DNA from: Candidatus Limnocylindria bacterium
Lineage (GTDB): Bacteria; Chloroflexota; Limnocylindria; P2-11E
DNA: 59,034 nt
NCBI GenBank assembly: GCA_041493915.1
Contig: JBGPZT010000003.1
Span: forward strand, 1 to 59,034
Reading direction: 5' to 3'
The position numbers were made by a program, and so were the translations under genes. This document shows positions 1-59,034 of the stretch, piece after piece. The number at the start of each line of letters is the position of its first letter. Positions within the stretch are counted from its first letter, which is position 1. Below the pieces are notes generated by a model. The model did no database searches. It was not told where the DNA came from and saw only the letters and a program-made list of their open reading frames with translations.

Positions 1-600
1 CGCATCGTGCAAATGCTCGAGCACCACACCAAGCCGAACGTCACCACGTCCCGGACCCAGCCCCGCCTCTTCATCGAGGACATGGGGAAGACGGGCATCC
101 TCCGCCTGATCAACCCGGCGCCGCCGCACATCCTCGCCCGTTACAGCCCCGGCGCCGAAGCCCAGCTCAAGGAGCAGGAAGGCCTGCTGGCGGTCCACGC
201 CCGCGACGGCGAGCTCCTCGGCTTCCTGGAGCCGAAGGTCGGCCGGCGCCTCATCGATCTGATCCGAACTGGCAACCAGTACGTGGCGGCGATCGTCAGT
301 AACGACCAGCTGAACGCCCGCGTTGCCATTCGTGAGGTCGGGCAGAGCGTCGAGAACTCGAGCCGGATCTCCTTCCCGGGCCACCACCGCCCGGCCGAGA
401 CGAAGGAACGCGCCTACATCAAGGGCAACTTCTTCCGCTTCGGACGGGATGCGGATGAGGACAGTGACGAGGACACGGACGAGACCGAAGAGACTGAGGG
501 CGGCGCGGGCGGCGAGGCCCTCGAAGAGACAGACGCGGTCGATGAGCCCCTGGTCGTCGATACCGGCGACGAGGACGCGGAGGAAGAAGAAGAGGAGTAA
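1..600 (+). CDS. Hypothetical protein, 5'-truncated by window edge, with acidic C-terminal tail
   Basis: Frame open from base 1 to TAA at 598-600; GC3-rich codons; D/E-rich tail. Confidence 0.75.
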   Translation, partial: RIVQMLEHHTKPNVTTSRTQPRLFIEDMGKTGILRLINPAPPHILARYSPGAEAQLKEQEGLLAVHARDGELLGFLEPKVGRRLIDLIRTGNQYVAAIVSNDQLNARVAIREVGQSVENSSRISFPGHHRPAETKERAYIKGNFFRFGRDADEDSDEDTDETEETEGGAGGEALEETDAVDEPLVVDTGDEDAEEEEEE

Positions 601-605
601 GCCGA

Positions 606-2381
606 ATGCGCCGAGCAGGATGGGGAGCGGTAACCGCGGTCCTCGTCCTCCTGGCCGCGGCCTGTTCCGCGCCCGTTGCCCCCGATAAGACCCGCCCGAC
701 CGGCGACGTCACCGACGCGCGCTCGATACCCATCGCCCGCACCGCAGCCGACATCCTTCTGACCTTCTCCGTCTATGACTACGCCCTCGTCGGCGGTGTG
801 AACGGCGACAAGGTGCGGACCATCAACGCCGACCGATTCGCGGCGGTCGCGCACGCGCAGGCCGCGCTCATCACCGCCAACACGGCGAAGGTCGTCGCCG
901 CGACGGTCGACGCCGTCGGTCCGGTACGCGACCGTCTCGTCGCGCTCGCCGACGGTCTCACGGATCTGTCGCGCGACGCGCTCGCGTTCGCCGACGCGCG
1001 CGACCCCGCGGCGCTGTCGCGCGTCCTCTCCGGCGTCGAGCTTGGTTGGGCGAGCCTGCGCGAGCTCGTGTCGGTGCTCCCCGCAGACGCGGCCCTGAAA
1101 GCCTCGCTGGACCGCGGCATGTCGATCATCTCCACGGCGTCGTCGACGCAGCGCTTCACGCTGGCGGTAGGCCCGTACACCACGGCGGGCGAGGCCGCCG
1201 ACGCCGCGAAGACGATCGGGGCGAACGCGACCGCGGCGAAGGAGAGCCCGTTCACCGTGCGCGTCGGCCCGTACGCGGACCGGTCCGCGGCCGACAAGGC
1301 GGCGCTCACGCTGGCGTCGCAAAAGATCACCGCGATCGTCACCGAGGACGCCGTGTACGCCTTCGCGCGCAGCGGTGCGGTGCCCGACGCGGAGCTGTGG
1401 CGCGAGCCGGAGCGATCCATCGACGTCCACGCGCTCGCGCGCAAGATCGCGCTGTCGCAGGACGCGGCGCTCGTTGCGACCGGCACCGACGATGGCTTCC
1501 TCGCCCTGCACACGCGCGACGGCGTGCTGAAGGCGCTGGCGAAGTTCAACGCCGGCGTGAATCAGCTCGCGTTCACCAACGACGCGCGATTCCTCATGGG
1601 TGGGGGACAGGTCCTCTCCAACTTTGTGATGCCGGCGCCGAATGACTCCGTGGGCGTTCCGGTGCGCCTCACCGGTGCGGCCCAGTCGCTCGTCTACGTG
1701 CCGGGGGTGGACATCTTCGCGGCGTCCGCGGGAGGGAGCGACGGCGGCATCATCGGCGGGCGCACGCCGGATGGGGTGCCGCTCGCGGAACCCTTCCCGA
1801 TCGCGCTTGCGTCCTCGGGCGGGCTCCTCGCGGTCAGCGACAACGGCGATCTCTTCATCGCCTGGCAGACCTCGGGCGGCTACGAGGTCCGCATGTTCCG
1901 TCCGGGTGTGGAGCGGTCCACGAGGGGCGTACTGCGCATACCCGGGATCGGCAAGGCCTTCGCGATCGATCGCTCCGGCGTCTATGGCGCGGCCGTGACG
2001 GATCAGGGCACGTACCGCTTCCAGCTGACCGCGCCGGACCCGACGAAGACCCTCACCAAGCTCACGACCCCGGTGCGCGATGTCGAGTTCGCGCGCGACG
2101 GAACGCTCTACCTGCTCGACGCGCAGCGTGTCGTCGCGGTCGGCGCCGAGGGATCGACGCTGTGGACGACCGCGCTCGTCGACGGCCGCCGTATCGCGGT
2201 CGGACTGCGCGCGGTGGTGCTGGACGGCACCGACCGCCTCGTCGCGCTCGACCCGAAGACCGGCGCCATCGACGCGCTCGCGCCCGTCGGCCAGATCCAG
2301 GATCTCGTCGTGTCCCGCGATGGTCGGTGGGTGGGCCTTATCGCCGAAGCTCGGAGGGCCGTACTCTTCAGGCTGCCATGA
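606..2381 (+). CDS. Lipoprotein with SPOR-like repeats and C-terminal beta-propeller
   Basis: Lipobox LLAAAC; two F-x-x-x-VGPY motifs; WD40-like blade repeats. Confidence 0.7.
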   Translation: MRRAGWGAVTAVLVLLAAACSAPVAPDKTRPTGDVTDARSIPIARTAADILLTFSVYDYALVGGVNGDKVRTINADRFAAVAHAQAALITANTAKVVAATVDAVGPVRDRLVALADGLTDLSRDALAFADARDPAALSRVLSGVELGWASLRELVSVLPADAALKASLDRGMSIISTASSTQRFTLAVGPYTTAGEAADAAKTIGANATAAKESPFTVRVGPYADRSAADKAALTLASQKITAIVTEDAVYAFARSGAVPDAELWREPERSIDVHALARKIALSQDAALVATGTDDGFLALHTRDGVLKALAKFNAGVNQLAFTNDARFLMGGGQVLSNFVMPAPNDSVGVPVRLTGAAQSLVYVPGVDIFAASAGGSDGGIIGGRTPDGVPLAEPFPIALASSGGLLAVSDNGDLFIAWQTSGGYEVRMFRPGVERSTRGVLRIPGIGKAFAIDRSGVYGAAVTDQGTYRFQLTAPDPTKTLTKLTTPVRDVEFARDGTLYLLDAQRVVAVGAEGSTLWTTALVDGRRIAVGLRAVVLDGTDRLVALDPKTGAIDALAPVGQIQDLVVSRDGRWVGLIAEARRAVLFRLP

Positions 2382-4789
2382 GCAACATGCGAGAGCGGAT
2401 CCTCTCGTTCGTCCCGATCGAGACGATCCCGCTCCCGCGACCTCTGAACCGATTCGGCACCGCGTTCCCCATGGCGCTCGCCGAGGTCTATGCGACCGCC
2501 TACGCGCCTCGACGCGGTGTCGTTCTCGATCCGCTCGCGCATCCGTGGTCTGCCGCCGACGCCGTCGAGTCCGCGGACCGGCGCGGCATCGCGACGTCGC
2601 GCGAGCCGCTGGGCGAATGGGCCCGTGCGGTCGTCGCCCTCGCGCCGTCGCTCGACGACGTCATCGCCGCGTTCGAGCGCGTCGCCGACAGCGCGCTCGT
2701 CGGTACGCCGCACCGCGTCGCGATGCGCGAGCTCTACGGCTCCCACTGCGCGACGTGCCACGGCCCGGTCGTCGTCGAGGCCTTCCTCTGGGAGCGCGAC
2801 GCGCCGGTGCCGACCAAGAAGGCCTTCCGCTGCGGCGTCTGCGCGCGTGAGGGCCGCGCTCTTCTCATCGAGCCCGTCGACACCGACGACGAGGAGCGCA
2901 CGCGCCGGCTCGAGCCCCACGGCATGGCGTACTGGCAGTTCGTGGAGCGCTTCGGCGCCGATCCGGCCGCGCAGGCGCTGGGGGAGACCGTCGCCGCGCT
3001 CTACACCCCACGCAATATCACCGCGCTCATGGCCACGCTGCGCGCCATCGAGACCTCCGTCGGGGACGCCGCGGCGCAGGGTCTGCTCAAGCTCTGCCTG
3101 CTCGAGTCGATCGTCGCGGGCAGCCGCCTGAACGCGGTCGCCGGGCATGGCGCGCCGCTGCGCATCGACAAGGGCCGCGCGCGCCGCGGCCACGCGTCGC
3201 AGACGCGCGAGGTGAACATCTGGCTCGAGTACGAGCGCACCGTCCGCGAGCTCGTCGCGTGGCTCGCGCAGCACGAGCATCGCTCGCCCGCCGCGCGCGG
3301 CGCGCTCCTGCTCGACCCCGGCGACGCCGACCTCGTCCTGTGCCAGGCGCCGGTCGAAGACACGCTCGGAGGATGGAGCACGGTCGCAAGCGCGCTGCTG
3401 CTCGGCGCGAAGACGCTCCGTCCGATGGACACCGGCGAGGGGCGGCTCGCGGCACGCGAGCGACTCCTCCGGACGCTGCGCGCCGCCCTCATCGAGGCGC
3501 ATCGGGTCTCGCGTCCCGAGGCAGCGGCGGTCGTGTACGTGCCGCACGCGGACGCGGCGACGATCGCCGCCTGCGTCCTCGCCGGCGCGGGCAGCGGCTA
3601 TCGGCTGCGAACGATCCTCTATCAGCGCGACGCGAACGCCGGCGCGTACGGCTCGCCGGCCGCGGCGGTGTGCGACTTCGACCGTGACGTGCCGCTGCTG
3701 CGCGACCAGTCGGCCGCGGACGCGGGGCTCATCGAGGACGCGATCCGCGCCGGCGTGCGCGACGCCGTGCTCGCGCGCGGCGAGCCCGTGCGCGAGGACG
3801 TCGCCGCCGTCGCCGCGCTGCAGGCGCTGGCCGTGAAGGGGCTCCTCGTTCCGATCGCGCTCGCGCGCGCCGGCGGCGTGTCCGAGCTCGAGCTCTTCCT
3901 CGACCACTTCAAGTCGGCCCTCGCCGACGGACGGCGCACCGGCATCACGCGCGTGCCGCTCAGCGACGACGCCGACGACGTCGCGTATGCGATCAACGAG
4001 GCGCCCGACGCGACGCCGCTCGGCGACCGCGTCGAGTGGTCGGTCTGGGGTCTCCTCTCATCCGCGCGCGAGGTCGACACGCGTTCGCTGCTGCGCCGCG
4101 TGTACGGACTGTTCCGCGGCATCGAGACGCCGGACCGCGAGCTCATCGAGCGCTGCGTCGCCGCCTACGCGACCCAGACCGACGACGGACGGTGGCGCCT
4201 GCTCGATCAGGACGGGCTCGTCGCGCGGCAGGCCTCGCAGGCGCAGGTCCTTGCGGAGCTCATCGACGCCGGACACCGGCTCGGATTCAAGGTGCACGTC
4301 GGTCGCGACGTCGAAAGGCGTGCGGTGCCCACCTCGCATGCGGAACGCGGCCACGTACTCGCGGATCTCGTCGGCGAGGCCGAGCGCGGGAGCGGCCCAT
4401 CGCGTTTCGTGCGCGGCGCGCCGGAGGCGCTCGATTTCATCGACTGCGTCTGGTACGACCGCGGGCGCATGGTGTTCCTCTGGCAGGTCGACTGGACCGC
4501 CCGGATCCATCGCAGCGTCGTGGCGCTCGGCGAAGCGATCCCGGACGACGATCGGGTGTTCCGTTTCCTCGCCGTCGCGGACGAACGGAGCGCCCTGGTG
4601 CACGAAAAGCTGCGCCGCTCTCCGGCGCTGGCGGAGGTCGTTCGACGCCGGGGCTGGCGATTCGTAAAGTGGGATCCACTGCGCCGGTGGTTGGGGGACG
4701 CCCAGGCCGGCCTGGATGGCCTCGAAGGCGTTCTTGGCCTCGAACCTGCCGTGGAACAATCAGGCCAGCAGCTCGCGTTCAGGTGGTAG
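2378..4789 (+). CDS. Degenerate amino-DNA-methyltransferase-like protein with Zn finger and C-terminal nuclease-like fold
   Basis: ATG overlaps upstream TGA; VVLDPL..RRGI resembles motif I; CATC/CGVC; DLVLCQAP at the motif IV position. Confidence 0.6.
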   Translation: MSNMRERILSFVPIETIPLPRPLNRFGTAFPMALAEVYATAYAPRRGVVLDPLAHPWSAADAVESADRRGIATSREPLGEWARAVVALAPSLDDVIAAFERVADSALVGTPHRVAMRELYGSHCATCHGPVVVEAFLWERDAPVPTKKAFRCGVCAREGRALLIEPVDTDDEERTRRLEPHGMAYWQFVERFGADPAAQALGETVAALYTPRNITALMATLRAIETSVGDAAAQGLLKLCLLESIVAGSRLNAVAGHGAPLRIDKGRARRGHASQTREVNIWLEYERTVRELVAWLAQHEHRSPAARGALLLDPGDADLVLCQAPVEDTLGGWSTVASALLLGAKTLRPMDTGEGRLAARERLLRTLRAALIEAHRVSRPEAAAVVYVPHADAATIAACVLAGAGSGYRLRTILYQRDANAGAYGSPAAAVCDFDRDVPLLRDQSAADAGLIEDAIRAGVRDAVLARGEPVREDVAAVAALQALAVKGLLVPIALARAGGVSELELFLDHFKSALADGRRTGITRVPLSDDADDVAYAINEAPDATPLGDRVEWSVWGLLSSAREVDTRSLLRRVYGLFRGIETPDRELIERCVAAYATQTDDGRWRLLDQDGLVARQASQAQVLAELIDAGHRLGFKVHVGRDVERRAVPTSHAERGHVLADLVGEAERGSGPSRFVRGAPEALDFIDCVWYDRGRMVFLWQVDWTARIHRSVVALGEAIPDDDRVFRFLAVADERSALVHEKLRRSPALAEVVRRRGWRFVKWDPLRRWLGDAQAGLDGLEGVLGLEPAVEQSGQQLAFRW

Positions 4790-4812
4790 AGGACAAATAA
4801 GGAGCCGCACTA

Positions 4813-5241
4813 ATGGGTAAGCCACAGGTCGTCAGCGACCAGACGTTCGAGCAGGAGGTCCTGAAGGCGGACACCCCCGTGCTCGTCGATTTCTGGGCGA
4901 CGTGGTGCGGTCCGTGCCGCATGGTCGCGCCGGTCCTCGAAGAGGTCGCGAGCGAGCAGGGCGACAAGATCCGCGTCGCGAAGCTCGACGTCGATGCCAA
5001 CCCGATCACCGCGGGGCGCTTCGGCGTCCGCGCGATCCCGACGATGATCCTGTTCAAGAACGGCCGGGAGGCCGACCGCATCGTCGGGTACCACCCGAAG
5101 CCACAGCTCATGCAGAAGCTGACACCACACCTCGCTGCGGCGCCGGCCGCGAGTCCGACGACCGCGAGCGCGCCAAGCGCGGCCGGGTCACCGACGAGCA
5201 GCACGCCGAACGCCGGCGTGGGCGTTACGAAGATCCACTAG
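4813..5241 (+). CDS. trxA: Thioredoxin with low-complexity C-terminal extension
   Basis: WCGPC active site, VLVDFWA, IPT; AAGGAG RBS. Confidence 0.95.
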
Positions 5242-5275
5242 CGTGCGTGACACTTCCGATACACCCGGCGCGAAG

Positions 5276-5458
5276 ATGCTCGACCCGGTATGCGGGATGA
5301 CCGTCGACGTCGCGGATTCCCGCGAGCAGGGTCTCACCCTCGAGATGGACGACCGCGAGTACGCGTTCTGCGGTCCCGGCTGCATGAAGTCCTTCGCGAA
5401 GGCCCCGCACCAGTACCGCGCGAAGGTCGACGCCTGGGTGGCCGCGCAGAAGCGCTGA
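5276..5458 (+). CDS. YHS domain protein
   Basis: DPVCGM...YAFCGPGC; alternative GTG start at 5243. Confidence 0.85.
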   Translation: MLDPVCGMTVDVADSREQGLTLEMDDREYAFCGPGCMKSFAKAPHQYRAKVDAWVAAQKR

Positions 5459-5486
5459 CGCCCCTTGCGGAGCTAGCCTGCAGCGC

Positions 5487-6197
5487 GTGACCTACGCGCT
5501 GTACCTGGAGTCCGGACCGCAGCGTAAGTCGACGCTCGTCCACGTGATCGACCTCCTCGGCTGCGCGTGGTTCGCTCCCACGACCGACGAGGCAGTCGCC
5601 GCCGCGCCCGAGGAGATCAGCGCGTACCTGCGCTACCTGAAACGCCACGGCGAAAAGGTCGACCCGAAGGCGCCGATCGCGACGCGCGTCGCCGAGCACA
5701 TCACTGAAGGCGACTTCCTGGGCCACGGCTCGCCGCAGGCCGTGTACACGCCCGACCGTAAGCCCGTGACGCCGTCAGAGCTCGCGACATATCTGCGCCG
5801 CCTCGAGTGGTCCCGGGCCGACCTGCTCGCCCTCATCGCGAACGTGAGCGCAAAGGCGCTCGACGCGAAGCCCGCGAAGGGCCGCTCGCTGCGCGACATC
5901 CTGCTGCACGTGCTCGGCTCTGACTCCGGTTACCTCGCGAACGCGCTCGGCGCCGTGAAGGCGGTGAACGCACCGATCAACGCCGCTGGCCGCGGCGAGC
6001 TCGACGTTCGCATCGCGCTGCAGGAGGCCCGCGACGCGGCGACGGGGCGCCTGCGGGCGCTCACGCCCGCGGAGCGCGCGTTCGTCAAAGAGCATCCCTC
6101 CGGCGCGCGCACGATGCGCAAGACGATCCGCCGCATGCTCGAGCACGAGTGGGAGCACCGCCGCGAGATCGCGGGGCGGCTCGGAAAGGACGCCTAG
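5487..6197 (+). CDS. HicB-like N-terminus plus DinB-like domain protein
   Basis: LLH...HEWEH His triad typical of the DinB family. Confidence 0.65.
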   Translation: MTYALYLESGPQRKSTLVHVIDLLGCAWFAPTTDEAVAAAPEEISAYLRYLKRHGEKVDPKAPIATRVAEHITEGDFLGHGSPQAVYTPDRKPVTPSELATYLRRLEWSRADLLALIANVSAKALDAKPAKGRSLRDILLHVLGSDSGYLANALGAVKAVNAPINAAGRGELDVRIALQEARDAATGRLRALTPAERAFVKEHPSGARTMRKTIRRMLEHEWEHRREIAGRLGKDA

Positions 6198-6670
6198 GCG
6201 GGCCGGAGCGCGACGACGGGCATCCCGGGCGCGTCGTCGTCGAACACCGTGAGCTCGGCGTCGTAGTCGAGTCCAAGGCGCGAGAACACCGGACGGAGCG
6301 CCGCGGGTGGCCCCTGCCGCAGCGCGGTCGTCCGCATTAGCCGCAGCGCCCGATGGCGGGCCTCCAGATCGGTCACGGTCGAAGCGACCGCCCGCCAGGC
6401 GCGCTCCCCGATGCGCACGCCGACGTGTGGATCGGCGGCGAGGTTGCGATACCAGTCGGTCCGCACGCCGAATCCGGACACGACGTATACGGTCGGACCT
6501 TCCTGCGCGTAGTTGAGCGCGCACGTGCGCGGACGCTTGGTGCGGCGTCCCGTCGTGATGAGTAGGAGCATCCGCGGTCCCATCAGGCGTGCGAAGACGC
6601 CGCGGTACAGGTGCGGCGGCAGACGCAGCAGCCAGCGCAGGATGCCGCGCGGGCGCGGTCGGTCCTTCAA
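6194..6670 (-). CDS. Deazaflavin (F420)-dependent nitroreductase family protein
   Basis: LLLITTGRRT, DWYRNLAADP motifs. Confidence 0.85.
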   Translation of the reverse strand: MKDRPRPRGILRWLLRLPPHLYRGVFARLMGPRMLLLITTGRRTKRPRTCALNYAQEGPTVYVVSGFGVRTDWYRNLAADPHVGVRIGERAWRAVASTVTDLEARHRALRLMRTTALRQGPPAALRPVFSRLGLDYDAELTVFDDDAPGMPVVALRPA

Positions 6671-7062
6671 GCCGGAAGCGGCTCCGAGGCACGTGCCTCC
6701 GCCGCCTCGGCTTCCGCCTTCGTCTCATGGACGGTTCCGGGGGCGTGCTGCGGTGGCGCGTAGACGGTGAACAGCTTCAGCGGCCGCTCGCCCGTGTTGA
6801 TCACGTTGTGCTGCGCCCCGGCGGGGACACAGAAGACCGCGCCCTTCTTGAAGGGTTCCTTGGCCCCGTTGATGACAGCGGCACCTTCTCCCTGCACGGC
6901 ATAGAGGAGCTGATCGCCATCGTGGATCTCCGCGCCGATCTCCTCGCCGGCACGTAGAGACATGACGACGAGCTGGCTCTTCGCCGCGGTGAACACGACT
7001 TTGCGGAAGAAGTCGTTCTCCTTCGCGGCTTCCTTGAGGTCGATGATGCGTGGCTCGATCAT
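6667..7062 (-). CDS. Cupin domain protein
   Basis: EIGAEIH...HNVINTG...YAPPQH; AAGGAGG RBS before ATG 7062. Confidence 0.85.
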   Translation of the reverse strand: MIEPRIIDLKEAAKENDFFRKVVFTAAKSQLVVMSLRAGEEIGAEIHDGDQLLYAVQGEGAAVINGAKEPFKKGAVFCVPAGAQHNVINTGERPLKLFTVYAPPQHAPGTVHETKAEAEAAEARASEPLPA

Positions 7063-7324
7063 GGCTGGCCTCCTTACGTCTATGCGGAATGTCTCGAACC
7101 GACAATGACCCACGGGCCGACCGTGGCACAGAGTCCGATGGACTAGCGCGAGTGCGGGCCTGCCCCACAGTCGACGCAACTACCTGTGCCGCGCGGGGTC
7201 GTCAGCAGGCACTGCGCAGAAGTGCCGGTGGGGCAATGCCGGACACGTCCGGGACCATCGGCCCTATGCCAACCCGGCGTCACTGGTGAACTCTTTCCTC
7301 GAAACGTCGTTGGAGGTACGAAAC

Positions 7325-7792
7325 GTGTCCGCTCTCGTGAAGGACTTTCTTGCTCAAAAGCGCATCGCCGTCGCGGGCGTCTCCCGCGACCCGGCCACGC
7401 ACGGCGCTAACGCCATCTATGTGCGGCTTCGGCAACGCGGATACGAGGTCTTCGCGGTGAACCCGAACGCGGCGATCGTCGAGGGAGATCGTTCCTACCC
7501 GGACCTACGTTCCATAACGGGCGGCGTCGACGGCGTGGTCATCGCTACGGCGCCAGCGAGAGCCGAGTCCATCGCGAAGCAATGCCAGGAGCTTGGCATC
7601 CGGCGTGTGTGGATGCACCGCGGCCCGGCGCAGACCAGCGTTAGCCCCTCGGCCGTCGACTACTGCCGGCAGAACGGCATCTCTGTGATCCCCGGCGGTT
7701 GTCCACTGATGTTCTCGCCGGCCTCCGACACGATGCACCGCTGCATGCGCTGGGTCCTCGAACGCACGGGAGCCGTTCCCACGGATATCTGA
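7325..7792 (+). CDS. CoA-binding protein
   Basis: IAVAGVS, VNPN, VWMH, GGCP; GGAGGT RBS before GTG 7325. Confidence 0.85.
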   Translation: MSALVKDFLAQKRIAVAGVSRDPATHGANAIYVRLRQRGYEVFAVNPNAAIVEGDRSYPDLRSITGGVDGVVIATAPARAESIAKQCQELGIRRVWMHRGPAQTSVSPSAVDYCRQNGISVIPGGCPLMFSPASDTMHRCMRWVLERTGAVPTDI

Positions 7793-7798
7793 ACCTCG

Positions 7799-8293
7799 CT
7801 AGTCGAAGAGGAATCGCGTCGCGGTCGTGCCCATGTTCGCGAATTTCCAGGCGAAGACCTTCTGAGCGCGGATCGCCCAGAGGCCGCCCTTCGACCAATC
7901 CTCGGCGGTCGTCGTGGAGCGGTACTTCTTGTTGAACGTCGCGACCAGCTTTGCCGCGAGCTCCGGCGTCGCAGTCGCGAGCGTCTCCGCACATCCCTCG
8001 ACCATGATCGCGTAGCCGGTGCGCTCGACGCTCACCGCGACGCGCGGATCGCGTCGCAGATGGCGGGACCACTTCGTCTTCTCGCTGCCACCGAAGTAGA
8101 GCGTGTCGTCGACCCATCCGGCCCATTGTTGGATGATGTGCGGCCCGTCGTCCGCGCTCGACGTCGCGATCCAGTACCGCGGCGACCCCTCGAGCACCCG
8201 TCGCACGCTGATCCAGCGAAGCGCGCCCGTCATGTCTTGAGACACGCCGTAACCGGCGGGGATCGAGGGACGCGTGGCGCGCGGAGCTCTCAC
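7799..8293 (-). CDS. Pyridoxamine 5'-phosphate oxidase-like (possibly F420-dependent) protein
   Basis: YWIATS..DGPH, RHLRRDPRVAV, terminal ATRF; start uncertain. Confidence 0.75.
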   Translation of the reverse strand: MRAPRATRPSIPAGYGVSQDMTGALRWISVRRVLEGSPRYWIATSSADDGPHIIQQWAGWVDDTLYFGGSEKTKWSRHLRRDPRVAVSVERTGYAIMVEGCAETLATATPELAAKLVATFNKKYRSTTTAEDWSKGGLWAIRAQKVFAWKFANMGTTATRFLFD

Positions 8294-8531
8294 GCTCAGC
8301 CTTATGCCTCGAGGTGGTCGTACACGCGCGTCAGCATCCGGCGATCGTCGGCGGTGTCGTCCTCGCTGACGAGCTGCGCGATACGACCGTCCTGTCCGAT
8401 GACGTAATGCGCCGAGTGGTTGCTCTGTGGGACGGACCGCGCCATTGGATCCCCACGAAGCGCCTAACGGAGGACGCCCGGATGCGTGACACGGGCATGC
8501 GCGCCTATGGGGATGACGAAAGTACGGGTCG

Positions 8532-8855
8532 GTGTGGCAGCATGGCCCGATCAGAGGACGAGGGATCGATGAGGTCCTCGGGCGGGACGGCTGCATCCCT
8601 GACTCGGTGCACATCCCACTCAGCGTTCTAGAGTGGCGGGTCGATCCGACATCCGGCCACCAAAGCGCGGCACTCGCCGGACGCGAAGACGACCTCATCC
8701 TCATCTGCCACGAGGGTCATTCCTCAAGCCTCGCGGCCGTGCGCCTTCACGAGCTCGGCTTCGGTAACACGACCGATGTCATCGGTGGCGACGAATTCGC
8801 CGAGCCGACGCGGCGTCGAGCCTTACGAGACGACGCCGGAGCGGCCAAAGAATGA
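8532..8855 (+). pseudogene. Rhodanese-like fragment
   Basis: VLEWRVDP...ICHEGHSSSLAA...TDVIGG, but the expected N-terminus and GG..AW end are missing. Confidence 0.55.
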
Positions 8856-9158
8856 CAGCACGCAGCTGAGTGGGTCCGGACAGACGTGGTGAGTCGCAGG
8901 CAGCGCCGTCGTGCCACTGCCCCGATGCCGCTCGATCAACGCTCGAGCGCGCAAAGCCTCGTATGCCAGCGCAACGGTGCTGCGACTGACGTGGAGCTCG
9001 GCGGCCAGGGCGCGTTCCGACGGAAGTTGCTCCGGGACCGTCCGGAGCCGGATGGCGCCACCGAGCGCATCGGCAAGCGCGATGTAGAGCGGGCCGCCGC
9101 CCCTATTCCACCCCTCGATGGCGTGTGCGACCTGAGCCGCCCGCTCGCGTGCCCCCAT
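8823..9158 (-). CDS. GntR/MocR-type winged-helix regulator lacking effector domain
   Basis: LPSERALAAELHVSRSTV..AY..RGSGT. Confidence 0.75.
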   Translation of the reverse strand: MGARERAAQVAHAIEGWNRGGGPLYIALADALGGAIRLRTVPEQLPSERALAAELHVSRSTVALAYEALRARALIERHRGSGTTALPATHHVCPDPLSCVLSFFGRSGVVS

Positions 9159-9218
9159 GAGGTGAAATTAAGCCAATTGGCGGTGGACCGGTGTGGCCTC
9201 GGCGGGAATGATGGACGG

Positions 9219-9686
9219 GTGAACCAAGGGCTCAAGCCGCTCGAGTGGCTTCTCGGAAGCTGGGAAGGCGATGCCCGCGGCGAGCCTGGCACCGGTCGAC
9301 AGACGCGACGGTACGAGCTCGTGCTGCGTGGCGAATTCATCATGGGCACGAACAAGACGATCTGGGTGCCGAAGCCCGGCCAGAGCGAGTCGGAAGTGCA
9401 CGAGGATCTGAGCCTTATCAGCTATGACCGCGCCGGCGGCCGTTTCGTTCTGCACGTGTTCTACGTCGAGCGATTTGTCGCCGAGTACGTCTGTGAAAAG
9501 CAGACAGACCCGCACGAGTGGGTCTTCACGGCGGAGCGCGTTCAAAACGGTCCGCCGGGAATGCGCGCTCGAGAGAGCCTGGCATCTCGGGAAGACGACG
9601 CACTGGATTCACGCTTCGAGCTATCGCTGTCCGGCAAGCCCTTCGCGCTCTACACACAGGAGACGTTGCGACGCCGGAAAGGTTGA
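9219..9686 (+). CDS. Beta-barrel (nitrobindin/DUF1794-like) protein
   Basis: LKPLEWLLGSWEG N-terminal motif; GTG start inferred. Confidence 0.6.
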   Translation: MNQGLKPLEWLLGSWEGDARGEPGTGRQTRRYELVLRGEFIMGTNKTIWVPKPGQSESEVHEDLSLISYDRAGGRFVLHVFYVERFVAEYVCEKQTDPHEWVFTAERVQNGPPGMRARESLASREDDALDSRFELSLSGKPFALYTQETLRRRKG

Positions 9687-9699
9687 GCTTCCCGACGAG

Positions 9700-9993
9700 C
9701 TACGCCTCGTCAGACGCGATGATCTCGCCGTCGTGCCATTCCGGGTCCGCCGCGAGGAACGCGCGCATCCTCTTGAAGCGCTCGTCCTGCTTAGGATCCC
9801 GCGCGTTGGCAACGTAGCTTTCCTTGTCCTTGAACGCGACGGCCATATAGAGCTCGTTCGGGTCGCGGTCCATCCGATACACCATCGTGCTGACGAAGCC
9901 TGGGATCTTGAGCGTCTCGTACCGCGCCATGTCTTCCTTGAGCTGCCCTTCCATCCCGGGCCTGAGGCGCATGCGTGCCACCGTGCCGTACAT
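9700..9993 (-). CDS. Dimeric alpha-beta barrel (ABM-like) protein
   Basis: MYGTVARMRLRPG...PEWHDGEI; GAGAGG RBS. Confidence 0.7.
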   Translation of the reverse strand: MYGTVARMRLRPGMEGQLKEDMARYETLKIPGFVSTMVYRMDRDPNELYMAVAFKDKESYVANARDPKQDERFKRMRAFLAADPEWHDGEIIASDEA

Positions 9994-10233
9994 CCGAAAC
10001 CCCTCTCTCTGACTCTTGCCTGTGATGCTACGCATTTGTCTGGTTCATCGGGCGTGGCGAAACTCGCCAGCGCTAGCCGCCCCCTCAGGTGCCGGTCATT
10101 GGGGCGGCAGCGACCCCCGACAGCCCCGCGAACACGAGCAGGCCAAGGATGAGCAGCAGGATGGCGACGACGAGCACGCCGCGAAGCACGCGGCGCCGAG
10201 ACGGCCGCTCGGGGCGCGAGCTGCGGCCCCGGA

Positions 10234-11361
10234 TCATCGCCCGCGTGCGGCGACGTGAAGGCCGCCAAAGACCGCCGCAAGCGCTGAGAGGCAGATCCCG
10301 AGACTCGACACGCCGGTCGACTGCAATATGAGTCCGATGCCCGCGGGCAACACGGCGCCACCGATCATGCCGGCCGCGACCAGGTAGCCGATCACGTGCG
10401 GGGCCGCTTCGCGACCCACACGTCGTGGAATCAGATAAAGCAATAGCGGCACGAACACCGAGAGCGAAAGGCCGATGCTCGGCAATGCGAGGAGGGCGGC
10501 GACCGGTGCCGGGAGGATCCAGAAAGCGAGCGCGCTACCGATCGCGCCGGTGACGCTGAGATCGACGAGCTTCGCCGCTCGGATCCGAGCGCCGAAGAGC
10601 GCGAGTGCGATACGACCGGCCGCAAGTGCGGACCAGTAGAGGAAGACCGCGAGACCGGCGAGCCCGTCGGTCAGCACGCCGTCGGTGGTCAGGCGCGTGA
10701 AGCTCCATTGCCCCGCGCCGAGCTCGATGCCGACGTACACGAACATGAGAGCCGCGCCCATGACCGACGCCCGGCGGGCGCCGGTCGTAGCGATCGGCGC
10801 ATCTTCGCTTTCGGGAGTGGCCGCAAGGTCACCACGTGCGAGAAACGTCGCGATCGCGAAGGAGACGAATGCCAGCGCGGCGACCGCGTAGCCGAGCCGC
10901 CACGAGCCCGCCACCACGAGGACGAGCCCGATGAGCGGCGGACCGAGTGTCGCACCGACGGCCCACGACGCATGCAGTGCGCCCATGAAGCGGATGCCGC
11001 GTCGGAGGGCGGCTTCGGTGTTCACCGCCGCATCGAGCAAGCCGAGTCCCGCGCCGAGCACAGCGGCGGCGACGACGATCGTCGACCAGGTCTGCGCGAG
11101 GGCGAACAACAGAAGCCCGCCCGCGGCGAGCGCCGTCGGCAAGAGCAGCAGCGCGATCGTGCCAAATCGCTCCCGGACGATGCCCGACAGGGCACTCGAG
11201 CCGAACTCCGCCGCGGTCATTGCGGCGAGCACGAAGCCCAGCCCGGCGAGCGGGGCTTCGAGGTCCCCGCGTATCGACGGCCACGCGACGCCGAGCATCC
11301 CCGTCGGTAGTCCGAGGATCACGAAGCCGCCGAACGCGATGGTCGCGGTCCTCCTGCGCAT
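10234..11361 (-). CDS. MFS transporter
   Basis: About 12 hydrophobic segments; LGLP..LGVAWPSIR motif. Confidence 0.85.
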   Translation of the reverse strand: MRRRTATIAFGGFVILGLPTGMLGVAWPSIRGDLEAPLAGLGFVLAAMTAAEFGSSALSGIVRERFGTIALLLLPTALAAGGLLLFALAQTWSTIVVAAAVLGAGLGLLDAAVNTEAALRRGIRFMGALHASWAVGATLGPPLIGLVLVVAGSWRLGYAVAALAFVSFAIATFLARGDLAATPESEDAPIATTGARRASVMGAALMFVYVGIELGAGQWSFTRLTTDGVLTDGLAGLAVFLYWSALAAGRIALALFGARIRAAKLVDLSVTGAIGSALAFWILPAPVAALLALPSIGLSLSVFVPLLLYLIPRRVGREAAPHVIGYLVAAGMIGGAVLPAGIGLILQSTGVSSLGICLSALAAVFGGLHVAARGR

Positions 11362-11412
11362 CCCGCGAAACGTCAGGGCGTGGGTCGGATGTAGGGCGCG
11401 GGCCCATTCCTG

Positions 11413-11769
11413 TTAGCCATACGCATACCGCCTCACGGACTGAAGCAGACGCTCGAGGTCGAAGGGCTTGCCGAAGTACTCTTCGACGACCAGGTCTCTC
11501 GCGATCGGATCTCCCCTCGCAGCTCCGCTGATGACGATGACCTTCGCGCGGCCTCCCGAGCGCCGATATTGGGCGAGGAACTCCCCGCCGTTCATTCCGC
11601 CGCTCAGGAACAGGTCGAGCAGGATCAGATCGGGATCTCGCCTCGCGACCTCTGCCAACGCGACATAGCCGGTGGCCGCTTGGGCGACCTCGTAGCCGTT
11701 CTCGCGGAGGGCGAACGCCACCATCCGCATGGCATCGCCGTCATCTTCGACGACCAGGATCCGGCGCAT
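11413..11769 (-). CDS. Single-domain response regulator
   Basis: ILVVEDD, LLDL, KPF. Confidence 0.9.
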   Translation of the reverse strand: MRRILVVEDDGDAMRMVAFALRENGYEVAQAATGYVALAEVARRDPDLILLDLFLSGGMNGGEFLAQYRRSGGRAKVIVISGAARGDPIARDLVVEEYFGKPFDLERLLQSVRRYAYG

Positions 11770-11904
11770 TCGCGGAGAATAGAGGGCCTTGCCTCCTCAT
11801 TTCGGGGGTAACTGCAGCGGGCGGCGGAAGGTGCCGCATTTCGTAGTGGGTAGCGGGCCTAGGCCGTCCCTTACTGCGGCGCGACGTGGGGGCGACGGTT
11901 CCTT

Positions 11905-12275
11905 CTACTCCACGATCACCGTCGCGCGCATGCCCAGATCAGCGTGACCGGGCACGCTGCAGTACGCGTCGTAACGTCCGACCGCGAGGCTATGCAGTCC
12001 GACCGTCTTCGTCTCGCCCGGGTTGGCAACGATGTGAATGCCGAGCGCAGGAACGGTGAAGTCATGGACGACGCCCGTACTCGCGGGGTTCGTGAACGTG
12101 AGGTTCACCTCGGGGCCTTACCGGCGCCCATCATTCCGGGCCCCATCGGCCAGGATGCGCCCGAGCTCGTGGTCGCGAACGCCGTAGGCCCAGCGAACGC
12201 GGACACGACGAGCGCGAGAACGAGGAGCAGACCGGACGTGAGCGCGACGACGCCGGCGTTGCGCTGCGCTCTCAT
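11905..12275 (-). pseudogene. Cupredoxin pseudogene (internal deletion plus frameshift)
   Basis: N-part MRAQRN..GPGMMGAG stops at TGA about 12105; C-part HDFT..YCSVPGHADLGM lies in another frame; intact paralog at 14961-15473. Confidence 0.8.
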
Positions 12276-12511
12276 CGACCGCCTCCCTCGAGCGCCGCGC
12301 GACGGGTGCGGAACTCCTCGGCGTCGATCTCACCGCGAGCGAGGCGCTCCTCGAGGATCCGAACGGCAGAGCTGTGGCCGTCATCGCTCGCGCGCGTCGT
12401 CGACCGGCTCAGTGTGAGGACGAGCCAGACGATCCCGGCGATTACGAAGACCCAGAACAGCACCATGAAGAGACCGCCAAGACCGAACCAGTAGCCATTC
12501 ATCATCGGCAT
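12272..12511 (-). CDS. SHOCT domain membrane protein
   Basis: TM helix plus ILEERLARGEIDAEEF; GGAGG RBS. Confidence 0.85.
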   Translation of the reverse strand: MPMMNGYWFGLGGLFMVLFWVFVIAGIVWLVLTLSRSTTRASDDGHSSAVRILEERLARGEIDAEEFRTRRAALEGGGR

Positions 12512-12559
12512 GTTGCAGGGACCTCCAGTAGACCCTGCGATCAAGGCTCGCGCGCCGTG

Positions 12560-12643
12560 CTGAGCTACCCCTTGGCTCCCGCTGGTGCTGCGCTGAGAGC
12601 CGATTCTCAGAGCGCTCTAAGAGCAGCCCAAGCCAATCCCCAG
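12560..12643. promoter_or_regulatory. Mirror-image 4+4 MprA-box-like array
   Basis: CTGAGC,CTTGGC,CTGGTG,CTGAGA -N6- TCTCAG,TCTAAG,CCCAAG,CCCCAG, all at 11-bp period. Confidence 0.75.
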
Positions 12644-12745
12644 CGACGACCGCGAGCCTAGGCCGAACGGAGCTTCGCCACGAGACCGAGCGCAGGTCGT
12701 TCTTCTCGCCCGCGAGGGACCACGGCGGACACGCGCCTTGGTTCT

Positions 12746-12777
12746 GTGGCTTACGGTCGAATGCGGCGGTCTTGAAA
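12746..12777 (+). mobile_element. tRNA-Ser(TGA)-like 5' half fragment, putative att remnant
   Basis: GGTCGAATGCG-GCGGT-CTTGAAA resembles a D-arm, anticodon stem 5' strand and loop; similarity stops after the loop. Confidence 0.5.
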
Positions 12778-12831
12778 GACGCTGCAATGCCATTCTGCTG
12801 AGGCCGTGTTCATTGGGCTCTCGTGATGATC

Positions 12832-12854
12832 TGGTGCCAATCATGGTGCCAATC
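12832..12854 (+). repeat. Tandem direct repeat TGGTGCCAATC x2, possible integrase arm-type sites
   Basis: Perfect 11-mer at 12832 and 12844. Confidence 0.6.
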
Positions 12855-13462
12855 GCAACCTTCACGTCAGTTTGCTAGTGGCGCTGCCGACACCGCGGTT
12901 CCTGTAGAACGCGATCCAACCGCGTTCGGGGCGTCGGCTGCGACGGACGCGCCCTCATGGCTTGGCAAGCCAGCGCGAAGTCGTGTGAGGACTGCACGGA
13001 GATGGCCCCGCCGCGCGGGACCATCTCCGTGCGGGTGCGCTACTTCGGCTTCGGGGTGGTCGGCTTTGTCGTCGTGCTCGAACAGCAGGCTCCGCAACAG
13101 TTGCCGCACGCGCAGGCCATCTAGCAACCTCCAACCGTTTCTCCCTGAGACTGTATTCGCCGTACGGCTGGCGGCTTCATAACATCAGCGCATACGACTC
13201 AGGGTCCGGTCGAACGGGGGCGAACCAATACGCTGCGATTCGACCGGTTGCTGCGGATCGAACGAAGCTCGGTCGCGGCGGCGCGTAGCGACTTTACGAG
13301 GCGAGCCGGGGAACTCTGCCGCAGTCGGCTCGCATTTAGGGCGTCGGCGGCCGGCGCCGTTGCGTCGATCTCGATCATCTTCGAGTCGCTCGTCCCCGCA
13401 TCGCCTACTGCCGCCCCTGCCGCAGCACGGATTCGCAGAAGGCGGGGCACACCGGGTGTCGC

Positions 13463-13993
13463 TCAGCTACACGCGACACGTGTGAAATCGCCTTGGCTCT
13501 CGATCTCTTCGACGGTCCACATCGTCTTGATGTAGGCGAGGATCTGGTCGAGCTGTTGACCCGAGAGCTTACCTCTGAACGCTGGCATCTGGGGCGTATC
13601 GGGGCTGACCGGCGGGTCGCCGCCTTCTAGCACGTACGCCTTGATCTGGCAGTCCGCGTGGTGCCAAGTGTGACCGATGGCAGTGTGCACCGGCACGTGA
13701 GCAATGGGTGCGCCGCCGATCGGTCCGCCATGGCAGCTGTAGCAGTTCGCGCCGTAGAGCACGGCACCGCTGCGCTCCTGCGGCGAGAGATTCGTACGGG
13801 TCAGTAGTTGGGCCGGCACCGTCTGGATGGCGGAGAAACTTGCGCCCGCCCCCAGCATCAGCCAGACAAAGGCACCGGCGACGAGAACGAAAACGACTCC
13901 CACGATGAGGCCGATGACGATTCCGGGCCCGCGTCGATGTCCGCGTGAGCCGCTGAGCCCGCCGCCAGCTGGGCGAGCTTCATGATCATGCAC
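13463..13993 (-). CDS. Membrane-anchored cytochrome c
   Basis: CYSCH, GHTWHH, MPAF distal Met; N-terminal TM helix; start uncertain. Confidence 0.85.
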   Translation of the reverse strand: MHDHEARPAGGGLSGSRGHRRGPGIVIGLIVGVVFVLVAGAFVWLMLGAGASFSAIQTVPAQLLTRTNLSPQERSGAVLYGANCYSCHGGPIGGAPIAHVPVHTAIGHTWHHADCQIKAYVLEGGDPPVSPDTPQMPAFRGKLSGQQLDQILAYIKTMWTVEEIESQGDFTRVACS

Positions 13994-14317
13994 AGACCCG
14001 CCGTCTACGAGCGCGGATAGTACGCGCGCTTGGACTACCTGCTGTGTCCTCGCTAGGCCACGCTGAGCTCTTGGTTTTCCGTCGCTGTCTCGACCCCATC
14101 GCATTGAGAAGCGCGCCTTGGCGAACGCAGGCCGAAGGCCTCAAGCGTCTCGAGGCCGATCTCAGGGACCAGCAGCCAAACATGGCCTCCAGCGGCGTCC
14201 GCCGGGCAATAGGCGCCGCAGTCCCTGTGCGTCGTTAACCGCAGTTGGGGCTTCTGATGCCGGTGATGGTCCGGCCGAATGCAGACGTATGAGATGCACG
14301 GCTCGGACGTGTTGTGC

Positions 14318-14959
14318 CTACCTGCCCAGGCTACGCATGAGCTGGTCTCCGACGCTTTGAAGCAGGGAGCCGACCGAACGCGTGCGTTGGCCCGCGTCCA
14401 CCAGCTGATCGGCACCACTGCGCAGCAGCGCTGCGTCCGCAGCTGTGATGTCCGTCTCGCTCACGCGCGCCAGCTCCTCCATAGCCAGCCCGTGCTCGCG
14501 CATCGCCTGTCCGTGCGTCACGAGTCCATCGCCTTCCGCGACCAGCCCATCGCCGACGCTGTGGATGAAACTGAGGTCCGAACGCACGGTGCTCCCGGGA
14601 TACGCACCGAGCAGTCGAGCCTGGCTGTCGATGAGTCTCGCTGTCGTCTCGAGGCGTGACGCGTCGGCGATCATCTGGCGGGCGTCGCTCGTCCAGTGGT
14701 CGCGGTGCGGACTCTCCGAGCTCGTGGTCAATTGGAGGAGCTGCTCGCCTTGACTGCGCATCGTGGTCGCGTGCGCCGACATCGCGTCGCGCGTGGCTCG
14801 GAGCTCGGCCTGCGCTCCGGCGAGGGTCTCTTCCGTAGTGCGCTCGCCCAACACTGCGGCGGAAAAGAGAAGGAAGACCAGTGCGATCGCGACGCCGACC
14901 GGCACGAGGACGCGCGGCATCGCAAGCCACGACGCCCTCGGCGCGATCGCGTGGCTCAT
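14318..14959 (-). CDS. Membrane-anchored helical Met/His-containing protein
   Basis: ATG 1 nt after the cupredoxin stop; TM then helical region with MSAHATTM, HGQAMREHGLAM. Confidence 0.7.
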   Translation of the reverse strand: MSHAIAPRASWLAMPRVLVPVGVAIALVFLLFSAAVLGERTTEETLAGAQAELRATRDAMSAHATTMRSQGEQLLQLTTSSESPHRDHWTSDARQMIADASRLETTARLIDSQARLLGAYPGSTVRSDLSFIHSVGDGLVAEGDGLVTHGQAMREHGLAMEELARVSETDITAADAALLRSGADQLVDAGQRTRSVGSLLQSVGDQLMRSLGR

Positions 14960-14960
14960 G

Positions 14961-15473
14961 TCACTCGACCACGACCGTGGCTCGCATTCCGAGATCGGCG
15001 TGACCCGGCACGCTGCAGTAGGCGTCATAGCGTCCGGCCGTGAGGCCGCGCAGCCCGACCGTGTGGGTCTCACCCGCGTTGGCAACGATGTGGATGCCGA
15101 GCGCAGGCACGGTGAGGTCATGCACGACGCCGTTCGCGGCTGGGTTGACGAGGGTGAGATTCACGTCCGCGCTCTTCGATAGCCGGATCTCGTTCGGCGT
15201 GAAGCTGAAGTTCGCCACCTGCACGCGGACTTCGGTCGCACCGGGGATCGCGCTGGCGGGAGGCCCCGAGGTGCCGAAGCCCATCATGCCGGGACCCATC
15301 ATTCCCGGCCCCATGTGGCCGGCGCCCATCATGCCCGGTCCTATCTGCCACGCCGTCGACGGATCGTTGCCGAAGGCGCCGGTCGCGCCGGCGAACGCCG
15401 AGCCGGCCACGGCGAAGACGAGAAGGAGCCCCGCGATCAGCGCGGTAAGGCCAGCGATACGTTGGGCGTTCAC
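14961..15473 (-). CDS. Cupredoxin (type-1 Cu) with GPGMMG repeats
   Basis: HDL...YCSVPGHADLGM ligands; signal/TM segment. Confidence 0.9.
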   Translation of the reverse strand: MNAQRIAGLTALIAGLLLVFAVAGSAFAGATGAFGNDPSTAWQIGPGMMGAGHMGPGMMGPGMMGFGTSGPPASAIPGATEVRVQVANFSFTPNEIRLSKSADVNLTLVNPAANGVVHDLTVPALGIHIVANAGETHTVGLRGLTAGRYDAYCSVPGHADLGMRATVVVE

Positions 15474-15703
15474 GGTTTGGCTTCCGCGATCGCGGCGCGG
15501 CGGACCCGGAACTCCTCTGCGTCGATCTCGCCTCGCGCAAGCCGCTCCTCGAGGATGCGCATCGCTCCGCTTTGACTCTCGCTGCCGCGGGCCTGCGACC
15601 GGCTGAGCATGAGCACGAGCCACACGACCAGCGCGATGACGAAGACCCAGAACAGCAGCATGACGAGACCGCCGATTCCGAACGAGGAGCCGTACATCAT
15701 CAC
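15470..15703 (-). CDS. SHOCT domain membrane protein
   Basis: ILEERLARGEIDAEEF. Confidence 0.85.
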   Translation of the reverse strand: MMMYGSSFGIGGLVMLLFWVFVIALVVWLVLMLSRSQARGSESQSGAMRILEERLARGEIDAEEFRVRRAAIAEAKP

Positions 15704-15746
15704 CAGGGACCTCCAGTTGACCCTGATCGCAGCGTGACACCGCGGC

Positions 15747-15830
15747 CTGAGGCGTGACTTGGGGCCCGCTGGCAGAGCGCTGAGAAAGCCTTCTCAGCGC
15801 GCTTTAAGGCTCGACCAAGGGGCGCTCCAG
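15747..15830. promoter_or_regulatory. Mirror-image 4+4 MprA-box-like array in divergent promoter
   Basis: CTGAGG,CTTGGG,CTGGCA,CTGAGA -N6- TCTCAG,TTTAAG,ACCAAG,CTCCAG at 11-bp period. Confidence 0.78.
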
Positions 15831-15878
15831 CCAGGCCCGCGAGGCTACGAGCAACGCGCCGCGTGATGCGAGAAAGGG

Positions 15879-16988
15879 ATGATCGGCATGGCGACCTCCG
15901 CACCGGCTCCGACGACTGTGACCGCACCTGGCAATCCCCTTGGTCGTATCTGGGACTGGTTCTCCGACCGCGCGGGCCTTGCGGCTCTGGCGTACCCCGT
16001 GCCGGCGCACGCGAACCGTCTTGGGTACACCCTCGGCGGGATCAGCTTCGTCGGCTTCCTCGTGCTCGCCCTCAGCGGTTTCTGGCTCGCGCAGTTCTAC
16101 GACCCGATGCCCGAGCACGCTCGCGGCTCGCTGGAGTTCATCCAGAACGACGCCGCGCTCGGCGCCTTCGTGCGCGGCCTCCACTTCTGGGTCGCGAACA
16201 TCGTCGTGATCACGGTCTTCCTGCACATGGTCCGCGTGTTCGCGACCGCATCGTTCAAGCGACCTCGTGAGCTGAACTGGATCTGCGGTGTTGCGCTCCT
16301 GGGCGTGACGATCGCGTTCGCTTTCACCGGCTCGGTCCTCAAGTGGGATCAGGAGGCCTGGGAGGCGCTTCAGCACAACCTCGAGGTCGCTGCGGTCCTC
16401 GGCGGGCTTGGCACGTTCTTTTCGGAGTCGTTCACCCAGGCCGTTCCGGTGCTCGCGCGCCTGTACGCCGCGCACGTGAGCATCCTCCCGCTCATCGCCA
16501 CGCTGCTCTTCGTTTCGCATTTCTTCCAGGTCAAGCACCACGGCATCTCGCCACTCCCGGCAGCGGCCGACCATGATGAGGCACCCGAGGGCAAGGTCCA
16601 GGCCTCCCAGCTCACGGCCCGCTACCTCGGGCACCTCGGGCGCATGTTCGGCTTCGGCCTTCTCATCGCCGCGATCGCAGCGGTGCTCGGTCTGATCTTC
16701 CCGGCCACGCTGGGCGAGGCGCCGGATCCGTCGATGGAGGTCACCAAGCCGCCGTTCTTCTTCTACTGGCTCTACGCCTTCGAGGACTGGTTCGGCCTCC
16801 GGGCGATCCTCTACGGCGGCGTCTCCTTCTTCGCGGTGCTGCTCCTCGTGCCGTTCGTGGATCGCTCGCCGTGGCGCAGTCTGCGCCGACGGCCTGTCTT
16901 CGCCGCGCTCGGTGGACTCGCACTCGTCGCACTCGTGGTGTTGTCGTTCATCGTCTTCTTCTCGCCGGTCGTGGAGCACCTGGAATAG
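15879..16988 (+). CDS. Cytochrome b/b6-like protein (bc-complex family), no Rieske gene nearby
   Basis: LGG..F, RGLH...LHM, FTGSVLKWDQ, AAH...SHF; four heme His. Confidence 0.9.
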   Translation: MIGMATSAPAPTTVTAPGNPLGRIWDWFSDRAGLAALAYPVPAHANRLGYTLGGISFVGFLVLALSGFWLAQFYDPMPEHARGSLEFIQNDAALGAFVRGLHFWVANIVVITVFLHMVRVFATASFKRPRELNWICGVALLGVTIAFAFTGSVLKWDQEAWEALQHNLEVAAVLGGLGTFFSESFTQAVPVLARLYAAHVSILPLIATLLFVSHFFQVKHHGISPLPAAADHDEAPEGKVQASQLTARYLGHLGRMFGFGLLIAAIAAVLGLIFPATLGEAPDPSMEVTKPPFFFYWLYAFEDWFGLRAILYGGVSFFAVLLLVPFVDRSPWRSLRRRPVFAALGGLALVALVVLSFIVFFSPVVEHLE

Positions 16989-16990
16989 CC

Positions 16991-17185
16991 GTGCGTACCG
17001 TCGCCTTCTGGCTCTGGTTCGTGGTCGCAACGGCGGCGCTCGGGCGCCTCTGGTGGACGGTCGATCATGGCGGCCTCTTCGTTCGCTTCGGTGCGGCAGA
17101 CGCGATCGCGCTCGTGGCGCTCCTCGTGTCAGGCTTCGTGTTGGCGCGCGTCGAGTACGAAACCGCGCGGGTCGGGCGGAAGTAA
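16991..17185 (+). CDS. Small 2-TM membrane protein
   Basis: Fills the operon gap exactly; hydrophobic. Confidence 0.65.
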   Translation: MRTVAFWLWFVVATAALGRLWWTVDHGGLFVRFGAADAIALVALLVSGFVLARVEYETARVGRK

Positions 17186-17836
17186 GTGGACGCGTCGGTC
17201 GCGCTCGCCAGCGCATATCTCGAGCTCAACGGCTTCTTCGTCCTTACCGAGCTGCCGGTCCAGATCGCCGACCGACAGGGCTACCGCACGGCGACGGACC
17301 TCGACGTGCTCGCGGTGCGCCTGCCGCATGCGGCGGAGCTCGTGCCCGCGGCGCGTGCCCCCGCCCACGACCTCCTGCTGGGTCAGGACTCGCTGCTCGA
17401 GACCGATCGTTGGAGGACAGAGGTGCTGATCGCCGAGGTCAAACGTGGCCGGGCGCATATCAACGAGGGCTACCACGATCCCGCGGTGCTGCGGTTCGCG
17501 CTCCGGCGGACGGGCTGCTGTCCCACGGAGATGCTCGACGCGCACGCCGCCACTCTCGCCCAGAGCGGCGCGATCGAGACCAAGAGCGCCGACGGTCATC
17601 CCTGCCGCATCCGCATCGCCTCGTTCGCCGGTCAGCCGGCGCCGCTTTCGGGTGGCGTCCTCTCGATCGGCCTCGCACATTGCATCGCCTTCATCCGCGA
17701 GCGCCTCGAGCATTACCAGCCGCAGTTGCGCGGCGCGTACTTCCGCGACCCCGTGCTGAACCTACTGGGACTCGTCGCTCTGCTATCGGCGGTGCCACAG
17801 AAGGAGAAAGAGAAGGAGAGCGTGCATGCCTCGTAA
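17186..17836 (+). CDS. Hypothetical protein with PD-(D/E)xK-like motif
   Basis: AYLELNGF..E...TDLDVLAVR...IAEVK. Confidence 0.65.
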   Translation: MDASVALASAYLELNGFFVLTELPVQIADRQGYRTATDLDVLAVRLPHAAELVPAARAPAHDLLLGQDSLLETDRWRTEVLIAEVKRGRAHINEGYHDPAVLRFALRRTGCCPTEMLDAHAATLAQSGAIETKSADGHPCRIRIASFAGQPAPLSGGVLSIGLAHCIAFIRERLEHYQPQLRGAYFRDPVLNLLGLVALLSAVPQKEKEKESVHAS

Positions 17837-18266
17837 GCAACCGCAGCGGCGTTCATCGAACCTGCGTCTCCGCATCGCCATCTTCGCGATCCTCGCCCTG
17901 GCCGTCGCGGGTGGCGCCGCTTACGCACTCTGGCCCAAGGAGCTTGCGACAGCGGACGCCGCACCCGTTGACGTGACCATGCGGATCGACATGAGCGGCT
18001 TCACGCCGCCGACGATCTCAGCGCCGGCCAATCGGCTGGTCCGTGTCCGGATCGTGAATCCCGACAGCAGCCATCACAGCGACGGCGGCGGCGTGCACGG
18101 CTTCACCATCGTGAAGCTTGGTGTCGACGCCAAAATCCAACCCGAGACGACCCAGGTCGTCACGATCCCGCCTTCTGCCGCCGGTGAGTACGCCTTCTAC
18201 TGCGACACGTGCTGCGGGGGCAAGGAAAACCCGGCGATGCAGGGCGTGTTGAAGCTCAAGGCATGA
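17826..18266 (+). CDS. Membrane-anchored cupredoxin with atypical CuA-like loop
   Basis: VHGF...FYCDTCCGGKENPAM. Confidence 0.85.
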   Translation: MPRKQPQRRSSNLRLRIAIFAILALAVAGGAAYALWPKELATADAAPVDVTMRIDMSGFTPPTISAPANRLVRVRIVNPDSSHHSDGGGVHGFTIVKLGVDAKIQPETTQVVTIPPSAAGEYAFYCDTCCGGKENPAMQGVLKLKA

Positions 18267-18970
18267 GCGGCGTCGATCTCAATCTGGCCACCGTCGTCCT
18301 CGCCGGCCTGGTCGACGGCATCAACCCCTGTGCGATCGCCGTGCTGCTCGTCTTCGTCTCCGCCACGCTCCTCGCCGTCGGCGCGACGATGGAGGGCGGG
18401 CTCGGCGAGCGCCGGCGCGCGCTCTTCAAGGGCGGCGCCGCCTATGTGACCGGCATGTTCATCACCTACCTCTTGATCGGTCTCGGCCTCATGGGCTTTG
18501 CCGGCGCGCTTCGCCAGGACCACCTCGGCACGAAGATCTTCGCCGTCGTCGCGATCGGTTGGAGCGTCCTCGCGTTGCAAGAAGCGCTACTGCCGGAGCT
18601 CGGCGAGCGGTTGCGTATGCCGCCGATGCTGCACAGCCGGGCGCAGAGTTGGGTGCAGCGCGCCTCGCTCCCGGGTCTCTTCGTTGCCGGCTCGCTCATC
18701 GGCCTCTGCACCGTGCCCTGCTCCGGGAACGTCTATCTCGCCGTGCTCGCGCTCCTGTCGAGCCGTGCCGACCTTGGACAGGCGCTTGGCTACCTCGTCA
18801 TCTACAACCTCGCCTTCGTCGTGCCGCTCATCGCGCTCCTGGGCGCTGCGGCCACGCCCGTGGCGATGCGCGCGCTCGCGCGCTGGCAGTTGCACAACCG
18901 CGCGGCACTGAAGCTCGCGCTCGGCCTGACGACGGCGCTCGTCTCGCTCGCAGCGTTGGCGGTCGTCTAA
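18263..18970 (+). CDS. CcdA/DsbD-like transmembrane thiol-disulfide transporter
   Basis: DGINPCA and LCTVPCSG; about 6 TM. Confidence 0.8.
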   Translation: MSGVDLNLATVVLAGLVDGINPCAIAVLLVFVSATLLAVGATMEGGLGERRRALFKGGAAYVTGMFITYLLIGLGLMGFAGALRQDHLGTKIFAVVAIGWSVLALQEALLPELGERLRMPPMLHSRAQSWVQRASLPGLFVAGSLIGLCTVPCSGNVYLAVLALLSSRADLGQALGYLVIYNLAFVVPLIALLGAAATPVAMRALARWQLHNRAALKLALGLTTALVSLAALAVV

Positions 18971-18974
18971 AGCG

Positions 18975-19772
18975 ATGACGGTCGACATCGATCCGGTCAT
19001 CGTCCATCTCGGTCCGTTCGCCCTCGGCTGGTACGGCTTATTCGTCGCGCTCGCCATCGGGGTCGGCATGTGGCTCGCGTTCCATGAGGCGCGCCGCAGG
19101 GGCCTGCCGATGCAACAGATGGAGTCGCTTGCGACGTGGGTCTTCGTCGGCGGCGTGGCCGGCGCGCGGGCGCTCCACGTCATCGACCGCTGGGATCTGT
19201 ACGCGGCCCAGCCACACATGATCTTTGCGATCTGGAACGGCGGGCTCGCGATCATGGGTGCCGTATTGGGTGGGACGCTCGCCGGTCTCTTCGTCGCCTG
19301 GCGGCGCGGCCTACCGGTGCGCGCGATCTCCGATGCCGCCGCGCCCGGTGTGATCCTCGGTCAGGCTATCGGGCGCTTCGCGTGTCTCTTCACCGGAGAT
19401 GCCGTGGGCCGCGCGACTACCGGTATCGGGATCACCTACCTGAACCCGGGCGCGATGGTCCCACAGCTCGGCGTGGCGTACGAGCCGGTGTTCGTGTATG
19501 AGATGGCCTGGGACCTCGGGGTCTTCGCCGTGCTCTGGTGGCTGCGCCCGCGGCTGCGCGTCGAGGGGCAGCTCTTCGCCGTCTACCTCGCGCTCTACGC
19601 GATCGGGAAGTTCGCGCTCACCTTCCGTCGGGCCGAGACGGTCTGGATCGCCGGTCTCCAGGAGGCGCAGCTCCTCTCCCTCGCCGCCCTGGGCCTCGCT
19701 GCGCTCTGGGGATGGTCGAGTCTGCGCGCGCACACGGTCGCCGGCCTCTCCGCGCAGAGGACGCGGTCATGA
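18975..19772 (+). CDS. lgt: Prolipoprotein diacylglyceryl transferase
   Basis: IDPV..LGP..WYG, GAR, IWNGGL, GQAIGR; some canonical residues are altered. Confidence 0.8.
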   Translation: MTVDIDPVIVHLGPFALGWYGLFVALAIGVGMWLAFHEARRRGLPMQQMESLATWVFVGGVAGARALHVIDRWDLYAAQPHMIFAIWNGGLAIMGAVLGGTLAGLFVAWRRGLPVRAISDAAAPGVILGQAIGRFACLFTGDAVGRATTGIGITYLNPGAMVPQLGVAYEPVFVYEMAWDLGVFAVLWWLRPRLRVEGQLFAVYLALYAIGKFALTFRRAETVWIAGLQEAQLLSLAALGLAALWGWSSLRAHTVAGLSAQRTRS

Positions 19773-20413
19773 CTGGCGGCACGACCATCGACAGGCGAGC
19801 ACCGAGTAGTGCCACGCGCAGCGTGGCACGCGTCTACGACCGTATCGCCTTCCTGTACGACCTGTACGACGCACCAATGAACGCGCTCGGCGGTCGGAAG
19901 CGGCGACGCCAGCTGATCGCGCGTGCCCATGGCAAGGTCCTTGAGGTCGGCATCGGCACTGGCGCGAATCTCGATCTCTATCCCGCCGGCATCGACCTCG
20001 TCGGCATCGACGTCTCGCCCCGGATGCTCGCGAAGGCGCGTCGTCGTGCCTCGCGGCTCGGCGCCAACGTCGCGCTGCGCGAGGCGGACATCGAGCGTCT
20101 GCCGTTCCCCGACGCCACCTTCGACACCGTCGTTGCCACGTGCGTCTTCTGCTCGGTGGCCGACCCTGCCCGGGGTCTCGACGAGGTTCGTCGAATCCTC
20201 AAAGCAGGCGGATCCGCCCTACTGCTCGAGCATGTCCGTCCCGAGAATCCCGTGATGGGGCGGCTCGCGGACCTCATCAGCCCGCTCGTCAAACGGCTCG
20301 TCGGACCAGAGTTGAATCGCAACACGGAAGAGACCGTCGCGCGCTCCGGGCTACGCGTCCTCGAGGTCCGCCGCGAGACGATCTGGCGCGAGATCGTCGC
20401 CACCCGCGACTGA
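19769..20413 (+). CDS. Class I SAM-dependent methyltransferase
   Basis: VLEVGIGTG, FDTV, FCSV, LLEHV. Confidence 0.9.
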   Translation: MTGGTTIDRRAPSSATRSVARVYDRIAFLYDLYDAPMNALGGRKRRRQLIARAHGKVLEVGIGTGANLDLYPAGIDLVGIDVSPRMLAKARRRASRLGANVALREADIERLPFPDATFDTVVATCVFCSVADPARGLDEVRRILKAGGSALLLEHVRPENPVMGRLADLISPLVKRLVGPELNRNTEETVARSGLRVLEVRRETIWREIVATRD

Positions 20414-20438
20414 CCGCGGAGGCTCGGCGCCGCGGGTT

Positions 20439-20477
20439 TCTCAGCCGATGCTCAGAGCGTCCCAATCTTCGCGCCAG
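20439..20477 (+). promoter_or_regulatory. MprA-box-like array
   Basis: TCTCAG,GCTCAG,CCCAAT,CGCCAG at 11-bp period, 8 bp before the GTG. Confidence 0.65.
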
Positions 20478-20485
20478 CCCGCGTC

Positions 20486-21601
20486 GTGAGGCTCGAAGCC
20501 GTGAACCTTGGCGTGCGGAATCTCACACGCGACCGGACCCGGCTCGGCCTCTCCGTCGCGGGCGTCGCGCTTGCCACCATGCTCGTGCTGTTGCTCTCGG
20601 GCTTCCTCGACGGCATGAACGCGCAGATCACGTCGTACCTCGATCACTCGCCCGGCTCGATCGTCGTCGCGCAGTCGGGGATCAAGAACATGCTCGTCGC
20701 GACCTCGGTGCTCCCCGCCGGAACCCGCGACCGTGTGCTCGCGACCGAGGGCATCGCGACGGCCGCGCCGATCCTCTCGTCGTTCGTCATTCTCGAGCTG
20801 CGCGGTGAGAAACGCTCCGCCTATCTCGTCGGCTTCGACGCCGCCCTCGGCGGGGGACCCTGGCGGCTCGCCGGCGGTCGTGACGTGACGACGGACGACG
20901 AGGCCGTTGTCGACCGAGCACTGGCGCGCCGCTACGACCTCGCCGTCGACGACCGCTTCGATCTCATGGGTCGGCGCTTCACGATCGTGGGAATGTCCGA
21001 AGGAACGACCTCGTGGATGACGAGCTTCATCTTCGTGCGCAAGAGCGCGGCGGAATCGCTCTTCAGCCTGCCGGACATGACGAGCTTCCTGCTCGTCACG
21101 CCCACCGCCGGAACGAGCGAGGCGGATCTGCGAGAGCGGCTGAACACGATCCGGGGCGTGAGCGCGCGCCCCAAGGCCGAGGTCGCGCAGAACGACGTGG
21201 ATGTGTTCTCGCGCGTGATCGGACCGCCTGTGCGGCTCATGACCGGCATCGCGTTCCTGGTCGGGACGCTCGTGGTCGGTCTCGTGCTCTACTCCGCGAC
21301 CCTCGAGCGGCGGCGCGAGTACGGCGTGTTGAAGGCGATCGGCGGATCGGCGCGGGCCCTGTACCGCGTCACGCTGACGCAGGCAGTCATCGTCACCCTC
21401 GCCGGCGCAGCGCTCGGACTGATGCTCGCGGTCGGCGAGGCCCAGCTCGTGATGGAGCTGCGCCCGCAGTTCCTCGTCACCTTCGAGCCACGGACGGTTG
21501 CCACCGGGCTCGCCGCGAGCGCGCTCATGGCGCTCCTTGCTGTTCTCCTGCCAGCGCGCGTCATCGCCGCGCTCGCGCCGGCGGATGTCTTCCGGAGATA
21601 A
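20486..21601 (+). CDS. ABC transporter permease (MacB/FtsX family)
   Basis: RNL..R, large extracytoplasmic loop, ERRREYGVLKAIG. Confidence 0.9.
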   Translation: MRLEAVNLGVRNLTRDRTRLGLSVAGVALATMLVLLLSGFLDGMNAQITSYLDHSPGSIVVAQSGIKNMLVATSVLPAGTRDRVLATEGIATAAPILSSFVILELRGEKRSAYLVGFDAALGGGPWRLAGGRDVTTDDEAVVDRALARRYDLAVDDRFDLMGRRFTIVGMSEGTTSWMTSFIFVRKSAAESLFSLPDMTSFLLVTPTAGTSEADLRERLNTIRGVSARPKAEVAQNDVDVFSRVIGPPVRLMTGIAFLVGTLVVGLVLYSATLERRREYGVLKAIGGSARALYRVTLTQAVIVTLAGAALGLMLAVGEAQLVMELRPQFLVTFEPRTVATGLAASALMALLAVLLPARVIAALAPADVFRR

Positions 21602-21605
21602 CGCG

Positions 21606-22721
21606 ATGTTCCATCTGGCCCACCGCAACCTCTTCCAGAGCAAGGCCAAGGCGCTCATGGCGATGGGTGGCGTCGCGCTCGCGTTCATGCTCATCTTCTC
21701 GCTCGATGCGGTGCTCGCCGGGCTCGAGGGGCGCATCGCGTCCTTTATCGAGAAGACCGGCGCGGACGTGTGGGTCGCGCAGTCCGGCGTGCGGAATATG
21801 CACATGGCCTCGTCCACGATCCCGCGCAGCGTCGTCGACCAGGTGCGCACGATCGAGGGCGTCGCGGAGGCCTCGCCGGTGCGCTACCTCACGAACGTCA
21901 TAGTCAGAGACGACAAGCCGTACATCGCGTACGTGATCGGCCTTCCCGAGGGCGCGACGATGGGCACGCCGGCGAAGATCGCGGCCGGTGACGCGTATCC
22001 GAAGCCGGGCGAGGTGATTGTGGACGGTGCCCTGAGGCAGGAGAGCGCCAAGGTCGGCGATACCGTGCAGATCCTGGGCTCCGACTTCCGGATCGGCGGG
22101 CTCGCGGAGGGCCTCGCCAGCACGCTCTCCTCGCTCGCGTTCATTCGCCTCGACGACTTCGACCGCCTTCTCGGCAACGCGAGCACAACGAGCTACGTGC
22201 TCGTGCGCGTCGCGCCAGGCGTCTCGCCCGACGACGTGGCCGCTCGGATCGAAGCGGCGGTCCCGAGCGTCACCGCGTCATCGACTGCGAGGTTCGGTGG
22301 TGAGGAGCGCAAGGTCGTGCGCGACATGAGCACCGAGATCGCCGTGATCATGAACCTCGCGGGCGTCCTCATCGGCCTCGCCGTGATGGCGCTCTCCGTA
22401 TACACCACGACCGTGTCGCGCCTGTCGGAATTCGGACTGCTGCGCGCCCTCGGTGCCGCACGCCGGCACTGCTACGGCGTCGTGCTCGGCCAGGCGGTGC
22501 TCACGGTCGCGCTCGGCTTCGGGCTCGGTCTCGCGTTCACCTACGCGGCGTCGGCCATCGCGCCGCTCGTCGATCCGCTCCTATACATGCAGATCACTTG
22601 GCCGTCGATCCTGAAGGCGGCCGGGATCTCGCTCGTCGTCGCGGGCCTCGCCGCGATCGCGCCCATCGCGCAGATCTCGGGCGTCGACCCCGCGATCGTC
22701 TTCCGGAGGAAGGTCGCATGA
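21606..22721 (+). CDS. ABC transporter permease (MacB/FtsX family)
   Basis: RNLF, GADVWV, EFGLLRALGA, DPAIVFR. Confidence 0.9.
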   Translation: MFHLAHRNLFQSKAKALMAMGGVALAFMLIFSLDAVLAGLEGRIASFIEKTGADVWVAQSGVRNMHMASSTIPRSVVDQVRTIEGVAEASPVRYLTNVIVRDDKPYIAYVIGLPEGATMGTPAKIAAGDAYPKPGEVIVDGALRQESAKVGDTVQILGSDFRIGGLAEGLASTLSSLAFIRLDDFDRLLGNASTTSYVLVRVAPGVSPDDVAARIEAAVPSVTASSTARFGGEERKVVRDMSTEIAVIMNLAGVLIGLAVMALSVYTTTVSRLSEFGLLRALGAARRHCYGVVLGQAVLTVALGFGLGLAFTYAASAIAPLVDPLLYMQITWPSILKAAGISLVVAGLAAIAPIAQISGVDPAIVFRRKVA

Positions 22722-23623
22722 ACGCTCCCACACTCTCGGTCTCACATCTCACCAAACGCTTCGGGACGGCCGCGACCGAGGTCGTCGCCGTTCGTGATGT
22801 CTCGCTCGAGGTCGCACCCGGCGAGGTGGTGCTCATCATGGGGCCATCGGGGTCCGGTAAGACCACGCTGCTCCTCATGCTCGGCGCGCTGCTGCGCGGG
22901 AGCGAGGGCGAGATCCGCCTGGACGGCGAGGTCCTGAGCGCGCTCCCGGAGGACAAGCTGCCCGCGATCCGGCTGCGCCGCTTCGGCTTCATCTTCCAGG
23001 ACTTCAACCTGCTCTCGGCGCTCACCGCGCTCGAGAACGTCGCGATCGTCGCCGAGCTCGCTGGCGTGCGTAGCAAGGACGCCAAGGCGCGCGCGACCAA
23101 GCTGCTGCTGGACCTCGGCCTCGGCGAACGCTTGCACTTCCTGCCGGAGAAGCTGTCGGGAGGCGAGAAGCAGCGAGTGGCGATCGCCCGGGCCCTGGTC
23201 AACGACCCCACCTTCATCCTCGCCGATGAGCCGACCGCGAACCTCGACTCCAAGATCGGACACGAGATCATGCGGCTCCTGCGATCGATCGCGAAGGAAC
23301 AGGGACGTTCGATCGTGATCGTCTCCCACGACCAGCGGATCAAGGACATCGCCGACCGCGTGCTGTGGCTCGAGGACGGAGCGTTCAAAGAGGCCACGGC
23401 GATGCTCGTCGATCCGGTCTGTGGCATGCATGTCGAGCAGGCGAGCGGTATCGTCGCGGTCTGGGATGACGAGCGCTTCGCCTTCTGCTCGCGCGGCTGC
23501 CGCGATGAATTCCTCGCCAAGCCGTACCGCTTCTTCGCGGACGCCGAAGCGTCCGGGCGCCATGAGACAGCAGTGCGCGACGTGGTGCGACAGGAAGCGG
23601 CGCTTGCGGGAGGTCGAACGTGA
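22718..23623 (+). CDS. ABC ATP-binding protein (LolD/MacB-like) with C-terminal YHS domain
   Basis: GPSGSGKT, LSGGE, ADEPT; DPVCGM...FCSRGC. Confidence 0.92.
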   Translation: MNAPTLSVSHLTKRFGTAATEVVAVRDVSLEVAPGEVVLIMGPSGSGKTTLLLMLGALLRGSEGEIRLDGEVLSALPEDKLPAIRLRRFGFIFQDFNLLSALTALENVAIVAELAGVRSKDAKARATKLLLDLGLGERLHFLPEKLSGGEKQRVAIARALVNDPTFILADEPTANLDSKIGHEIMRLLRSIAKEQGRSIVIVSHDQRIKDIADRVLWLEDGAFKEATAMLVDPVCGMHVEQASGIVAVWDDERFAFCSRGCRDEFLAKPYRFFADAEASGRHETAVRDVVRQEAALAGGRT

Positions 23624-24420
23624 CCTTTGAACATGGCCCCGAGAGACACCCGGACGCGGCCTCCGAGGGGCAAACACCGGTATCGTCTTCGGTGGTGGCC
23701 ACCGACACCGCGCAGGCGCCCGGCGCGGGTCCGGCCCGTCCCGGTCGGCTGCTCGTCGTCGACGACGACGAGAACGTCACGAACATGCTGCGCCGCGCGC
23801 TCTCGTTCGAGGGCTACGCGGTCGCGACCGCGCGCGACGGTGCCGCCGCGCTGAAGAAGACGCTCGAGTTCGCTCCCGACCTCGTGGTGCTGGACATCAT
23901 GATGCCGGGCATCGACGGCGTGGAGGTCGCCCGGCGTCTGCGCGCGGGCGATCCGCAGCTCGCGATCCTCATGCTCACCGCCAAGGACGCGGCTGCCGAC
24001 CAGATCGTCGGCCTCGACGCCGGCGCCGACGACTACCTCGTGAAACCGTTCACGCTCGAGGTGCTCACCGCACGCATCCGCGCGTTGCTGCGGCGCAAGG
24101 AGCCGAGTGAGGTCGAAGTGCTGCGCTTCGTCGACCTTGCGCTCGATACCGGCACGCGCAGCGCGCGGCGCGGCACGCGCGAGATCGCGCTCACCACCAC
24201 CGAGTACGAGCTCCTGCTCCAGTTCCTGCGCCACCCGCGCCAGGTGCTCGAGAAGGAGCAGCTCACCGAGAAGGTCTGGGGCTACGACTTCGGTGGCAAC
24301 TACAACGTGCTCGAGGTGTACGTCCGCTACCTCCGCCAGAAGCTGGAGGCCGCCGGCGAGCCGCGGCTCATCCACACGCTGCGCGGCGCCGGATACGTCC
24401 TGCGCGAGCCCGCGACCTAG
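23620..24420 (+). CDS. OmpR-family response regulator, MprA-like
   Basis: LRRALSFEGY, LDAGADDY, VWGYDF..NVLEVYVRYLRQKLE..GEPRLIHTLRGAGYVLRE; true start may be downstream. Confidence 0.9.
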   Translation: MTFEHGPERHPDAASEGQTPVSSSVVATDTAQAPGAGPARPGRLLVVDDDENVTNMLRRALSFEGYAVATARDGAAALKKTLEFAPDLVVLDIMMPGIDGVEVARRLRAGDPQLAILMLTAKDAAADQIVGLDAGADDYLVKPFTLEVLTARIRALLRRKEPSEVEVLRFVDLALDTGTRSARRGTREIALTTTEYELLLQFLRHPRQVLEKEQLTEKVWGYDFGGNYNVLEVYVRYLRQKLEAAGEPRLIHTLRGAGYVLREPAT

Positions 24421-24432
24421 GACGCCGGCGGC

Positions 24433-25827
24433 GTGAGTATCCGCCTGCGGCTCGCGCTCTGGTACGGAGCGCTTCTCGCGTTCGTGCTCGGCGCCACGCT
24501 CGCCGTCGCGTTCGTCATCCACACCGGGTCCCATGAGAGCGATGTCGATTCGTCGCTGCGCACGTCCTGGGAACACGCGGCCTCAGAGCTCACCGCCCGT
24601 GGCACCGATCCGTCGCACCTCGCGACCCTCACCAAGCCGGCGCAAGCAGCGAGCTCGCCGACAGCGATCTGGCTGGTCATCCTGGGCGACACCAACGCGC
24701 TTGGCGGCGGGGACACCGAGGATCCGCTCCTCTCGCAGTTCCGGCCCGCGTCTGCGAGTGATGGGCTTCAGGACTCACGACTTGCGAACGGCCGCGTCCG
24801 CGCGTACGCCGCGAACCTGCCGGGTGTCCAAGGTACGCGGCTCGTCGTGGCCGCATCGATGTCGGCATTCGACGCGTCGCTCGGCAATCTCGGCCTGATC
24901 CTCGCCCTCATGGGCCTCGCGGGCATCGCGTTCGCGGTGACCGGCGGGTGGGCGATCTCCGCCGGCGCCTTGCGGCCGATCGCAAGGATGACCGAGACGG
25001 CGCGCGCGATCGCGGTCTCCCGCGGCTTCGCCCGGCGGATCGAGGTCCGCGACGAGGGCCGCGACGAGTTGAGCGAGCTCGGGCGCACGTTCAATTCCAT
25101 GCTCGCTAGCCTCGACGATGCGTATCGGCGCCAGCAGCGCTTCGTCGCTGATGTCTCGCACGAGCTGCGCACACCGCTCACTGCGTTGCAGGGCGACCTC
25201 GAGCTCCTCGCGCGCGGTCAGCTTCCCCCGGACGAGGCCCAGGCGACGCTCGCCGAGGCGCGTCAGGAGACACGCCGTCTCGCGCGGCTGGTCGATGATC
25301 TGCTCGTGCTCGCGCGGGCGGACTCTGGTCCGCAGCCCTTCATTGGCAAGCCTGTGCCGCTCGACGAGGTCCTGATGGAAGTGTTCCGCGAGCTGCGCGG
25401 CCAGGCCGGATCGCGTTTGCGCGTCGTCGACCTCGAAGCAAGCGTCGTGGTGGGGGAGCGTGATCGGCTCAAGCAGCTGGTCCTGATCCTCACCGACAAT
25501 GCGCTGTCGTATACGCCGGGCGATGGGGCGGTGCTGCTCTCGCTGCGCCGCGACGGCAGCGAGACGGTGCTCGCGGTCGAGGACGAAGGGATCGGCATCA
25601 GCTCGGAGACTGCGGCGCGCGCCTTTGAGCGCTTCTACCGCGGCGAGGAGGCGCAACGTCTCGATCCCGCGGGAACGGGTCTTGGGCTCTCCATCGCGAA
25701 GTGGATCGTCGAGCGCCACGGCGGCGCCATCACCCTCGCGCAACGCGCTTCCCGCGGGACCGTCGTGACGGTACGTCTGCCGGCCGTCGTGCAGCTGGAG
25801 TCAAAGGCGGACGCGACCGCGGCCTGA
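24433..25827 (+). CDS. HAMP sensor histidine kinase
   Basis: SHELRTPL, DNA, DEGIGI, GTGLGL. Confidence 0.92.
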   Translation: MSIRLRLALWYGALLAFVLGATLAVAFVIHTGSHESDVDSSLRTSWEHAASELTARGTDPSHLATLTKPAQAASSPTAIWLVILGDTNALGGGDTEDPLLSQFRPASASDGLQDSRLANGRVRAYAANLPGVQGTRLVVAASMSAFDASLGNLGLILALMGLAGIAFAVTGGWAISAGALRPIARMTETARAIAVSRGFARRIEVRDEGRDELSELGRTFNSMLASLDDAYRRQQRFVADVSHELRTPLTALQGDLELLARGQLPPDEAQATLAEARQETRRLARLVDDLLVLARADSGPQPFIGKPVPLDEVLMEVFRELRGQAGSRLRVVDLEASVVVGERDRLKQLVLILTDNALSYTPGDGAVLLSLRRDGSETVLAVEDEGIGISSETAARAFERFYRGEEAQRLDPAGTGLGLSIAKWIVERHGGAITLAQRASRGTVVTVRLPAVVQLESKADATAA

Positions 25828-26212
25828 GCACGACGATGGACCCGTGATCTGAATCGTCCTCGCGTTCGTTTCGCTGCTGTCGTTCAGGCTGCGCTTGTGC
25901 AACCCTCGTCGACAGATAGAGTCCCGACCTCCCGCGGCGGTTCCGTTAGAGAGAGAACGCTGCGCCGAGCGTACCCGGCGTCCGAAGGGCCCCCGAGGTA
26001 AAGCCGTTTGGACTCTCTAGCGGCGGTTTGTCTGCTTAGAACATGCGCATGCTGTCATCTCAAACGCATCCTCAATTCGCCCAGCGTCGCCCGTCACGGC
26101 CGATTCCGATTCACAGCCGAAAGGTCCTCAGGCCGCTCTCAGCCGCGTTCCAGAACGGCGCAAGCCGCGAGCACGACGATGGACTCGTGATTTGGATCGG
26201 CCTCGCGTTCGT
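25826..26212 (+). repeat. 44-bp imperfect direct repeat (25826-25869 / 26169-26212)
   Basis: 40/44 identical; the first copy is a dead duplicate of the cupredoxin gene start (TGG to TGA). Confidence 0.75.
26126..26153 (+). promoter_or_regulatory. MprA-box-like array
   Basis: CCTCAG,TCTCAG,TTCCAG at 11-bp period. Confidence 0.65.
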
Positions 26213-26564
26213 CTTCACCGCCGTCGTCCTGCTGCTGGTCTCGCGCTCGCGCACTCGAGCGCTGCGGGCGCGCCGTCTCGCGGATGGGACGCAGGAGATG
26301 CGCGTCGTCGTGGACCGTGGCTACACCCCGTCGCGCATCGATCTCGAGGCTGGGATCCCCGCGACGCTGCGCTTCGAGCGGCGCGAGGACGACCCGTGCA
26401 CGGAGCTGCTCGTGAGCGACCTCTGGCCCAGCGCGCACCGGCTCGTCGCGCATGGCGAGACACCCATCCGCTTCACGCCGGAGCGACCGGGGCGCTTCGT
26501 CTTCACCTGCGGCATGGGCATGTACTCCGGCGAGCTGGTCATCCATGAAGGGAGAAACAACTGA
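26187..26564 (+). CDS. CupA-like membrane-anchored cupredoxin copper chaperone
   Basis: GYTP, PCTE, FTCGMGMYSG. Confidence 0.85.
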   Translation: MIWIGLAFVFTAVVLLLVSRSRTRALRARRLADGTQEMRVVVDRGYTPSRIDLEAGIPATLRFERREDDPCTELLVSDLWPSAHRLVAHGETPIRFTPERPGRFVFTCGMGMYSGELVIHEGRNN

Positions 26565-26752
26565 TGGAAGGTCTACTCGCGTTCCTGCCTTTCGCGCTGC
26601 TGTTCCTGCTGTGTCCGCTGATGATGCTGTTCATGCATCGGGGCCACGAGCACCACGTTGATGATCGTGAGGAGCTGCTGCGGCTGCGTGCCGGTGCTCA
26701 GTCCCCTTCCCAGACGACCGACGAGCAGCCCTCGGCGGCCGCGCACCACTAA
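26564..26752 (+). CDS. DUF2933-like small membrane protein
   Basis: LLCPLMMLFMH.GH motif. Confidence 0.8.
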   Translation: MEGLLAFLPFALLFLLCPLMMLFMHRGHEHHVDDREELLRLRAGAQSPSQTTDEQPSAAAHH

Positions 26753-26795
26753 AGAGGCGGATCTGTCCGCCCAGCGTTTATTTCTCATTCCGAAC

Positions 26796-26834
26796 TCACA
26801 GCCGACCCTCAGGCGGTCGCCAGTTTCTGCTCAG
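26796..26834 (+). promoter_or_regulatory. MprA-box-like array
   Basis: TCACAG,CCTCAG,CGCCAG,GCTCAG at 11-bp period. Confidence 0.6.
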
Positions 26835-26999
26835 CGGAGCCCGCCATGGTGGTGTGAGTAGCACAGCACGGAGGTGGCTCGATGTTCCTCATGCACGGTC
26901 TACACGGCGGTCACGGCGGGCACTCCGGACTTGACCCCAAGCAGGGACAGGCTGGACCCGCCGATCGCGAGCAGACCGCGTCGCGAGGAGCGCACCTGC

Positions 27000-29468
27000 A
27001 TGACTAGCGCCGCCGCACTCTCGGCGAAGGTCACGCTGGCGCTCACCGAGCTGAGCTGCGCCTCCGAGGCGCAGAGCCTCGAGCGCGTCCTCCGACCCGT
27101 GCGCGGGGCGCGCAGCGTCGTCGTCAACCCCGTCACGGCGCGCGCCACGATCGACGCCGACCTCACCGACCTCGACCTCGTTTCGCTCACCACGCTCGTG
27201 CGTGAGATGGGCGTGCAGGTAACGCGCGTCGATGTGGATTTGCGCGCGAACGGGGACGCCGACACCGTCGCCCGCTTGGCTCGCGGTCTCGCCCCCGCGG
27301 TCGCGGAGGTCCGGACGGATCGCGCCCGTGGCCGACTGCACGTCGAGGCGCTCGGCGATAGCGCGAGCGTCGCGGCTCTGGCGCGCGTGTTGCACACGGA
27401 TCGCGTTGCGCAGCCAGAGAAGGAGGAGGCCAGTTTCGACGCCACGGCGAGCGAGAGCGAGCGCGAGTACCGGCGCCTCATGCGCAAGTGGTGGTTCGCG
27501 GCCGCGGTCGCCGCACCGACGATGATCCTCTCGTATCCATGGCTCTTCCCGCTCCTCCGCGACCTCTTCCCGCGAGGGAGCGAGCAACTCCACCACCTGT
27601 GGGTCGCGATGGGCATCGCGAGCCTCGCGGTCCTCGCGTACTCGGGTAGCCAGTTCTTCGTCGGTCTCGTCGACAGCCTCAAGCACCGCTCGGCGAACAT
27701 GCACACGCTCATCGCGATCGGGACGGGCACGGCATGGCTCTACTCGACGGTCGCCCTCCTCGCGCCTCAGCTCTTCCCCTCCGGGGATTTCACCGATGTG
27801 TACTACGACGTGACCGCGGTCGTGACCGCGCTCGTCGTCCTTGGTATGGCCATGGAGATCAAGGCGCGCGGGCGCACCAGCGAGGCGATCAAGAAACTCA
27901 TCGGCCTGCAGCCGCGCACCGCGCGGGTCATCCGGGATGGCAACGAGACCACCGTGCCGGTCGCCGAGGTGCAGGTCGCCGAGCTCGTCGTCGTCCGTCC
28001 CGGCGAGCGGATCCCGCTCGACGGCGCGCTCGTGTCCGGGTCGTCCGCGATCGACGAGTCGATGATCACCGGCGAGTCGATCCCCGTGGACAAGGCCTTC
28101 GGCGACGAGGTCATCGGCGCGACGATGAACACGCATGGCTCATTCACTTTCCGTGTCACGAAGGTCGGAGCGGACACCGCGCTCGCCAACATCGTGCGCC
28201 TCGTCCAGGACGCGCAGGCCACAAAGGTCCCGATCCAGCGGATCGTCGACCAGGTGAGCGCGTACTTCACGCCGATCGTGGTCATGCTCGCGCTGGCCGG
28301 CTTCGTCGTCTGGTACGACTTCGGCCCCGCGCCCGCCTTCGCCTACGCGACGATCGTCATGGTCACGACCCTCATCATCGCCTGCCCCTGCGCGCTTGGG
28401 ATGGCGACGCCGATGTCGCTCACCACCGGCATCGGCAAGGCCGCCGAGCACGGTGTGCTCATCCGCTCCGGCGGGGCGCTCCAGGGCGCACAGCGCCTGC
28501 AGACGATCGTGCTCGACAAGACCGGCACGATCACCAAGGGCGAACCCGCGCTCACCGACGTGGTGGCGCTCGTTCCGTTCACCGAGGAGCAGCTTCTGCA
28601 GCTCGTCGCCAGCGCCGAGCATGGCTCCGAGCATCCCCTTGGCGCGGCGATCGTGAAGGGCGCGCTCGCACGCAAGGTCGCGCTGCGTCCGATCTCGGAC
28701 TTCACCTCGGTCGTCGGCGGTGGCGTCGTCGCGATCGCCGATGGACACCTCGTGCGGGTGGGGAACGAGCGCTTCCAGCGCGAGGCCGGCGTCGACCTCG
28801 GCGGTCTGCCGGGTCCGTGGGCCGTGCTCGCCGAGGACGGCAAGACGCCGATGTACGTGAGCATCGACGGTCGGCCGGCGGGACTCGTGGCCGTCGCGGA
28901 CACCGTGAAGGAAGACTCCGTGCGCGCGATCAAGCGTCTGCGTGAGCTTGGCCTCGAGGTCGTGATGCTCACCGGCGACAACGAGCGCACCGCGAGGGCA
29001 ATCGCCCGCCAGGTCGGCGTCGATCGGGTACGCGCCGAGGTCCTGCCCGGCGACAAGGCGATGGAGGTGCGCAAGCTCCAGCTGGAGGGCAAGCGCGTCG
29101 GCATGGTCGGCGACGGCACCAACGATGCGCCCGCTCTCACGCAGGCCGATGTCGGCTTCGCTATCGGTACTGGGACCGACGTGGCGATCGAGGCTGGCGA
29201 TGTGACGCTCATCGGTGGGAGCCTGCGGGGCGTTGTGCTCGCCATCGAGGTCTCACGGGCGACGATGCGCAACGTCTATCAGAATCTCTTTGGCGCCTTT
29301 GTCTATAACTCGCTGGGCCTGCCCGTTGCGCTCGGCGTGCTGTATCCCTTCTTCGGGATCCTGCTCTCGCCGATCCTCGCCGCTGCCGCGATGAGCTTCA
29401 GCTCGGTGACGGTGATCACGAACGCGAACCGGCTGCGCAAATTTACGTCCAGGGAGGTCATGACATGA
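27000..29468 (+). CDS. copA: Copper-translocating P1B-1 ATPase
   Basis: TGES, CPC, DKTGT, SEHPL, GDGTND, YN, MSFSS; degenerate HMA (CASE). Confidence 0.92.
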
Positions 29469-29842
29469 CGCTCGATCAGATCCTCGTCACCCTCGTCGGC
29501 GCGCTCGCCGTCGCCGGCGTGGGTGCGTTCTTCCTCCTGCCCAAGAGCGAGGAGACTCGCGCCGTGCTCGGGTCATCCGGCTTGCAGGAAGCGATGATCC
29601 TGGTGAAGGGCGGCTACACACCGGACCTCATCGTCGCCGACGCCGGCGTCCCAATTCGCCTCACCTTCCTACGCACCGAGTCGAGCGCGTGCTCCGAGCG
29701 CGTGGTCTTCGCAGACTTCCACAAGAGCGCCGAGCTTCCCGAAAACCAGAACGTTGCGCTTGATCTGCCGGCCGCGAAGGTCGGCGAATACATCTTCCAG
29801 TGCGGCATGGGGATGCTCCGCGGAAAGCTCGTCGTCCGGTGA
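29465..29842 (+). CDS. CupA-like cupredoxin
   Basis: [19 protein letters not shown]. Confidence 0.88.
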
Positions 29843-30516
29843 AGGCCTGTGCGTGTCGCGAGCCGCATCCGCTCAAGCGCGTGGTGCTCACGGGCGGGCC
29901 GGGCGCCGGCAAGACTGGCGTGCTCGAGCTTATCCGCCAGTCGCTGTGCGAGCACGTAATGGTGCTGCCAGAGTCGGCAGGCATCGTCTTTGGAGGCGGC
30001 TTTCCCCGCCGAGGCGACGATCCTTGTCGCCGCGCCGCGCAACGTGCGATCTTCTATGTCCAGCGCGAGCTCGAGGCTGCCGCGGGCAGCGCGAATCCGG
30101 CCGTCGAGCTATGCGACCGCGGCACCGTGGACGGCGCCGCCTACTGGCCCGGCCCCGACACGCTCTGGTCCTCGGTCGGCACGACGCACGTGGAGCAGCT
30201 CGCGCGTTATGACTCTGTCATACATCTGCGCCCGCCCACCTCCGCCGAGGGTTATGACCAGCGCAATCCGCTGCGTAGCGAATCCGCGTCCGAGGCCGGG
30301 CGGATCGACGCGCGCGTCGCGCTCGAATGGAACGGGCACCCCCGTATCTTCGTCGTCCCCGCATCGGTTGACTTCCTGATCAAGGCAGCGCGGACGTTGG
30401 AGATCCTTCGCAACGAGCTCCCGGAATGCTGCCGCGGCCATGCGTCCATGCTTCCCGGCGAGCGGGCCCCGCACGCGGGCGCGGGCGAGTCGTACGCGAC
30501 CGAGGCGCGGTCGTGA
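29839..30516 (+). CDS. P-loop NTPase (NadR/AAA_28-like)
   Basis: VLTGGPGAGKT, LCDRGTVD. Confidence 0.8.
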   Translation: MKACACREPHPLKRVVLTGGPGAGKTGVLELIRQSLCEHVMVLPESAGIVFGGGFPRRGDDPCRRAAQRAIFYVQRELEAAAGSANPAVELCDRGTVDGAAYWPGPDTLWSSVGTTHVEQLARYDSVIHLRPPTSAEGYDQRNPLRSESASEAGRIDARVALEWNGHPRIFVVPASVDFLIKAARTLEILRNELPECCRGHASMLPGERAPHAGAGESYATEARS

Positions 30517-30674
30517 TTGGCGTCCCGTCGCGTCACTCGCCACGAACCTCGCAGGCGCAGCGTCCGCTCACTGCCGACCGTGTCGCAAAGCGGCTGAAGC
30601 TCGCGGAGCTCAGGCTGGTACTCCACGCCTGGGGCATGGGCGACAAGCATTCGTTCGAGGCGCGGGGGACGCAG

Positions 30675-30767
30675 ATGTGGTGGTCGGTCGCGCTGTACTG
30701 GATCTGCTGGCTCGCGCTTGCCGGTCTCGCCCTCTACGCGATCGCGCGCGCACTGAACGGAGGCTAG
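30675..30767 (+). CDS. 30-aa single-TM peptide
   Basis: GGGGGA RBS; stop 2 nt before the next ATG. Confidence 0.45.
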   Translation: MWWSVALYWICWLALAGLALYAIARALNGG

Positions 30768-30769
30768 GC

Positions 30770-31219
30770 ATGTTGTTGCGCAGGCTCGCGATCACTCTCG
30801 CGCTCACGCTGCTCACCGCGGCTTGCGCCGCGCCGGTCGCATCGGCGCCCGCCTCCTCGTCGGCGGCGGCCGCGAAGAGCGACTCGGATCTGGGCGAGCA
30901 GACCAGTGAAGCCGCGGCCGTGGCGATCGTCGTGAGCTGGCTCGGCGCCGATGTGCCCTCCGCGCGCGTCGTGATGGACACGCATTCGGTCGATCTCGAC
31001 GGCTTCGACCTCAAGGAGCTCGCGCGCCTGCGCCTGGACGGTGGCACGTGGGTGGCGCCCAGTCTGTGGGACGCGCCCAAGGGCGGCCACCACCGCACCG
31101 GCATGCTCACCTTCGCCTCGCTCAGCCGCGCCAATTTCGACGCGGCGAAGGTCGTCGAGCTCGAGGTCCGCGACGTTGCCCTTCCCTCCCGGCTGCTGCG
31201 ATGGGAGCGCGCGCGATGA
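30770..31219 (+). CDS. Lipoprotein with THSVDL/GGHH motifs
   Basis: Lipobox LTAAC; GGAGG RBS. Confidence 0.8.
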   Translation: MLLRRLAITLALTLLTAACAAPVASAPASSSAAAAKSDSDLGEQTSEAAAVAIVVSWLGADVPSARVVMDTHSVDLDGFDLKELARLRLDGGTWVAPSLWDAPKGGHHRTGMLTFASLSRANFDAAKVVELEVRDVALPSRLLRWERAR

Positions 31220-31692
31220 CGCGTCGCATCGCGCTCTCCATCGCAGCCGGCTTCGCGGGCGCGCTCGCGCTCGTCGGCTTCTACCTCGCGATCGTCACCT
31301 GGGCACAGGGTCCCCAGCACGCGCTCGAGCTCCTCTGGAGCGATCGCCTCTTCGTCGGGCTCATCAGCGCTGGGTTCGGCACCCAGGTCGGGCTCTTCGT
31401 GTATCTGCGTCTCTTACAGCGCGCGATGGCGCGTGAGTCCGTCGCGCTTGCCGGGGCGGGCACGGCGACCTCGAGCGTGTCGATGATCGCGTGCTGCGCG
31501 CATCACCTCGCCGACGTGCTCCCGATCGTCGGTCTCTCGGGCCTCGCGCTGTTCCTGGTGGAGTTCCGCACCCCGCTCATGCTGCTCGGCATCGCGACGA
31601 ATCTCGTTGGCATCGCCATCATGCTCCGCCAGCTGCGGCGGATCCACGGCGGCTACCATTTCGTTTCCCGACGCGGCGCTATGGCGGTCTAG
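31216..31692 (+). CDS. Membrane protein with MIACCAHH motif
   Basis: Overlapping ATGA start; about 4 TM. Confidence 0.8.
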   Translation: MTRRIALSIAAGFAGALALVGFYLAIVTWAQGPQHALELLWSDRLFVGLISAGFGTQVGLFVYLRLLQRAMARESVALAGAGTATSSVSMIACCAHHLADVLPIVGLSGLALFLVEFRTPLMLLGIATNLVGIAIMLRQLRRIHGGYHFVSRRGAMAV

Positions 31693-31693
31693 G

Positions 31694-31906
31694 ATGCTCC
31701 AAGTCGGGACGTATCGGACCGTCCGGGGTGAGCTCCTGCATTACCGCATTGACGCGGCGGGAAGACCGTGTTGCGAGGTCGAGCGCATCGACGGCTCGTT
31801 GCGCGAGGGCTGTGAGATCCGCGACGCCGACGTGCTCCTGTCCGACGATCCCACCTGGCCGTGGCGCGATGCCGAACCGATCCCTTCGCTCGTGGTCATC
31901 GATTGA
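31694..31906 (+). CDS. Small hypothetical protein
   Basis: Operon-spaced ATG; 70 aa. Confidence 0.55.
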   Translation: MLQVGTYRTVRGELLHYRIDAAGRPCCEVERIDGSLREGCEIRDADVLLSDDPTWPWRDAEPIPSLVVID

Positions 31907-31938
31907 GCGGCACCGCGTCGAAGGACGTGCGGCGTACG

Positions 31939-32757
31939 ATGGTCGATCGCATGGGTGGCCTGGCCGGGCTCACAACGATCGTGCTGCTGCGGCCACGCTG
32001 GGACGACTGTGATGCCAACGGACACCTAAACAACGCGATGTATCTCGCGCTCGTGCGTAGCGCCACCGACGAGGGCCTCGTCGCGCTCGGCGCTCCCGAT
32101 TGGCTCGCGGGCGCCCGGCTCGCTGAAATGGAGCTCGCGTATCGCGAGCCGGTACGGGCCGGGGACGAGATGGGCGTCCGGCTTCAGGTTCGAGCGGCGG
32201 ACGCCGATGCGCTCGTCCTCACGTACGAATTCGCGGTATCGGCTCGCATCTGCGCTCATGCGACGGCGCGCTGGGCCCGCATCGGAGCACCCCGGCCCGC
32301 CACCCTCGAGGACCATGGCGGCGATGCACGCGGCGAACCGTTCGTCATGCGTCACCGCGTGCGCAGCTACGAGATCGGCGCGGATGGCGAGGCGAGGCCC
32401 GCGGTGATCCTCCAGTGGTTCGAGCACGCGATCTTCCAGGCCGCCGAAGCCGTGGGCTGGACGCGGAAGCGGATGCGTGAGGCCGACTTCGTCACGCTCC
32501 AGGTCGGGCACCACCTCGTGCTCGGCGCGCCCGCGCGGGAGGGCGACGAGCTTCGGATCGAGAGCCGGCTCGACGAGGTCCGGCGTGTCTCGGGAGTCTG
32601 GCGTCACGAGATCCGCCGGGCCGACGGCGAGATCGTCGCCGTCGACTACTCACGGGGCGCGTTCCTCGATTCTCAGGGGCTCATCCGACCCGCGCCGGAA
32701 GGGATGCTCGGAGCGCTTCTCGCCGGACCCGCTGCGATCGCGAGCGCCGTCCCGTGA
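31939..32757 (+). CDS. Double hot-dog acyl-thioesterase
   Basis: [16 protein letters not shown]; second domain RVRSYEI. Confidence 0.8.
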
Positions 32758-35150
32758 CCGAGACCGTCTTCGAGGCTGCCGGCCTGCTGCGTGGTAGCAG
32801 TGCGGCCGCGCTGCAGCGACATCTGCTCCGTCAGCCCGCGATCCACCATGTCGAGGCGAACGCGGTGAGCCAGGTGGTGACCGTCGGGTACGACGAAGCG
32901 CGGATCACGCCCGAGCGTATCCGTCAGCTCATCGCCGACTTCGGCTGCCGCTGCGGCGGAGAGATCGTGCCCGGGCATCTCTGCCCGGACGAGCGAGTGG
33001 CGGTCGTCGGGAGCGCCGTAGCGCAAGCCAGGCATGCGGTGGACGGCGAGCACGCGATGCCTGCCATGGCCGAGCACGCGGGTCACGCGACCGCGATGCC
33101 CAGCAGCGAGATGGCGCAGATGGCGCACGCGATGGGCCACGGCGGCGGCATGTCGATGGACGAGATCGTCCGCGACATGCGGAACCGCTTCCTCGTCGCG
33201 CTCGTGCTCGCGGTCCCGGTGTTCGCGTACTCGCCGCTCGCCACCGAAGTCTTCGGCCTCCGCCTGCCGACGCCCTTCGGCATCTCGAACGCCCTTCTCC
33301 TCTTTATCCTTTCGACCCCCGCGGTCTTCTGGAGCGGTCAGATCTTCTTCGTCGGCGCGTACCGGGCGCTGCGCAACCGCACGCTCGATATGTCCGTGCT
33401 CGTCGCGCTCTCGGTAGGCAGCGGGTACCTCTTCAGTGTCGCCGCGACGTTCCTCTTCGAGGGCGAGGTCTTCTACGAGGCCTCGGTCGTGCTCCTCGCC
33501 TTCGTCCTTTTCGGTCACTGGCTCGAGATGCGCGCCCGCGCGGGAGCATCGGACGCCATTCGCGCGCTCCTGGACCTCGCGCCGCCGAAGGCGACCGTGA
33601 TCCGGAGCGGCCAGCCGCTGGAGGTGTCCACCTCCGAGGTCGTCGCAGGGGACATCGTGCTCATCCGGCCAGGCGACAAGATCCCCGTGGACGGCGAGGT
33701 GATCGAGGGCAGCTCGACCGTGGACGAGTCCATGGTCACAGGCGAGAGCGTGCCGCTCGAGAAGAGCGTCGGGTCGAAGGTCATCGGCGCGACCATCAAC
33801 CGGACCGGGTCGTTCCGCTTCAAAGCGACGAAGGTCGGCGCGGACACCGCCCTCGCGCAGATCGTTCGCCTCGTGCAGATCGCACAGAACTCCAAGGCGC
33901 CTGCGCAGCGCTTGGCCGACCGCGCCGCGCAGTGGCTCGTCGCCGCAGCCGTCGTCTTCGGCCTGCTCACGTTCGCGGGCTGGTACTGGCTCGCGGGCGC
34001 GACCTTCGTGTTCGCGCTCACGCTCGCGATCACCGTCGTCATCATCGCCTGCCCCGATGCGCTGGGGCTCGCGACGCCGACGGCGATCATGGTCGGCACC
34101 GGCCTCGGCGCGCTCAACGGCATCCTGTTCAAGAACGCGACCGCGCTCGAGCAGGCCTCCAAAGTGGGCGCCGTTATCTTCGACAAGACGGGAACGCTCA
34201 CCGTCGGTCAGCCGCGCGTCGTTGAAGTCGTCGCCGCCGGCAATCCCGTCTCCGAGAGCGAACTGTTGCGTCTCGTCGCGTCAGCCGAATCGTCGAGCGA
34301 GCATCCCCTCGCGCTTGCCGTGATCGTGGCCGCCAAAGAGAAGGGAGTCGACGTGCGGGGATCCGCGAGCTTCGAGGCAATTCCCGGCCTGGGCCTCCTG
34401 GCGCAGGTCGACGGCCGCACCGTCCTCGTCGGGAACCGCAAGCTCATGCGCGACCGCGGCATCGCGCTCGACGGCCTCGGCGGCCGGGCCGCCGCGCTCG
34501 AGGGCGCCGGCCGCACGGTCGTGTATGCGGCGGTCGACGGTGCGGCCGCGGGCATCATCGCGATCGCCGACGCGGTGCGGCCGTCGGCGAAGGAGGCGAT
34601 CGCGCGCTTGCGTGCGCTCGGCATCCAGGTCGCGATGCTCACCGGCGACAACCGCGCCACGGCCGAACGCATCGCTGGTGAGCTCGGCCTCGACACCGTC
34701 TTCGCCGAGGTCCTCCCGGGTGACAAGGCTGCGAAGGTCAAGGAGCTCCAGGCGTCGGGGAAGCTCGTCGCGATGGTCGGTGACGGCATCAACGACGCGC
34801 CCGCGCTCGCGCAGGCCGACGTTGGTATCGCGATCGGCGCCGGGACGGATGTAGCGATGGAGACCGCGGACGTGGTGCTGATGAAGAGCGATCCACTTGA
34901 CGTGCTGGGGGCGATCGCGCTCAGCCGCGCCACAGTGCGGAAGATGCGCCAGAACCTCTTCTGGGCGGTCGGCTACAACACCATCGCGTTCCCGATCGCG
35001 GCCGGAGTCTTCTACCCGTCGCTCGGCCTGGTCCTTCGTCCGGAGATCGCGGCGCTGTCCATGGCGGGGAGCTCGTTCCTCGTGGCGGTGAACGCGCTGT
35101 TGCTCAAACGCACGAAGCTCGAAGGGATCCGCCGCTATGGCGCGCAGTAG
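32754..35150 (+). CDS. Heavy-metal (copper) P1B ATPase, CPD variant with His/Met-rich N-terminus
   Basis: [32 protein letters not shown]. Confidence 0.9.
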
Positions 35151-36336
35151 CGCGCTCGCCGGAGTCGCGCGGCCGAGCCGCGAGTCGCTCGCGCGCGGAG
35201 TTCTCGCCCTCCTCGTGCGCGCACTGCCCACGGACTCCGGCGTCGAGCTGGCGCTCGCGGGCGACCGGCCGACGAGAGACACGCTGGCCCGCCTCGTCTT
35301 CTCGTCGCCCGGCGCGCTTGGCCGCGCGCTCTGGCCGCCGACGCCGGATGCGATGGGCGACGCGTACCTGCGCGGCGACTTCGACATCGAGGGCGACATC
35401 GCCGCGCTGGCCCGCGCCGGAACGCCCTTCGATCTCGGCCGGCTCGCGTGGAGCGAGCGTGCTGCGCTGCTACGCGATGTCTTGCGGCTGCGGAGGGACG
35501 CGGGCGCGGCGACAGCGCTGACGCGCTGCGCGCGCCTGCGCGGACGCCGCCACTCTGTCGCGCGCGACCGCACCGCGGTGCGCTTCCATTACGACGTGGG
35601 GAACGCCTTCTACACGCTGTGGCTCGATCGACGTATGACGTACTCCTGCGCCTACTTTGGCTCGCCCGAGACCGAACTCGCCGACGCGCAGGAGGCCAAG
35701 CTCGACCTCGTCTGCCGCAAGCTCGCGCTTCGTCCGGGACAGCGGCTCCTCGACATCGGCTGCGGCTGGGGCTCGCTCATCGTCTATGCGGCGCAGCGTT
35801 ACGGCGTCGAGGCGGTGGGCGTCACACTCAGCGACAAGCAGGCGCGCGAGGCCGATGCGCAGGCGCGCGAGGCCCGCGTCGCCGACCGCGTGCGTGCGTT
35901 CGTACTCGATTACCGCGAGCTCGCGCGGCTCGGCTCCTTCGACGCCGTCGCGTCGATCGGCATGTTCGAGCACGTGGGGAGTGAGAAGCTCCGCGACTAC
36001 TTCGCCGCCTCCTACCGCGCGCTCCGCCCCGGCGGCCTCTTCCTGAATCACGGCATCGCCGCCGTGGAGCGATCACGAGGGCCCCTGCCCAGGGTCCGTC
36101 TCAGCGTCGATTTCGTCGGCAGGCACGTGTTTCCCGACGGCGAGCTCGTGACGATCGCCGAAGCGACGGATCAAGCGCGCAGCTCAGGGTTTGCGGTGGT
36201 GTACCGAACGTGGCGCCTATACATGGCGGGAGCGCGCGTGGGTTTCGAGCGTGGCGAGCGTGACGTGGCGCAGATGCTTCTGGAGCGACCCTCTGCGTGC
36301 GCACTGGCCTCGCGTCCGCTTCTGCCGTGGTGGTGA
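35137..36336 (+). CDS. cfa: Cyclopropane fatty acyl phospholipid synthase-like methyltransferase, probable internal deletion
   Basis: [31 protein letters not shown]; E..HY..TL segment absent. Confidence 0.75.
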
Positions 36337-36349
36337 GGCTCGCTTCGCG

Positions 36350-36562
36350 ATGACGTTCAACTTCGACGTGGGCAGCCTTCTTCTCGGTGTCGCGGTCGTG
36401 CTGCTCGTGTTCCTCGTGATCGACCTGTTGGTCGCCGGCGGCGGCATGAGCATGGGGATGATGGGCGGCGTCGCGGGCATGATGGCCACGCCCTGGGGCT
36501 GGCTGCTACTCCTGCTAGTCGTCCTCGTCGTGTTTCTCGTCGCCACCGCCGCGGGCCGCTAG
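36350..36562 (+). CDS. Small 2-TM protein with Met-rich loop
   Basis: GGGMSMGMMGGVAGMM between hydrophobic helices. Confidence 0.65.
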   Translation: MTFNFDVGSLLLGVAVVLLVFLVIDLLVAGGGMSMGMMGGVAGMMATPWGWLLLLLVVLVVFLVATAAGR

Positions 36563-36569
36563 AGACGGC

Positions 36570-38267
36570 GTGACCGCGCCGCTGGCCGCTTACTTCTCCA
36601 TGGAGCTCGCGCTCGAAAGCACGATCCCGACGTACGCCGGCGGCCTCGGCGTGCTCGCGGGTGACACCATCCGCGCGGCCGCCGACCTGGCGGTGCCGCT
36701 CGTCGCCGTGACGCTGGCGCACCGGAAGGGCTACTTCCGGCAGCAGCTCGCCTCCGATGGAACGCAGCGCGAGTCCGCCGCCGAATGGTCGCCCGACACC
36801 GAGCTCGAGGCGCTACCCCAGCGTGTCGCAATTACGCTCGAGGGGCGGGTGGTGCGCGTGCGGGCGTGGCGCAGGACCGTGACCGGCATCGGTGGAGGTG
36901 GGGTCCCGGTCTACTTTCTTGACACCGCGCTGGCGGAGAACGCGCCGGCCGACCGTGCCATCACCGACGCGCTGTATGGCGGCGACGAGCGGTACCGACT
37001 CAAGCAAGAGGCTGTCCTTGGGTTCGGCGGAGTCGCCCTGATTCGCGCGCTGTACCCAGAGCCGCCGCGCGTCTACCACATGAACGAGGGTCATGCCGCG
37101 TTCCTTACGCTCGCGTTGCTCGCGGAGGAGGCGACCGGTGGCGATCTGCGCATCATCGGCGAGGCCGAGCGCGAGCGGGTCCGCGAGCTCTGCGTCTTCA
37201 CGACTCACACGCCGGTGCCGGCCGGGCATGACCGGTTCCCGCTGGCGCTCGTGCGGGAGGTCATCGGGGACGAACTCGCGCGAGCCATCGAAGCGAGCGG
37301 CGTCGCCGGCGACGGCGTACTCAACATGACCGACCTCGCTCTGCGCTTCTCGCGTTACGTGAATGGCGTGGCGCTCCGCCACGGTGAGGTCGCTGCCGAC
37401 ATGTTCCCGCGCTACCCCGTAAGCGCGATCACCAACGGCGTGCACGCGACGACCTGGACCTCGCCCGCGATGGCGGCGCTACACGACCGTCACATCCCGC
37501 AGTGGAGGCGCGACAACCGCTACCTGCGTTATGCGATCAAGTGCTCGCTCGAGGAGATCCGGGACGCGCACGCGCGTGCGAAGGCCGAGCTCTTCGAAGA
37601 GGTCGCGCGCCGGACGGGCCGCACGCTCGACCCGGCCGCGTTCACCATCGGCTTCGCGCGGCGCGCCGCGGCGTACAAACGTGCGGCCCTCGTCTTCTCC
37701 GACCTCGAGCGATTGCGCGCCATCGCGCGCGGAGCCGGACCGGTCGCCGTCGTCTTTGCGGGAAAGGCCCACCCTCGCGACGAGGCGGGGAAGGAGCTCA
37801 TCCGACGCGTTGTCGCCGCGGGCGCCGCGCTAGGCACGGACCTGCCGGTCGTATACCTCGAGGACTACGACATGGCCTTGGCGAAGCTGATCTGCGGGGG
37901 CGTGGATCTTTGGCTCAACACGCCGCGCAAGCCGCTGGAGGCGTCCGGCACCAGCGGAATGAAGGCGGCGCTCAACGGTGTGCCCAGCCTCTCCGTGCTC
38001 GATGGGTGGTGGATCGAAGGGCACATCGAGGGCGTCACCGGGTGGAGCATCGGAGACGACTCGCGGGAGAGCGACGACGCGCTGGAAGCCAACACGCTGT
38101 ACGACAAGCTCGAGCGCGTCATCCTTCCGCTCTTCCGGCGGCCGCTCGCATATGCCGAAGTGATGCGGGCGGCCATCGCGCTCAACGGATCTTTCTTCAA
38201 CGCCCAGCGCATGGTCTCTCAGTACGTGGAGAACGCCTACTCGACTTCCCGCTCGTCACCCGCCTGA
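36570..38267 (+). CDS. glgP: Alpha-glucan phosphorylase (compact form)
   Basis: AYFSME, GGLGVLAGD, HMNEGH, EASGTSGMK PLP site. Confidence 0.9.
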   Translation: MTAPLAAYFSMELALESTIPTYAGGLGVLAGDTIRAAADLAVPLVAVTLAHRKGYFRQQLASDGTQRESAAEWSPDTELEALPQRVAITLEGRVVRVRAWRRTVTGIGGGGVPVYFLDTALAENAPADRAITDALYGGDERYRLKQEAVLGFGGVALIRALYPEPPRVYHMNEGHAAFLTLALLAEEATGGDLRIIGEAERERVRELCVFTTHTPVPAGHDRFPLALVREVIGDELARAIEASGVAGDGVLNMTDLALRFSRYVNGVALRHGEVAADMFPRYPVSAITNGVHATTWTSPAMAALHDRHIPQWRRDNRYLRYAIKCSLEEIRDAHARAKAELFEEVARRTGRTLDPAAFTIGFARRAAAYKRAALVFSDLERLRAIARGAGPVAVVFAGKAHPRDEAGKELIRRVVAAGAALGTDLPVVYLEDYDMALAKLICGGVDLWLNTPRKPLEASGTSGMKAALNGVPSLSVLDGWWIEGHIEGVTGWSIGDDSRESDDALEANTLYDKLERVILPLFRRPLAYAEVMRAAIALNGSFFNAQRMVSQYVENAYSTSRSSPA

Positions 38268-39169
38268 TGTCGGCTCCGGCGCGCCGTACCGTCGCGGCCC
38301 TGGGGGTCGCGGCCATCTACGCGGTGTGCTTCGTCGCGATCAAGGCCGGTCTCGCGTTCGCGCCCCCGCTGTTCTTCGCCGGGCTGCGCGCCGAGATCGC
38401 GGCCGCAGCGCTACTTGCGGTCGTCGTCCTCTTACGACGCCCGGTACTCCCCGCCGTCACCGGTTGGGCCGGGCTCGTCGCGCTCGCTCTCACTTCAACG
38501 TCGCTCGGATTCGGAGCGATGTTCCTCAGTCCGGTCCGCACTGGCGCGGGGATCGCCTCGGTGCTTGGCAACGTCCAGCCCCTCTTCGTGCTCGTTCTCG
38601 CCGCCGTCTTGCTCGGTGAGTTGTTGACGCGGGCAAAGGTGATCGCGCTCGTCCTTGGCCTTGCCGGCGTGACGCTGATCTCACTCCCAGCGATCGCGGG
38701 CGCCGATGCCTCCGGCATCTCTGGACTGCTGCTCGCGCTGGGATCCTCGGCCAGCCTCGGGGTCGGAAACGTGATTTTGAAGAAGATCGGCACCCGCCAC
38801 GACCTCCTCACGATGACCGCGTGGCAGCTCGCGCTCGGAGGCCTGCCGCTGCTTGCGCTCGCACTAGTCGTCGAGCGCGGTGCCGAAGTGGCATGGACCG
38901 GCACGTTCGTCGCGCTGCTGCTCGTCCTCGCGCTCGCCGGCACGGCCTTGCCTTACGTCGCGTGGAATCACCTCGCGAGATACGAGGAGATCGGACGGCT
39001 CACGCTCTACCTGTTCCTCGTCCCGGTGCTCGGCGTCGCGCTCGCAATACTGCTCTTCAGCGAGCCTTTTGGGTCATCCGAGCTCGCGGGCCTCGGCGCG
39101 ATCGCCGCCGCAGTGGCTATCGCCTCGACCCGCCCTTCGCCCGGCGTGCGGCTCGCCCGGGTGTCGTAG
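38267..39169 (+). CDS. DMT/EamA family transporter
   Basis: About 10 TM in two repeats; QPLFV..LA...LGE. Confidence 0.85.
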   Translation: MSAPARRTVAALGVAAIYAVCFVAIKAGLAFAPPLFFAGLRAEIAAAALLAVVVLLRRPVLPAVTGWAGLVALALTSTSLGFGAMFLSPVRTGAGIASVLGNVQPLFVLVLAAVLLGELLTRAKVIALVLGLAGVTLISLPAIAGADASGISGLLLALGSSASLGVGNVILKKIGTRHDLLTMTAWQLALGGLPLLALALVVERGAEVAWTGTFVALLLVLALAGTALPYVAWNHLARYEEIGRLTLYLFLVPVLGVALAILLFSEPFGSSELAGLGAIAAAVAIASTRPSPGVRLARVS

Positions 39170-39430
39170 CCTCACGGGGATGCCGGACTACAACCTGTTG
39201 AGCTTGCGCATGGTGTTGTCGATCGCGGAGATGTGATCGGCGTCGAACGCATGCCGGGGGCCAGACGCGTAGGCGAGCCCGCCGAGTCCGATGAGGCCGG
39301 ATCGTCGCGGCCGGCACGCCCTCGGAATGTCAAAGGGGCGCGGAGAGTGAAATGGTCGGCCTGCGACTTGCCGACCGAGGCTCCCGCGCCCCTTTCGCTA
39401 GCGACCTCCGGAGGCGTGTCAGGGGCTGCC

Positions 39431-39718
39431 CTAGCGGCGTACTTCGGCCATACGGCCGGCAGCCTCTTCTCGTGGCAGGGCGAGGCGCGTGAGCACGACG
39501 AGCAGGGCGCCGCCGTAGAGCGCGTACAGCGCGAGCTCGATCGAGCCGAGGATCCAGCTCCCCAAGGAGAGGCCGGATACGCCCGGTAGCCACGGCTCCC
39601 ACGCGCGGTACATCGCGAGACCGGAGAAGATGCCGTCGGCCGCGAGACAGATCGCGTAGCTCACCACCAGGAAACCGCCGACGATGAAGGCCACGGGCCA
39701 GAAGCGCAGCTGATGCAC
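39431..39718 (-). CDS. DUF5676-like small membrane protein
   Basis: SYAIC...MYRAW..WLPG...LG.IE. Confidence 0.65.
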   Translation of the reverse strand: MHQLRFWPVAFIVGGFLVVSYAICLAADGIFSGLAMYRAWEPWLPGVSGLSLGSWILGSIELALYALYGGALLVVLTRLALPREEAAGRMAEVRR

Positions 39719-39757
39719 CGTGCCATCTCTTTTCCCTTCCCACAGTGCGCGTGCTCA

Positions 39758-39796
39758 CTGAGAGCGTTCTGAGGCGACGCGGTATCCGACCTGAGA
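39758..39796 (-). promoter_or_regulatory. MprA-box-like array
   Basis: Minus strand TCTCAG,(ATACCG),CCTCAG,TCTCAG at 11-bp period. Confidence 0.65.
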
Positions 39797-39807
39797 ATCG
39801 CGAGGCG

Positions 39808-39957
39808 CTACGCCGCCTGCGCTGCCTGCACGCGCGCCATCACACCTTTGATCAGGCGCACCGTCTCGGCCTCGTCGTGCCCGAACTCTTCGAGGTACGC
39901 CTCGAGGGCCTGGCCCACGACGCGCAGCTCCTGCTCACTGAGCTCAAGGGCATACAC
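39808..39957 (-). CDS. 49-aa helical protein missed by the ORF track
   Basis: GGAGGAGG RBS, GTG start; MYALELSEQELRVVGQALEAYLEEFGHDEAETVRLIKGVMARVQAAQAA. Confidence 0.65.
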   Translation of the reverse strand: MYALELSEQELRVVGQALEAYLEEFGHDEAETVRLIKGVMARVQAAQAA

Positions 39958-39973
39958 CGCGCACACCTCCTCC

Positions 39974-40624
39974 CTAGCGCTGGCTCAACGCCACCTTCAG
40001 CCCAGCGAGTTTCGGGATGAAGCGCGGCGTTTGGGCCGCGAAGGTGTCCCACTGCTGTCCGTACGCAGCACGGACCTCACGCTCCTCGGCGATCGCGAGT
40101 CGCCGGTAGGCGAGGACGAGAACGGGGAACATGAGCAGAGTGGGGATCGTCGGCCACTGGACCAGGAACCCGATCATGATCAGCAGGAAGCCGGCGTACT
40201 GTGGGTGCCGGATCCGCGCGTAGGGTCCGGTAAGGGCGAGATGGCCGTCCCGCTGTGCTTGCCAGAGCACGTTCCAGGCGGCCGAGATGAGCCAGAAGCC
40301 GCCGCCGATGAAGGCGTAGCTCGCGATGTGGAAGGGGCTCAGGTGCGGGTCGGCCGTCCAGCCGATGAGATCGTTCCAGAGGTGGCCGCCGCCGTGCGTC
40401 AGCGTGAGCGCGGGGAAGCGGCTCCCGAGCCAGCCGGAGAGCAGGTAGATCGTGAGCGGAAACCCGTACATCTCAGTGAAGAGCGCCACCACGAACGCGG
40501 AGAAGACGCCCATCGCGCGCCAGTCGCGCGGGGATTTCGGCTTGAGGAAGCTGCGCGCGAGCATGATGAAGAAGGCCGAGTTGATGACGACCAGGATCCA
40601 GAGGCCATACCCGTAGTCATCCAT
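39974..40624 (-). CDS. Isoprenylcysteine carboxylmethyltransferase family membrane protein
   Basis: ALFTEMYGFPLT, GPYARIRHPQY. Confidence 0.88.
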   Translation of the reverse strand: MDDYGYGLWILVVINSAFFIMLARSFLKPKSPRDWRAMGVFSAFVVALFTEMYGFPLTIYLLSGWLGSRFPALTLTHGGGHLWNDLIGWTADPHLSPFHIASYAFIGGGFWLISAAWNVLWQAQRDGHLALTGPYARIRHPQYAGFLLIMIGFLVQWPTIPTLLMFPVLVLAYRRLAIAEEREVRAAYGQQWDTFAAQTPRFIPKLAGLKVALSQR

Positions 40625-40647
40625 ATGCTTTCTTGTACCGTCGCGCG

Positions 40648-40686
40648 CTGAGCGCTCCCTGTGAGGGGGCTGAGCGCGCTCTGAGT
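40648..40686 (-). promoter_or_regulatory. MprA-box-like array
   Basis: Minus strand ACTCAG,GCTCAG,TCACAG,GCTCAG at 11-bp period. Confidence 0.7.
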
Positions 40687-40712
40687 CTTCCTCCGACCCG
40701 GCGAGCTGTGGT

Positions 40713-40751
40713 CTTCATCGTTCCTTCACACCGCTCGCCACCGACCTTCAC
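40713..40751 (+). promoter_or_regulatory. CTTCAY direct-repeat box (candidate site for the second response regulator)
   Basis: CTTCAT 40713, CTTCAC 40724, CTTCAC 40746 (11- and 22-bp spacing). Confidence 0.55.
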
Positions 40752-40800
40752 GCCCGGGCGCCATCGTCTGGGTAACAAGACCGAAAGGAAGGTGTTCAAC

Positions 40801-41031
40801 ATGATGGTCGGAATGGGAATTGGCTGGGGCTTCGGCCTCGGGTGGCTGGCGATGGTGCTCTTCTGGGTCTTCGTGGCGGCCGGGATCGCATGGCTCGTCC
40901 TCACGCTCGGTCGCTCCCCGCAGGAGCGCGGCCACGCGGCCTCGATCCTCGCGGAGCGCTACGCGCGCGGCGAGATCGATAGCGAGGAGTTCAAGGCACG
41001 CACGCACGCGATCGAGGAGGCCGCTCGATGA
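40801..41031 (+). CDS. SHOCT domain membrane protein
   Basis: ILAERYARGEIDSEEF. Confidence 0.85.
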   Translation: MMVGMGIGWGFGLGWLAMVLFWVFVAAGIAWLVLTLGRSPQERGHAASILAERYARGEIDSEEFKARTHAIEEAAR

Positions 41032-41579
41032 ACGCCACGAAGATCTTCGGCATCGTCACAGCGGTCTCCGGCGCGGCGCTCCTCCTCCTCGGCGTGGTCG
41101 CCGGCGCGTCCGCGATGACGCGCGGCGTGGCCGATCTATCCATCGCACCCAGCGGCGTGTCGTTCCCGATGGGCATGGGCACGCCGTCCATGGGCGGTGG
41201 CATGGGCATGATGGGCTCGGCCGGTATGGGTCCGGGCATGATGGGGTCCGGCCACATGTACGGCGGGGGCGGCGCCGCCACCACATCCAGCGCGGCGATC
41301 CCCGGCGCACCAGAGGTGCGCGTCACGGCCACTGAATTCACGCTCTCCCCGGCGGAGATCGTCCTCCCCGCCGGCGGCGCGGTGAACCTCACGCTCGCCA
41401 ACCGCGGCGCGCTGCCGCACGACCTCACCATCCCCGCGCTCGGCGTGCACATCGTCGTCGCGGCCGGGCAGACGCAGACCGTTGGTCTGCGGGACCTGTC
41501 CGCTGGCAGCTACCCCGCGTACTGCAGCGTGCCCGGGCACGCCGACGCGGGAATGCGCACCACCGTCGTCGTCCGTTAG
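41028..41579 (+). CDS. Cupredoxin with Met/Gly-rich linker
   Basis: PHDL...YCSVPGHADAGM. Confidence 0.9.
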   Translation: MNATKIFGIVTAVSGAALLLLGVVAGASAMTRGVADLSIAPSGVSFPMGMGTPSMGGGMGMMGSAGMGPGMMGSGHMYGGGGAATTSSAAIPGAPEVRVTATEFTLSPAEIVLPAGGAVNLTLANRGALPHDLTIPALGVHIVVAAGQTQTVGLRDLSAGSYPAYCSVPGHADAGMRTTVVVR

Positions 41580-41583
41580 GGAC

Positions 41584-42315
41584 ATGGTCGCGTTCGACGA
41601 GAATGGGCCCGTGCGCGGGCCCGTTCTCGTTGTCGACGACGAGCAGAAGATCCGTGACCTCCTCCGCGCGTACCTCGAGCGCGCGGGCTTTTCCGTCCTC
41701 ACGACCGGCTCGGGCGCGGACGCACTCGAGCAGGTGCGTCGTGCCGCTCCCGCGCTCGTCGTCCTCGACCTCGGGCTCCCGGACGTGCCGGGCGAGAGCG
41801 TGCTCCGCGAGCTTCGCAGCGAGACGGCGACGCCCGTCCTCGTGCTCACTGCGCGCGCATCCGAGGAAGACCGGCTCATCGGTCTCGGCCTCGGCGCCGA
41901 TGACTACGTCACCAAGCCGTTCAGCCCGCGTGAGGTCGTGCTCCGCGTGGAGGCGATCCTGCGTCGCGCCGCCCCGCAGGCCGAGCAGGCCCAGGAGCCG
42001 GTGCGCGCCTTCGACCGCGGTGGGTTGGTGATCGATACCGTCCGCCACGAGATCCGACGCGATCGGACAGTCGTGGCCCTTACTCCGACGGAGTGGGGCA
42101 TCCTCCTCGCGCTCGCCGAGCGGCCCGGACGGGCGTTCTCCCGCGCCGAGCTCATCAACCGCGTGCAGGGCTACGAATACGAGGGCTACGAGCGCACGGT
42201 GGACGCGCATGTGAGGAATCTGCGGCGCAAGCTCGAGCGCGATGCCCGCGCGCCGCGCGTAATCGAGACCGTGCCTGGCGTGGGCTACCGCTTTGGGGCG
42301 AAACCCGATGCTTGA
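41584..42315 (+). CDS. OmpR-family response regulator (BaeR/CopR-like)
   Basis: VVDDE, GADDYVTKPFS, ERTVDAHVRNLRRKL. Confidence 0.9.
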   Translation: MVAFDENGPVRGPVLVVDDEQKIRDLLRAYLERAGFSVLTTGSGADALEQVRRAAPALVVLDLGLPDVPGESVLRELRSETATPVLVLTARASEEDRLIGLGLGADDYVTKPFSPREVVLRVEAILRRAAPQAEQAQEPVRAFDRGGLVIDTVRHEIRRDRTVVALTPTEWGILLALAERPGRAFSRAELINRVQGYEYEGYERTVDAHVRNLRRKLERDARAPRVIETVPGVGYRFGAKPDA

Positions 42316-43705
42316 GCTCGGCCGCCTCGGCCGCCGTCTCGCGCTCGCGGCGGTCGCTGCGTCCTTCGTGGCGGTCCTGGTCGTCGCCGCGATCGATGTC
42401 GTGGCGCTGCGGCTCGAATTCGAGCGGTTCTCGCGTTCACAACAGGACGAGCGCGTGACGCAGATCGTCGCGAGCCTGGCCGACGCTTACGCGCTGCGCG
42501 GCTCGTGGTCGCCGGTGGACATCATCGGCGCTCAGCATCTCGCTGCTGTCTCGGGCGCTTCGCTCGTCCTGCATGACGCGGGCGGCACCGAAGTGATCGC
42601 GACGGGCGACATGGGGATGTCGACGATGCCGGGCATGCATGAAGCCGGCGCCCTGGGACCCGAGCGACGCGAGCCGATCCTCGTCGACGGGCGCGTCGTG
42701 GGGACGGCCGCGCTGCGTTTCCCGGCGGGCGATCTGCTACCGGCCGAGAGGGAAGTGCGCGACGCGCTCGCTCGCGCGCAGGTCCTGGGGGCGCTCGCCG
42801 CCGCGCTCATCGCGCTGCTCTTCGCGGTCGTCGTCGCACGCCGGATCACGCGTCCACTGGCGGCGCTTGCCGCGGCGACCGAGGCGCTGCGCCGCGGCGA
42901 GCGGGGCGCGCGCGTCGCCGCCCGGGGCGACGACGAGGTCGGCGACCTCGGACGAGGATTCAACGCGATGGCCGACGCGCTCGAGCGCGAGGACCAGCTA
43001 CGCCGCCAGCTCCTCGGCGACGTGGCCCACGAGCTGCGCACGCCGCTCACGAACATCCAGGGGCACCTCGAGGCGCTCCGCGACGGTGTGTTGCCCGCCG
43101 AACCCGCGACCTTCGCGTCTCTACACGATGAGGCCTCGCGCCTTGGTCGCCTCGTCGCCGACCTCGAATCGCTCGCGCGCGCCGAGGCCGCGGGCCTCTC
43201 GCTGGAGCGCGCCCCCTGCGACCTCGCCGCCGTCGCTCGCGACGTAGCGGCGGAGCTCGACGATCGCTTCCGTGCGAAGGGCGTCTCGCTTGACCTGGCG
43301 CTCGGACCCGCCGAGGTCCTCGGCGATGCCGATCGGTTGGCTCAGATCGCGCGCAACCTGCTTTCGAACGCGCTGAAGTACACGCCCGTGGGTGGGCACG
43401 TGCGCCTGGTCACGGCGCGCGACCAGCGTCGCGCGATGCTCGACGTCACCGACGACGGGCCGGGCATCGCCAGGGATGATCTTGCGCACGTCTTCGATCG
43501 CTTCTGGCGCGGCACGAACACCGCCGGCGTGTCTGGGAGCGGCATCGGTCTCACAGTCGCGCGTGAGCTCGCGCGCGCTCACGGCGGCGACCTTATGGCG
43601 CGCAGCGAGCTCGGGCGCGGTAGCACGTTCACCGCGGCACTCCCGCTCGCCCATGCGCCAGCCGTGGCGGCTCGTCAGGAACGGATGATCGACCAGGCGA
43701 GGTAG
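42308..43705 (+). CDS. Sensor histidine kinase with Met/His-rich sensor loop
   Basis: AHELRTPL, NLLSNA, GSGIGL; DMGMSTMPGMH. Confidence 0.9.
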   Translation: MLELGRLGRRLALAAVAASFVAVLVVAAIDVVALRLEFERFSRSQQDERVTQIVASLADAYALRGSWSPVDIIGAQHLAAVSGASLVLHDAGGTEVIATGDMGMSTMPGMHEAGALGPERREPILVDGRVVGTAALRFPAGDLLPAEREVRDALARAQVLGALAAALIALLFAVVVARRITRPLAALAAATEALRRGERGARVAARGDDEVGDLGRGFNAMADALEREDQLRRQLLGDVAHELRTPLTNIQGHLEALRDGVLPAEPATFASLHDEASRLGRLVADLESLARAEAAGLSLERAPCDLAAVARDVAAELDDRFRAKGVSLDLALGPAEVLGDADRLAQIARNLLSNALKYTPVGGHVRLVTARDQRRAMLDVTDDGPGIARDDLAHVFDRFWRGTNTAGVSGSGIGLTVARELARAHGGDLMARSELGRGSTFTAALPLAHAPAVAARQERMIDQAR

Positions 43706-43802
43706 GCGCCCAGGCCAGCGGCGAAGAAGAAGCCGACGGCGAACGCGACGAGTGGTGCCCAGGCCTCCCAGCCGGCGGGTGGGGGCCTCGACGCTCGTCA
43801 CC

Positions 43803-44078
43803 TCACGCCGCGCGTTCCCATGACGCCCCGATGCAGCGCGGCTCGACGATCACGTCGGCGAGCGCTCCCGCGGACCGACCGACGGCGAGCGCGATCTCGG
43901 GTTGCGCGGTGGTGAGATGCACTTTGATGAGCGACTCGTCGCCAGCGACGGCGATCGCGCCGCCGTGCGGCTCGTCCCCAAGCCTCGCGGCGAGCTCGCG
44001 CTGCAACGCGTCTGCTGGACGGAACGGCTCGACGATGAGGTACTCGACGCGGTAGCGGCGCGCTCGCCCTGCGCTCAT
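43803..44078 (-). CDS. Small protein resembling the DAK2/FakA middle domain
   Basis: VAGDESLIKVHL...P motif. Confidence 0.55.
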   Translation of the reverse strand: MSAGRARRYRVEYLIVEPFRPADALQRELAARLGDEPHGGAIAVAGDESLIKVHLTTAQPEIALAVGRSAGALADVIVEPRCIGASWERAA

Positions 44079-44097
44079 AAGAGCGGGCCGCTCATGT

Positions 44098-44298
44098 TCA
44101 GTGATGCCCGTGCTCATGTGTGTGTTTCCCGCATCCGCCGTGGTCGGGATCGGCGCCGTTGCGAAGGTAGCGTCCGGGATCAGCATCGAAGCGCTCCTTA
44201 CAGCGCGGGCAACGGAAGCGGTACGTGATGCCTTTATAGACAGAGGTTGGCGCGGTCTCGCGATCGACGGGCTTGGCGCAGACGGGGCAGTCGAGCAT
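44098..44298 (-). CDS. YHS domain protein with His-rich tail
   Basis: CPVC...YRFRCPRC..F...P..Y; HTHEHGHH; GAGGAGG RBS. Confidence 0.85.
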   Translation of the reverse strand: MLDCPVCAKPVDRETAPTSVYKGITYRFRCPRCKERFDADPGRYLRNGADPDHGGCGKHTHEHGHH

Positions 44299-44362
44299 TT
44301 TGTCCTCCTCGCGCGTCTTTGGGAGGCGCACTTCATCTTGGTGCCCAGCGTGACTGCGTTGC

Positions 44363-44446
44363 CTGACGAGGCGCTGTGACCCACCTGAGGCACGCCTGAG
44401 AAGCGGTTCTCAGCGGCCAACCAGCGTAGGTCCAGCCCGATTCCAG
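44363..44446. promoter_or_regulatory. Mirror-image 4+4 MprA-box-like array in divergent promoter
   Basis: CTGACG,CTGTGA,CTGAGG,CTGAGA -N6- TCTCAG,AACCAG,GTCCAG,TTCCAG at 11-bp period. Confidence 0.8.
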
Positions 44447-44468
44447 CCGCGGCAGCGAGGCTCGGGTC

Positions 44469-45593
44469 ATGCGGCAGAACGGCTGGCGCCTCGGAAGCGC
44501 CTACGGGATCCCGATCACCATCCACTACAGCTGGCTCTTTATCTTCGCGCTCGTGGTCTGGTCGCTCGCGTCCGACTACCTGCCCATGCACCACCCCGGC
44601 ATCACCGGCGGCGCCAACTGGGCCGGGGCGATCGTGGCCGCGCTCCTGTTCTTCGCATCGGTGCTCGCCCATGAGCTCGCGCACTCGCTGGTCGCGCGCG
44701 CGAACGGCATCCCCGTCGACGGCATCACCCTGTTCGCGCTGGGCGGCGTATCCGAGCTCAAGCGCGACGCGACCCGCCCGCGCATCGAGCTCGCGGTCGC
44801 TCTCGTCGGTCCGCTCACCAGCCTCGCCCTCGCGGCGCTGCTCTGGCTCGCCTGGGGCGCCCTCCTGCCCCTGAGCATGCCAGCGGCCGCGGTCGCGTTC
44901 TACCTTGCCTACGGCAACGCCGCGCTGGGCATCTTCAATCTCATCCCCGGCTATCCGCTGGACGGCGGTCGCGCGCTGCGTGCCATCGCGTGGGCGGTGA
45001 GCGGCGACTTCGGGCGGGCGACGCGGCTCGCTGTTCGCACCGGACACGTCGCCGCCGGGCTGCTCGTCGCGTTTGGTGCATTGCAGGCCTTCGATGGCGC
45101 GGGAGCGAGCGGGCTCTGGCTGATCCTCATCGGCTGGTTCCTCTGGAGCTCGGCCGAGCAGGAGGGAACACGCACGACGATCCAGTCGGCGTTGAAGAGT
45201 CGCACCGTCGACACTTTCGTCAACTGGAACATCGCTGTGCTCGATGCGGACGCCAGCGTCGCCGATGCCGTCGAGCGGATCGCCGCAGCGCCACCGCAGC
45301 CGCTCTATCCCGTGATCGCCGATGGCGGCCTGCTCGGCACGCTCACGCCGCACGATATCGGGCGCTTCCCGGTCGAGCGCTGGCGCTCGACCTCGGTGAA
45401 CTGGCTCACCCGCCGCACTGCGGCGCTGCCGATCCTGCCGCTCGGCGCGGACGCTTTCGACTCGCTCGGCAAGCTCGACGAGCTGCACGCCGACGCGCTC
45501 CCCGTCGCCGACGGCAGGGGTCGGCCGGTGGGCATCTTCGAGCGGAGCGCGGTGCTGCGCTGGCTCCAGCTTCAGTCGTCGCTTTCCCCGTAG
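44469..45593 (+). CDS. Site-2 protease (M50) with CBS domains
   Basis: HELAH, NLIPGYPLDGG, C-terminal CBS pair. Confidence 0.9.
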   Translation: MRQNGWRLGSAYGIPITIHYSWLFIFALVVWSLASDYLPMHHPGITGGANWAGAIVAALLFFASVLAHELAHSLVARANGIPVDGITLFALGGVSELKRDATRPRIELAVALVGPLTSLALAALLWLAWGALLPLSMPAAAVAFYLAYGNAALGIFNLIPGYPLDGGRALRAIAWAVSGDFGRATRLAVRTGHVAAGLLVAFGALQAFDGAGASGLWLILIGWFLWSSAEQEGTRTTIQSALKSRTVDTFVNWNIAVLDADASVADAVERIAAAPPQPLYPVIADGGLLGTLTPHDIGRFPVERWRSTSVNWLTRRTAALPILPLGADAFDSLGKLDELHADALPVADGRGRPVGIFERSAVLRWLQLQSSLSP

Positions 45594-45727
45594 TTGTAAG
45601 ACACATGTGAGGTGGCAACGACGGGCGCTTTGGGTTCCTAGCGGCACTGGCACATCAACCACCACACCACCAACGACAACCAGGAGGACGCGGGCGGCGG
45701 TGGGCTTACGATGATCATCCAGGTGGA

Positions 45728-46255
45728 TTGAACGTCTCCGGCTTCGCGACACCCCACGCTCTGTCAGGACGATGCTTTCTATCAGCCCTGACCGTGCTCA
45801 TCCTCGGCGTGACCTGCGCGGCTCGTCCCGTACCCGTCACCAACAGTGAGCTCCCGCTGGCGACGGGCCTCATTCGCGTTCCCACCAATCTTGCGAACGG
45901 CCGGGTCGAAATCACGATCGCCGATAGTTACGCCATCGGCGTCGTCGCGAGCATCCCGATCACGATCAGCGCAACACGAGGCACGATCCGCGGTCCGATC
46001 GCCGCGCGCGTCGTCGCCAACGGTATGGGCGGTCGAGGCGTTCCGTCGGAGGTGACGGTGCGCCGCCTAAAGGTTGCGCCCGTGACCGCGAGCGCCGGTG
46101 GGCGGCAGGCGACGGCCGTCACCTGGGATGGTCGCGATGAGCAGGGAATCGTTGTGCCCGGGGATGCGTACGTGCTGATCCTCGATATGGAAACGACCGA
46201 CGGCACGGGGATCCATGTGGCGAGCGCGAGCGTGACACTCCAGTGGGATCCCTGA
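45728..46255 (+). CDS. Secreted protein with FlgD-like Ig motif
   Basis: TWDGRDEQG..PGDAY; start uncertain. Confidence 0.5.
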   Translation: MNVSGFATPHALSGRCFLSALTVLILGVTCAARPVPVTNSELPLATGLIRVPTNLANGRVEITIADSYAIGVVASIPITISATRGTIRGPIAARVVANGMGGRGVPSEVTVRRLKVAPVTASAGGRQATAVTWDGRDEQGIVVPGDAYVLILDMETTDGTGIHVASASVTLQWDP

Positions 46256-46529
46256 CCGACCGTCGCCCCGTCTTGGTGACGACTCCGCGGCCTCAGCGAC
46301 CTCGCAGATCCCGGCGCCCGCGCCCGGCTGTTCCGCTCTCGTGCGTTCGGCATCGGCGCGCTTGCGCTGTACGCGATCGCGCGCGTGGTGATCGGGAGCT
46401 AGATGAGCGGACGCATCACGTCATCGACGGAGCCGAGCCCGGGCGCGGCCGCGAGCGCGGAGCCGGGCGAAGAGCAGCAACACGAAGCCGGCGCGGTCGC
46501 CGTCGCCGCATCGTGGATCATGCGGCTGG

Positions 46530-46568
46530 TACGATGGATGAGCTACCCCTCCCCCCAGGGGGTGGGTA
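46530..46568 (+). promoter_or_regulatory. -10 element and CsoR-type operator
   Basis: TACGAT at 46530; TACCC-CTCCCCCCAGGGGGT-GGGTA pseudo-palindrome at 46544-46568. Confidence 0.7.
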
Positions 46569-46594
46569 CGCGCGCAGGAAGACGGAGGCCCGAG

Positions 46595-46858
46595 ATGCAG
46601 GCGGACACAAGCGAGCTCGACGCGCGCCTCGCGTCGATCGAAGGGCACATCAAAGGTATTCGGAGGATGGTCCAGGACGACACGTACTGCGTTGACGTGC
46701 TCAAGCAGACGTTCGCCGTGGAGCGCGCGCTGCAGAAGTTCGAGGCTGAGCTGCTCCGCGGGCACCTCGCGACCTGCGTTCCCACCGGCTTCAAGGAAGG
46801 TCGGAACGAGAAGATGGTCGAAGAGCTGACCGATCTCTTCGCACTGGCACGCAAGTGA
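46595..46858 (+). CDS. csoR: Copper-sensing repressor CsoR
   Basis: RL..IEGH, YCVDV, H..TC ligands; GGAGG RBS. Confidence 0.88.
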
Positions 46859-49158
46859 CAACGACCGCCGCGACGACGATGACCACGGCAGCCGCGACAC
46901 CCGCGGCGAAGCGCGAGCTCGCGATCACCGGCATGACCTGCGCGTCCTGCGTCCATTCCGTGGAGACGGCGCTCGCGAGCGTGCCCGGTGTCGCCTCGGC
47001 AGAGGTCAATCTCGCGAACGAGCGCGCGACCGTACGGCTCGATCCGGCGCACGCCGAGCTCAGCGCCCTGGTGAAGGCCGTCGAGCGTGCGGGGTACGGC
47101 GCTCTCGTCATTCCCGAGGGCGACGCCGCGCGCAGTGCGGCCATCGAGGACGAGCGCGCCCTCCGGCTGCGGTACGTCGATTCGCTCCGCCGCCGCCTGG
47201 TGGTGGCAGGCGTGCTCGCCGGGCTCGCGATCCTCCTGTCGATGATCGCGCCCCTCGTGGTCCCTGATCTCGAAGGGGCACCGTGGCGGCCCTACGCGCT
47301 GTTCTTGCTCGCCACGCCCGTGCAGCTCTGGGCGGCGGCGCCGTTCTACCGCGCGGCGTGGAACGCCGCACGGCATGGCACGAGCAACATGAACACGCTC
47401 ATCGCGGTCGGGACGACTGCCGCCTACGGCCTGTCCGTCGCGGCGACGTTCCTGCCGGACCTCTTCCGGGCCAACGGCCTCGTGCCGACCCAGAACCTTT
47501 ACTACGAGACCTCGAGCGCGATCATCGCGCTGGTCCTGGCCGGTCGTTTCATGGAAGCGCGCGCTCGGGCGCACACGGGCGACGCCATCCGCGCCCTCCT
47601 GGCCCTCGGCGCCAAGACCGCGCGGGTCCGCCGACCCGGCGGCCTCGAGGAGGACGTGCCGATCGAGCAGCTGAGCATCGGCGATGTCGTGCTCGTCCGT
47701 CCGGGCGAGACCATCGCCACCGACGGTCTGCTCCTCGCCGGGACCTCCGCGGTCGACGAGTCGATGCTTACCGGTGAATCGATCCCGGTCGAGAAGAATC
47801 CCGGTGACGAGGTCACCGGCGGAACGCTCAATACCACGGGCGCGCTGCGTTTCCGCGCGACGCGGGTGGGCGAGAACACGACGCTCGCGCAGATCGTCCG
47901 GCTCGTCGAGGGCGCACAGGCCTCGAAGGCGCCCATCCAGCGCCTCGTCGACCAGATCGCTGCGGTCTTCGTGCCGATCGTTTTCGTCATCGCTGGTCTT
48001 GCGTTCGTCGCGTGGATCGTGCTCGGTCCCGAGCCGAAGCTGACCTACGCGCTCACGGCGTTCATCGCCGTGCTCATCATCGCGTGCCCCTGCGCGCTCG
48101 GGCTTGCGACACCAACGGCGATCATGGTCGGTACCGGCCGCGGCGCCTCGCGTGGAATTCTCATCAAGAGCGCGATCGCCCTCGAGGCCGCCCAGCGGAT
48201 CGACACGGTCGCCTTCGACAAGACCGGCACCCTCACCGTCGGACGGCCTGAGGTCACGGACATCCTGAGCTGTTCCGACTACGGCGAGGACGAAGCCCTC
48301 CGGCTCATCGCGAGCGCCGAGCTGCGCTCTGAGCACCCGCTTGCCGGTGCCGTGCTCGAGGCGGCGCGCACGAAGGGGCTTGTGGCAAGCGAACCTGCGC
48401 TCTTCGAGTCGTTCCCGGGCCAGGGTGTGCACGCCGTCGTCGATGGCCACGATGTGTACGTCGGCAACCGGAGCTTCGCGATGGCACATGGTTTCGCCGA
48501 TCTGGGTGACGGCCTGCTCGCGCATCACGAGTCGCAGGGCAAGACGCCGCTCATCGCGACCATCGACGGCAGGCCGCTCGCGATCCTGGCGCTCGCCGAC
48601 GTGCCACGCGCGGCCGCGGCGGACGCGATCCGTGAGCTGCGGCGTATGGGACTGCGGACGATCCTCGTCTCGGGCGATACGCGACGCACCGCGGAGGCGA
48701 TCGGCCGCAGCCTCGGGATCGAAGAGATCCGCGCTGAGGTCCGCCCGGACGGCAAAGCGGCGCTCGTAGCCGAGCTGCAGAAAGCGGGTCGCAGGGTCGC
48801 GATGGTGGGCGACGGCGTCAACGACGCGCCCGCGCTCGCCCAGGCGGACCTCGGCATCGCCATCGGCAGCGGCACGGATGTCGCGATCGCGTCGGCGGGC
48901 ATGATCCTCGTGGGCGCCGATCCTCGCGGCGTCGCCCGGGCGCTTCGGCTGTCCCGCAAGACGGTGGGGACGATCCGCACGAACCTGTTCTGGGCGTTCT
49001 TCTACAACGTCGCGCTCATCCCGCTCGCGGCGGGCGTGCTCTATCCGTTCCTGGGCGTGCTGCTGTCGCCGATCTTCGCCGCCGGCGCGATGGCGGTCTC
49101 GTCCGTGACCGTGGTGACCAACTCCCTGCGCCTGCGCGGCGCGACCATCGATCGATGA
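46855..49158 (+). CDS. copA: Copper-translocating P1B-1 ATPase
   Basis: GMTCASC HMA, CPC, DKTGT, YN, MAVSS. Confidence 0.95.
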
Positions 49159-49174
49159 AGGAAGGTGCCTTGCG

Positions 49175-49576
49175 ATGACCAAGCTGCTGGACCCGGTGTG
49201 CGACATGGTGGTCGACCTGGAGGACGCGCGCGATCACGGCCTGACGCTGGAGTTGCCAGATCGCGAGTACGCCTTCTGCGCCCACGGTTGCCTGACGAAA
49301 TTCGCGAAGTCGCCGGAAACGTACAAGGCGAAGGTGGACGCGTGGCTCGCGGCGGAGGCCGCTGGCGAGCAGGCCGCGCCGCATGGTCACAGCGATGCGG
49401 TGCCGACGATCGACCAGGGCATGCGCGAGTGGTACAAGTCATGCCGCTGCTGCCTGAGCGATGCCTACCCGAAGGTCGTCGAGCAGCTCGACGCCGAACG
49501 CGCGTCGCTGGCGCAGGCGCCGTCAGACGCTGGCATCTGCGAGACGGCGGAAGCCCAACAGCCCGGCCATCCGTGA
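49175..49576 (+). CDS. YHS domain protein with Cys-rich C-terminal extension
   Basis: DPVC...FCAHGC; WYKSCRCC. Confidence 0.85.
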   Translation: MTKLLDPVCDMVVDLEDARDHGLTLELPDREYAFCAHGCLTKFAKSPETYKAKVDAWLAAEAAGEQAAPHGHSDAVPTIDQGMREWYKSCRCCLSDAYPKVVEQLDAERASLAQAPSDAGICETAEAQQPGHP

Positions 49577-49601
49577 TCGTGGCCCGCGCATCGATCGGCT
49601 G

Positions 49602-49790
49602 ATGCAACACACGGCGGATCACGCCGACGCGGCCACTGAGACGGTCGAGGTCACACTTGACGATGTCTTCTGTCCGTGTTGCGAGATCGAGGGCTGCACT
49701 TCCGCAACCCCGTGCCGTTGCCGAGGGTCTCGGTCAGCAGCCACGAGTCGATGCACCACGCGGCGATGGAAGCGGACATGCCTCAGCTGA
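49602..49790 (+). pseudogene. Probable remnant of a heavy-metal ATPase N-terminus
   Basis: LDDVFCPCC in one frame, HESMHHAAMEADM in another; compare MDEIVRDM in 32754-35150. Confidence 0.4.
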
Positions 49791-49874
49791 ACGTCTGTCC
49801 GCCCCCCGCGCGGCACCATCGCCCTAAGTCGCGCGGCTACCATTGGCCGGAGCCGAGGCAGTAGGGAGCCAAAC

Positions 49875-50420
49875 ATGCGCGGTCTTGTAGTAGGAGTCGT
49901 CACTGCGCTCGTGATCGGCGCCTGCGCCGGCGCCACAGCTTCACCAGGCGCCGGCCGCACGATCCAGATCGAGATGAATGACTACTCGTTCTCGCCTGAG
50001 ATCATCAGTTTGCGGGCCGGGGAGAAGGTCACCCTCAGCTTCAAGAACGTTGGCAAGCTCGAGCATGAGTTCATGGCCGGTAGCGAACCGGTCATCGGCA
50101 AGGGCTACGCGATGGACTGGCTCGCCGGAGCGCAACTGAGCGGAACCGCCGACCACGGGATGGCCCACGGCGGCGAGGGCGTACGTGTCGCACCAAACGG
50201 AACCGCGGTCGCGACCATCGTCGTCCCCGAACCGGGCGGTGCGTTCGAGTTCGGCTGTTTCGTCATCGCTCACTATGAGAGCGGCATGCGCGGACGCTTG
50301 ATCGTCGAGGCCGCTGCGGCGCCGATTCCCGGAGAGACGGCCGGCGCGAGCAGGGCTCCCATCCAAACATCGATGCCGTCACACGCTCCGATGGGTGGCG
50401 ACGATGGCGAGGGCCACTAG
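49875..50420 (+). CDS. Cupredoxin lipoprotein (type-1 Cu)
   Basis: Lipobox IGAC; HEF...FGCFVIAHYESGM. Confidence 0.88.
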   Translation: MRGLVVGVVTALVIGACAGATASPGAGRTIQIEMNDYSFSPEIISLRAGEKVTLSFKNVGKLEHEFMAGSEPVIGKGYAMDWLAGAQLSGTADHGMAHGGEGVRVAPNGTAVATIVVPEPGGAFEFGCFVIAHYESGMRGRLIVEAAAAPIPGETAGASRAPIQTSMPSHAPMGGDDGEGH

Positions 50421-50468
50421 CGCCTTCCTACATACACTCGATCCGCGAGTTCGTTCGGAAACGCACAC

Positions 50469-50564
50469 GAGAGTGCGAGGCATCCGGTGATGTCCTCGGT
50501 CTTCAAAACCGCTGACGGGGCGCTTGCGTTCCGTGGTGGGTTCGACTCCCATGCACTCTCGCCA
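50469..50564 (+). tRNA. selC: tRNA-Sec (anticodon TCA)
   Basis: 8-bp acceptor GAGAGTGC/GCACTCTC, 6-bp D stem, CTTCAAA loop, long variable arm, 5-bp T stem with TTCGACT, G-CCA end. Confidence 0.93.
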
Positions 50565-50581
50565 TCTTCATCCGCGCAGTC

Positions 50582-52384
50582 TCACGGACGGACCAGCTCG
50601 AGGGCAGTGACGCCGATCAGGAACAGCACGTACGCGGCAAGCGGCGCGAGAACGAGCCGTCGCCGCGGGCCGCGGAGGCCGAGGACCCTCATCGCGAGCG
50701 CCAACAGCAGCATGACGATGCTCGCGAGCGGCATGCCGTAGCCGAGGACGAGGTACACGACGTTCCCCAGGGACGTGTCGACGCGTTCCGTCGCGACCGC
50801 GTGGAGCGCCGCCGCGCGCCGGACCTCGGCCTGCGGGTCGACGCGCACCGCCGGCCCGGCGGGGGCAGGCGAGACGCTAATGTCGGGCATGCTCGGCTGG
50901 GCCGGCGTCGCTGGCGTGTCACGCGGCTCGCCGTGCGGATAGCGCCCCAGGACCGTCGCCCGCACAAGGCGCCCGAGCCCGGCGAGCGAGAGCGCGACAT
51001 CGCCGCCACCGAGCGCGCTCAGTGCCGAACCGCAGTCGTACACCTCCTGCAGCAGCGGCGGCAGCTGGCTTCCGGCCGTGTTCGCCTCGAAGCAGTTACC
51101 GCCGGCCGCAGGCGCACCGAGCGCGAGGTCCGCGAGGCCTGAGCCGCTAACGACGTTGTCATGCACGCGATTGCGTTCCGGGAACCACACGTTCTTATCG
51201 AGGACGAACGACACGGCGATGCCGACGTTGGCGTGACCTTCGACGCGGTTGTACGCGATCTCGTTGTCGCGGCCGCCGAGCACGATGATGCCGGAGCCGA
51301 AGAATGCGAACTCGTCGTCCTTCGCCGGCGCGCTGCGGTTGTTGTTGTCGTGGACCCAGTTGTTCACGACCGTCTGTCCGCGCTCCGGCGGCAGTGCCTC
51401 GGCGTCGAGCGTGTTCGGCACGATGCCGGACATGTTGTCCGACCACTCGGAGTCGCGGATCACCAGGTTGCCGCTCGCGTTCGTGGCTGAGAAGCCGATG
51501 GCGTTGAAGCGCGCGATCACGTCGGTGACAAGCGCGTTGCAGGGATCGCACTGACCGATGTAGAAACCCGAATCAGGGCTTCCGCTCGCGTATGAATGAT
51601 CGAACTGCCCGACGCCCGAGTCGAACGCGTAGATCCCGTAATCGCCATTGCCCTCCGCGGTGAGATAGCTTCCGCGATAGCCCCAGACGCTACGCCAGTA
51701 GAAGCCGTTCAACGGGTAGTGGCGCGCGGTCATGTTCTCGAGCACGACGCCATCCGCGCCGAAGACCGCGATACCGTTCGCGAGCTCGGGATCGAACGCG
51801 CCGTCGAGCACGACGCGGTTGCGATCCTCCCCACGGATCGTGAGATGCGACGTCGTCACGATCACCGACTCGTGGTAGGTACCCGCCGAGACAAGCACGG
51901 TGTCGCCCGGCTTCGCGGCGTCCACGGCGGACTGGATCGACGCGAAATCTCGGGGCACGTGGATCGTTCGCCCACCGCTCGGACGGACGGGCGGGTCCGC
52001 CGGGTAGGTGTGGCTCGCGCTGGTGGTCGCGACATCCTCGGGCGCGACGCCGACGTACACGCCGCCGGACATGCCGGCATGCGGACTTCCATGAAGCGAG
52101 CAGAAGAAGTCGAAGCGGCCGACCTTGGGAAACGTCACCGTGAAGCTGTCGCCGGTCTGCAGGATCTTCGAGCGGAACGTCCCATCGGTCGCGACGACGT
52201 TGTGCGGGTTGCGCCCGCGATTCACCCACCTGACCGAATCGCCGGGCTCGATCCGCACGATCGCTGGCTCGAAGGTGTCGTCGCGCATCTCGACGACGAC
52301 GACGGCTGCGCTCCGGGGCGCGCTCGGCGCCATAGCGGACAGGAGGAGGAACGCTGCGGGGAAGACCATGAACGCCCGATGCAC
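50582..52384 (-). CDS. Cupredoxin plus right-handed beta-helix (NosD-like) protein with C-terminal TM anchor
   Basis: PHNV...FCSLHG..GM; IQSAVDAA.PGD; Asn-ladder repeats; start uncertain. Confidence 0.82.
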   Translation of the reverse strand: MHRAFMVFPAAFLLLSAMAPSAPRSAAVVVVEMRDDTFEPAIVRIEPGDSVRWVNRGRNPHNVVATDGTFRSKILQTGDSFTVTFPKVGRFDFFCSLHGSPHAGMSGGVYVGVAPEDVATTSASHTYPADPPVRPSGGRTIHVPRDFASIQSAVDAAKPGDTVLVSAGTYHESVIVTTSHLTIRGEDRNRVVLDGAFDPELANGIAVFGADGVVLENMTARHYPLNGFYWRSVWGYRGSYLTAEGNGDYGIYAFDSGVGQFDHSYASGSPDSGFYIGQCDPCNALVTDVIARFNAIGFSATNASGNLVIRDSEWSDNMSGIVPNTLDAEALPPERGQTVVNNWVHDNNNRSAPAKDDEFAFFGSGIIVLGGRDNEIAYNRVEGHANVGIAVSFVLDKNVWFPERNRVHDNVVSGSGLADLALGAPAAGGNCFEANTAGSQLPPLLQEVYDCGSALSALGGGDVALSLAGLGRLVRATVLGRYPHGEPRDTPATPAQPSMPDISVSPAPAGPAVRVDPQAEVRRAAALHAVATERVDTSLGNVVYLVLGYGMPLASIVMLLLALAMRVLGLRGPRRRLVLAPLAAYVLFLIGVTALELVRP

Positions 52385-52445
52385 GGCGCCCGCATGGTAG
52401 CCCGGCGGCTTCTGCCATACGTCACACCTAAACTTCGCACTCATC

Positions 52446-53648
52446 TTGAGCAACGCGCGTGTCGTCCTCATCACCGCCGGCGCGCTCGTGGACGGCAGTG
52501 GCGGGGCGCCGCTGCGTCCGGGCGCGGTGCTCATCGAAGGTGACCGCATCCGCGCTGTCGGTTCCCGCATCGACGCCCCAGCGGATGCCGAGCGACTCCA
52601 CTTTCCGAATGCGACGATCACTCCGGGTCTGATCGACTGCCACGTCCATCTCTCGGACGCGGGACTCGCCGACGCTTCCGTACAGGACGGTGACCCGTCG
52701 GGGCTCCGCGTCCTCCGCATGGCGGACCATGCCCGGCGCACGCTCCTCGCCGGATTCACCACCGTCCGCGATCTCGGAGGGCGCGACCACCTCGAGTTCG
52801 CGCTGCGGCGCGCGGCACGAGAAGGCCTGATCCGCACGCCGCGCCTGGTCCTCGCCGGCAAGATCGTTTCGATGACGACTGCTGGGGCGTCCTCGTGGCC
52901 GGGCATGTACCGGCAGGCCGATGGCGTGCCTGAGGTCGTCAAGGCCATCCGCGAGCAGGTCGCGGCGGGCGCCGATGTCATCAAGATCATGGCGACCGGC
53001 GCGGTGCTCTCACCGGGTCACGAGCGGCCCAACTCGGCGCAGTTCACGCGCGAGGAGCTGAAGGCGGCCGTCGAGACGGCGCACGCGATGGGTCTACGGG
53101 TCGCGGCCCACGCGCACGGCATCAGCGGCATCGCGCGAGCGGTCGAGGCCGGCGTCGACACGATCGAACACGGCACTCACCTTCACGAGGACCGAGGCGT
53201 CGCCAAGGAGATGGCCGCGCGCGGTGTGTTCCTCGTGCCGACGCTGAAGGCGCTTGCGGGGATCGCGGATCCCGAAGGCCCCGGCGTTCCCGAGGACATG
53301 CGTGCCAAGGCGCACGATCGCCGGTCGGATCGCGACCATACGTTCCGTCTCGCGCTCGAGGTGGGTGTGCCGATCGCCATGGGCACCGACGCGGCGACGC
53401 CGTTCAACCGTCACGGCGAGAACGCGCAGGAGCTGGAGCTGATGGTCTCGCTGGGCATGAGCCCCCTCGCGGCGATCGCGGCCTCGAGCGGTGTCGCGGC
53501 TCGCGCGCTCGGCCGCGACGACGTGGGCGTGCTCGCACCCGGAAGGCTCGCGGACCTCTCGGTCTGGGATGGCAGGCCGGACGAGGACATCCGGGTGCTG
53601 CAGCGTGCACCTCGCGTGGTGTTCCTTGGCGGCGAGCGGATCGTGTGA
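52446..53648 (+). CDS. Amidohydrolase family protein
   Basis: PGLIDCHVH, GADVIK, AHAHG, IEHG, MGTDA. Confidence 0.92.
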   Translation: MSNARVVLITAGALVDGSGGAPLRPGAVLIEGDRIRAVGSRIDAPADAERLHFPNATITPGLIDCHVHLSDAGLADASVQDGDPSGLRVLRMADHARRTLLAGFTTVRDLGGRDHLEFALRRAAREGLIRTPRLVLAGKIVSMTTAGASSWPGMYRQADGVPEVVKAIREQVAAGADVIKIMATGAVLSPGHERPNSAQFTREELKAAVETAHAMGLRVAAHAHGISGIARAVEAGVDTIEHGTHLHEDRGVAKEMAARGVFLVPTLKALAGIADPEGPGVPEDMRAKAHDRRSDRDHTFRLALEVGVPIAMGTDAATPFNRHGENAQELELMVSLGMSPLAAIAASSGVAARALGRDDVGVLAPGRLADLSVWDGRPDEDIRVLQRAPRVVFLGGERIV

Positions 53649-53697
53649 CCGCGAGAACAGCAGCGGGCGCGCCCGACGCGCACACTGGTGCGGCAGG

Positions 53698-55035
53698 ATG
53701 ACGTCGAAGGAACGGCTTGCGCCCGCCCTCGCGACCGAGGGCGGGCTCGACGAGGCGAGCGCCGCTGAGCCCGGCCGCACCTCGACCCTGGCGGCCCTCG
53801 AGTTCCGCGATTTCCGGCTGTTCTGGTTCGGCCTCGTCGTCTCGAACATCGGGTCGTGGATGCAGATCTACGGCCTCGGGTGGCTGGTGGTGCAGCTCGC
53901 GATCCGCGACGGCGTCCCGCAGCTCGCCCCGTTCTACCTCGGTCTCGTCGGTCTGGCGCGGGCGATCCCCGGCCTCACCTTCGGTCTCTTCGGCGGCGCC
54001 GTCGCCGACCGCGCCGACCGGCGCCGCCTCCTCATCGTCACGCAGGCCTCGGCTGCGGTCGTCGCGTTCGTCCTCGCGCTCCTCACGATCACCGAACACA
54101 TCAACATCGTCGAGATCGTTCTCATCAGCGCGATGAACTCGATCATCTTCTCGTTCGACGCGCCGACGCGTCAGGCGATGGTGCCGCGCCTCGTGACCGA
54201 CAAAGAGCTCATGAGCGCGATCGGCCTGAACTCAGCGGCCTTCAACGGCGCGACGCTCATCGGGCCGCTCATCGGCGGCGTGCTCATCATCCCGTTCGGT
54301 GTCGGCGGTCTCATGCTCATCAACGCGATCTCGTACCTCGCCGTCGTCGCGGCGCTCCTGGTGATCTCGCCACAGCCGAGTGACGCGCGCCGTCGGCTTC
54401 CCATGCTCGAATCGATCCGCGAGGGACTCGCCTACATCCGGCGCGACCCGGTCCTGCGCTGGGTGGTGCTCCTCGCGGTCGCGACCGCGCTGTTCACGCG
54501 CCCGTACATCCAGCTTCTTCCCGCGGAGGCGCAGTTCCTCGGCGTCGGGGCGCTCGAGCTCTCGTGGCTCCTCGCCGCGTCCGGGGCGGGAGCGCTCGGC
54601 GGCGCGCTCGTGACGGCGTCCCTCGGCGGCTGGAAGCGACGCGGGGCGCTTCTCGTCGGGAGCGCGCTCGCGCACGGCCTCCTGCTCGCGGTGTTCGCGC
54701 AGCAACGCTCGGTCATCGGCGCGATGGTGTTCATCGGGCTCACGAGCTTCGCGGTGATGGTGTTCCTCGGGATGGCGAACACACTGATGCAGACGCGTAC
54801 GCCCGATCATCTCCGCGGCCGCGCGATGAGCGTGCACACCATGGTCTTCATGGGCTTCATGCCGCTCGGCCAGATGCTGCTCGGTTCGCTCGGCACGGTC
54901 GCCGGGATCAACACCGCGTTCCTCGCGGGCGGCATCGTCGTGGTGCTTGTGTCGACATTCGCGCTGCTCCGTGCGCCGTCGCTGCGCGGCGCCCTGGCGA
55001 CGGCGCATCCGCGAGTGATCGCGCGCTCCGGGTGA
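53698..55035 (+). CDS. MFS transporter
   Basis: RDFRLFW, GAVADRADRRRL, 12 TM. Confidence 0.9.
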   Translation: MTSKERLAPALATEGGLDEASAAEPGRTSTLAALEFRDFRLFWFGLVVSNIGSWMQIYGLGWLVVQLAIRDGVPQLAPFYLGLVGLARAIPGLTFGLFGGAVADRADRRRLLIVTQASAAVVAFVLALLTITEHINIVEIVLISAMNSIIFSFDAPTRQAMVPRLVTDKELMSAIGLNSAAFNGATLIGPLIGGVLIIPFGVGGLMLINAISYLAVVAALLVISPQPSDARRRLPMLESIREGLAYIRRDPVLRWVVLLAVATALFTRPYIQLLPAEAQFLGVGALELSWLLAASGAGALGGALVTASLGGWKRRGALLVGSALAHGLLLAVFAQQRSVIGAMVFIGLTSFAVMVFLGMANTLMQTRTPDHLRGRAMSVHTMVFMGFMPLGQMLLGSLGTVAGINTAFLAGGIVVVLVSTFALLRAPSLRGALATAHPRVIARSG

Positions 55036-55106
55036 TCGCAGTTGAGGCGCTGTGTAACGAGGGTGCTTAGGCGTAATGAACGTGGCCTTGTCGTAGATAA
55101 ATTGTC

Positions 55107-55136
55107 TTGACACCGCCGCAACAGCGGGCGTACCGT
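55107..55136 (+). promoter_or_regulatory. Sigma70-type promoter
   Basis: TTGACA-N18-TACCGT with AT-rich upstream sequence. Confidence 0.6.
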
Positions 55137-55214
55137 CCCGCGGTCTCGCTGCGGTGAGGGAAGTGCACGGCACCGAAACACCTCCAGTGGGACGCGCGGT
55201 TGTGGAGGAAGGGC

Positions 55215-56129
55215 ATGCCTGGTCAGCTTGTTGTCAGCGTGGTCGTGTACTTGCTTGCTGTCGCCGCGATCTCCATCCTCGTGGTGTAACGACCGAGTGG
55301 CGGTTCACGGCGGTGGCGCCCGGCTCGACTACGCACACGGATCGTCGTCGGCGCCGCCATGTTCCTCGTCCTCCTCCCCGCGGTGTTGCCCGCGTTCCCA
55401 CCGGGACCGTTGAGTTGGCTGGCGCCGAGGCAGGCCAACGCCGGCGAGCTGCTCAATAGTCCCGAGTACGCCGGTGCCACCGTGCTGCCGAACGGAGAGG
55501 CCGCCCTGATCTTCGTCAACGACATGGGCGCTGGCCTGGCCGAGACCCGCTTCAAGGCGTACTTCACCGAACACGGCATGAACCCGTCGCAGCAGCTATC
55601 GACCTCCTCCGCGTCCTACCCGCAGATCGCGACCTTCCAAGGCAAGGTCGTCGCGGCCTACGTCGACAACCGCGGCGGCCCGAACCAGTACCAGCTGCTC
55701 GTCCGGACCAGCGCTGACAACGGCGCCACCTGGGGCACCGAGTTCGCGCCCTTCGGCGCCGAGACGTTCGATGGGGGCAACAGCGCGCCGCTGCTCGTCA
55801 CCTCGCGCAGCGGCAACACGCTCTACTTCTTCAACTGCTGCGTGTCGAGTCTCCCGCAGTACCGCTCGACGACGGACCCGACGCTCGTCACGTGGACGAG
55901 CCCGGCACCTGCCGGCGATGCCTCGATGCGGGCGGTGTCCGGCAACAACTGCGGAAACGCGGGCGCCGAGTGCTACCGCGCGCACACCTTCGAGTTCACC
56001 GAGACCGCAACTGCGGGGCAGTGGGTATACATCGCCAAGTCGGACTCCGGGTGGGGTCAGAGCGGCCGCGGTACCCAGGTCGGGACGCTCGGCGGCGCGT
56101 GGAGCACGCAGGTCGATCTATCGAGGTGA
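55215..56129 (+). pseudogene. N-terminal part of a large secreted BNR/Asp-box protein; in-frame TAA and 3' truncation
   Basis: GGAGG RBS and ATG 55215 are in frame with ORF 55359, but TAA at 55287; SADNGATW Asp-box. Confidence 0.6.
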
Positions 56130-56541
56130 CAACCGTGGGCCAGACGCGCACGGCGGAACCAGCCGCGTTGAATTCGGTATCGACGAGGGGGGCGACATCG
56201 TGACCGCTCACTCCGACGAGTCGGTGCGCGAGGATTACAGCGAACGCGCGCGAGCTCACCCCGTTTGCCTTGGTGGCGGCGGTACGTACTACTGCCAAGC
56301 CACGAACCCGATGGAGAGGAATTTCCCCGTGCTCGGCTACTTCGTTCCACCGATTGAATTCACGGTCAAGCTGGATGGGGACGGCGTCAACGTGCACGGT
56401 CGTGCGTTCCCGTCGTACGAAGTCTGGCGTTACAACGGTGATGGCAGCGAAGACCTCCTATACGGCTACAACGGGATGGCGAATCCGTTCGGCCCGTACG
56501 GCCTCTTCTTCACGATCGATGCGCCGAACCTACTGGAGTAG
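56119..56541 (+). pseudogene. Orphan C-terminal toxin-like domain fragment (DUF3238-like)
   Basis: YRGDNRG..SR...PPIEF...FPSYE; no own start; out of frame with the upstream gene. Confidence 0.5.
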
Positions 56542-56543
56542 CG

Positions 56544-57008
56544 ATGAGAACGGACTTCGGATCTGCGGTCGAGTTGCGATCTTGGAGTGCCAGATTGAAG
56601 GTGCTTCGTGCGGCACTTTCATTCGTTCTGTTCTTTGTACTGACAACAAGTTGCTTTCCGACAGAATCGCGCCATCGCGAACTTTGGCGCATTCCCGACG
56701 GCTATCAAGGCTGGATCTACTCAAGGTGGAACGCTCAAGAGTGCAAGATGTTTCCCAGCCAAGGCGAGTTCTTGGTCATAGACGTTCCTCCGTCGGGCAT
56801 TGTGTGTACGTCGACTCCGCTGGAAGAGGGCGCCGCGAGAGATCGCTTCGTCTACGTTTCGCTCGAAGCAAAGGAGACTGAAATTCCGACGTCGCGCGCG
56901 CATACACGAATCTTCGAGAAAGGAAACAACGATCTATTCGTCTTCATCGGCTCGGAGGAGGACTTCGGCCGCGTGCGTCCAAGTCCGCCGGCGAGGTACG
57001 GTCCCTAG
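56544..57008 (+). CDS. Putative immunity lipoprotein (DUF6843-like)
   Basis: Lower GC; LTTSC lipobox; IPDGYQGW...VPPSGI..TS. Confidence 0.6.
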   Translation: MRTDFGSAVELRSWSARLKVLRAALSFVLFFVLTTSCFPTESRHRELWRIPDGYQGWIYSRWNAQECKMFPSQGEFLVIDVPPSGIVCTSTPLEEGAARDRFVYVSLEAKETEIPTSRAHTRIFEKGNNDLFVFIGSEEDFGRVRPSPPARYGP

Positions 57009-57322
57009 AGGGCCGCATGGCCACGCGGGTCAACGTCTAGGTGAACTGCCAGCAGGTGTTGGGCGTTTCTTGCTGGCTCGATCGGGGACGCAAACCGTCG
57101 CACATGCGCTCGACGTCCGAGTAGTTCCCGGTGCTATTCCGGCGACGATCGGTTCGCAGTAACGCGGCCATTCTGCAGAACTCCACGTGCGCACAATGGA
57201 ATGGCGCAACACACTCGTGGCAGGCGTGTTGGGCTGCAGGAACGAGTGAGCGCGGTCGTCCTCTGTGAAAGAGGCCGCACCTACCCTAGTTATCGAAAGG
57301 ACTTAGCCATCGACGCGCGGCC

Positions 57323-59034
57323 GTGCAGGACCACCCCGCGATCGCGCTCGGCGGCGAGACCCCCAACCCAGCCAGCTACCTCATCTGGGATGACCAGCGC
57401 GACGGCGCCACCAACTCGAACATCTACTTCGCGAGACGCGACCCGCTGAGCGGCGCCTGGAGCGCCAACGTCAAGGTGAACACCGACAGCACCACGCGCA
57501 ACCAGGCCAACCCGGCGATCGCGACCGACAGCGCCAACAACGCCTACGCCGTCTGGGACGACTTCCGCGCGGCGACGAACAACCAGGACATCTACTACTC
57601 CAAGCGCTCAGCCGGCCCGGGCACGTGGAGCACGCCCAACCTCAAGGTCAACGACGACGCCGCCAACGTGGCGCAGCGCAACCCACGCATCGCCGGCACC
57701 GCCGCGGGTATCGAGACCGCGGTCTGGGTGGACCTGCGCTCCGGCCAGAACAACATCTACGCCTCGACGCTGGCCGCCGGCGGATCGGCCTGGGCCGCCA
57801 ACAAGCGCGTCACCGACAACACCGCCGCGGTCAAAGACTTCCCGGACGTGGCGGTCGGCGCGGACGGGACGAGCTACGCCGTCTGGCAGGACTCGCGCAA
57901 CGGCAACGCCGATGTCTTCTTCAGCTCGCTCGCCTCGGGCGGATCGGCCTGGGCCGCGAACGTGAAGATCAGCGACGACGTCGGCACCGCCGCGCAGACC
58001 AAGCCGCGCATCGGCGTCGACTCCGCCGGCAACCTCGTCGCGGCCTGGATCGACGCGCGCACCAGCCCGGCGCACGTGCGCGTGGCACGCAAACCTGCGG
58101 CCGGCGCCTGGTCCGCCTCGCTCGACATCACACCGTCCCCTGCCAACGTGCAGTCGCTCGCGCTCTCCGTCCGTCCCGACGGCTTCGCTTGGGCGGTGTG
58201 GGGTGACACCCGCGCTGGCGCATCGAACCAGGACGTCTGGGGCTCGCGGTACGACCCCGCGCTCAACACCTGGTCCACGCCGGTGCGTCTGGACGACGAC
58301 CCCGGGACCACGACCAACCAGCTGAGCTCGGCCGTGGCCTTCGGCCCGGCCGAGGTGATGCTCGCCTGGCGCGACAACCGGCTGAGCGCCAACGGCAACA
58401 CCCAGGCCCGCCGCGTCCAGGTCATCGCCGGCATGACCGACCACTTCGCACTGTCCTATGACGGACTGAACCGACTGAAGAGCGTGAGCGGCCCCGTCGC
58501 CGAGAGCTTCACGCTCGATGGTCCGTCGAACGTGACGAGCCGCAGCGGCACCACCGAGACCTACGACAAGGCCAACCGCCTGACCGACGACGGCGCGACG
58601 CACAACGTCTGGTCCGACGCCGACCGCCTCACCAGCCGCGGCACCGACACCTTCATCTACGACGCGCTGGACCGGATGACCAGCTCGAACGTCGGCGGCA
58701 CCGCACGCAGCTACGCGTACAACGGCGACGGCCTGCTGCAGACGCGCACGGGAGGGGTGGCAGCGAGCTTCCTATGGGACCCGTCGACGGCCCTGCAGCG
58801 CGAAGTCACGCAAGGCAACGACAACATCATCTATGGCCTCGGACCGCTGTATGTGGTGAAGGCCGACGCCACGACCCTCACGTTCGCGCGCGACGGCAGC
58901 AAGAGCGTCCGTGCCGAGCTCAACTCGAGCGGCGGGGTGACCGCATCATTTCGCTATCGAGCCTATGGACAGACTGTGCAGACGTCCTCGCCTGCGCCCG
59001 GATACTTCGGCTATGTCGGGCAGTTGGTCGACCC
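57323..59034 (+). CDS. RHS/YD-repeat protein fragment with beta-propeller, runs off window
   Basis: Frame open from 57290; repeated P-x-x-A..VW.D.R....DI/VY blades, then YDGLNRL, YDALDRM, YNGDG, YRAYG, FGYVGQLVD; no clear RBS. Confidence 0.8.
   Translation, partial: MQDHPAIALGGETPNPASYLIWDDQRDGATNSNIYFARRDPLSGAWSANVKVNTDSTTRNQANPAIATDSANNAYAVWDDFRAATNNQDIYYSKRSAGPGTWSTPNLKVNDDAANVAQRNPRIAGTAAGIETAVWVDLRSGQNNIYASTLAAGGSAWAANKRVTDNTAAVKDFPDVAVGADGTSYAVWQDSRNGNADVFFSSLASGGSAWAANVKISDDVGTAAQTKPRIGVDSAGNLVAAWIDARTSPAHVRVARKPAAGAWSASLDITPSPANVQSLALSVRPDGFAWAVWGDTRAGASNQDVWGSRYDPALNTWSTPVRLDDDPGTTTNQLSSAVAFGPAEVMLAWRDNRLSANGNTQARRVQVIAGMTDHFALSYDGLNRLKSVSGPVAESFTLDGPSNVTSRSGTTETYDKANRLTDDGATHNVWSDADRLTSRGTDTFIYDALDRMTSSNVGGTARSYAYNGDGLLQTRTGGVAASFLWDPSTALQREVTQGNDNIIYGLGPLYVVKADATTLTFARDGSKSVRAELNSSGGVTASFRYRAYGQTVQTSSPAPGYFGYVGQLVD

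Follow-up and report, generated by a model that had tools for sequence, protein, structure and literature searches.

TCTCAG arrays in 11-bp phase across a copper-type gene island and an MprA-like response regulator as their proposed activator

A gene island at 12.5-44.5 kb of the analysed DNA (a 59,034-nt stretch of one contig, hereafter the window) carries arrays of TCTCAG-like hexamers in 11-bp phase, which keep a fixed distance to a -10-like hexamer, are conserved in related genomes and co-occur with RR1, an OmpR/PhoB-type response regulator encoded on the same island. In all probability, these arrays are tandem sites for phosphorylated RR1 and act as activator-dependent promoters; RR1 binding and promoter activation are both inferred from sequence. 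The system is a conventional two-component regulon activated in the PhoB manner, and no new mechanism is revealed.

Phased arrays and promoter geometry

An earlier note on this DNA had described phased arrays in eight intergenic regions, and every coordinate that it named holds them: four hexamers each, at an exact 11-bp period, the best reading TCTCAG and the rest ending in CAG or AAG. The eight regions comprise 11 promoters (Table 1), three regions being back-to-back pairs. Nine arrays follow a four-slot rule, under which each of four slots at 11-bp intervals must read [C/A]AG and CTCAG must occur at least once; two contain one degenerate slot. In a composition-matched period scan, the rule picked out 9 arrays at period 11 across the 2.82-Mb genome, and all 9 lie in the window; at each of the periods 6-10 and 12-18, the window yielded none and the genome at most one. 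When three slots with at least two CTCAG were required, the result was 5/5 in the window at period 11 and 0 at other periods.

A 56-nt weight matrix was trained on other genomes only (28 arrays from 11 loci); its CAG columns are circular, because the relatives' training arrays were chosen by the same four-slot rule, while the TCT and -10 columns are free of that circularity. It gave 12 matches above 12 bits in the window's genome, 11 of them on this contig (10 distinct promoters and one shifted register) and a weak one on contig C143, against 0 in the reversed sequence. Ten of the 11 promoters were recovered in this way, the exception being 39796(-). Above 4 bits, the window held no sites outside 12.5-44.5 kb and its reversed control gave 1 match. 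The arrays are thus enriched over background, the check suggested in the earlier note, and its observation that they are confined to the island within the window was upheld. The same is true of orientation: every arm faces a gene except 12605(+), which was said to have lost its own and has neither an ORF nor a homolog downstream. This arm is without a gene because the segment 12121-12660, a paralogous copy of 15319-15847 (70% identity in a self-comparison of the window), stops at 12660; being paralogous copies, the array regions at 12560 and 15747 are not independent.

Table 1. Array promoters of the TCTCAG type, the separate CTTCAY array and the RR1-HK1 pair. Scores are those of the weight matrix; arrays on the minus strand are cited in the text by their higher coordinate.
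Feature	Coordinates	Strand	Description	Bits	Downstream gene(s)
P1	12544..12598	-	four slots: TCTCAG/CACCAG/GCCAAG/GCTCAG, 10 nt, GAGCCT	40.0	SHOCT membrane protein (Pfam SHOCT), 12272-~12510
P2	12605..12659	+	four slots; partner of P1, core CTGAGA-N6-TCTCAG; complete with GAGCCT	41.5	
P3	15731..15785	-	four slots	39.8	SHOCT gene, 15470-15703
P4	15792..15846	+	four slots	34.6	cytochrome b (15879) - unknown - cupredoxin - DsbD_TM - Lgt - methyltransferase
P5	20439..20493	+	slot 3 degenerate (CCCAAT)	40.0	apparently leaderless GTG at 20501: FtsX - FtsX - ABC ATPase with YHS domain - RR1 - HK1
P6	26126..26180	+	four slots	48.0	apparently leaderless GTG at 26187: cupredoxin-like protein, then DUF2933 (26564-26752)
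P7	26796..26850	+	four slots	29.0	small His-rich DUF2933-like ORF (26882-27007), CPC/YN/MxxSS P1B-type ATPase (to 29468), cupredoxin, AAA_28
P8	39742..39796	-	weakest; slot 2 degenerate (ATACCG)	10.0	95-aa membrane protein, 39431-39718
P9	40632..40686	-	four slots	17.5	apparently leaderless ATG at 40624: ICMT/PEMT-type membrane methyltransferase
P10	44347..44401	-	four slots	27.0	YHS-domain protein, 44098-44331
P11	44408..44462	+	four slots; partner of P10	35.3	apparently leaderless ATG at 44469: M50 (site-2-type) protease with CBS domain
CTTCAY array	40713..40767	+	CTTCAT/CTTCAC/x/CTTCAC at 11 bp, 10 nt, CATCGT; outside the TCTCAG regulon		SHOCT (40801) - cupredoxin - RR2 (41482) - HK2
RR1	23620..24420	+	OmpR/PhoB-type response regulator, MprA/PhoP-like recognition helix; proposed array binder		
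HK1	24433..25827	+	cognate histidine kinase: 2 TM, HAMP, HisKA, HATPase		

In all 11 window promoters and all 28 arrays of the relatives, a fixed 10-nt spacer leads from the array to a -10-like hexamer, NANNNT. Its A2 and T6 columns, which played no part in site selection, are near-invariant in the relatives (2.3 bits each); in the window the A is present in 11/11 hexamers and NANNNT fits 10/11, with P9 (TACAAG) lacking the final T. The array promoters are without a -35 element, and a consensus scan of 25700-27000 found no sigma-70 -35/-10 promoter. Slots 1-2 match best (TCTCAG, CTCAG), slots 3-4 are weaker (CAAG, CCAG). Four genes look leaderless, since their start codons lie only 6-7 nt past the -10-like hexamer. 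At E. coli pho-box promoters, repeats stand in place of the -35 element, and 10 nt separate them from the -10. The island arrays share this geometry of 11-bp direct repeats with PhoB-type and OmpR-type class II promoters, and PhoB-type promoters place multiple dimers on graded-affinity sites, as is proposed for the island; the island arrays differ in the hexamer, in the many apparently leaderless transcripts and in the divergent back-to-back layout (repeat patterns of PhoB/OmpR-type sites are quoted in PMC4832192).

Arrays at period 11 were found in 11 of 12 RR1-ortholog loci, the twelfth comprising only 2.2 kb, compared with 0-1 at periods 9, 10, 12 and 13. The motif is thus conserved upstream of orthologs: arrays are kept at the promoters of SHOCT, cupredoxin-DsbD-Lgt-RR1-HK1, cupredoxin-DUF2933 and ATPase genes, and also at other genomes' M50/YHS, ICMT and small membrane protein promoters. 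Even the weakest site, P8, has orthologous sites in two genomes (G008 and G002). RR1 orthologs (at least 81% identity) occur in 13/61 related genomes, and non-tandem arrays occur in exactly the same 13, a co-occurrence (reversed-pattern control, 2 matches in 61 genomes) that reflects shared inheritance more than specificity, because arrays and RR1 are linked on one island and the genomes are kin. The distribution of the island among these related genomes is patchy.

RR1 and its kinship to MprA and PhoP

RR1 combines a receiver domain (PF00072, 1.2e-30) with a winged-helix Trans_reg_C domain (PF00486, 1.5e-26), as expected of the OmpR/PhoB family. Its closest match among the 11 OmpR-type regulators of Mycobacterium heidelbergense (G061; 56% identity, E 5.9e-73) belongs to an RR-HK-trypsin/PDZ operon, which from its gene order we take to be mprA-mprB-pepD. 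The recognition helices of the two proteins are nearly identical in the alignment, and TCTCAG-N5-TCTCAG, the published MprA box, stands directly upstream of both mprA and pepD in M. heidelbergense, in agreement with the near-MprA helix and the MprA-type box that had been ascribed to the island. By sequence comparison, RR1 is MprA-like, with no demonstrable MprA orthology. In the reciprocal search, the mycobacterial ortholog retrieved a regulator on contig C230 of the window's genome (G000; 5.3e-75) ahead of RR1 (1.5e-73); the island ORFs that were scanned include no pepD-type (trypsin/PDZ) protease, and HK1 is followed by cupredoxin/DUF2933 and ATPase genes, not by an HtrA-like protease. Mycobacterial MprAB thus resembles the island in hexamer, spacing, helix and, by prediction, autoregulation, yet it uses one box pair, whereas the island has four slots per promoter and eight in back-to-back regions. 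Its targets are sigE, sigB and pepD, in contrast to the copper and envelope-redox genes of the island, whose host is probably a member of Chloroflexota.

The RR1 helix is equally close to that of M. tuberculosis PhoP (PDB 5ED4), the best solved relative of RR1 (E 4e-63). Five of the six base-contacting residues of PhoP (N212, V213, E215, Y217, Y220) are kept in the alignment, and S216 is replaced by V, as it is in the M. heidelbergense MprA ortholog. According to PMC4832192, a tandem dimer of PhoP binds direct repeats of TCACAGC-N4, and the 11-bp repeat and head-to-tail arrangement would be common to both systems. The PhoP-like TCACAG is one of the slot variants, seen at 26796, 40664 and 44379; the preferred island hexamer has T at position 3 where PhoP sites have A, a difference that may correspond to the S216 to V replacement. 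Signal and regulon also differ. The MprA of Corynebacterium glutamicum reportedly binds a different, loose motif, TKTTAAGAAM (PMC12113857); going by that report, membership of the MprA family alone would therefore be no predictor of TCTCAG.

From these features, a working mechanism may be proposed. RR1 would sit head-to-tail on the array, each protomer taking up one hexamer and 11 bp of DNA; four slots would then hold two dimers, and the strong slots 1-2 followed by weak slots 3-4 suggest cooperative filling toward the promoter. As slot 4 stops 10 nt short of the -10 and a -35 element is missing, the proximal protomers would occupy the -35 position and, like those at PhoB-type promoters, would recruit RNA polymerase. 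The three back-to-back pairs (CTGAGA-N6-TCTCAG) would drive divergent transcription. HK1 would phosphorylate RR1 on an extracytoplasmic signal, most likely copper, and RR1-HK1 are the last genes of an operon that itself has an array promoter, which points to positive autoregulation. The extracytoplasmic domain of HK1 has invariant H30, H34, E35, D37, W46 and H48; the invariant His residues are present in 8/8 orthologs and a Met-rich stretch in 5/8, the window's own HK1 being without it.

Other readers and roles of the arrays

The genome encodes a chromosomal MprA/PhoP-like paralog on contig C33 with an almost identical recognition helix, and the genome's only other CTCAG-N6-CTCAG pair, in the form TCTCAG-N5-TCTCAG, lies just upstream of its gene; related paralog loci have such a pair in 6/17 cases, compared with 0-1 at other periods. 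This paralog could bind the same boxes as RR1. It is therefore conceivable, although unlikely, that the C33 protein (or its C230 or C220 counterparts) is the main or an additional reader of the boxes within a housekeeping envelope-stress circuit in which RR1 is secondary, and the slightly better match of the mycobacterial MprA ortholog to C230 fits such a circuit. However, paralogs of about 60% identity exist in genomes without four-slot arrays (e.g. G010, G014, G017 and G023), four-slot arrays are found only where RR1 orthologs occur (13/13), and at the 11 loci inspected RR1-HK1 forms part of operons driven by arrays.

If RR1 is the reader, it might instead repress by occluding the promoters, with release leading to induction. 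The overlap of the arrays with the -35 position is compatible with occlusion too, but we regard repression as improbable: there is no -35 element, with none found by the consensus scan of 25700-27000, an array end 10 nt before the -10 is the activator-dependent pho-box geometry, the placement of the best sites distally and the weak ones proximally fits recruitment, and the boxes at mprA and pepD are sites of activation.

The second regulator of the island, RR2, whose operon neighbours the array 40686(-), is a very unlikely binder of the TCTCAG arrays. It shares 38% identity with RR1, differs from it in the helix (RTVDAHVRNLRRKLE) and is preceded by an array of its own, of the same geometry and built of CTTCAY, which is unique in the genome and conserved in 3/4 RR2 loci of relatives. 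RR2 orthologs were found in only 5/61 genomes against the 13 with arrays, and eight genomes (completeness 80-95%) have arrays and RR1 with no RR2 found. The arrays are assigned to RR1 over RR2 on account of this genome distribution and of the distinct CTTCAY array. Finally, the paralogy of the first two array regions might suggest non-regulatory repeats, either duplication remnants or a mobile repeat element, but this can hardly be the case, as only hexamers and -10 positions are conserved while spacers differ, the array strand always follows the gene, the pattern is kept at orthologous promoters in other genomes, and the other six regions have no extended mutual similarity in the self-comparison.

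Regulon and biological meaning

Activation by RR1 would thus extend to a Cu(I)-type P1B ATPase, cupredoxin-like, DUF2933 and YHS proteins, together with a MacB-type ABC exporter, the cytochrome b/DsbD/Lgt operon, SHOCT proteins, an M50 protease and an ICMT-like methyltransferase. The earlier note had proposed that an MprA-like system controls a copper/redox regulon in a probably non-actinobacterial host. The regulon content is as described and the regulator is MprA-like; copper as the signal is suggested by the gene content (CPC/YN/MxxSS ATPase, Met- or His-rich cupredoxin, DUF2933 and YHS proteins) and by the conserved sensor His residues. A non-actinobacterial host is plausible, and one atlas match agrees with Chloroflexota. 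As in CusRS/CopRS, a two-component system lies beside a copper-efflux ATPase and periplasmic copper proteins, and TIGR01387 and TIGR01386 are among the best-scoring NCBIfam models for RR1 and HK1, respectively. The scores, however, fall below the curated cut-offs (200.9 vs 279.2 for RR1; 200.1 vs 292.55 for HK1), the HK1 sensor domain is unrelated in motifs, and the box differs from the copper boxes of E. coli CusR and C. glutamicum CopR.

A broader reading is tentative when its four parts are taken together. The pairing of the MprA-type helix with TCTCAG may be an old, portable code common to Actinomycetota and Chloroflexota; in this lineage, a copper island of patchy distribution may have captured a paralog of a chromosomal MprA-like system; there, the two-box site may have been expanded to four-box and back-to-back eight-box arrays firing divergent, largely leaderless promoters; and the HxxxHExD/WEH extracytoplasmic domain of HK1 may be a new kind of copper sensor.

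The island offers a complete candidate regulon from sequence alone (regulator, box, promoter geometry and targets) in an uncultured sediment lineage without genetics. It would link several proteins whose role is unknown (the SHOCT, DUF2933 and YHS proteins, the ICMT-like methyltransferase, the M50 protease and the MacB-type exporter with its YHS ATPase) to a copper/envelope response. Two sibling regulators on one island would share one promoter architecture but differ in the hexamer used (TCTCAG and CTTCAY), and Ser versus Val at PhoP position 216, paired with A versus T at box position 3, would provide a natural test of the winged-helix recognition code.

Arrays and promoter geometry in the copper-themed stretch

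The genome (G000; 2.82 Mb in 257 contigs, 68% GC, 89.5% complete) contributes the window as one entire 59-kb contig. Genes were called by third-position GC together with Pfam, and a copper-themed stretch was found to span about 12 to 50 kb of it. An Rfam search of the window returned nothing except the tRNA-Sec gene, and the 24 datasets that carry positions 20000-29900 are, every one, sediment-metagenome DNA with no RNA among them.

Features of the copper-themed stretch and its flanks (window coordinates)
Feature	Position (strand)	Remarks
Stand-alone receiver-domain protein	11413-11769 (-)	No output domain; just outside first array region
SHOCT membrane protein genes	12272-12544 (-), 15470-15703 (-), 40801-41031 (+)	Assigned by Pfam
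Cytochrome c, then operon cytochrome b - cupredoxin - DsbD_TM - Lgt - methyltransferase	15879-20413 (operon)	
Two FtsX/MacB permeases and ABC ATPase	20501-23623	ATPase with YHS domain
Response regulator RR1	23620	
Histidine kinase HK1	24433	
Cupredoxin and DUF2933	26187-26752	
Array promoter P7	26796-26850 (+)	
Small His-rich ORF	26882-27007 (+)	Between P7 and ATPase; 5'-shortened DUF2933-like gene, full-length in a related locus (L031)
P1B ATPase	ends 29468	CPC/YN/MxxSS motifs; start probably near 27000 rather than 26874
More cupredoxins and second P-type ATPase	32754-35150 (+) (ATPase)	ATPase without CPC/CPH/CPS motif and with His/Met-rich N-terminus; no array directly 5' of it
ICMT/PEMT-like methyltransferase	39974-40624 (-)	
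Array promoter P9	40632-40686 (-)	
CTTCAY-type array	40713-40767 (+)	
Response regulator RR2 and kinase HK2	41482-43705	RR2 from 41482
YHS protein	44098-44331 (-)	
M50 protease	44469	With CBS domain
CsoR and CopA	46403-49158	
tRNA-Sec	50469-50564 (+)	Adjoins next entry
Beta-helix + cupredoxin protein	50582-52990 (-)	802 aa

At all eight places reported in the earlier note, hexamers with CAG or AAG as their last three bases recur with a period of exactly 11 bp. A four-slot rule, which needs no trained model and asks for [C/A]AG in each of four slots and CTCAG in one or more of them, gave nine matches in the window at period 11, which are all those of the whole genome, and 0-1 matches genome-wide at periods 6-10 and 12-18. 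With a three-slot version, the window held 15 of the genome's 20 matches at period 11, other periods giving 2-10 genome-wide. The nine four-slot arrays form six regions and include three back-to-back pairs (12598/12605, 15785/15792 and 44401/44408) with the common core CTGAGA-N6-TCTCAG; in regions 20439 and 39796, a single slot is degenerate. A 56-nt weight matrix, trained only on 28 arrays from 11 loci of other genomes, yielded 12 matches above 12 bits in G000: ten distinct window promoters, including 20439, missed by the four-slot rule, one shifted register, and one weak match on another contig (C143). The 39796 (-) site scored 10.0 bits, the reversed control produced no matches, and no site above 4 bits was found in the window outside 12.5-44.5 kb. 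Since the training arrays were chosen by the same rule, the matrix is circular in its CAG columns; no selection acted on the slot-1 TCT or on the -10 A and T (2.3 bits apiece). The arrays are real, and the first reading of them was essentially right.

When aligned on slot 1, ten of the 11 window arrays have slot 4 followed by 10 nt and then a -10-like NANNNT hexamer (for example GAGCCT, GAGGCT, CACGCT, GACGAT, CATGGT or CACTGT). The exception is P9, with TACAAG; the A is present in all 11. At 20501, 26187, 40624 and 44469 start codons lie 6-7 nt past this hexamer, and therefore these transcripts look leaderless, which suggests that leaderless mRNAs may be frequent in this organism. Leaders with a Shine-Dalgarno sequence are found, instead, at the SHOCT, cytochrome b, ATPase and YHS genes. 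Between 25700 and 27000, consensus scanning detected no sigma-70 -35/-10 promoter. In pho-box promoters, the -35 is replaced by direct repeats whose end lies 10 bp ahead of the -10, and the window arrays have the same layout as these PhoB-type promoters.

RR1 as the candidate regulator of the arrays

Of the 60 relatives searched, 12 have an RR1 ortholog (81-89% identity). Eleven of these 12 loci carry three-slot arrays of period 11, 2-11 per locus, periods 9, 10, 12 and 13 giving 0-1; the twelfth locus is only 2.2 kb long. In the conserved core, one back-to-back array region separates the SHOCT gene from the divergent (cytochrome b)-cupredoxin-DsbD-Lgt-(ABC)-RR1-HK1 operon; cupredoxin-DUF2933 has a second array in front of it, and the ATPase-cupredoxin-AAA_28 genes a third. 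Arrays are also kept at the M50/YHS, ICMT and small membrane protein genes in three relatives (G001, G002 and G008). A search of named genomes with RR1 returned only relatives at 59% identity or less, none of the genus, the nearest being Chloroflexota and Actinomycetota MAGs (52-59%). For a SPOR protein encoded outside the island, the best atlas cluster (0.97) is one in which Chloroflexota is the most frequent phylum, a weak hint that the host belongs there.

Across 61 genomes, two unpublished ones (G022 and G031) entering the tallies as negatives only, the four-slot pattern matched in 15, and a backwards-pattern control gave two matches in total. All matches in G042 and three of four in G057 were rejected as accidental matches to a different feature, perfect 11-bp tandem repeats (G042:C7:45137-45196, (CTCAGTCGGCG)n; G057:C10:11232-11291, (CTCAGTGCCGG)n). 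That leaves 13 array-bearing genomes, and these coincide exactly with the set carrying RR1 orthologs. The second regulator of the island, RR2, is 38% identical to RR1, and its orthologs (E <=1e-85) occur in 5 of 61 genomes; hence, in eight genomes of 80-95% completeness, arrays and RR1 were present and no RR2 was found. The SHOCT-cupredoxin-RR2-HK2 operon is preceded by an array of the same geometry and another hexamer (CTTCAT-N5-CTTCAC-N5-x-N5-CTTCAC, then 10 nt and CATCGT), unique in the genome and kept in three of four RR2 loci of relatives, which is probably RR2's own autoregulatory site. Co-occurrence of RR1 with the arrays is by itself weak evidence, since one island carries both through a group of related genomes; the evidence from the recognition code is independent of it.

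Among proteins of solved structure, M. tuberculosis PhoP is the best match to RR1 (E 4e-63). According to PMC4832192, a tandem dimer of PhoP occupies TCACAGC-N4-TCACAGC, base contacts being made by helix residues N212, V213, E215, S216, Y217 and Y220, and S216 lies close to the A in position 3 of the motif. In the alignment, RR1 keeps five of these six residues and has Val in place of S216; the preferred box in the window has T at position 3. Among the 11 regulators of the M. heidelbergense genome, RR1 best matched (56% identity) one that also has Val at this position and heads an RR-HK-trypsin/PDZ operon, a gene order that we take to be mprA-mprB-pepD. Both the gene for this regulator and that for the protease have TCTCAG-N5-TCTCAG immediately 5' of them; the 6.5-kb locus holds no other period-11 pair and no pair at all at periods 10 or 12. 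These pairs agree with the claim that the mycobacterial MprA box is TCTCAG-N5-TCTCAG. Another Mycobacterium locus (L101) was rejected as an RR-HK-protease operon: its neighbours are citrate synthase and FAD enzymes, and from synteny it is presumably prrAB.

A paralog of RR1 on contig C33 is 59% identical with a near-identical recognition helix, and the genome's only other CTCAG-N6-CTCAG pair lies just 5' of its gene. That pair (TCTCAG-N5-TCTCAG, at about 2090-2115 of C33) adjoins a divergent Fe-S subunit gene. Of 17 paralog loci in relatives, six have period-11 pairs (other periods 0-1), similar pairs being seen at L014, L016, L018, L021 and L022. From the RR1 island, M. heidelbergense and the C33 paralog, it follows that the pairing of helix and box recurs in three independent settings. 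Against it, C. glutamicum MprA is reported in PMC12113857 to bind a loose TKTTAAGAAM motif. In our literature searches, no title or abstract listed dealt with a TCTCAG box of this kind, and no description of TCTCAG arrays in copper regulons was found.

The earlier description of RR1 as MprA-like holds for its identity, near-MprA helix and box; it does not extend to orthology, which is not demonstrable. A reverse search from the mycobacterial regulator placed a protein on contig C230 slightly ahead of RR1, and, unlike in mycobacterial MprAB, no HtrA-type protease is adjacent to RR1-HK1. HK1 and the mycobacterial kinase share 33% identity.

Duplicated modules and remnants

Region 12560 is a paralogous copy of region 15747 (70% over 545 bp), and it stops right after the right-arm -10 at 12605, which explains why this arm lacks a gene. 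A pseudogene 3' of 12605 was sought and rejected: there was no ORF, and no tblastn match better than E 0.01 save the neighbouring cytochrome c end. A module of SHOCT and cupredoxin-like genes is duplicated together with its divergent promoter region (11907-12660 and 14963-15847, 70-80% identity), and a third, inverted copy (40831-41573) heads the RR2 operon. In addition, the cupredoxin gene's 5' end and its -10 (26169-26227) are repeated with 86% identity at 25826-25883, directly past the HK1 stop codon. This copy has no array, and lower-GC DNA of about 300 bp stands between it and the functional-looking promoter. Relatives have the array directly 3' of HK1.

Signal and standing of the regulon

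RR1 and HK1 fall below the curated cut-offs of heavy-metal two-component models. We infer from the regulon that copper would be the signal, and the HK1 extracytoplasmic domain adds weak support: H30, H34, E35, D37, W46 and H48 are invariant in eight of eight orthologs. A Met-rich stretch is found in five of eight and is absent from the window's copy. As judged from sequence, this would be a textbook-style activator-dependent two-component regulon in an uncultured lineage, not a new mechanism. Its four-box and back-to-back eight-box arrays are unusually tidy, and the regulon can be put to use in annotation and as a test of a recognition code.

Follow-up and report, generated by a model that had tools for sequence, protein, structure and literature searches.

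The window analyzed here, a 59,034-nt stretch from the genome of a sediment-dwelling Candidatus Limnocylindria bacterium, contains a compact seven-gene operon headed by a cytochrome b gene, flanked by a divergently transcribed unit and followed by a large copper island. The region comprises the following features:

14318..15700, - strand: divergent unit encoding a SHOCT protein, a Met-rich cupredoxin and a Met/His-containing helical protein
15750..15830, no strand: divergent promoter built of direct repeats (TCTCAG/CAAG/CCAG) with an 11-bp period, 4-5 copies pointing in each direction
15879..16988, + strand: cytochrome b of the Glu/His clade, a seven-helix, two-heme, b6 plus subunit IV-like fusion
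16353..16376, + strand: cd1 helix of the cytochrome b (E159-x-x-E162-A-x-x-H166), replacing M154/W157/V161 of PetB; predicted metal ligands
16737..16784, + strand: ef loop and helix, with E287, K290, P291-P-F-F294 (Qo motif) and E302, which replaces a conserved Leu
16977..16979, + strand: C-terminal His367, on the outer side, present in 160/161 close homologs
16991..17185, + strand: 64-aa membrane peptide
17186..17836, + strand: PD-(D/E)xK-like protein
17826..18266, + strand: membrane-anchored CuA-like cupredoxin
18263..18970, + strand: six-helix CcdA-like protein
18975..19772, + strand: extra Lgt paralog
19769..20413, + strand: Class I SAM methyltransferase
20439..20477, + strand: next copy of the repeat box
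23692..25827, + strand: OmpR-family response regulator and histidine kinase, which travel with the cupredoxin-CcdA-Lgt cassette
27000..49158, + strand: wider copper island with three P1B ATPases, CupA-like cupredoxins, a CsoR-like repressor and YHS proteins

All seven open reading frames proposed in the first-pass annotation are in place on the forward strand, with successive gaps of 2, 0, -11, -4, 4 and -4 nt that bear out the tight coupling described there, and their domain assignments are backed by Pfam or NCBIfam. The cytochrome b reading frame probably starts at ATG 15888, which a purine-rich stretch precedes by 8 nt. The second gene, described as a two-TM peptide, does encode a small membrane peptide, only one of whose two membrane segments exceeds the hydropathy cut-off, and the PD-(D/E)xK-like label finds support in a DLD...IAEVK motif and an Atlas lead (<0.9), with no Pfam match. 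Since contigs from one further sequencing run cover positions 15078-21873, in three near-identical pieces that leave 64 nt within the cupredoxin gene uncovered, the gene order is no assembly artefact.

The promoter repeat yields 15 matches in the window against 4.65 expected, and an alignment of 16 intergenic regions shows it conserved in most of them, whether or not a cytochrome b gene is present. It is likely bound by the OmpR-family regulator of the island, and its next copy points to 20413 as the likely end of the transcription unit. The repeat box presumably resembles the mycobacterial MprA box, and a literature search for a link between the two returned none. Relatives of the divergently encoded Met/His-containing helical protein sit directly upstream of cytochrome b in three related loci (L007, L009 and L011). 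As first reported, no Rieske or c1 gene is adjacent, and a profile search returned no PF00355 match on the contig (C12). A monoheme cytochrome c encoded 1.8 kb away on the opposite strand (13463-14104) was considered as a c1 substitute and set aside, as it is present in 0/38 related loci.

The three P1B ATPases of the downstream island, two with CPC and one with CPD motifs, all carry YN and MxxSS, and the 2.8-Mb host genome encodes four such genes in all. P1B ATPase genes occur in 15/38 cytochrome b loci and next to each of the three plasmid copies; copper islands are the setting of the clade.

The cytochrome b shares the fold of its counterparts in Rieske/cytochrome b complexes (bc1, b6f, bcc), with Z scores of about 28-30 and an rmsd of 3-4 Å over 315-343 residues. 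It also shares their seven helices, arranged as b6 plus subunit IV with an N-terminal half closest to b6, and their four heme histidines, which had been recognized at the outset and align with those of PetB (H102, H116, H199 and H214). It differs from them in lacking the Qo acid, the Qi acid or His and the heme c_n Cys, in its charged cd1/ef face and in belonging to a supernumerary, mobile clade that is usually without a Rieske or c-type partner. Its NCBIfam scores all fall below the cut-offs (actinobacterial QcrB, 82.7/500; b6, PRK03735, 152/325; SoxC, 105.2/740; ExtP, 169.8/290), the b6 and ExtP models being shorter than the protein and the SoxC and QcrB models longer. The best score is thus that of ExtP (NF040969), a cytochrome b homolog linked in its name to the reduction of metal(loid)s through a selenite/tellurite reduction operon, although that short model lacks the subunit IV part and the window protein reaches 169.8 bits against a cut-off of 290; ExtP was not found in PMC8981825.

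Replacement of the Qo-site PEWY by PPFF, the main argument of the first-pass annotation against a bc complex, is confirmed by alignment (P291-P-F-F294), but it carries little weight by itself because PPW or PLW motifs are present in many bc-type cytochromes b, going by the available parts of PMC4122944 and PMC5600118 (Fig. S1), and PPW is the commonest form in the clade. The same parts of these sources show that SoxC/SoxN (PPWF) and Acidithiobacillus (PPWY) have Pro where the Qo Glu would stand. These variants belong to quinol-oxidizing complexes, and their likeness to the window protein was assessed over the Qo motif. The PMC5600118 alignment file yielded no archaeal rows, and the available parts of PMC9162462 and PMC4122944 no Qo residue numbers.

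A stronger sign than PPFF, absent from the first-pass annotation, is the rebuilt cd1/ef face. According to section 7.1 of PMC7908018, the cd1 and ef elements close off a Qo pocket that is highly hydrophobic and provide the docking surface for the Rieske head. In the window protein the hydrophobic cap (Trp, Val/Ile, Leu) is absent and E162, H166 and E302 stand in its place, the E159, E162, H166 and E302 columns corresponding in PetB to M154, W157, V161 and the Leu of the ef helix. We compared 102 clade rows with 53 other cytochromes b in one alignment, with smaller denominators at some columns. E159 is present in 96/102 clade rows vs 2/53 others, E/D162 in 102/102 vs 0/53, H166 in 97/102 vs 0/53 and E302 in 90/93 vs 0/51, and all four occur together in 86/93 clade rows; E287 and H367 are further gains. 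Conversely, the Qo acid is found in 2/96 clade rows vs 48/51 others, the Qi acid in 1/101 vs 46/51 and the Tyr147 equivalent in 0/102 vs 42/53. The Qi region of the window protein reads K219, M256 and TLGG, with neither the His/Asp pair nor the CxGG of heme c_n, while P291, F/W293 and Y299 are retained in the clade. Judged from these substitutions, Glu159, Glu/Asp162, His166, Glu302 and the C-terminal His probably make up a metal site that receives electrons from the two hemes. A set of three Glu and two His is no less suited to Fe or Mn than to copper, and could alternatively line a proton path.

The clade is separate from QcrB/PetB with support of 1.0 (FastTree) and 99 (SH-aLRT), in a tree whose outgroup is without archaeal SoxC/SoxN and cyanobacterial b6 sequences. 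Its members, found in Chloroflexota, Deinococcota, Bacillota and on Actinomycetota plasmids, are patchily distributed (24/301 class genomes and 12/401 phylum genomes), and their hosts include sediment and anaerobic lineages. Because the host genome encodes a separate Rieske/b6 operon, the window cytochrome b is a spare paralog; a second PF00033 gene is present in the host and in 15/15 tested genomes. Together with the copper-island setting, this sustains the original view that the protein is no ordinary bc complex subunit. Extra paralogs that accompany a normal complex and whose function is obscure are also described for the cyanobacterial subfamily K cytochromes b, some with WDQE, in the available part of PMC5600118; these differ in being short, in missing one heme His and in keeping the cd1 Trp (WDQEGYW), and no copper link is reported in that part of the source.

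The protein might instead be one half of a modified Rieske/cytochrome b pair, with a borrowed or dedicated Rieske protein, in which the Glu/His residues bind the Rieske His ligands or move protons. The occurrence of PPW/PLW in bc complexes and the retention of P291, F/W293 and Y299 agree with such a pair, as do a free-standing second Rieske gene in the host (on contig C40) and bc-type Rieske genes within 8 kb of cytochrome b in 5/38 related loci (L015, L016, L018, L022, where it lies 14 nt upstream, and L028). In G022 another lies in the same island, 11 kb away, flanked by a CupA-like gene and a P1B ATPase gene. The homologs do not group with QcrB, but some do sit near Rieske genes, which partly agrees with one of the refuting observations named in the first-pass annotation. 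Motif matches at L023 and L032 proved not to be Rieske and were dropped. Rieske genes are absent within 8 kb from 33/38 loci and 24/24 class-sample copies (six genomes being common to both samples), and none adjoins the three plasmid copies. Genomes with the clade gene have a second Rieske gene no more often (5/9) than those without it (43/80), and this comparison lends no support to the free host gene as a dedicated trans partner. Given also the charged residues at hydrophobic cap positions and the loss of both quinone-site acids, we consider a Rieske pair unlikely.

The 64-aa membrane peptide is the most widespread small partner of cytochrome b, extending to Streptomyces and Meiothermus loci. 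Outside the window's subclade, this peptide and an anchored Ig-like protein are the fixed partners (18/18). The latter has His or Asp as the first residue after the signal site in 25/25 complete copies, and is fused to cytochrome b in P0130, P0131, P0138 and P0188 with the signal site kept. Other clade cytochromes b end in His-rich tails, and in some fused members the C-terminal region is Met-rich. No redox cofactor motif was detected in the partners of cytochrome b. Fold search of the Ig-like protein returned generic Ig-like sandwiches only (best Z 10.2, many ties), with neither CopC nor YcnI among the best 50 rows, below which they could still occur. By sequence it had no significant match in the PDB and hit unnamed Atlas clusters. 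In the window's subclade the Ig-like partner has been lost, no gene for it adjoining cytochrome b in 7/7 copies.

The cupredoxin, CcdA and Lgt genes are best described as a second, commoner cassette (cupredoxin-CcdA-Lgt) under the same promoter. The cupredoxin is atypical, as had been proposed: it shares the His91-Cys126-x3-Cys130-Met138 frame of CuA domains (NosZ, ba3 oxidase subunit II) but departs from the CuA consensus (His...Cys-x3-Cys-x3-His-x2-Met) in that the second His is replaced, and has an extra Cys129 and His84, both invariant in 27/27 sequences; M56, H91, C126, C130 and M138 are invariant as well. The name 'Cytochrome B' on B. anthracis cupredoxin entries was disregarded as a mere label. 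Immediately behind the cupredoxin in every locus examined, the CcdA-like protein has the six helices and two Pro-Cys motifs of CcdA (Pro-Cys23 and Pro-Cys153, plus Cys149), here without an adjoining extracytoplasmic thioredoxin-like partner in the window operon or the compared family loci. The Lgt paralog scores 137.1 against the TIGR00544 cut-off of 118.9, and two more Lgt genes lie on contig C233 of the host. It has Met at the His of the HGG motif, which the other two host proteins also lack; this His corresponds to the functional His103 of E. coli Lgt. Co-transcription of a second lgt with copper-resistance genes has precedent in the lgt2 copper operon of Listeria/Enterococcus, as described in part of PMC8275575, from which the window differs in having no lit2. 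The PD-(D/E)xK-like gene is a passenger, found in 4/20 family loci, two of them without cytochrome b, and the methyltransferase, reduced to a 41-aa remnant in the closest locus, is not conserved at its operon position; both genes come and go between loci.

The first-pass annotation had read all seven genes as one dedicated chain, and this part of its interpretation is not supported. The full order is found only in the window among the loci compared, cupredoxin-CcdA lies behind the same promoter without cytochrome b, and with other genes in its slot, in 15/20 informative family loci, and elsewhere cytochrome b has its Ig-like partner. A narrower form, limited to the window's subclade, has cytochrome b passing electrons to the CuA-like cupredoxin while CcdA resets its thiols. 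Such a link fits this subclade because cytochrome b heads a cupredoxin-CcdA operon in 5/7 copies and the Ig-like partner is lost; moreover, both proteins face outward, the cupredoxin is a CuA relative, and cupredoxin-CcdA lies within 8 kb of cytochrome b in 12/38 loci. Against it, besides the 15/20 loci, the two are about 9 kb apart in G166 and on opposite strands in L018 and L037, and the cupredoxin metal-loop residues are identical whether or not the locus contains cytochrome b. Prediction of a complex of cytochrome b, cupredoxin and two hemes scored 0.00, giving no verdict and weighing neither way. We regard this chain as rather improbable; the cassettes probably both act in one copper response, with no obligate chain between them.

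The reading we favor, at slightly below even confidence, is that a mobile, spare cytochrome b paralog and its membrane peptide would act as a one-way wire reducing copper outside the membrane, directly or via bound iron, without a Q-cycle. More tentatively, the clade may be a stand-alone copper reductase fed by quinol or from the cytoplasm: a bc-lineage branch without Rieske or Q-cycle, with its own Glu/His metal center in the old quinol pocket, spread on metal-resistance islands across phyla and fitted with interchangeable outer antennae. These could be the Ig-like domain with its free N-terminal His/Asp, a helical bundle, a His-rich tail or, here, perhaps the CuA-like cupredoxin. In the favored reading, E159, E/D162, H166, E302 and H367 would cluster and bind metal next to the outer heme. 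Electrons from menaquinol at an altered site or from a cytoplasmic reductant would run from inner to outer heme and on to the metal, a direction favored by the membrane potential. The product would be Cu(I), loading the cupredoxins of the island, and CcdA would likely maintain the CuA-like protein's three Cys in reduced form, making Cu(I) binding possible. An efflux island would not be expected to produce Cu(I), and Rieske genes, in the five loci and the G022 island, occur nearby more often than chance suggests; both observations sit uneasily with copper reduction.

Reverse flow would suit such an island: the site would oxidize Cu(I) exported by the ATPases and pass electrons to the quinone pool, as an oxygen-independent stand-in for multicopper oxidase. 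The constant company of Cu(I)-type ATPases and the sediment and anaerobic hosts are in keeping with this, but the Qi acid is lost and multicopper oxidases are present anyway in 6/38 loci. Passing electrons from Cu(I) to menaquinone is energetically unfavorable, and inward flow opposes the membrane potential; we judge this scheme improbable. Least probable of all is that the protein performs no electron transfer to metal and is a heme- and metal-binding sensor, buffer or scaffold hitch-hiking in copper islands. Its patchy distribution, variable partners and His-rich tails would fit, but the four heme His and heme-packing Gly/Arg are conserved, across several phyla, as strongly as in working complexes.

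FRD/MsrQ, cytochrome b561/Dcytb and the cupric reductase CcoG are membrane metal and periplasmic reductases. By analogy, the copper-reducing wire proposed here would likely work as they do, moving electrons across the membrane to an outer acceptor, although they belong to unrelated protein families; PF01794 (FRD) had no match in the window cytochrome b at E 0.01.

Clade genes are annotated as bc subunits, and complex III counts in genomes would therefore be inflated. Cultured hosts exist in Meiothermus hypogaeus, Kouleothrix and Streptomyces mirabilis P16B-1 (plasmid pI), the last with a transformation system and a plasmid-cured strain (PMC9195940). Cytochrome b of the bc lineage is regarded as inseparably bound up with the Rieske protein and with the Q-cycle. 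With its hemes intact and its Qo face rebuilt, this clade would be a natural experiment on what a Qo pocket can become, and a candidate for a missing step in bacterial copper handling, namely control of the balance between Cu(II) and Cu(I) on the outer side of monoderm membranes.

The seven tightly coupled open reading frames described by the first-pass annotation (15879–20413, plus strand) were all present, encoding in order a cytochrome b, a peptide, a PD-(D/E)xK-like (nuclease-like) protein, a cupredoxin, a CcdA-like protein, Lgt and a methyltransferase. Family scans assigned the cytochrome b to PF00033 and weakly to PF00032, and recognized a Cupredoxin_1 domain, a DsbD/CcdA-type membrane protein, Lgt and a class I methyltransferase, with no Pfam match for the peptide or the 216-aa protein. 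The AlphaFold model of the cytochrome b (pLDDT 89.4, pTM 0.87) contains seven membrane helices, and its fold matches were exclusively cytochromes b of bc1/b6f complexes. The loci of its nearest relatives carry the label Candidatus Limnocylindria, and three near-identical contigs from one further sequencing run cover the operon. The reported lack of an adjacent Rieske gene also held, with zero Rieske matches on the contig. The host's second cytochrome b lies on another contig (L046:4161–9549, G000:C153), where b6 and subunit IV are separate genes of one operon that also encodes a Rieske protein, a large Fe-S oxidoreductase and a dihaem cytochrome c; it has an APWY motif and, as in subfamily G of PMC5600118, a GltD-like Fe-S flavoprotein upstream.

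To place the window protein, we performed phylogenetic inference on the cytochromes b of 38 genome loci, three plasmid copies and, from the top 150 hits of a profile search, those proteins that are full-length (rows under 300 aa excluded), 155 rows in all. In this tree, which has an outgroup without archaeal SoxC/SoxN and cyanobacterial b6, the window protein falls inside a 102-row clade with support of 1.0 and a long stem, separate from PetB, QcrB, NarC and PEWY/PDWY b-c fusions; the same split received 99 SH-aLRT in a 50-row IQ-TREE run. The named members belong to Chloroflexota, Actinomycetota, Deinococcota, Bipolaricaulia, Bacillota, Deltaproteobacteria and Parvarchaeota. The distribution is patchy: at a cut-off of 1e-80, 24 of 301 class genomes have the gene, in 25 copies, and it occurs in 12 of 401 phylum genomes. 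Here as in the other surveys the counts are not independent, many genomes being related and incomplete. At least one additional PF00033 gene was found in all 15 locus genomes tested. Two genomes have two clade copies per island (L013:8872–10167; L003:4744–5841 and 9266–10375), and one of these double copies bears a long N-terminal extension.

The haem-binding histidines (H102, H116, H199 and H214 in the window protein, whose numbering is used here) are kept in 99/99, 100/101, 100/102 and 98/101 clade rows. The Qo Glu/Asp, by contrast, occurs in 2/96 clade rows versus 48/51 other cytochromes b, the Qi Asp/Glu in 1/101 versus 46/51, and the Tyr147 equivalent in 0/102 versus 42/53; a haem c_n Cys is absent, with TLGG at that place. 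The motif that stands in place of PEWY varies within the clade, being PPFF (P291–F294) in the window and most commonly PPW, and PPW/PLW are listed for many bc-type cytochromes b in the retrieved portions of PMC4122944 and PMC5600118 (Fig. S1 rows). What distinguishes the clade is a set of residues gained on the outer face: E159 (96/102 clade rows versus 2/53 others), E/D162 (102/102 versus 0/53), H166 (97/102 versus 0/53), E302 (90/93 versus 0/51) and E287 (81/99 versus 6/51), together with a C-terminal His in 160/161 close homologues and 87/93 clade rows. The four core residues, E159, E/D162, H166 and E302, occur jointly in 86 of 93 rows. Alignment to Sinorhizobium PetB places these four at cd1 positions M154, W157 and V161 and at an ef-helix Leu. 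The Qo pocket is described as highly hydrophobic, capped by cd1, cd2 and ef, and docked there by the Rieske head (PMC7908018, part of the article). Judged by sequence, the E-x-x-E-x-x-x-H pattern along a single helix face and a further Glu and His close to it would form a putative carboxylate/His metal site, with a ligand set that would suit iron as well as copper.

Part of the evidence runs against the interpretation given at the end. A bc-type Rieske gene lies within 8 kb in 5/38 loci, 14 nt upstream of the cytochrome in one of them, and within the same island 11 kb away in genome G022; none was found within 8 kb of the 24 other copies in the class sample, which has six genomes in common with the 38-locus set. 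About half of the family (51/92 genomes) carries a second bc-type Rieske gene, present in 5/9 genomes with the clade gene versus 43/80 without it once G151, G235 and G106 are left out. These three genomes, flagged as unpublished, may be among the no-match genomes of the clade-gene, cupredoxin and Ig-like surveys, and none of the remaining conclusions depends on them. The host's copy is free-standing (L107:1305–1835, G000:C40), beside adenosine-deaminase-like and molybdoenzyme genes.

The commonest neighbour of the cytochrome is a secreted, C-terminally anchored Ig-like protein (27/38 loci) that is absent from the window. It occurs in 18 class-sample genomes (E better than 1e-20; 12 weaker matches, all in other genomes, were set aside), all 18 of which have the clade gene, with the Ig-like gene directly behind it in 17. 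In all 25 complete copies the residue that follows the signal site is His or Asp, and four proteins fuse the Ig-like domain to the cytochrome with an internal A-x-A-H/D site retained; five other clade proteins are fused to a helical bundle, and three have a His-rich tail. Actinobacterial and Thermaceae loci encode a helical anchored protein upstream in its stead. Most loci, Streptomyces included, encode a membrane peptide of 60–90 aa just after the cytochrome; it is absent or decayed in L003, L004, L006–L009, L011 and L012.

The proposal that all seven window genes form one Rieske-less quinol-to-copper chain was not borne out. The operon comprises two cassettes: the cytochrome b has been placed in front of a cupredoxin-CcdA-Lgt cassette that is distinct from it, a position that it occupies in 5 of 20 family loci, window counted (21 family genomes with the cupredoxin; 17 further contexts examined, one incomplete). 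In 14 loci the same divergent SHOCT gene lies 171–1080 nt from the cupredoxin (2123 nt in the window), a spacing too short for the 1110-nt cytochrome b gene; one more family locus has no cytochrome b upstream of the cupredoxin. In five of those 14 loci the cytochrome b slot is taken by a small secreted peptide with Cys, His and Met. This peptide, likely a small copper-binding protein, has about 70 aa, a Cys and the motif G-x-H-V-A-x-M-A-R-x-G-H-L-G-x-x-M-N-P-G-M-H (L091:3907–4122, L093, L094, L095 and L096; also L048:8906–9121), and one like it precedes the Streptomyces clade copy. The nuclease-like gene occurs in 4/20 family loci, twice without the cytochrome b, and an intact methyltransferase follows Lgt in the window only. 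A short stretch between promoter and cupredoxin in another locus (L089:6349–6593) resembles the 5' part of the nuclease-like gene, which points to loss of the cassette by deletion in this lineage.

The CcdA-like gene lies directly 3' of the cupredoxin in every family locus read, and the seven potential ligands of the CuA-like cupredoxin are invariant in 27/27 sequences. This CxxCC cupredoxin and CcdA-like pair (17826–18970 in the window) forms a module without a name of its own whose two genes are strictly paired throughout Chloroflexota, and it lacks a thioredoxin partner. A second lgt inside copper operons is already known (PMC8275575, in part); the host has two further tandem Lgt genes (L108:3147–4774, G000:C233), neither with the HGG-motif His. 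Cupredoxin and CcdA both lie within 8 kb of the cytochrome b in 12/38 loci, and directly behind it (peptide or nuclease optional) in 4/38. The Ig-like gene is missing from all seven copies of the window's subclade, so that this partner is lost in just the subclade placed before the cupredoxin, which keeps alive the proposed cytochrome b-cupredoxin link, limited to that subclade.

The promoter contains 11-bp-period direct repeats in both orientations, which are conserved whether or not the cytochrome b is present. The repeat motif has 15 matches in the window versus 4.65 expected, a number reached in 0/100 shuffles. The boxes are intergenic and precede other island genes; one of them, at 20439, marks the likely end of the unit at 20413. 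Further boxes at 12605, 26126, 26796, 39758, 40648, 44374 and 46291 likely outline the regulon of the island's two-component system. An OmpR-family two-component pair travels with the cupredoxin cassette and is likely to read the repeat box.

The surrounding island is rich in copper genes, with three P1B ATPases (YN and MxxSS motifs), CupA-like proteins and a CsoR-like repressor in the window. P1B ATPases were found in 15/38 loci (480 kb in total) versus four in the 2.8-Mb host genome, and adjoin the plasmid clade copies of Pseudarthrobacter defluvii E5, Streptomyces sp. F2 and S. mirabilis P16B-1. The ATPase at 32754–35150 has CPD, not CPC, in its sixth helix, with YN and MxxSS present; the CPD variant recurs in L017, L018, L024, L026, L036 and L037, often adjoining a CPC-type copy. 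A SHOCT and Met-rich cupredoxin pair has four genome copies (window 11905–12511, 14961–15700 and 40801–41579; G000:C247), the first split into two ORFs at 11905–12275. At 50582–52453 a cupredoxin domain is joined to a NosD-like beta-helix; NosZ was not seen in the window. An iron permease fusion of FTR1 and an FtrD-like part (L022:11193–12488) lies downstream of consecutive Rieske, cytochrome b, Ig and Lgt genes, a hint that the relevant metal in some loci may be iron and not copper.

We found no paper on the clade in the open-access literature; prior notice in subscription papers, which were outside the scope of the search, is possible. In the parts of the sources retrieved, no subfamily described in PMC5600118 matches the clade, its alignment file has WDQE three times, always ahead of a canonical cd1 that contains Trp, and the plasmid's cytochrome b gene goes unmentioned in the main text of PMC9195940. 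With slightly less than even confidence, the likeliest role of this cytochrome b variant with a rebuilt Qo face is that of a haem wire leading to a metal site on the outside, which would serve copper handling. The observation that drew attention to the operon is real, and the protein is of more interest than the operon.
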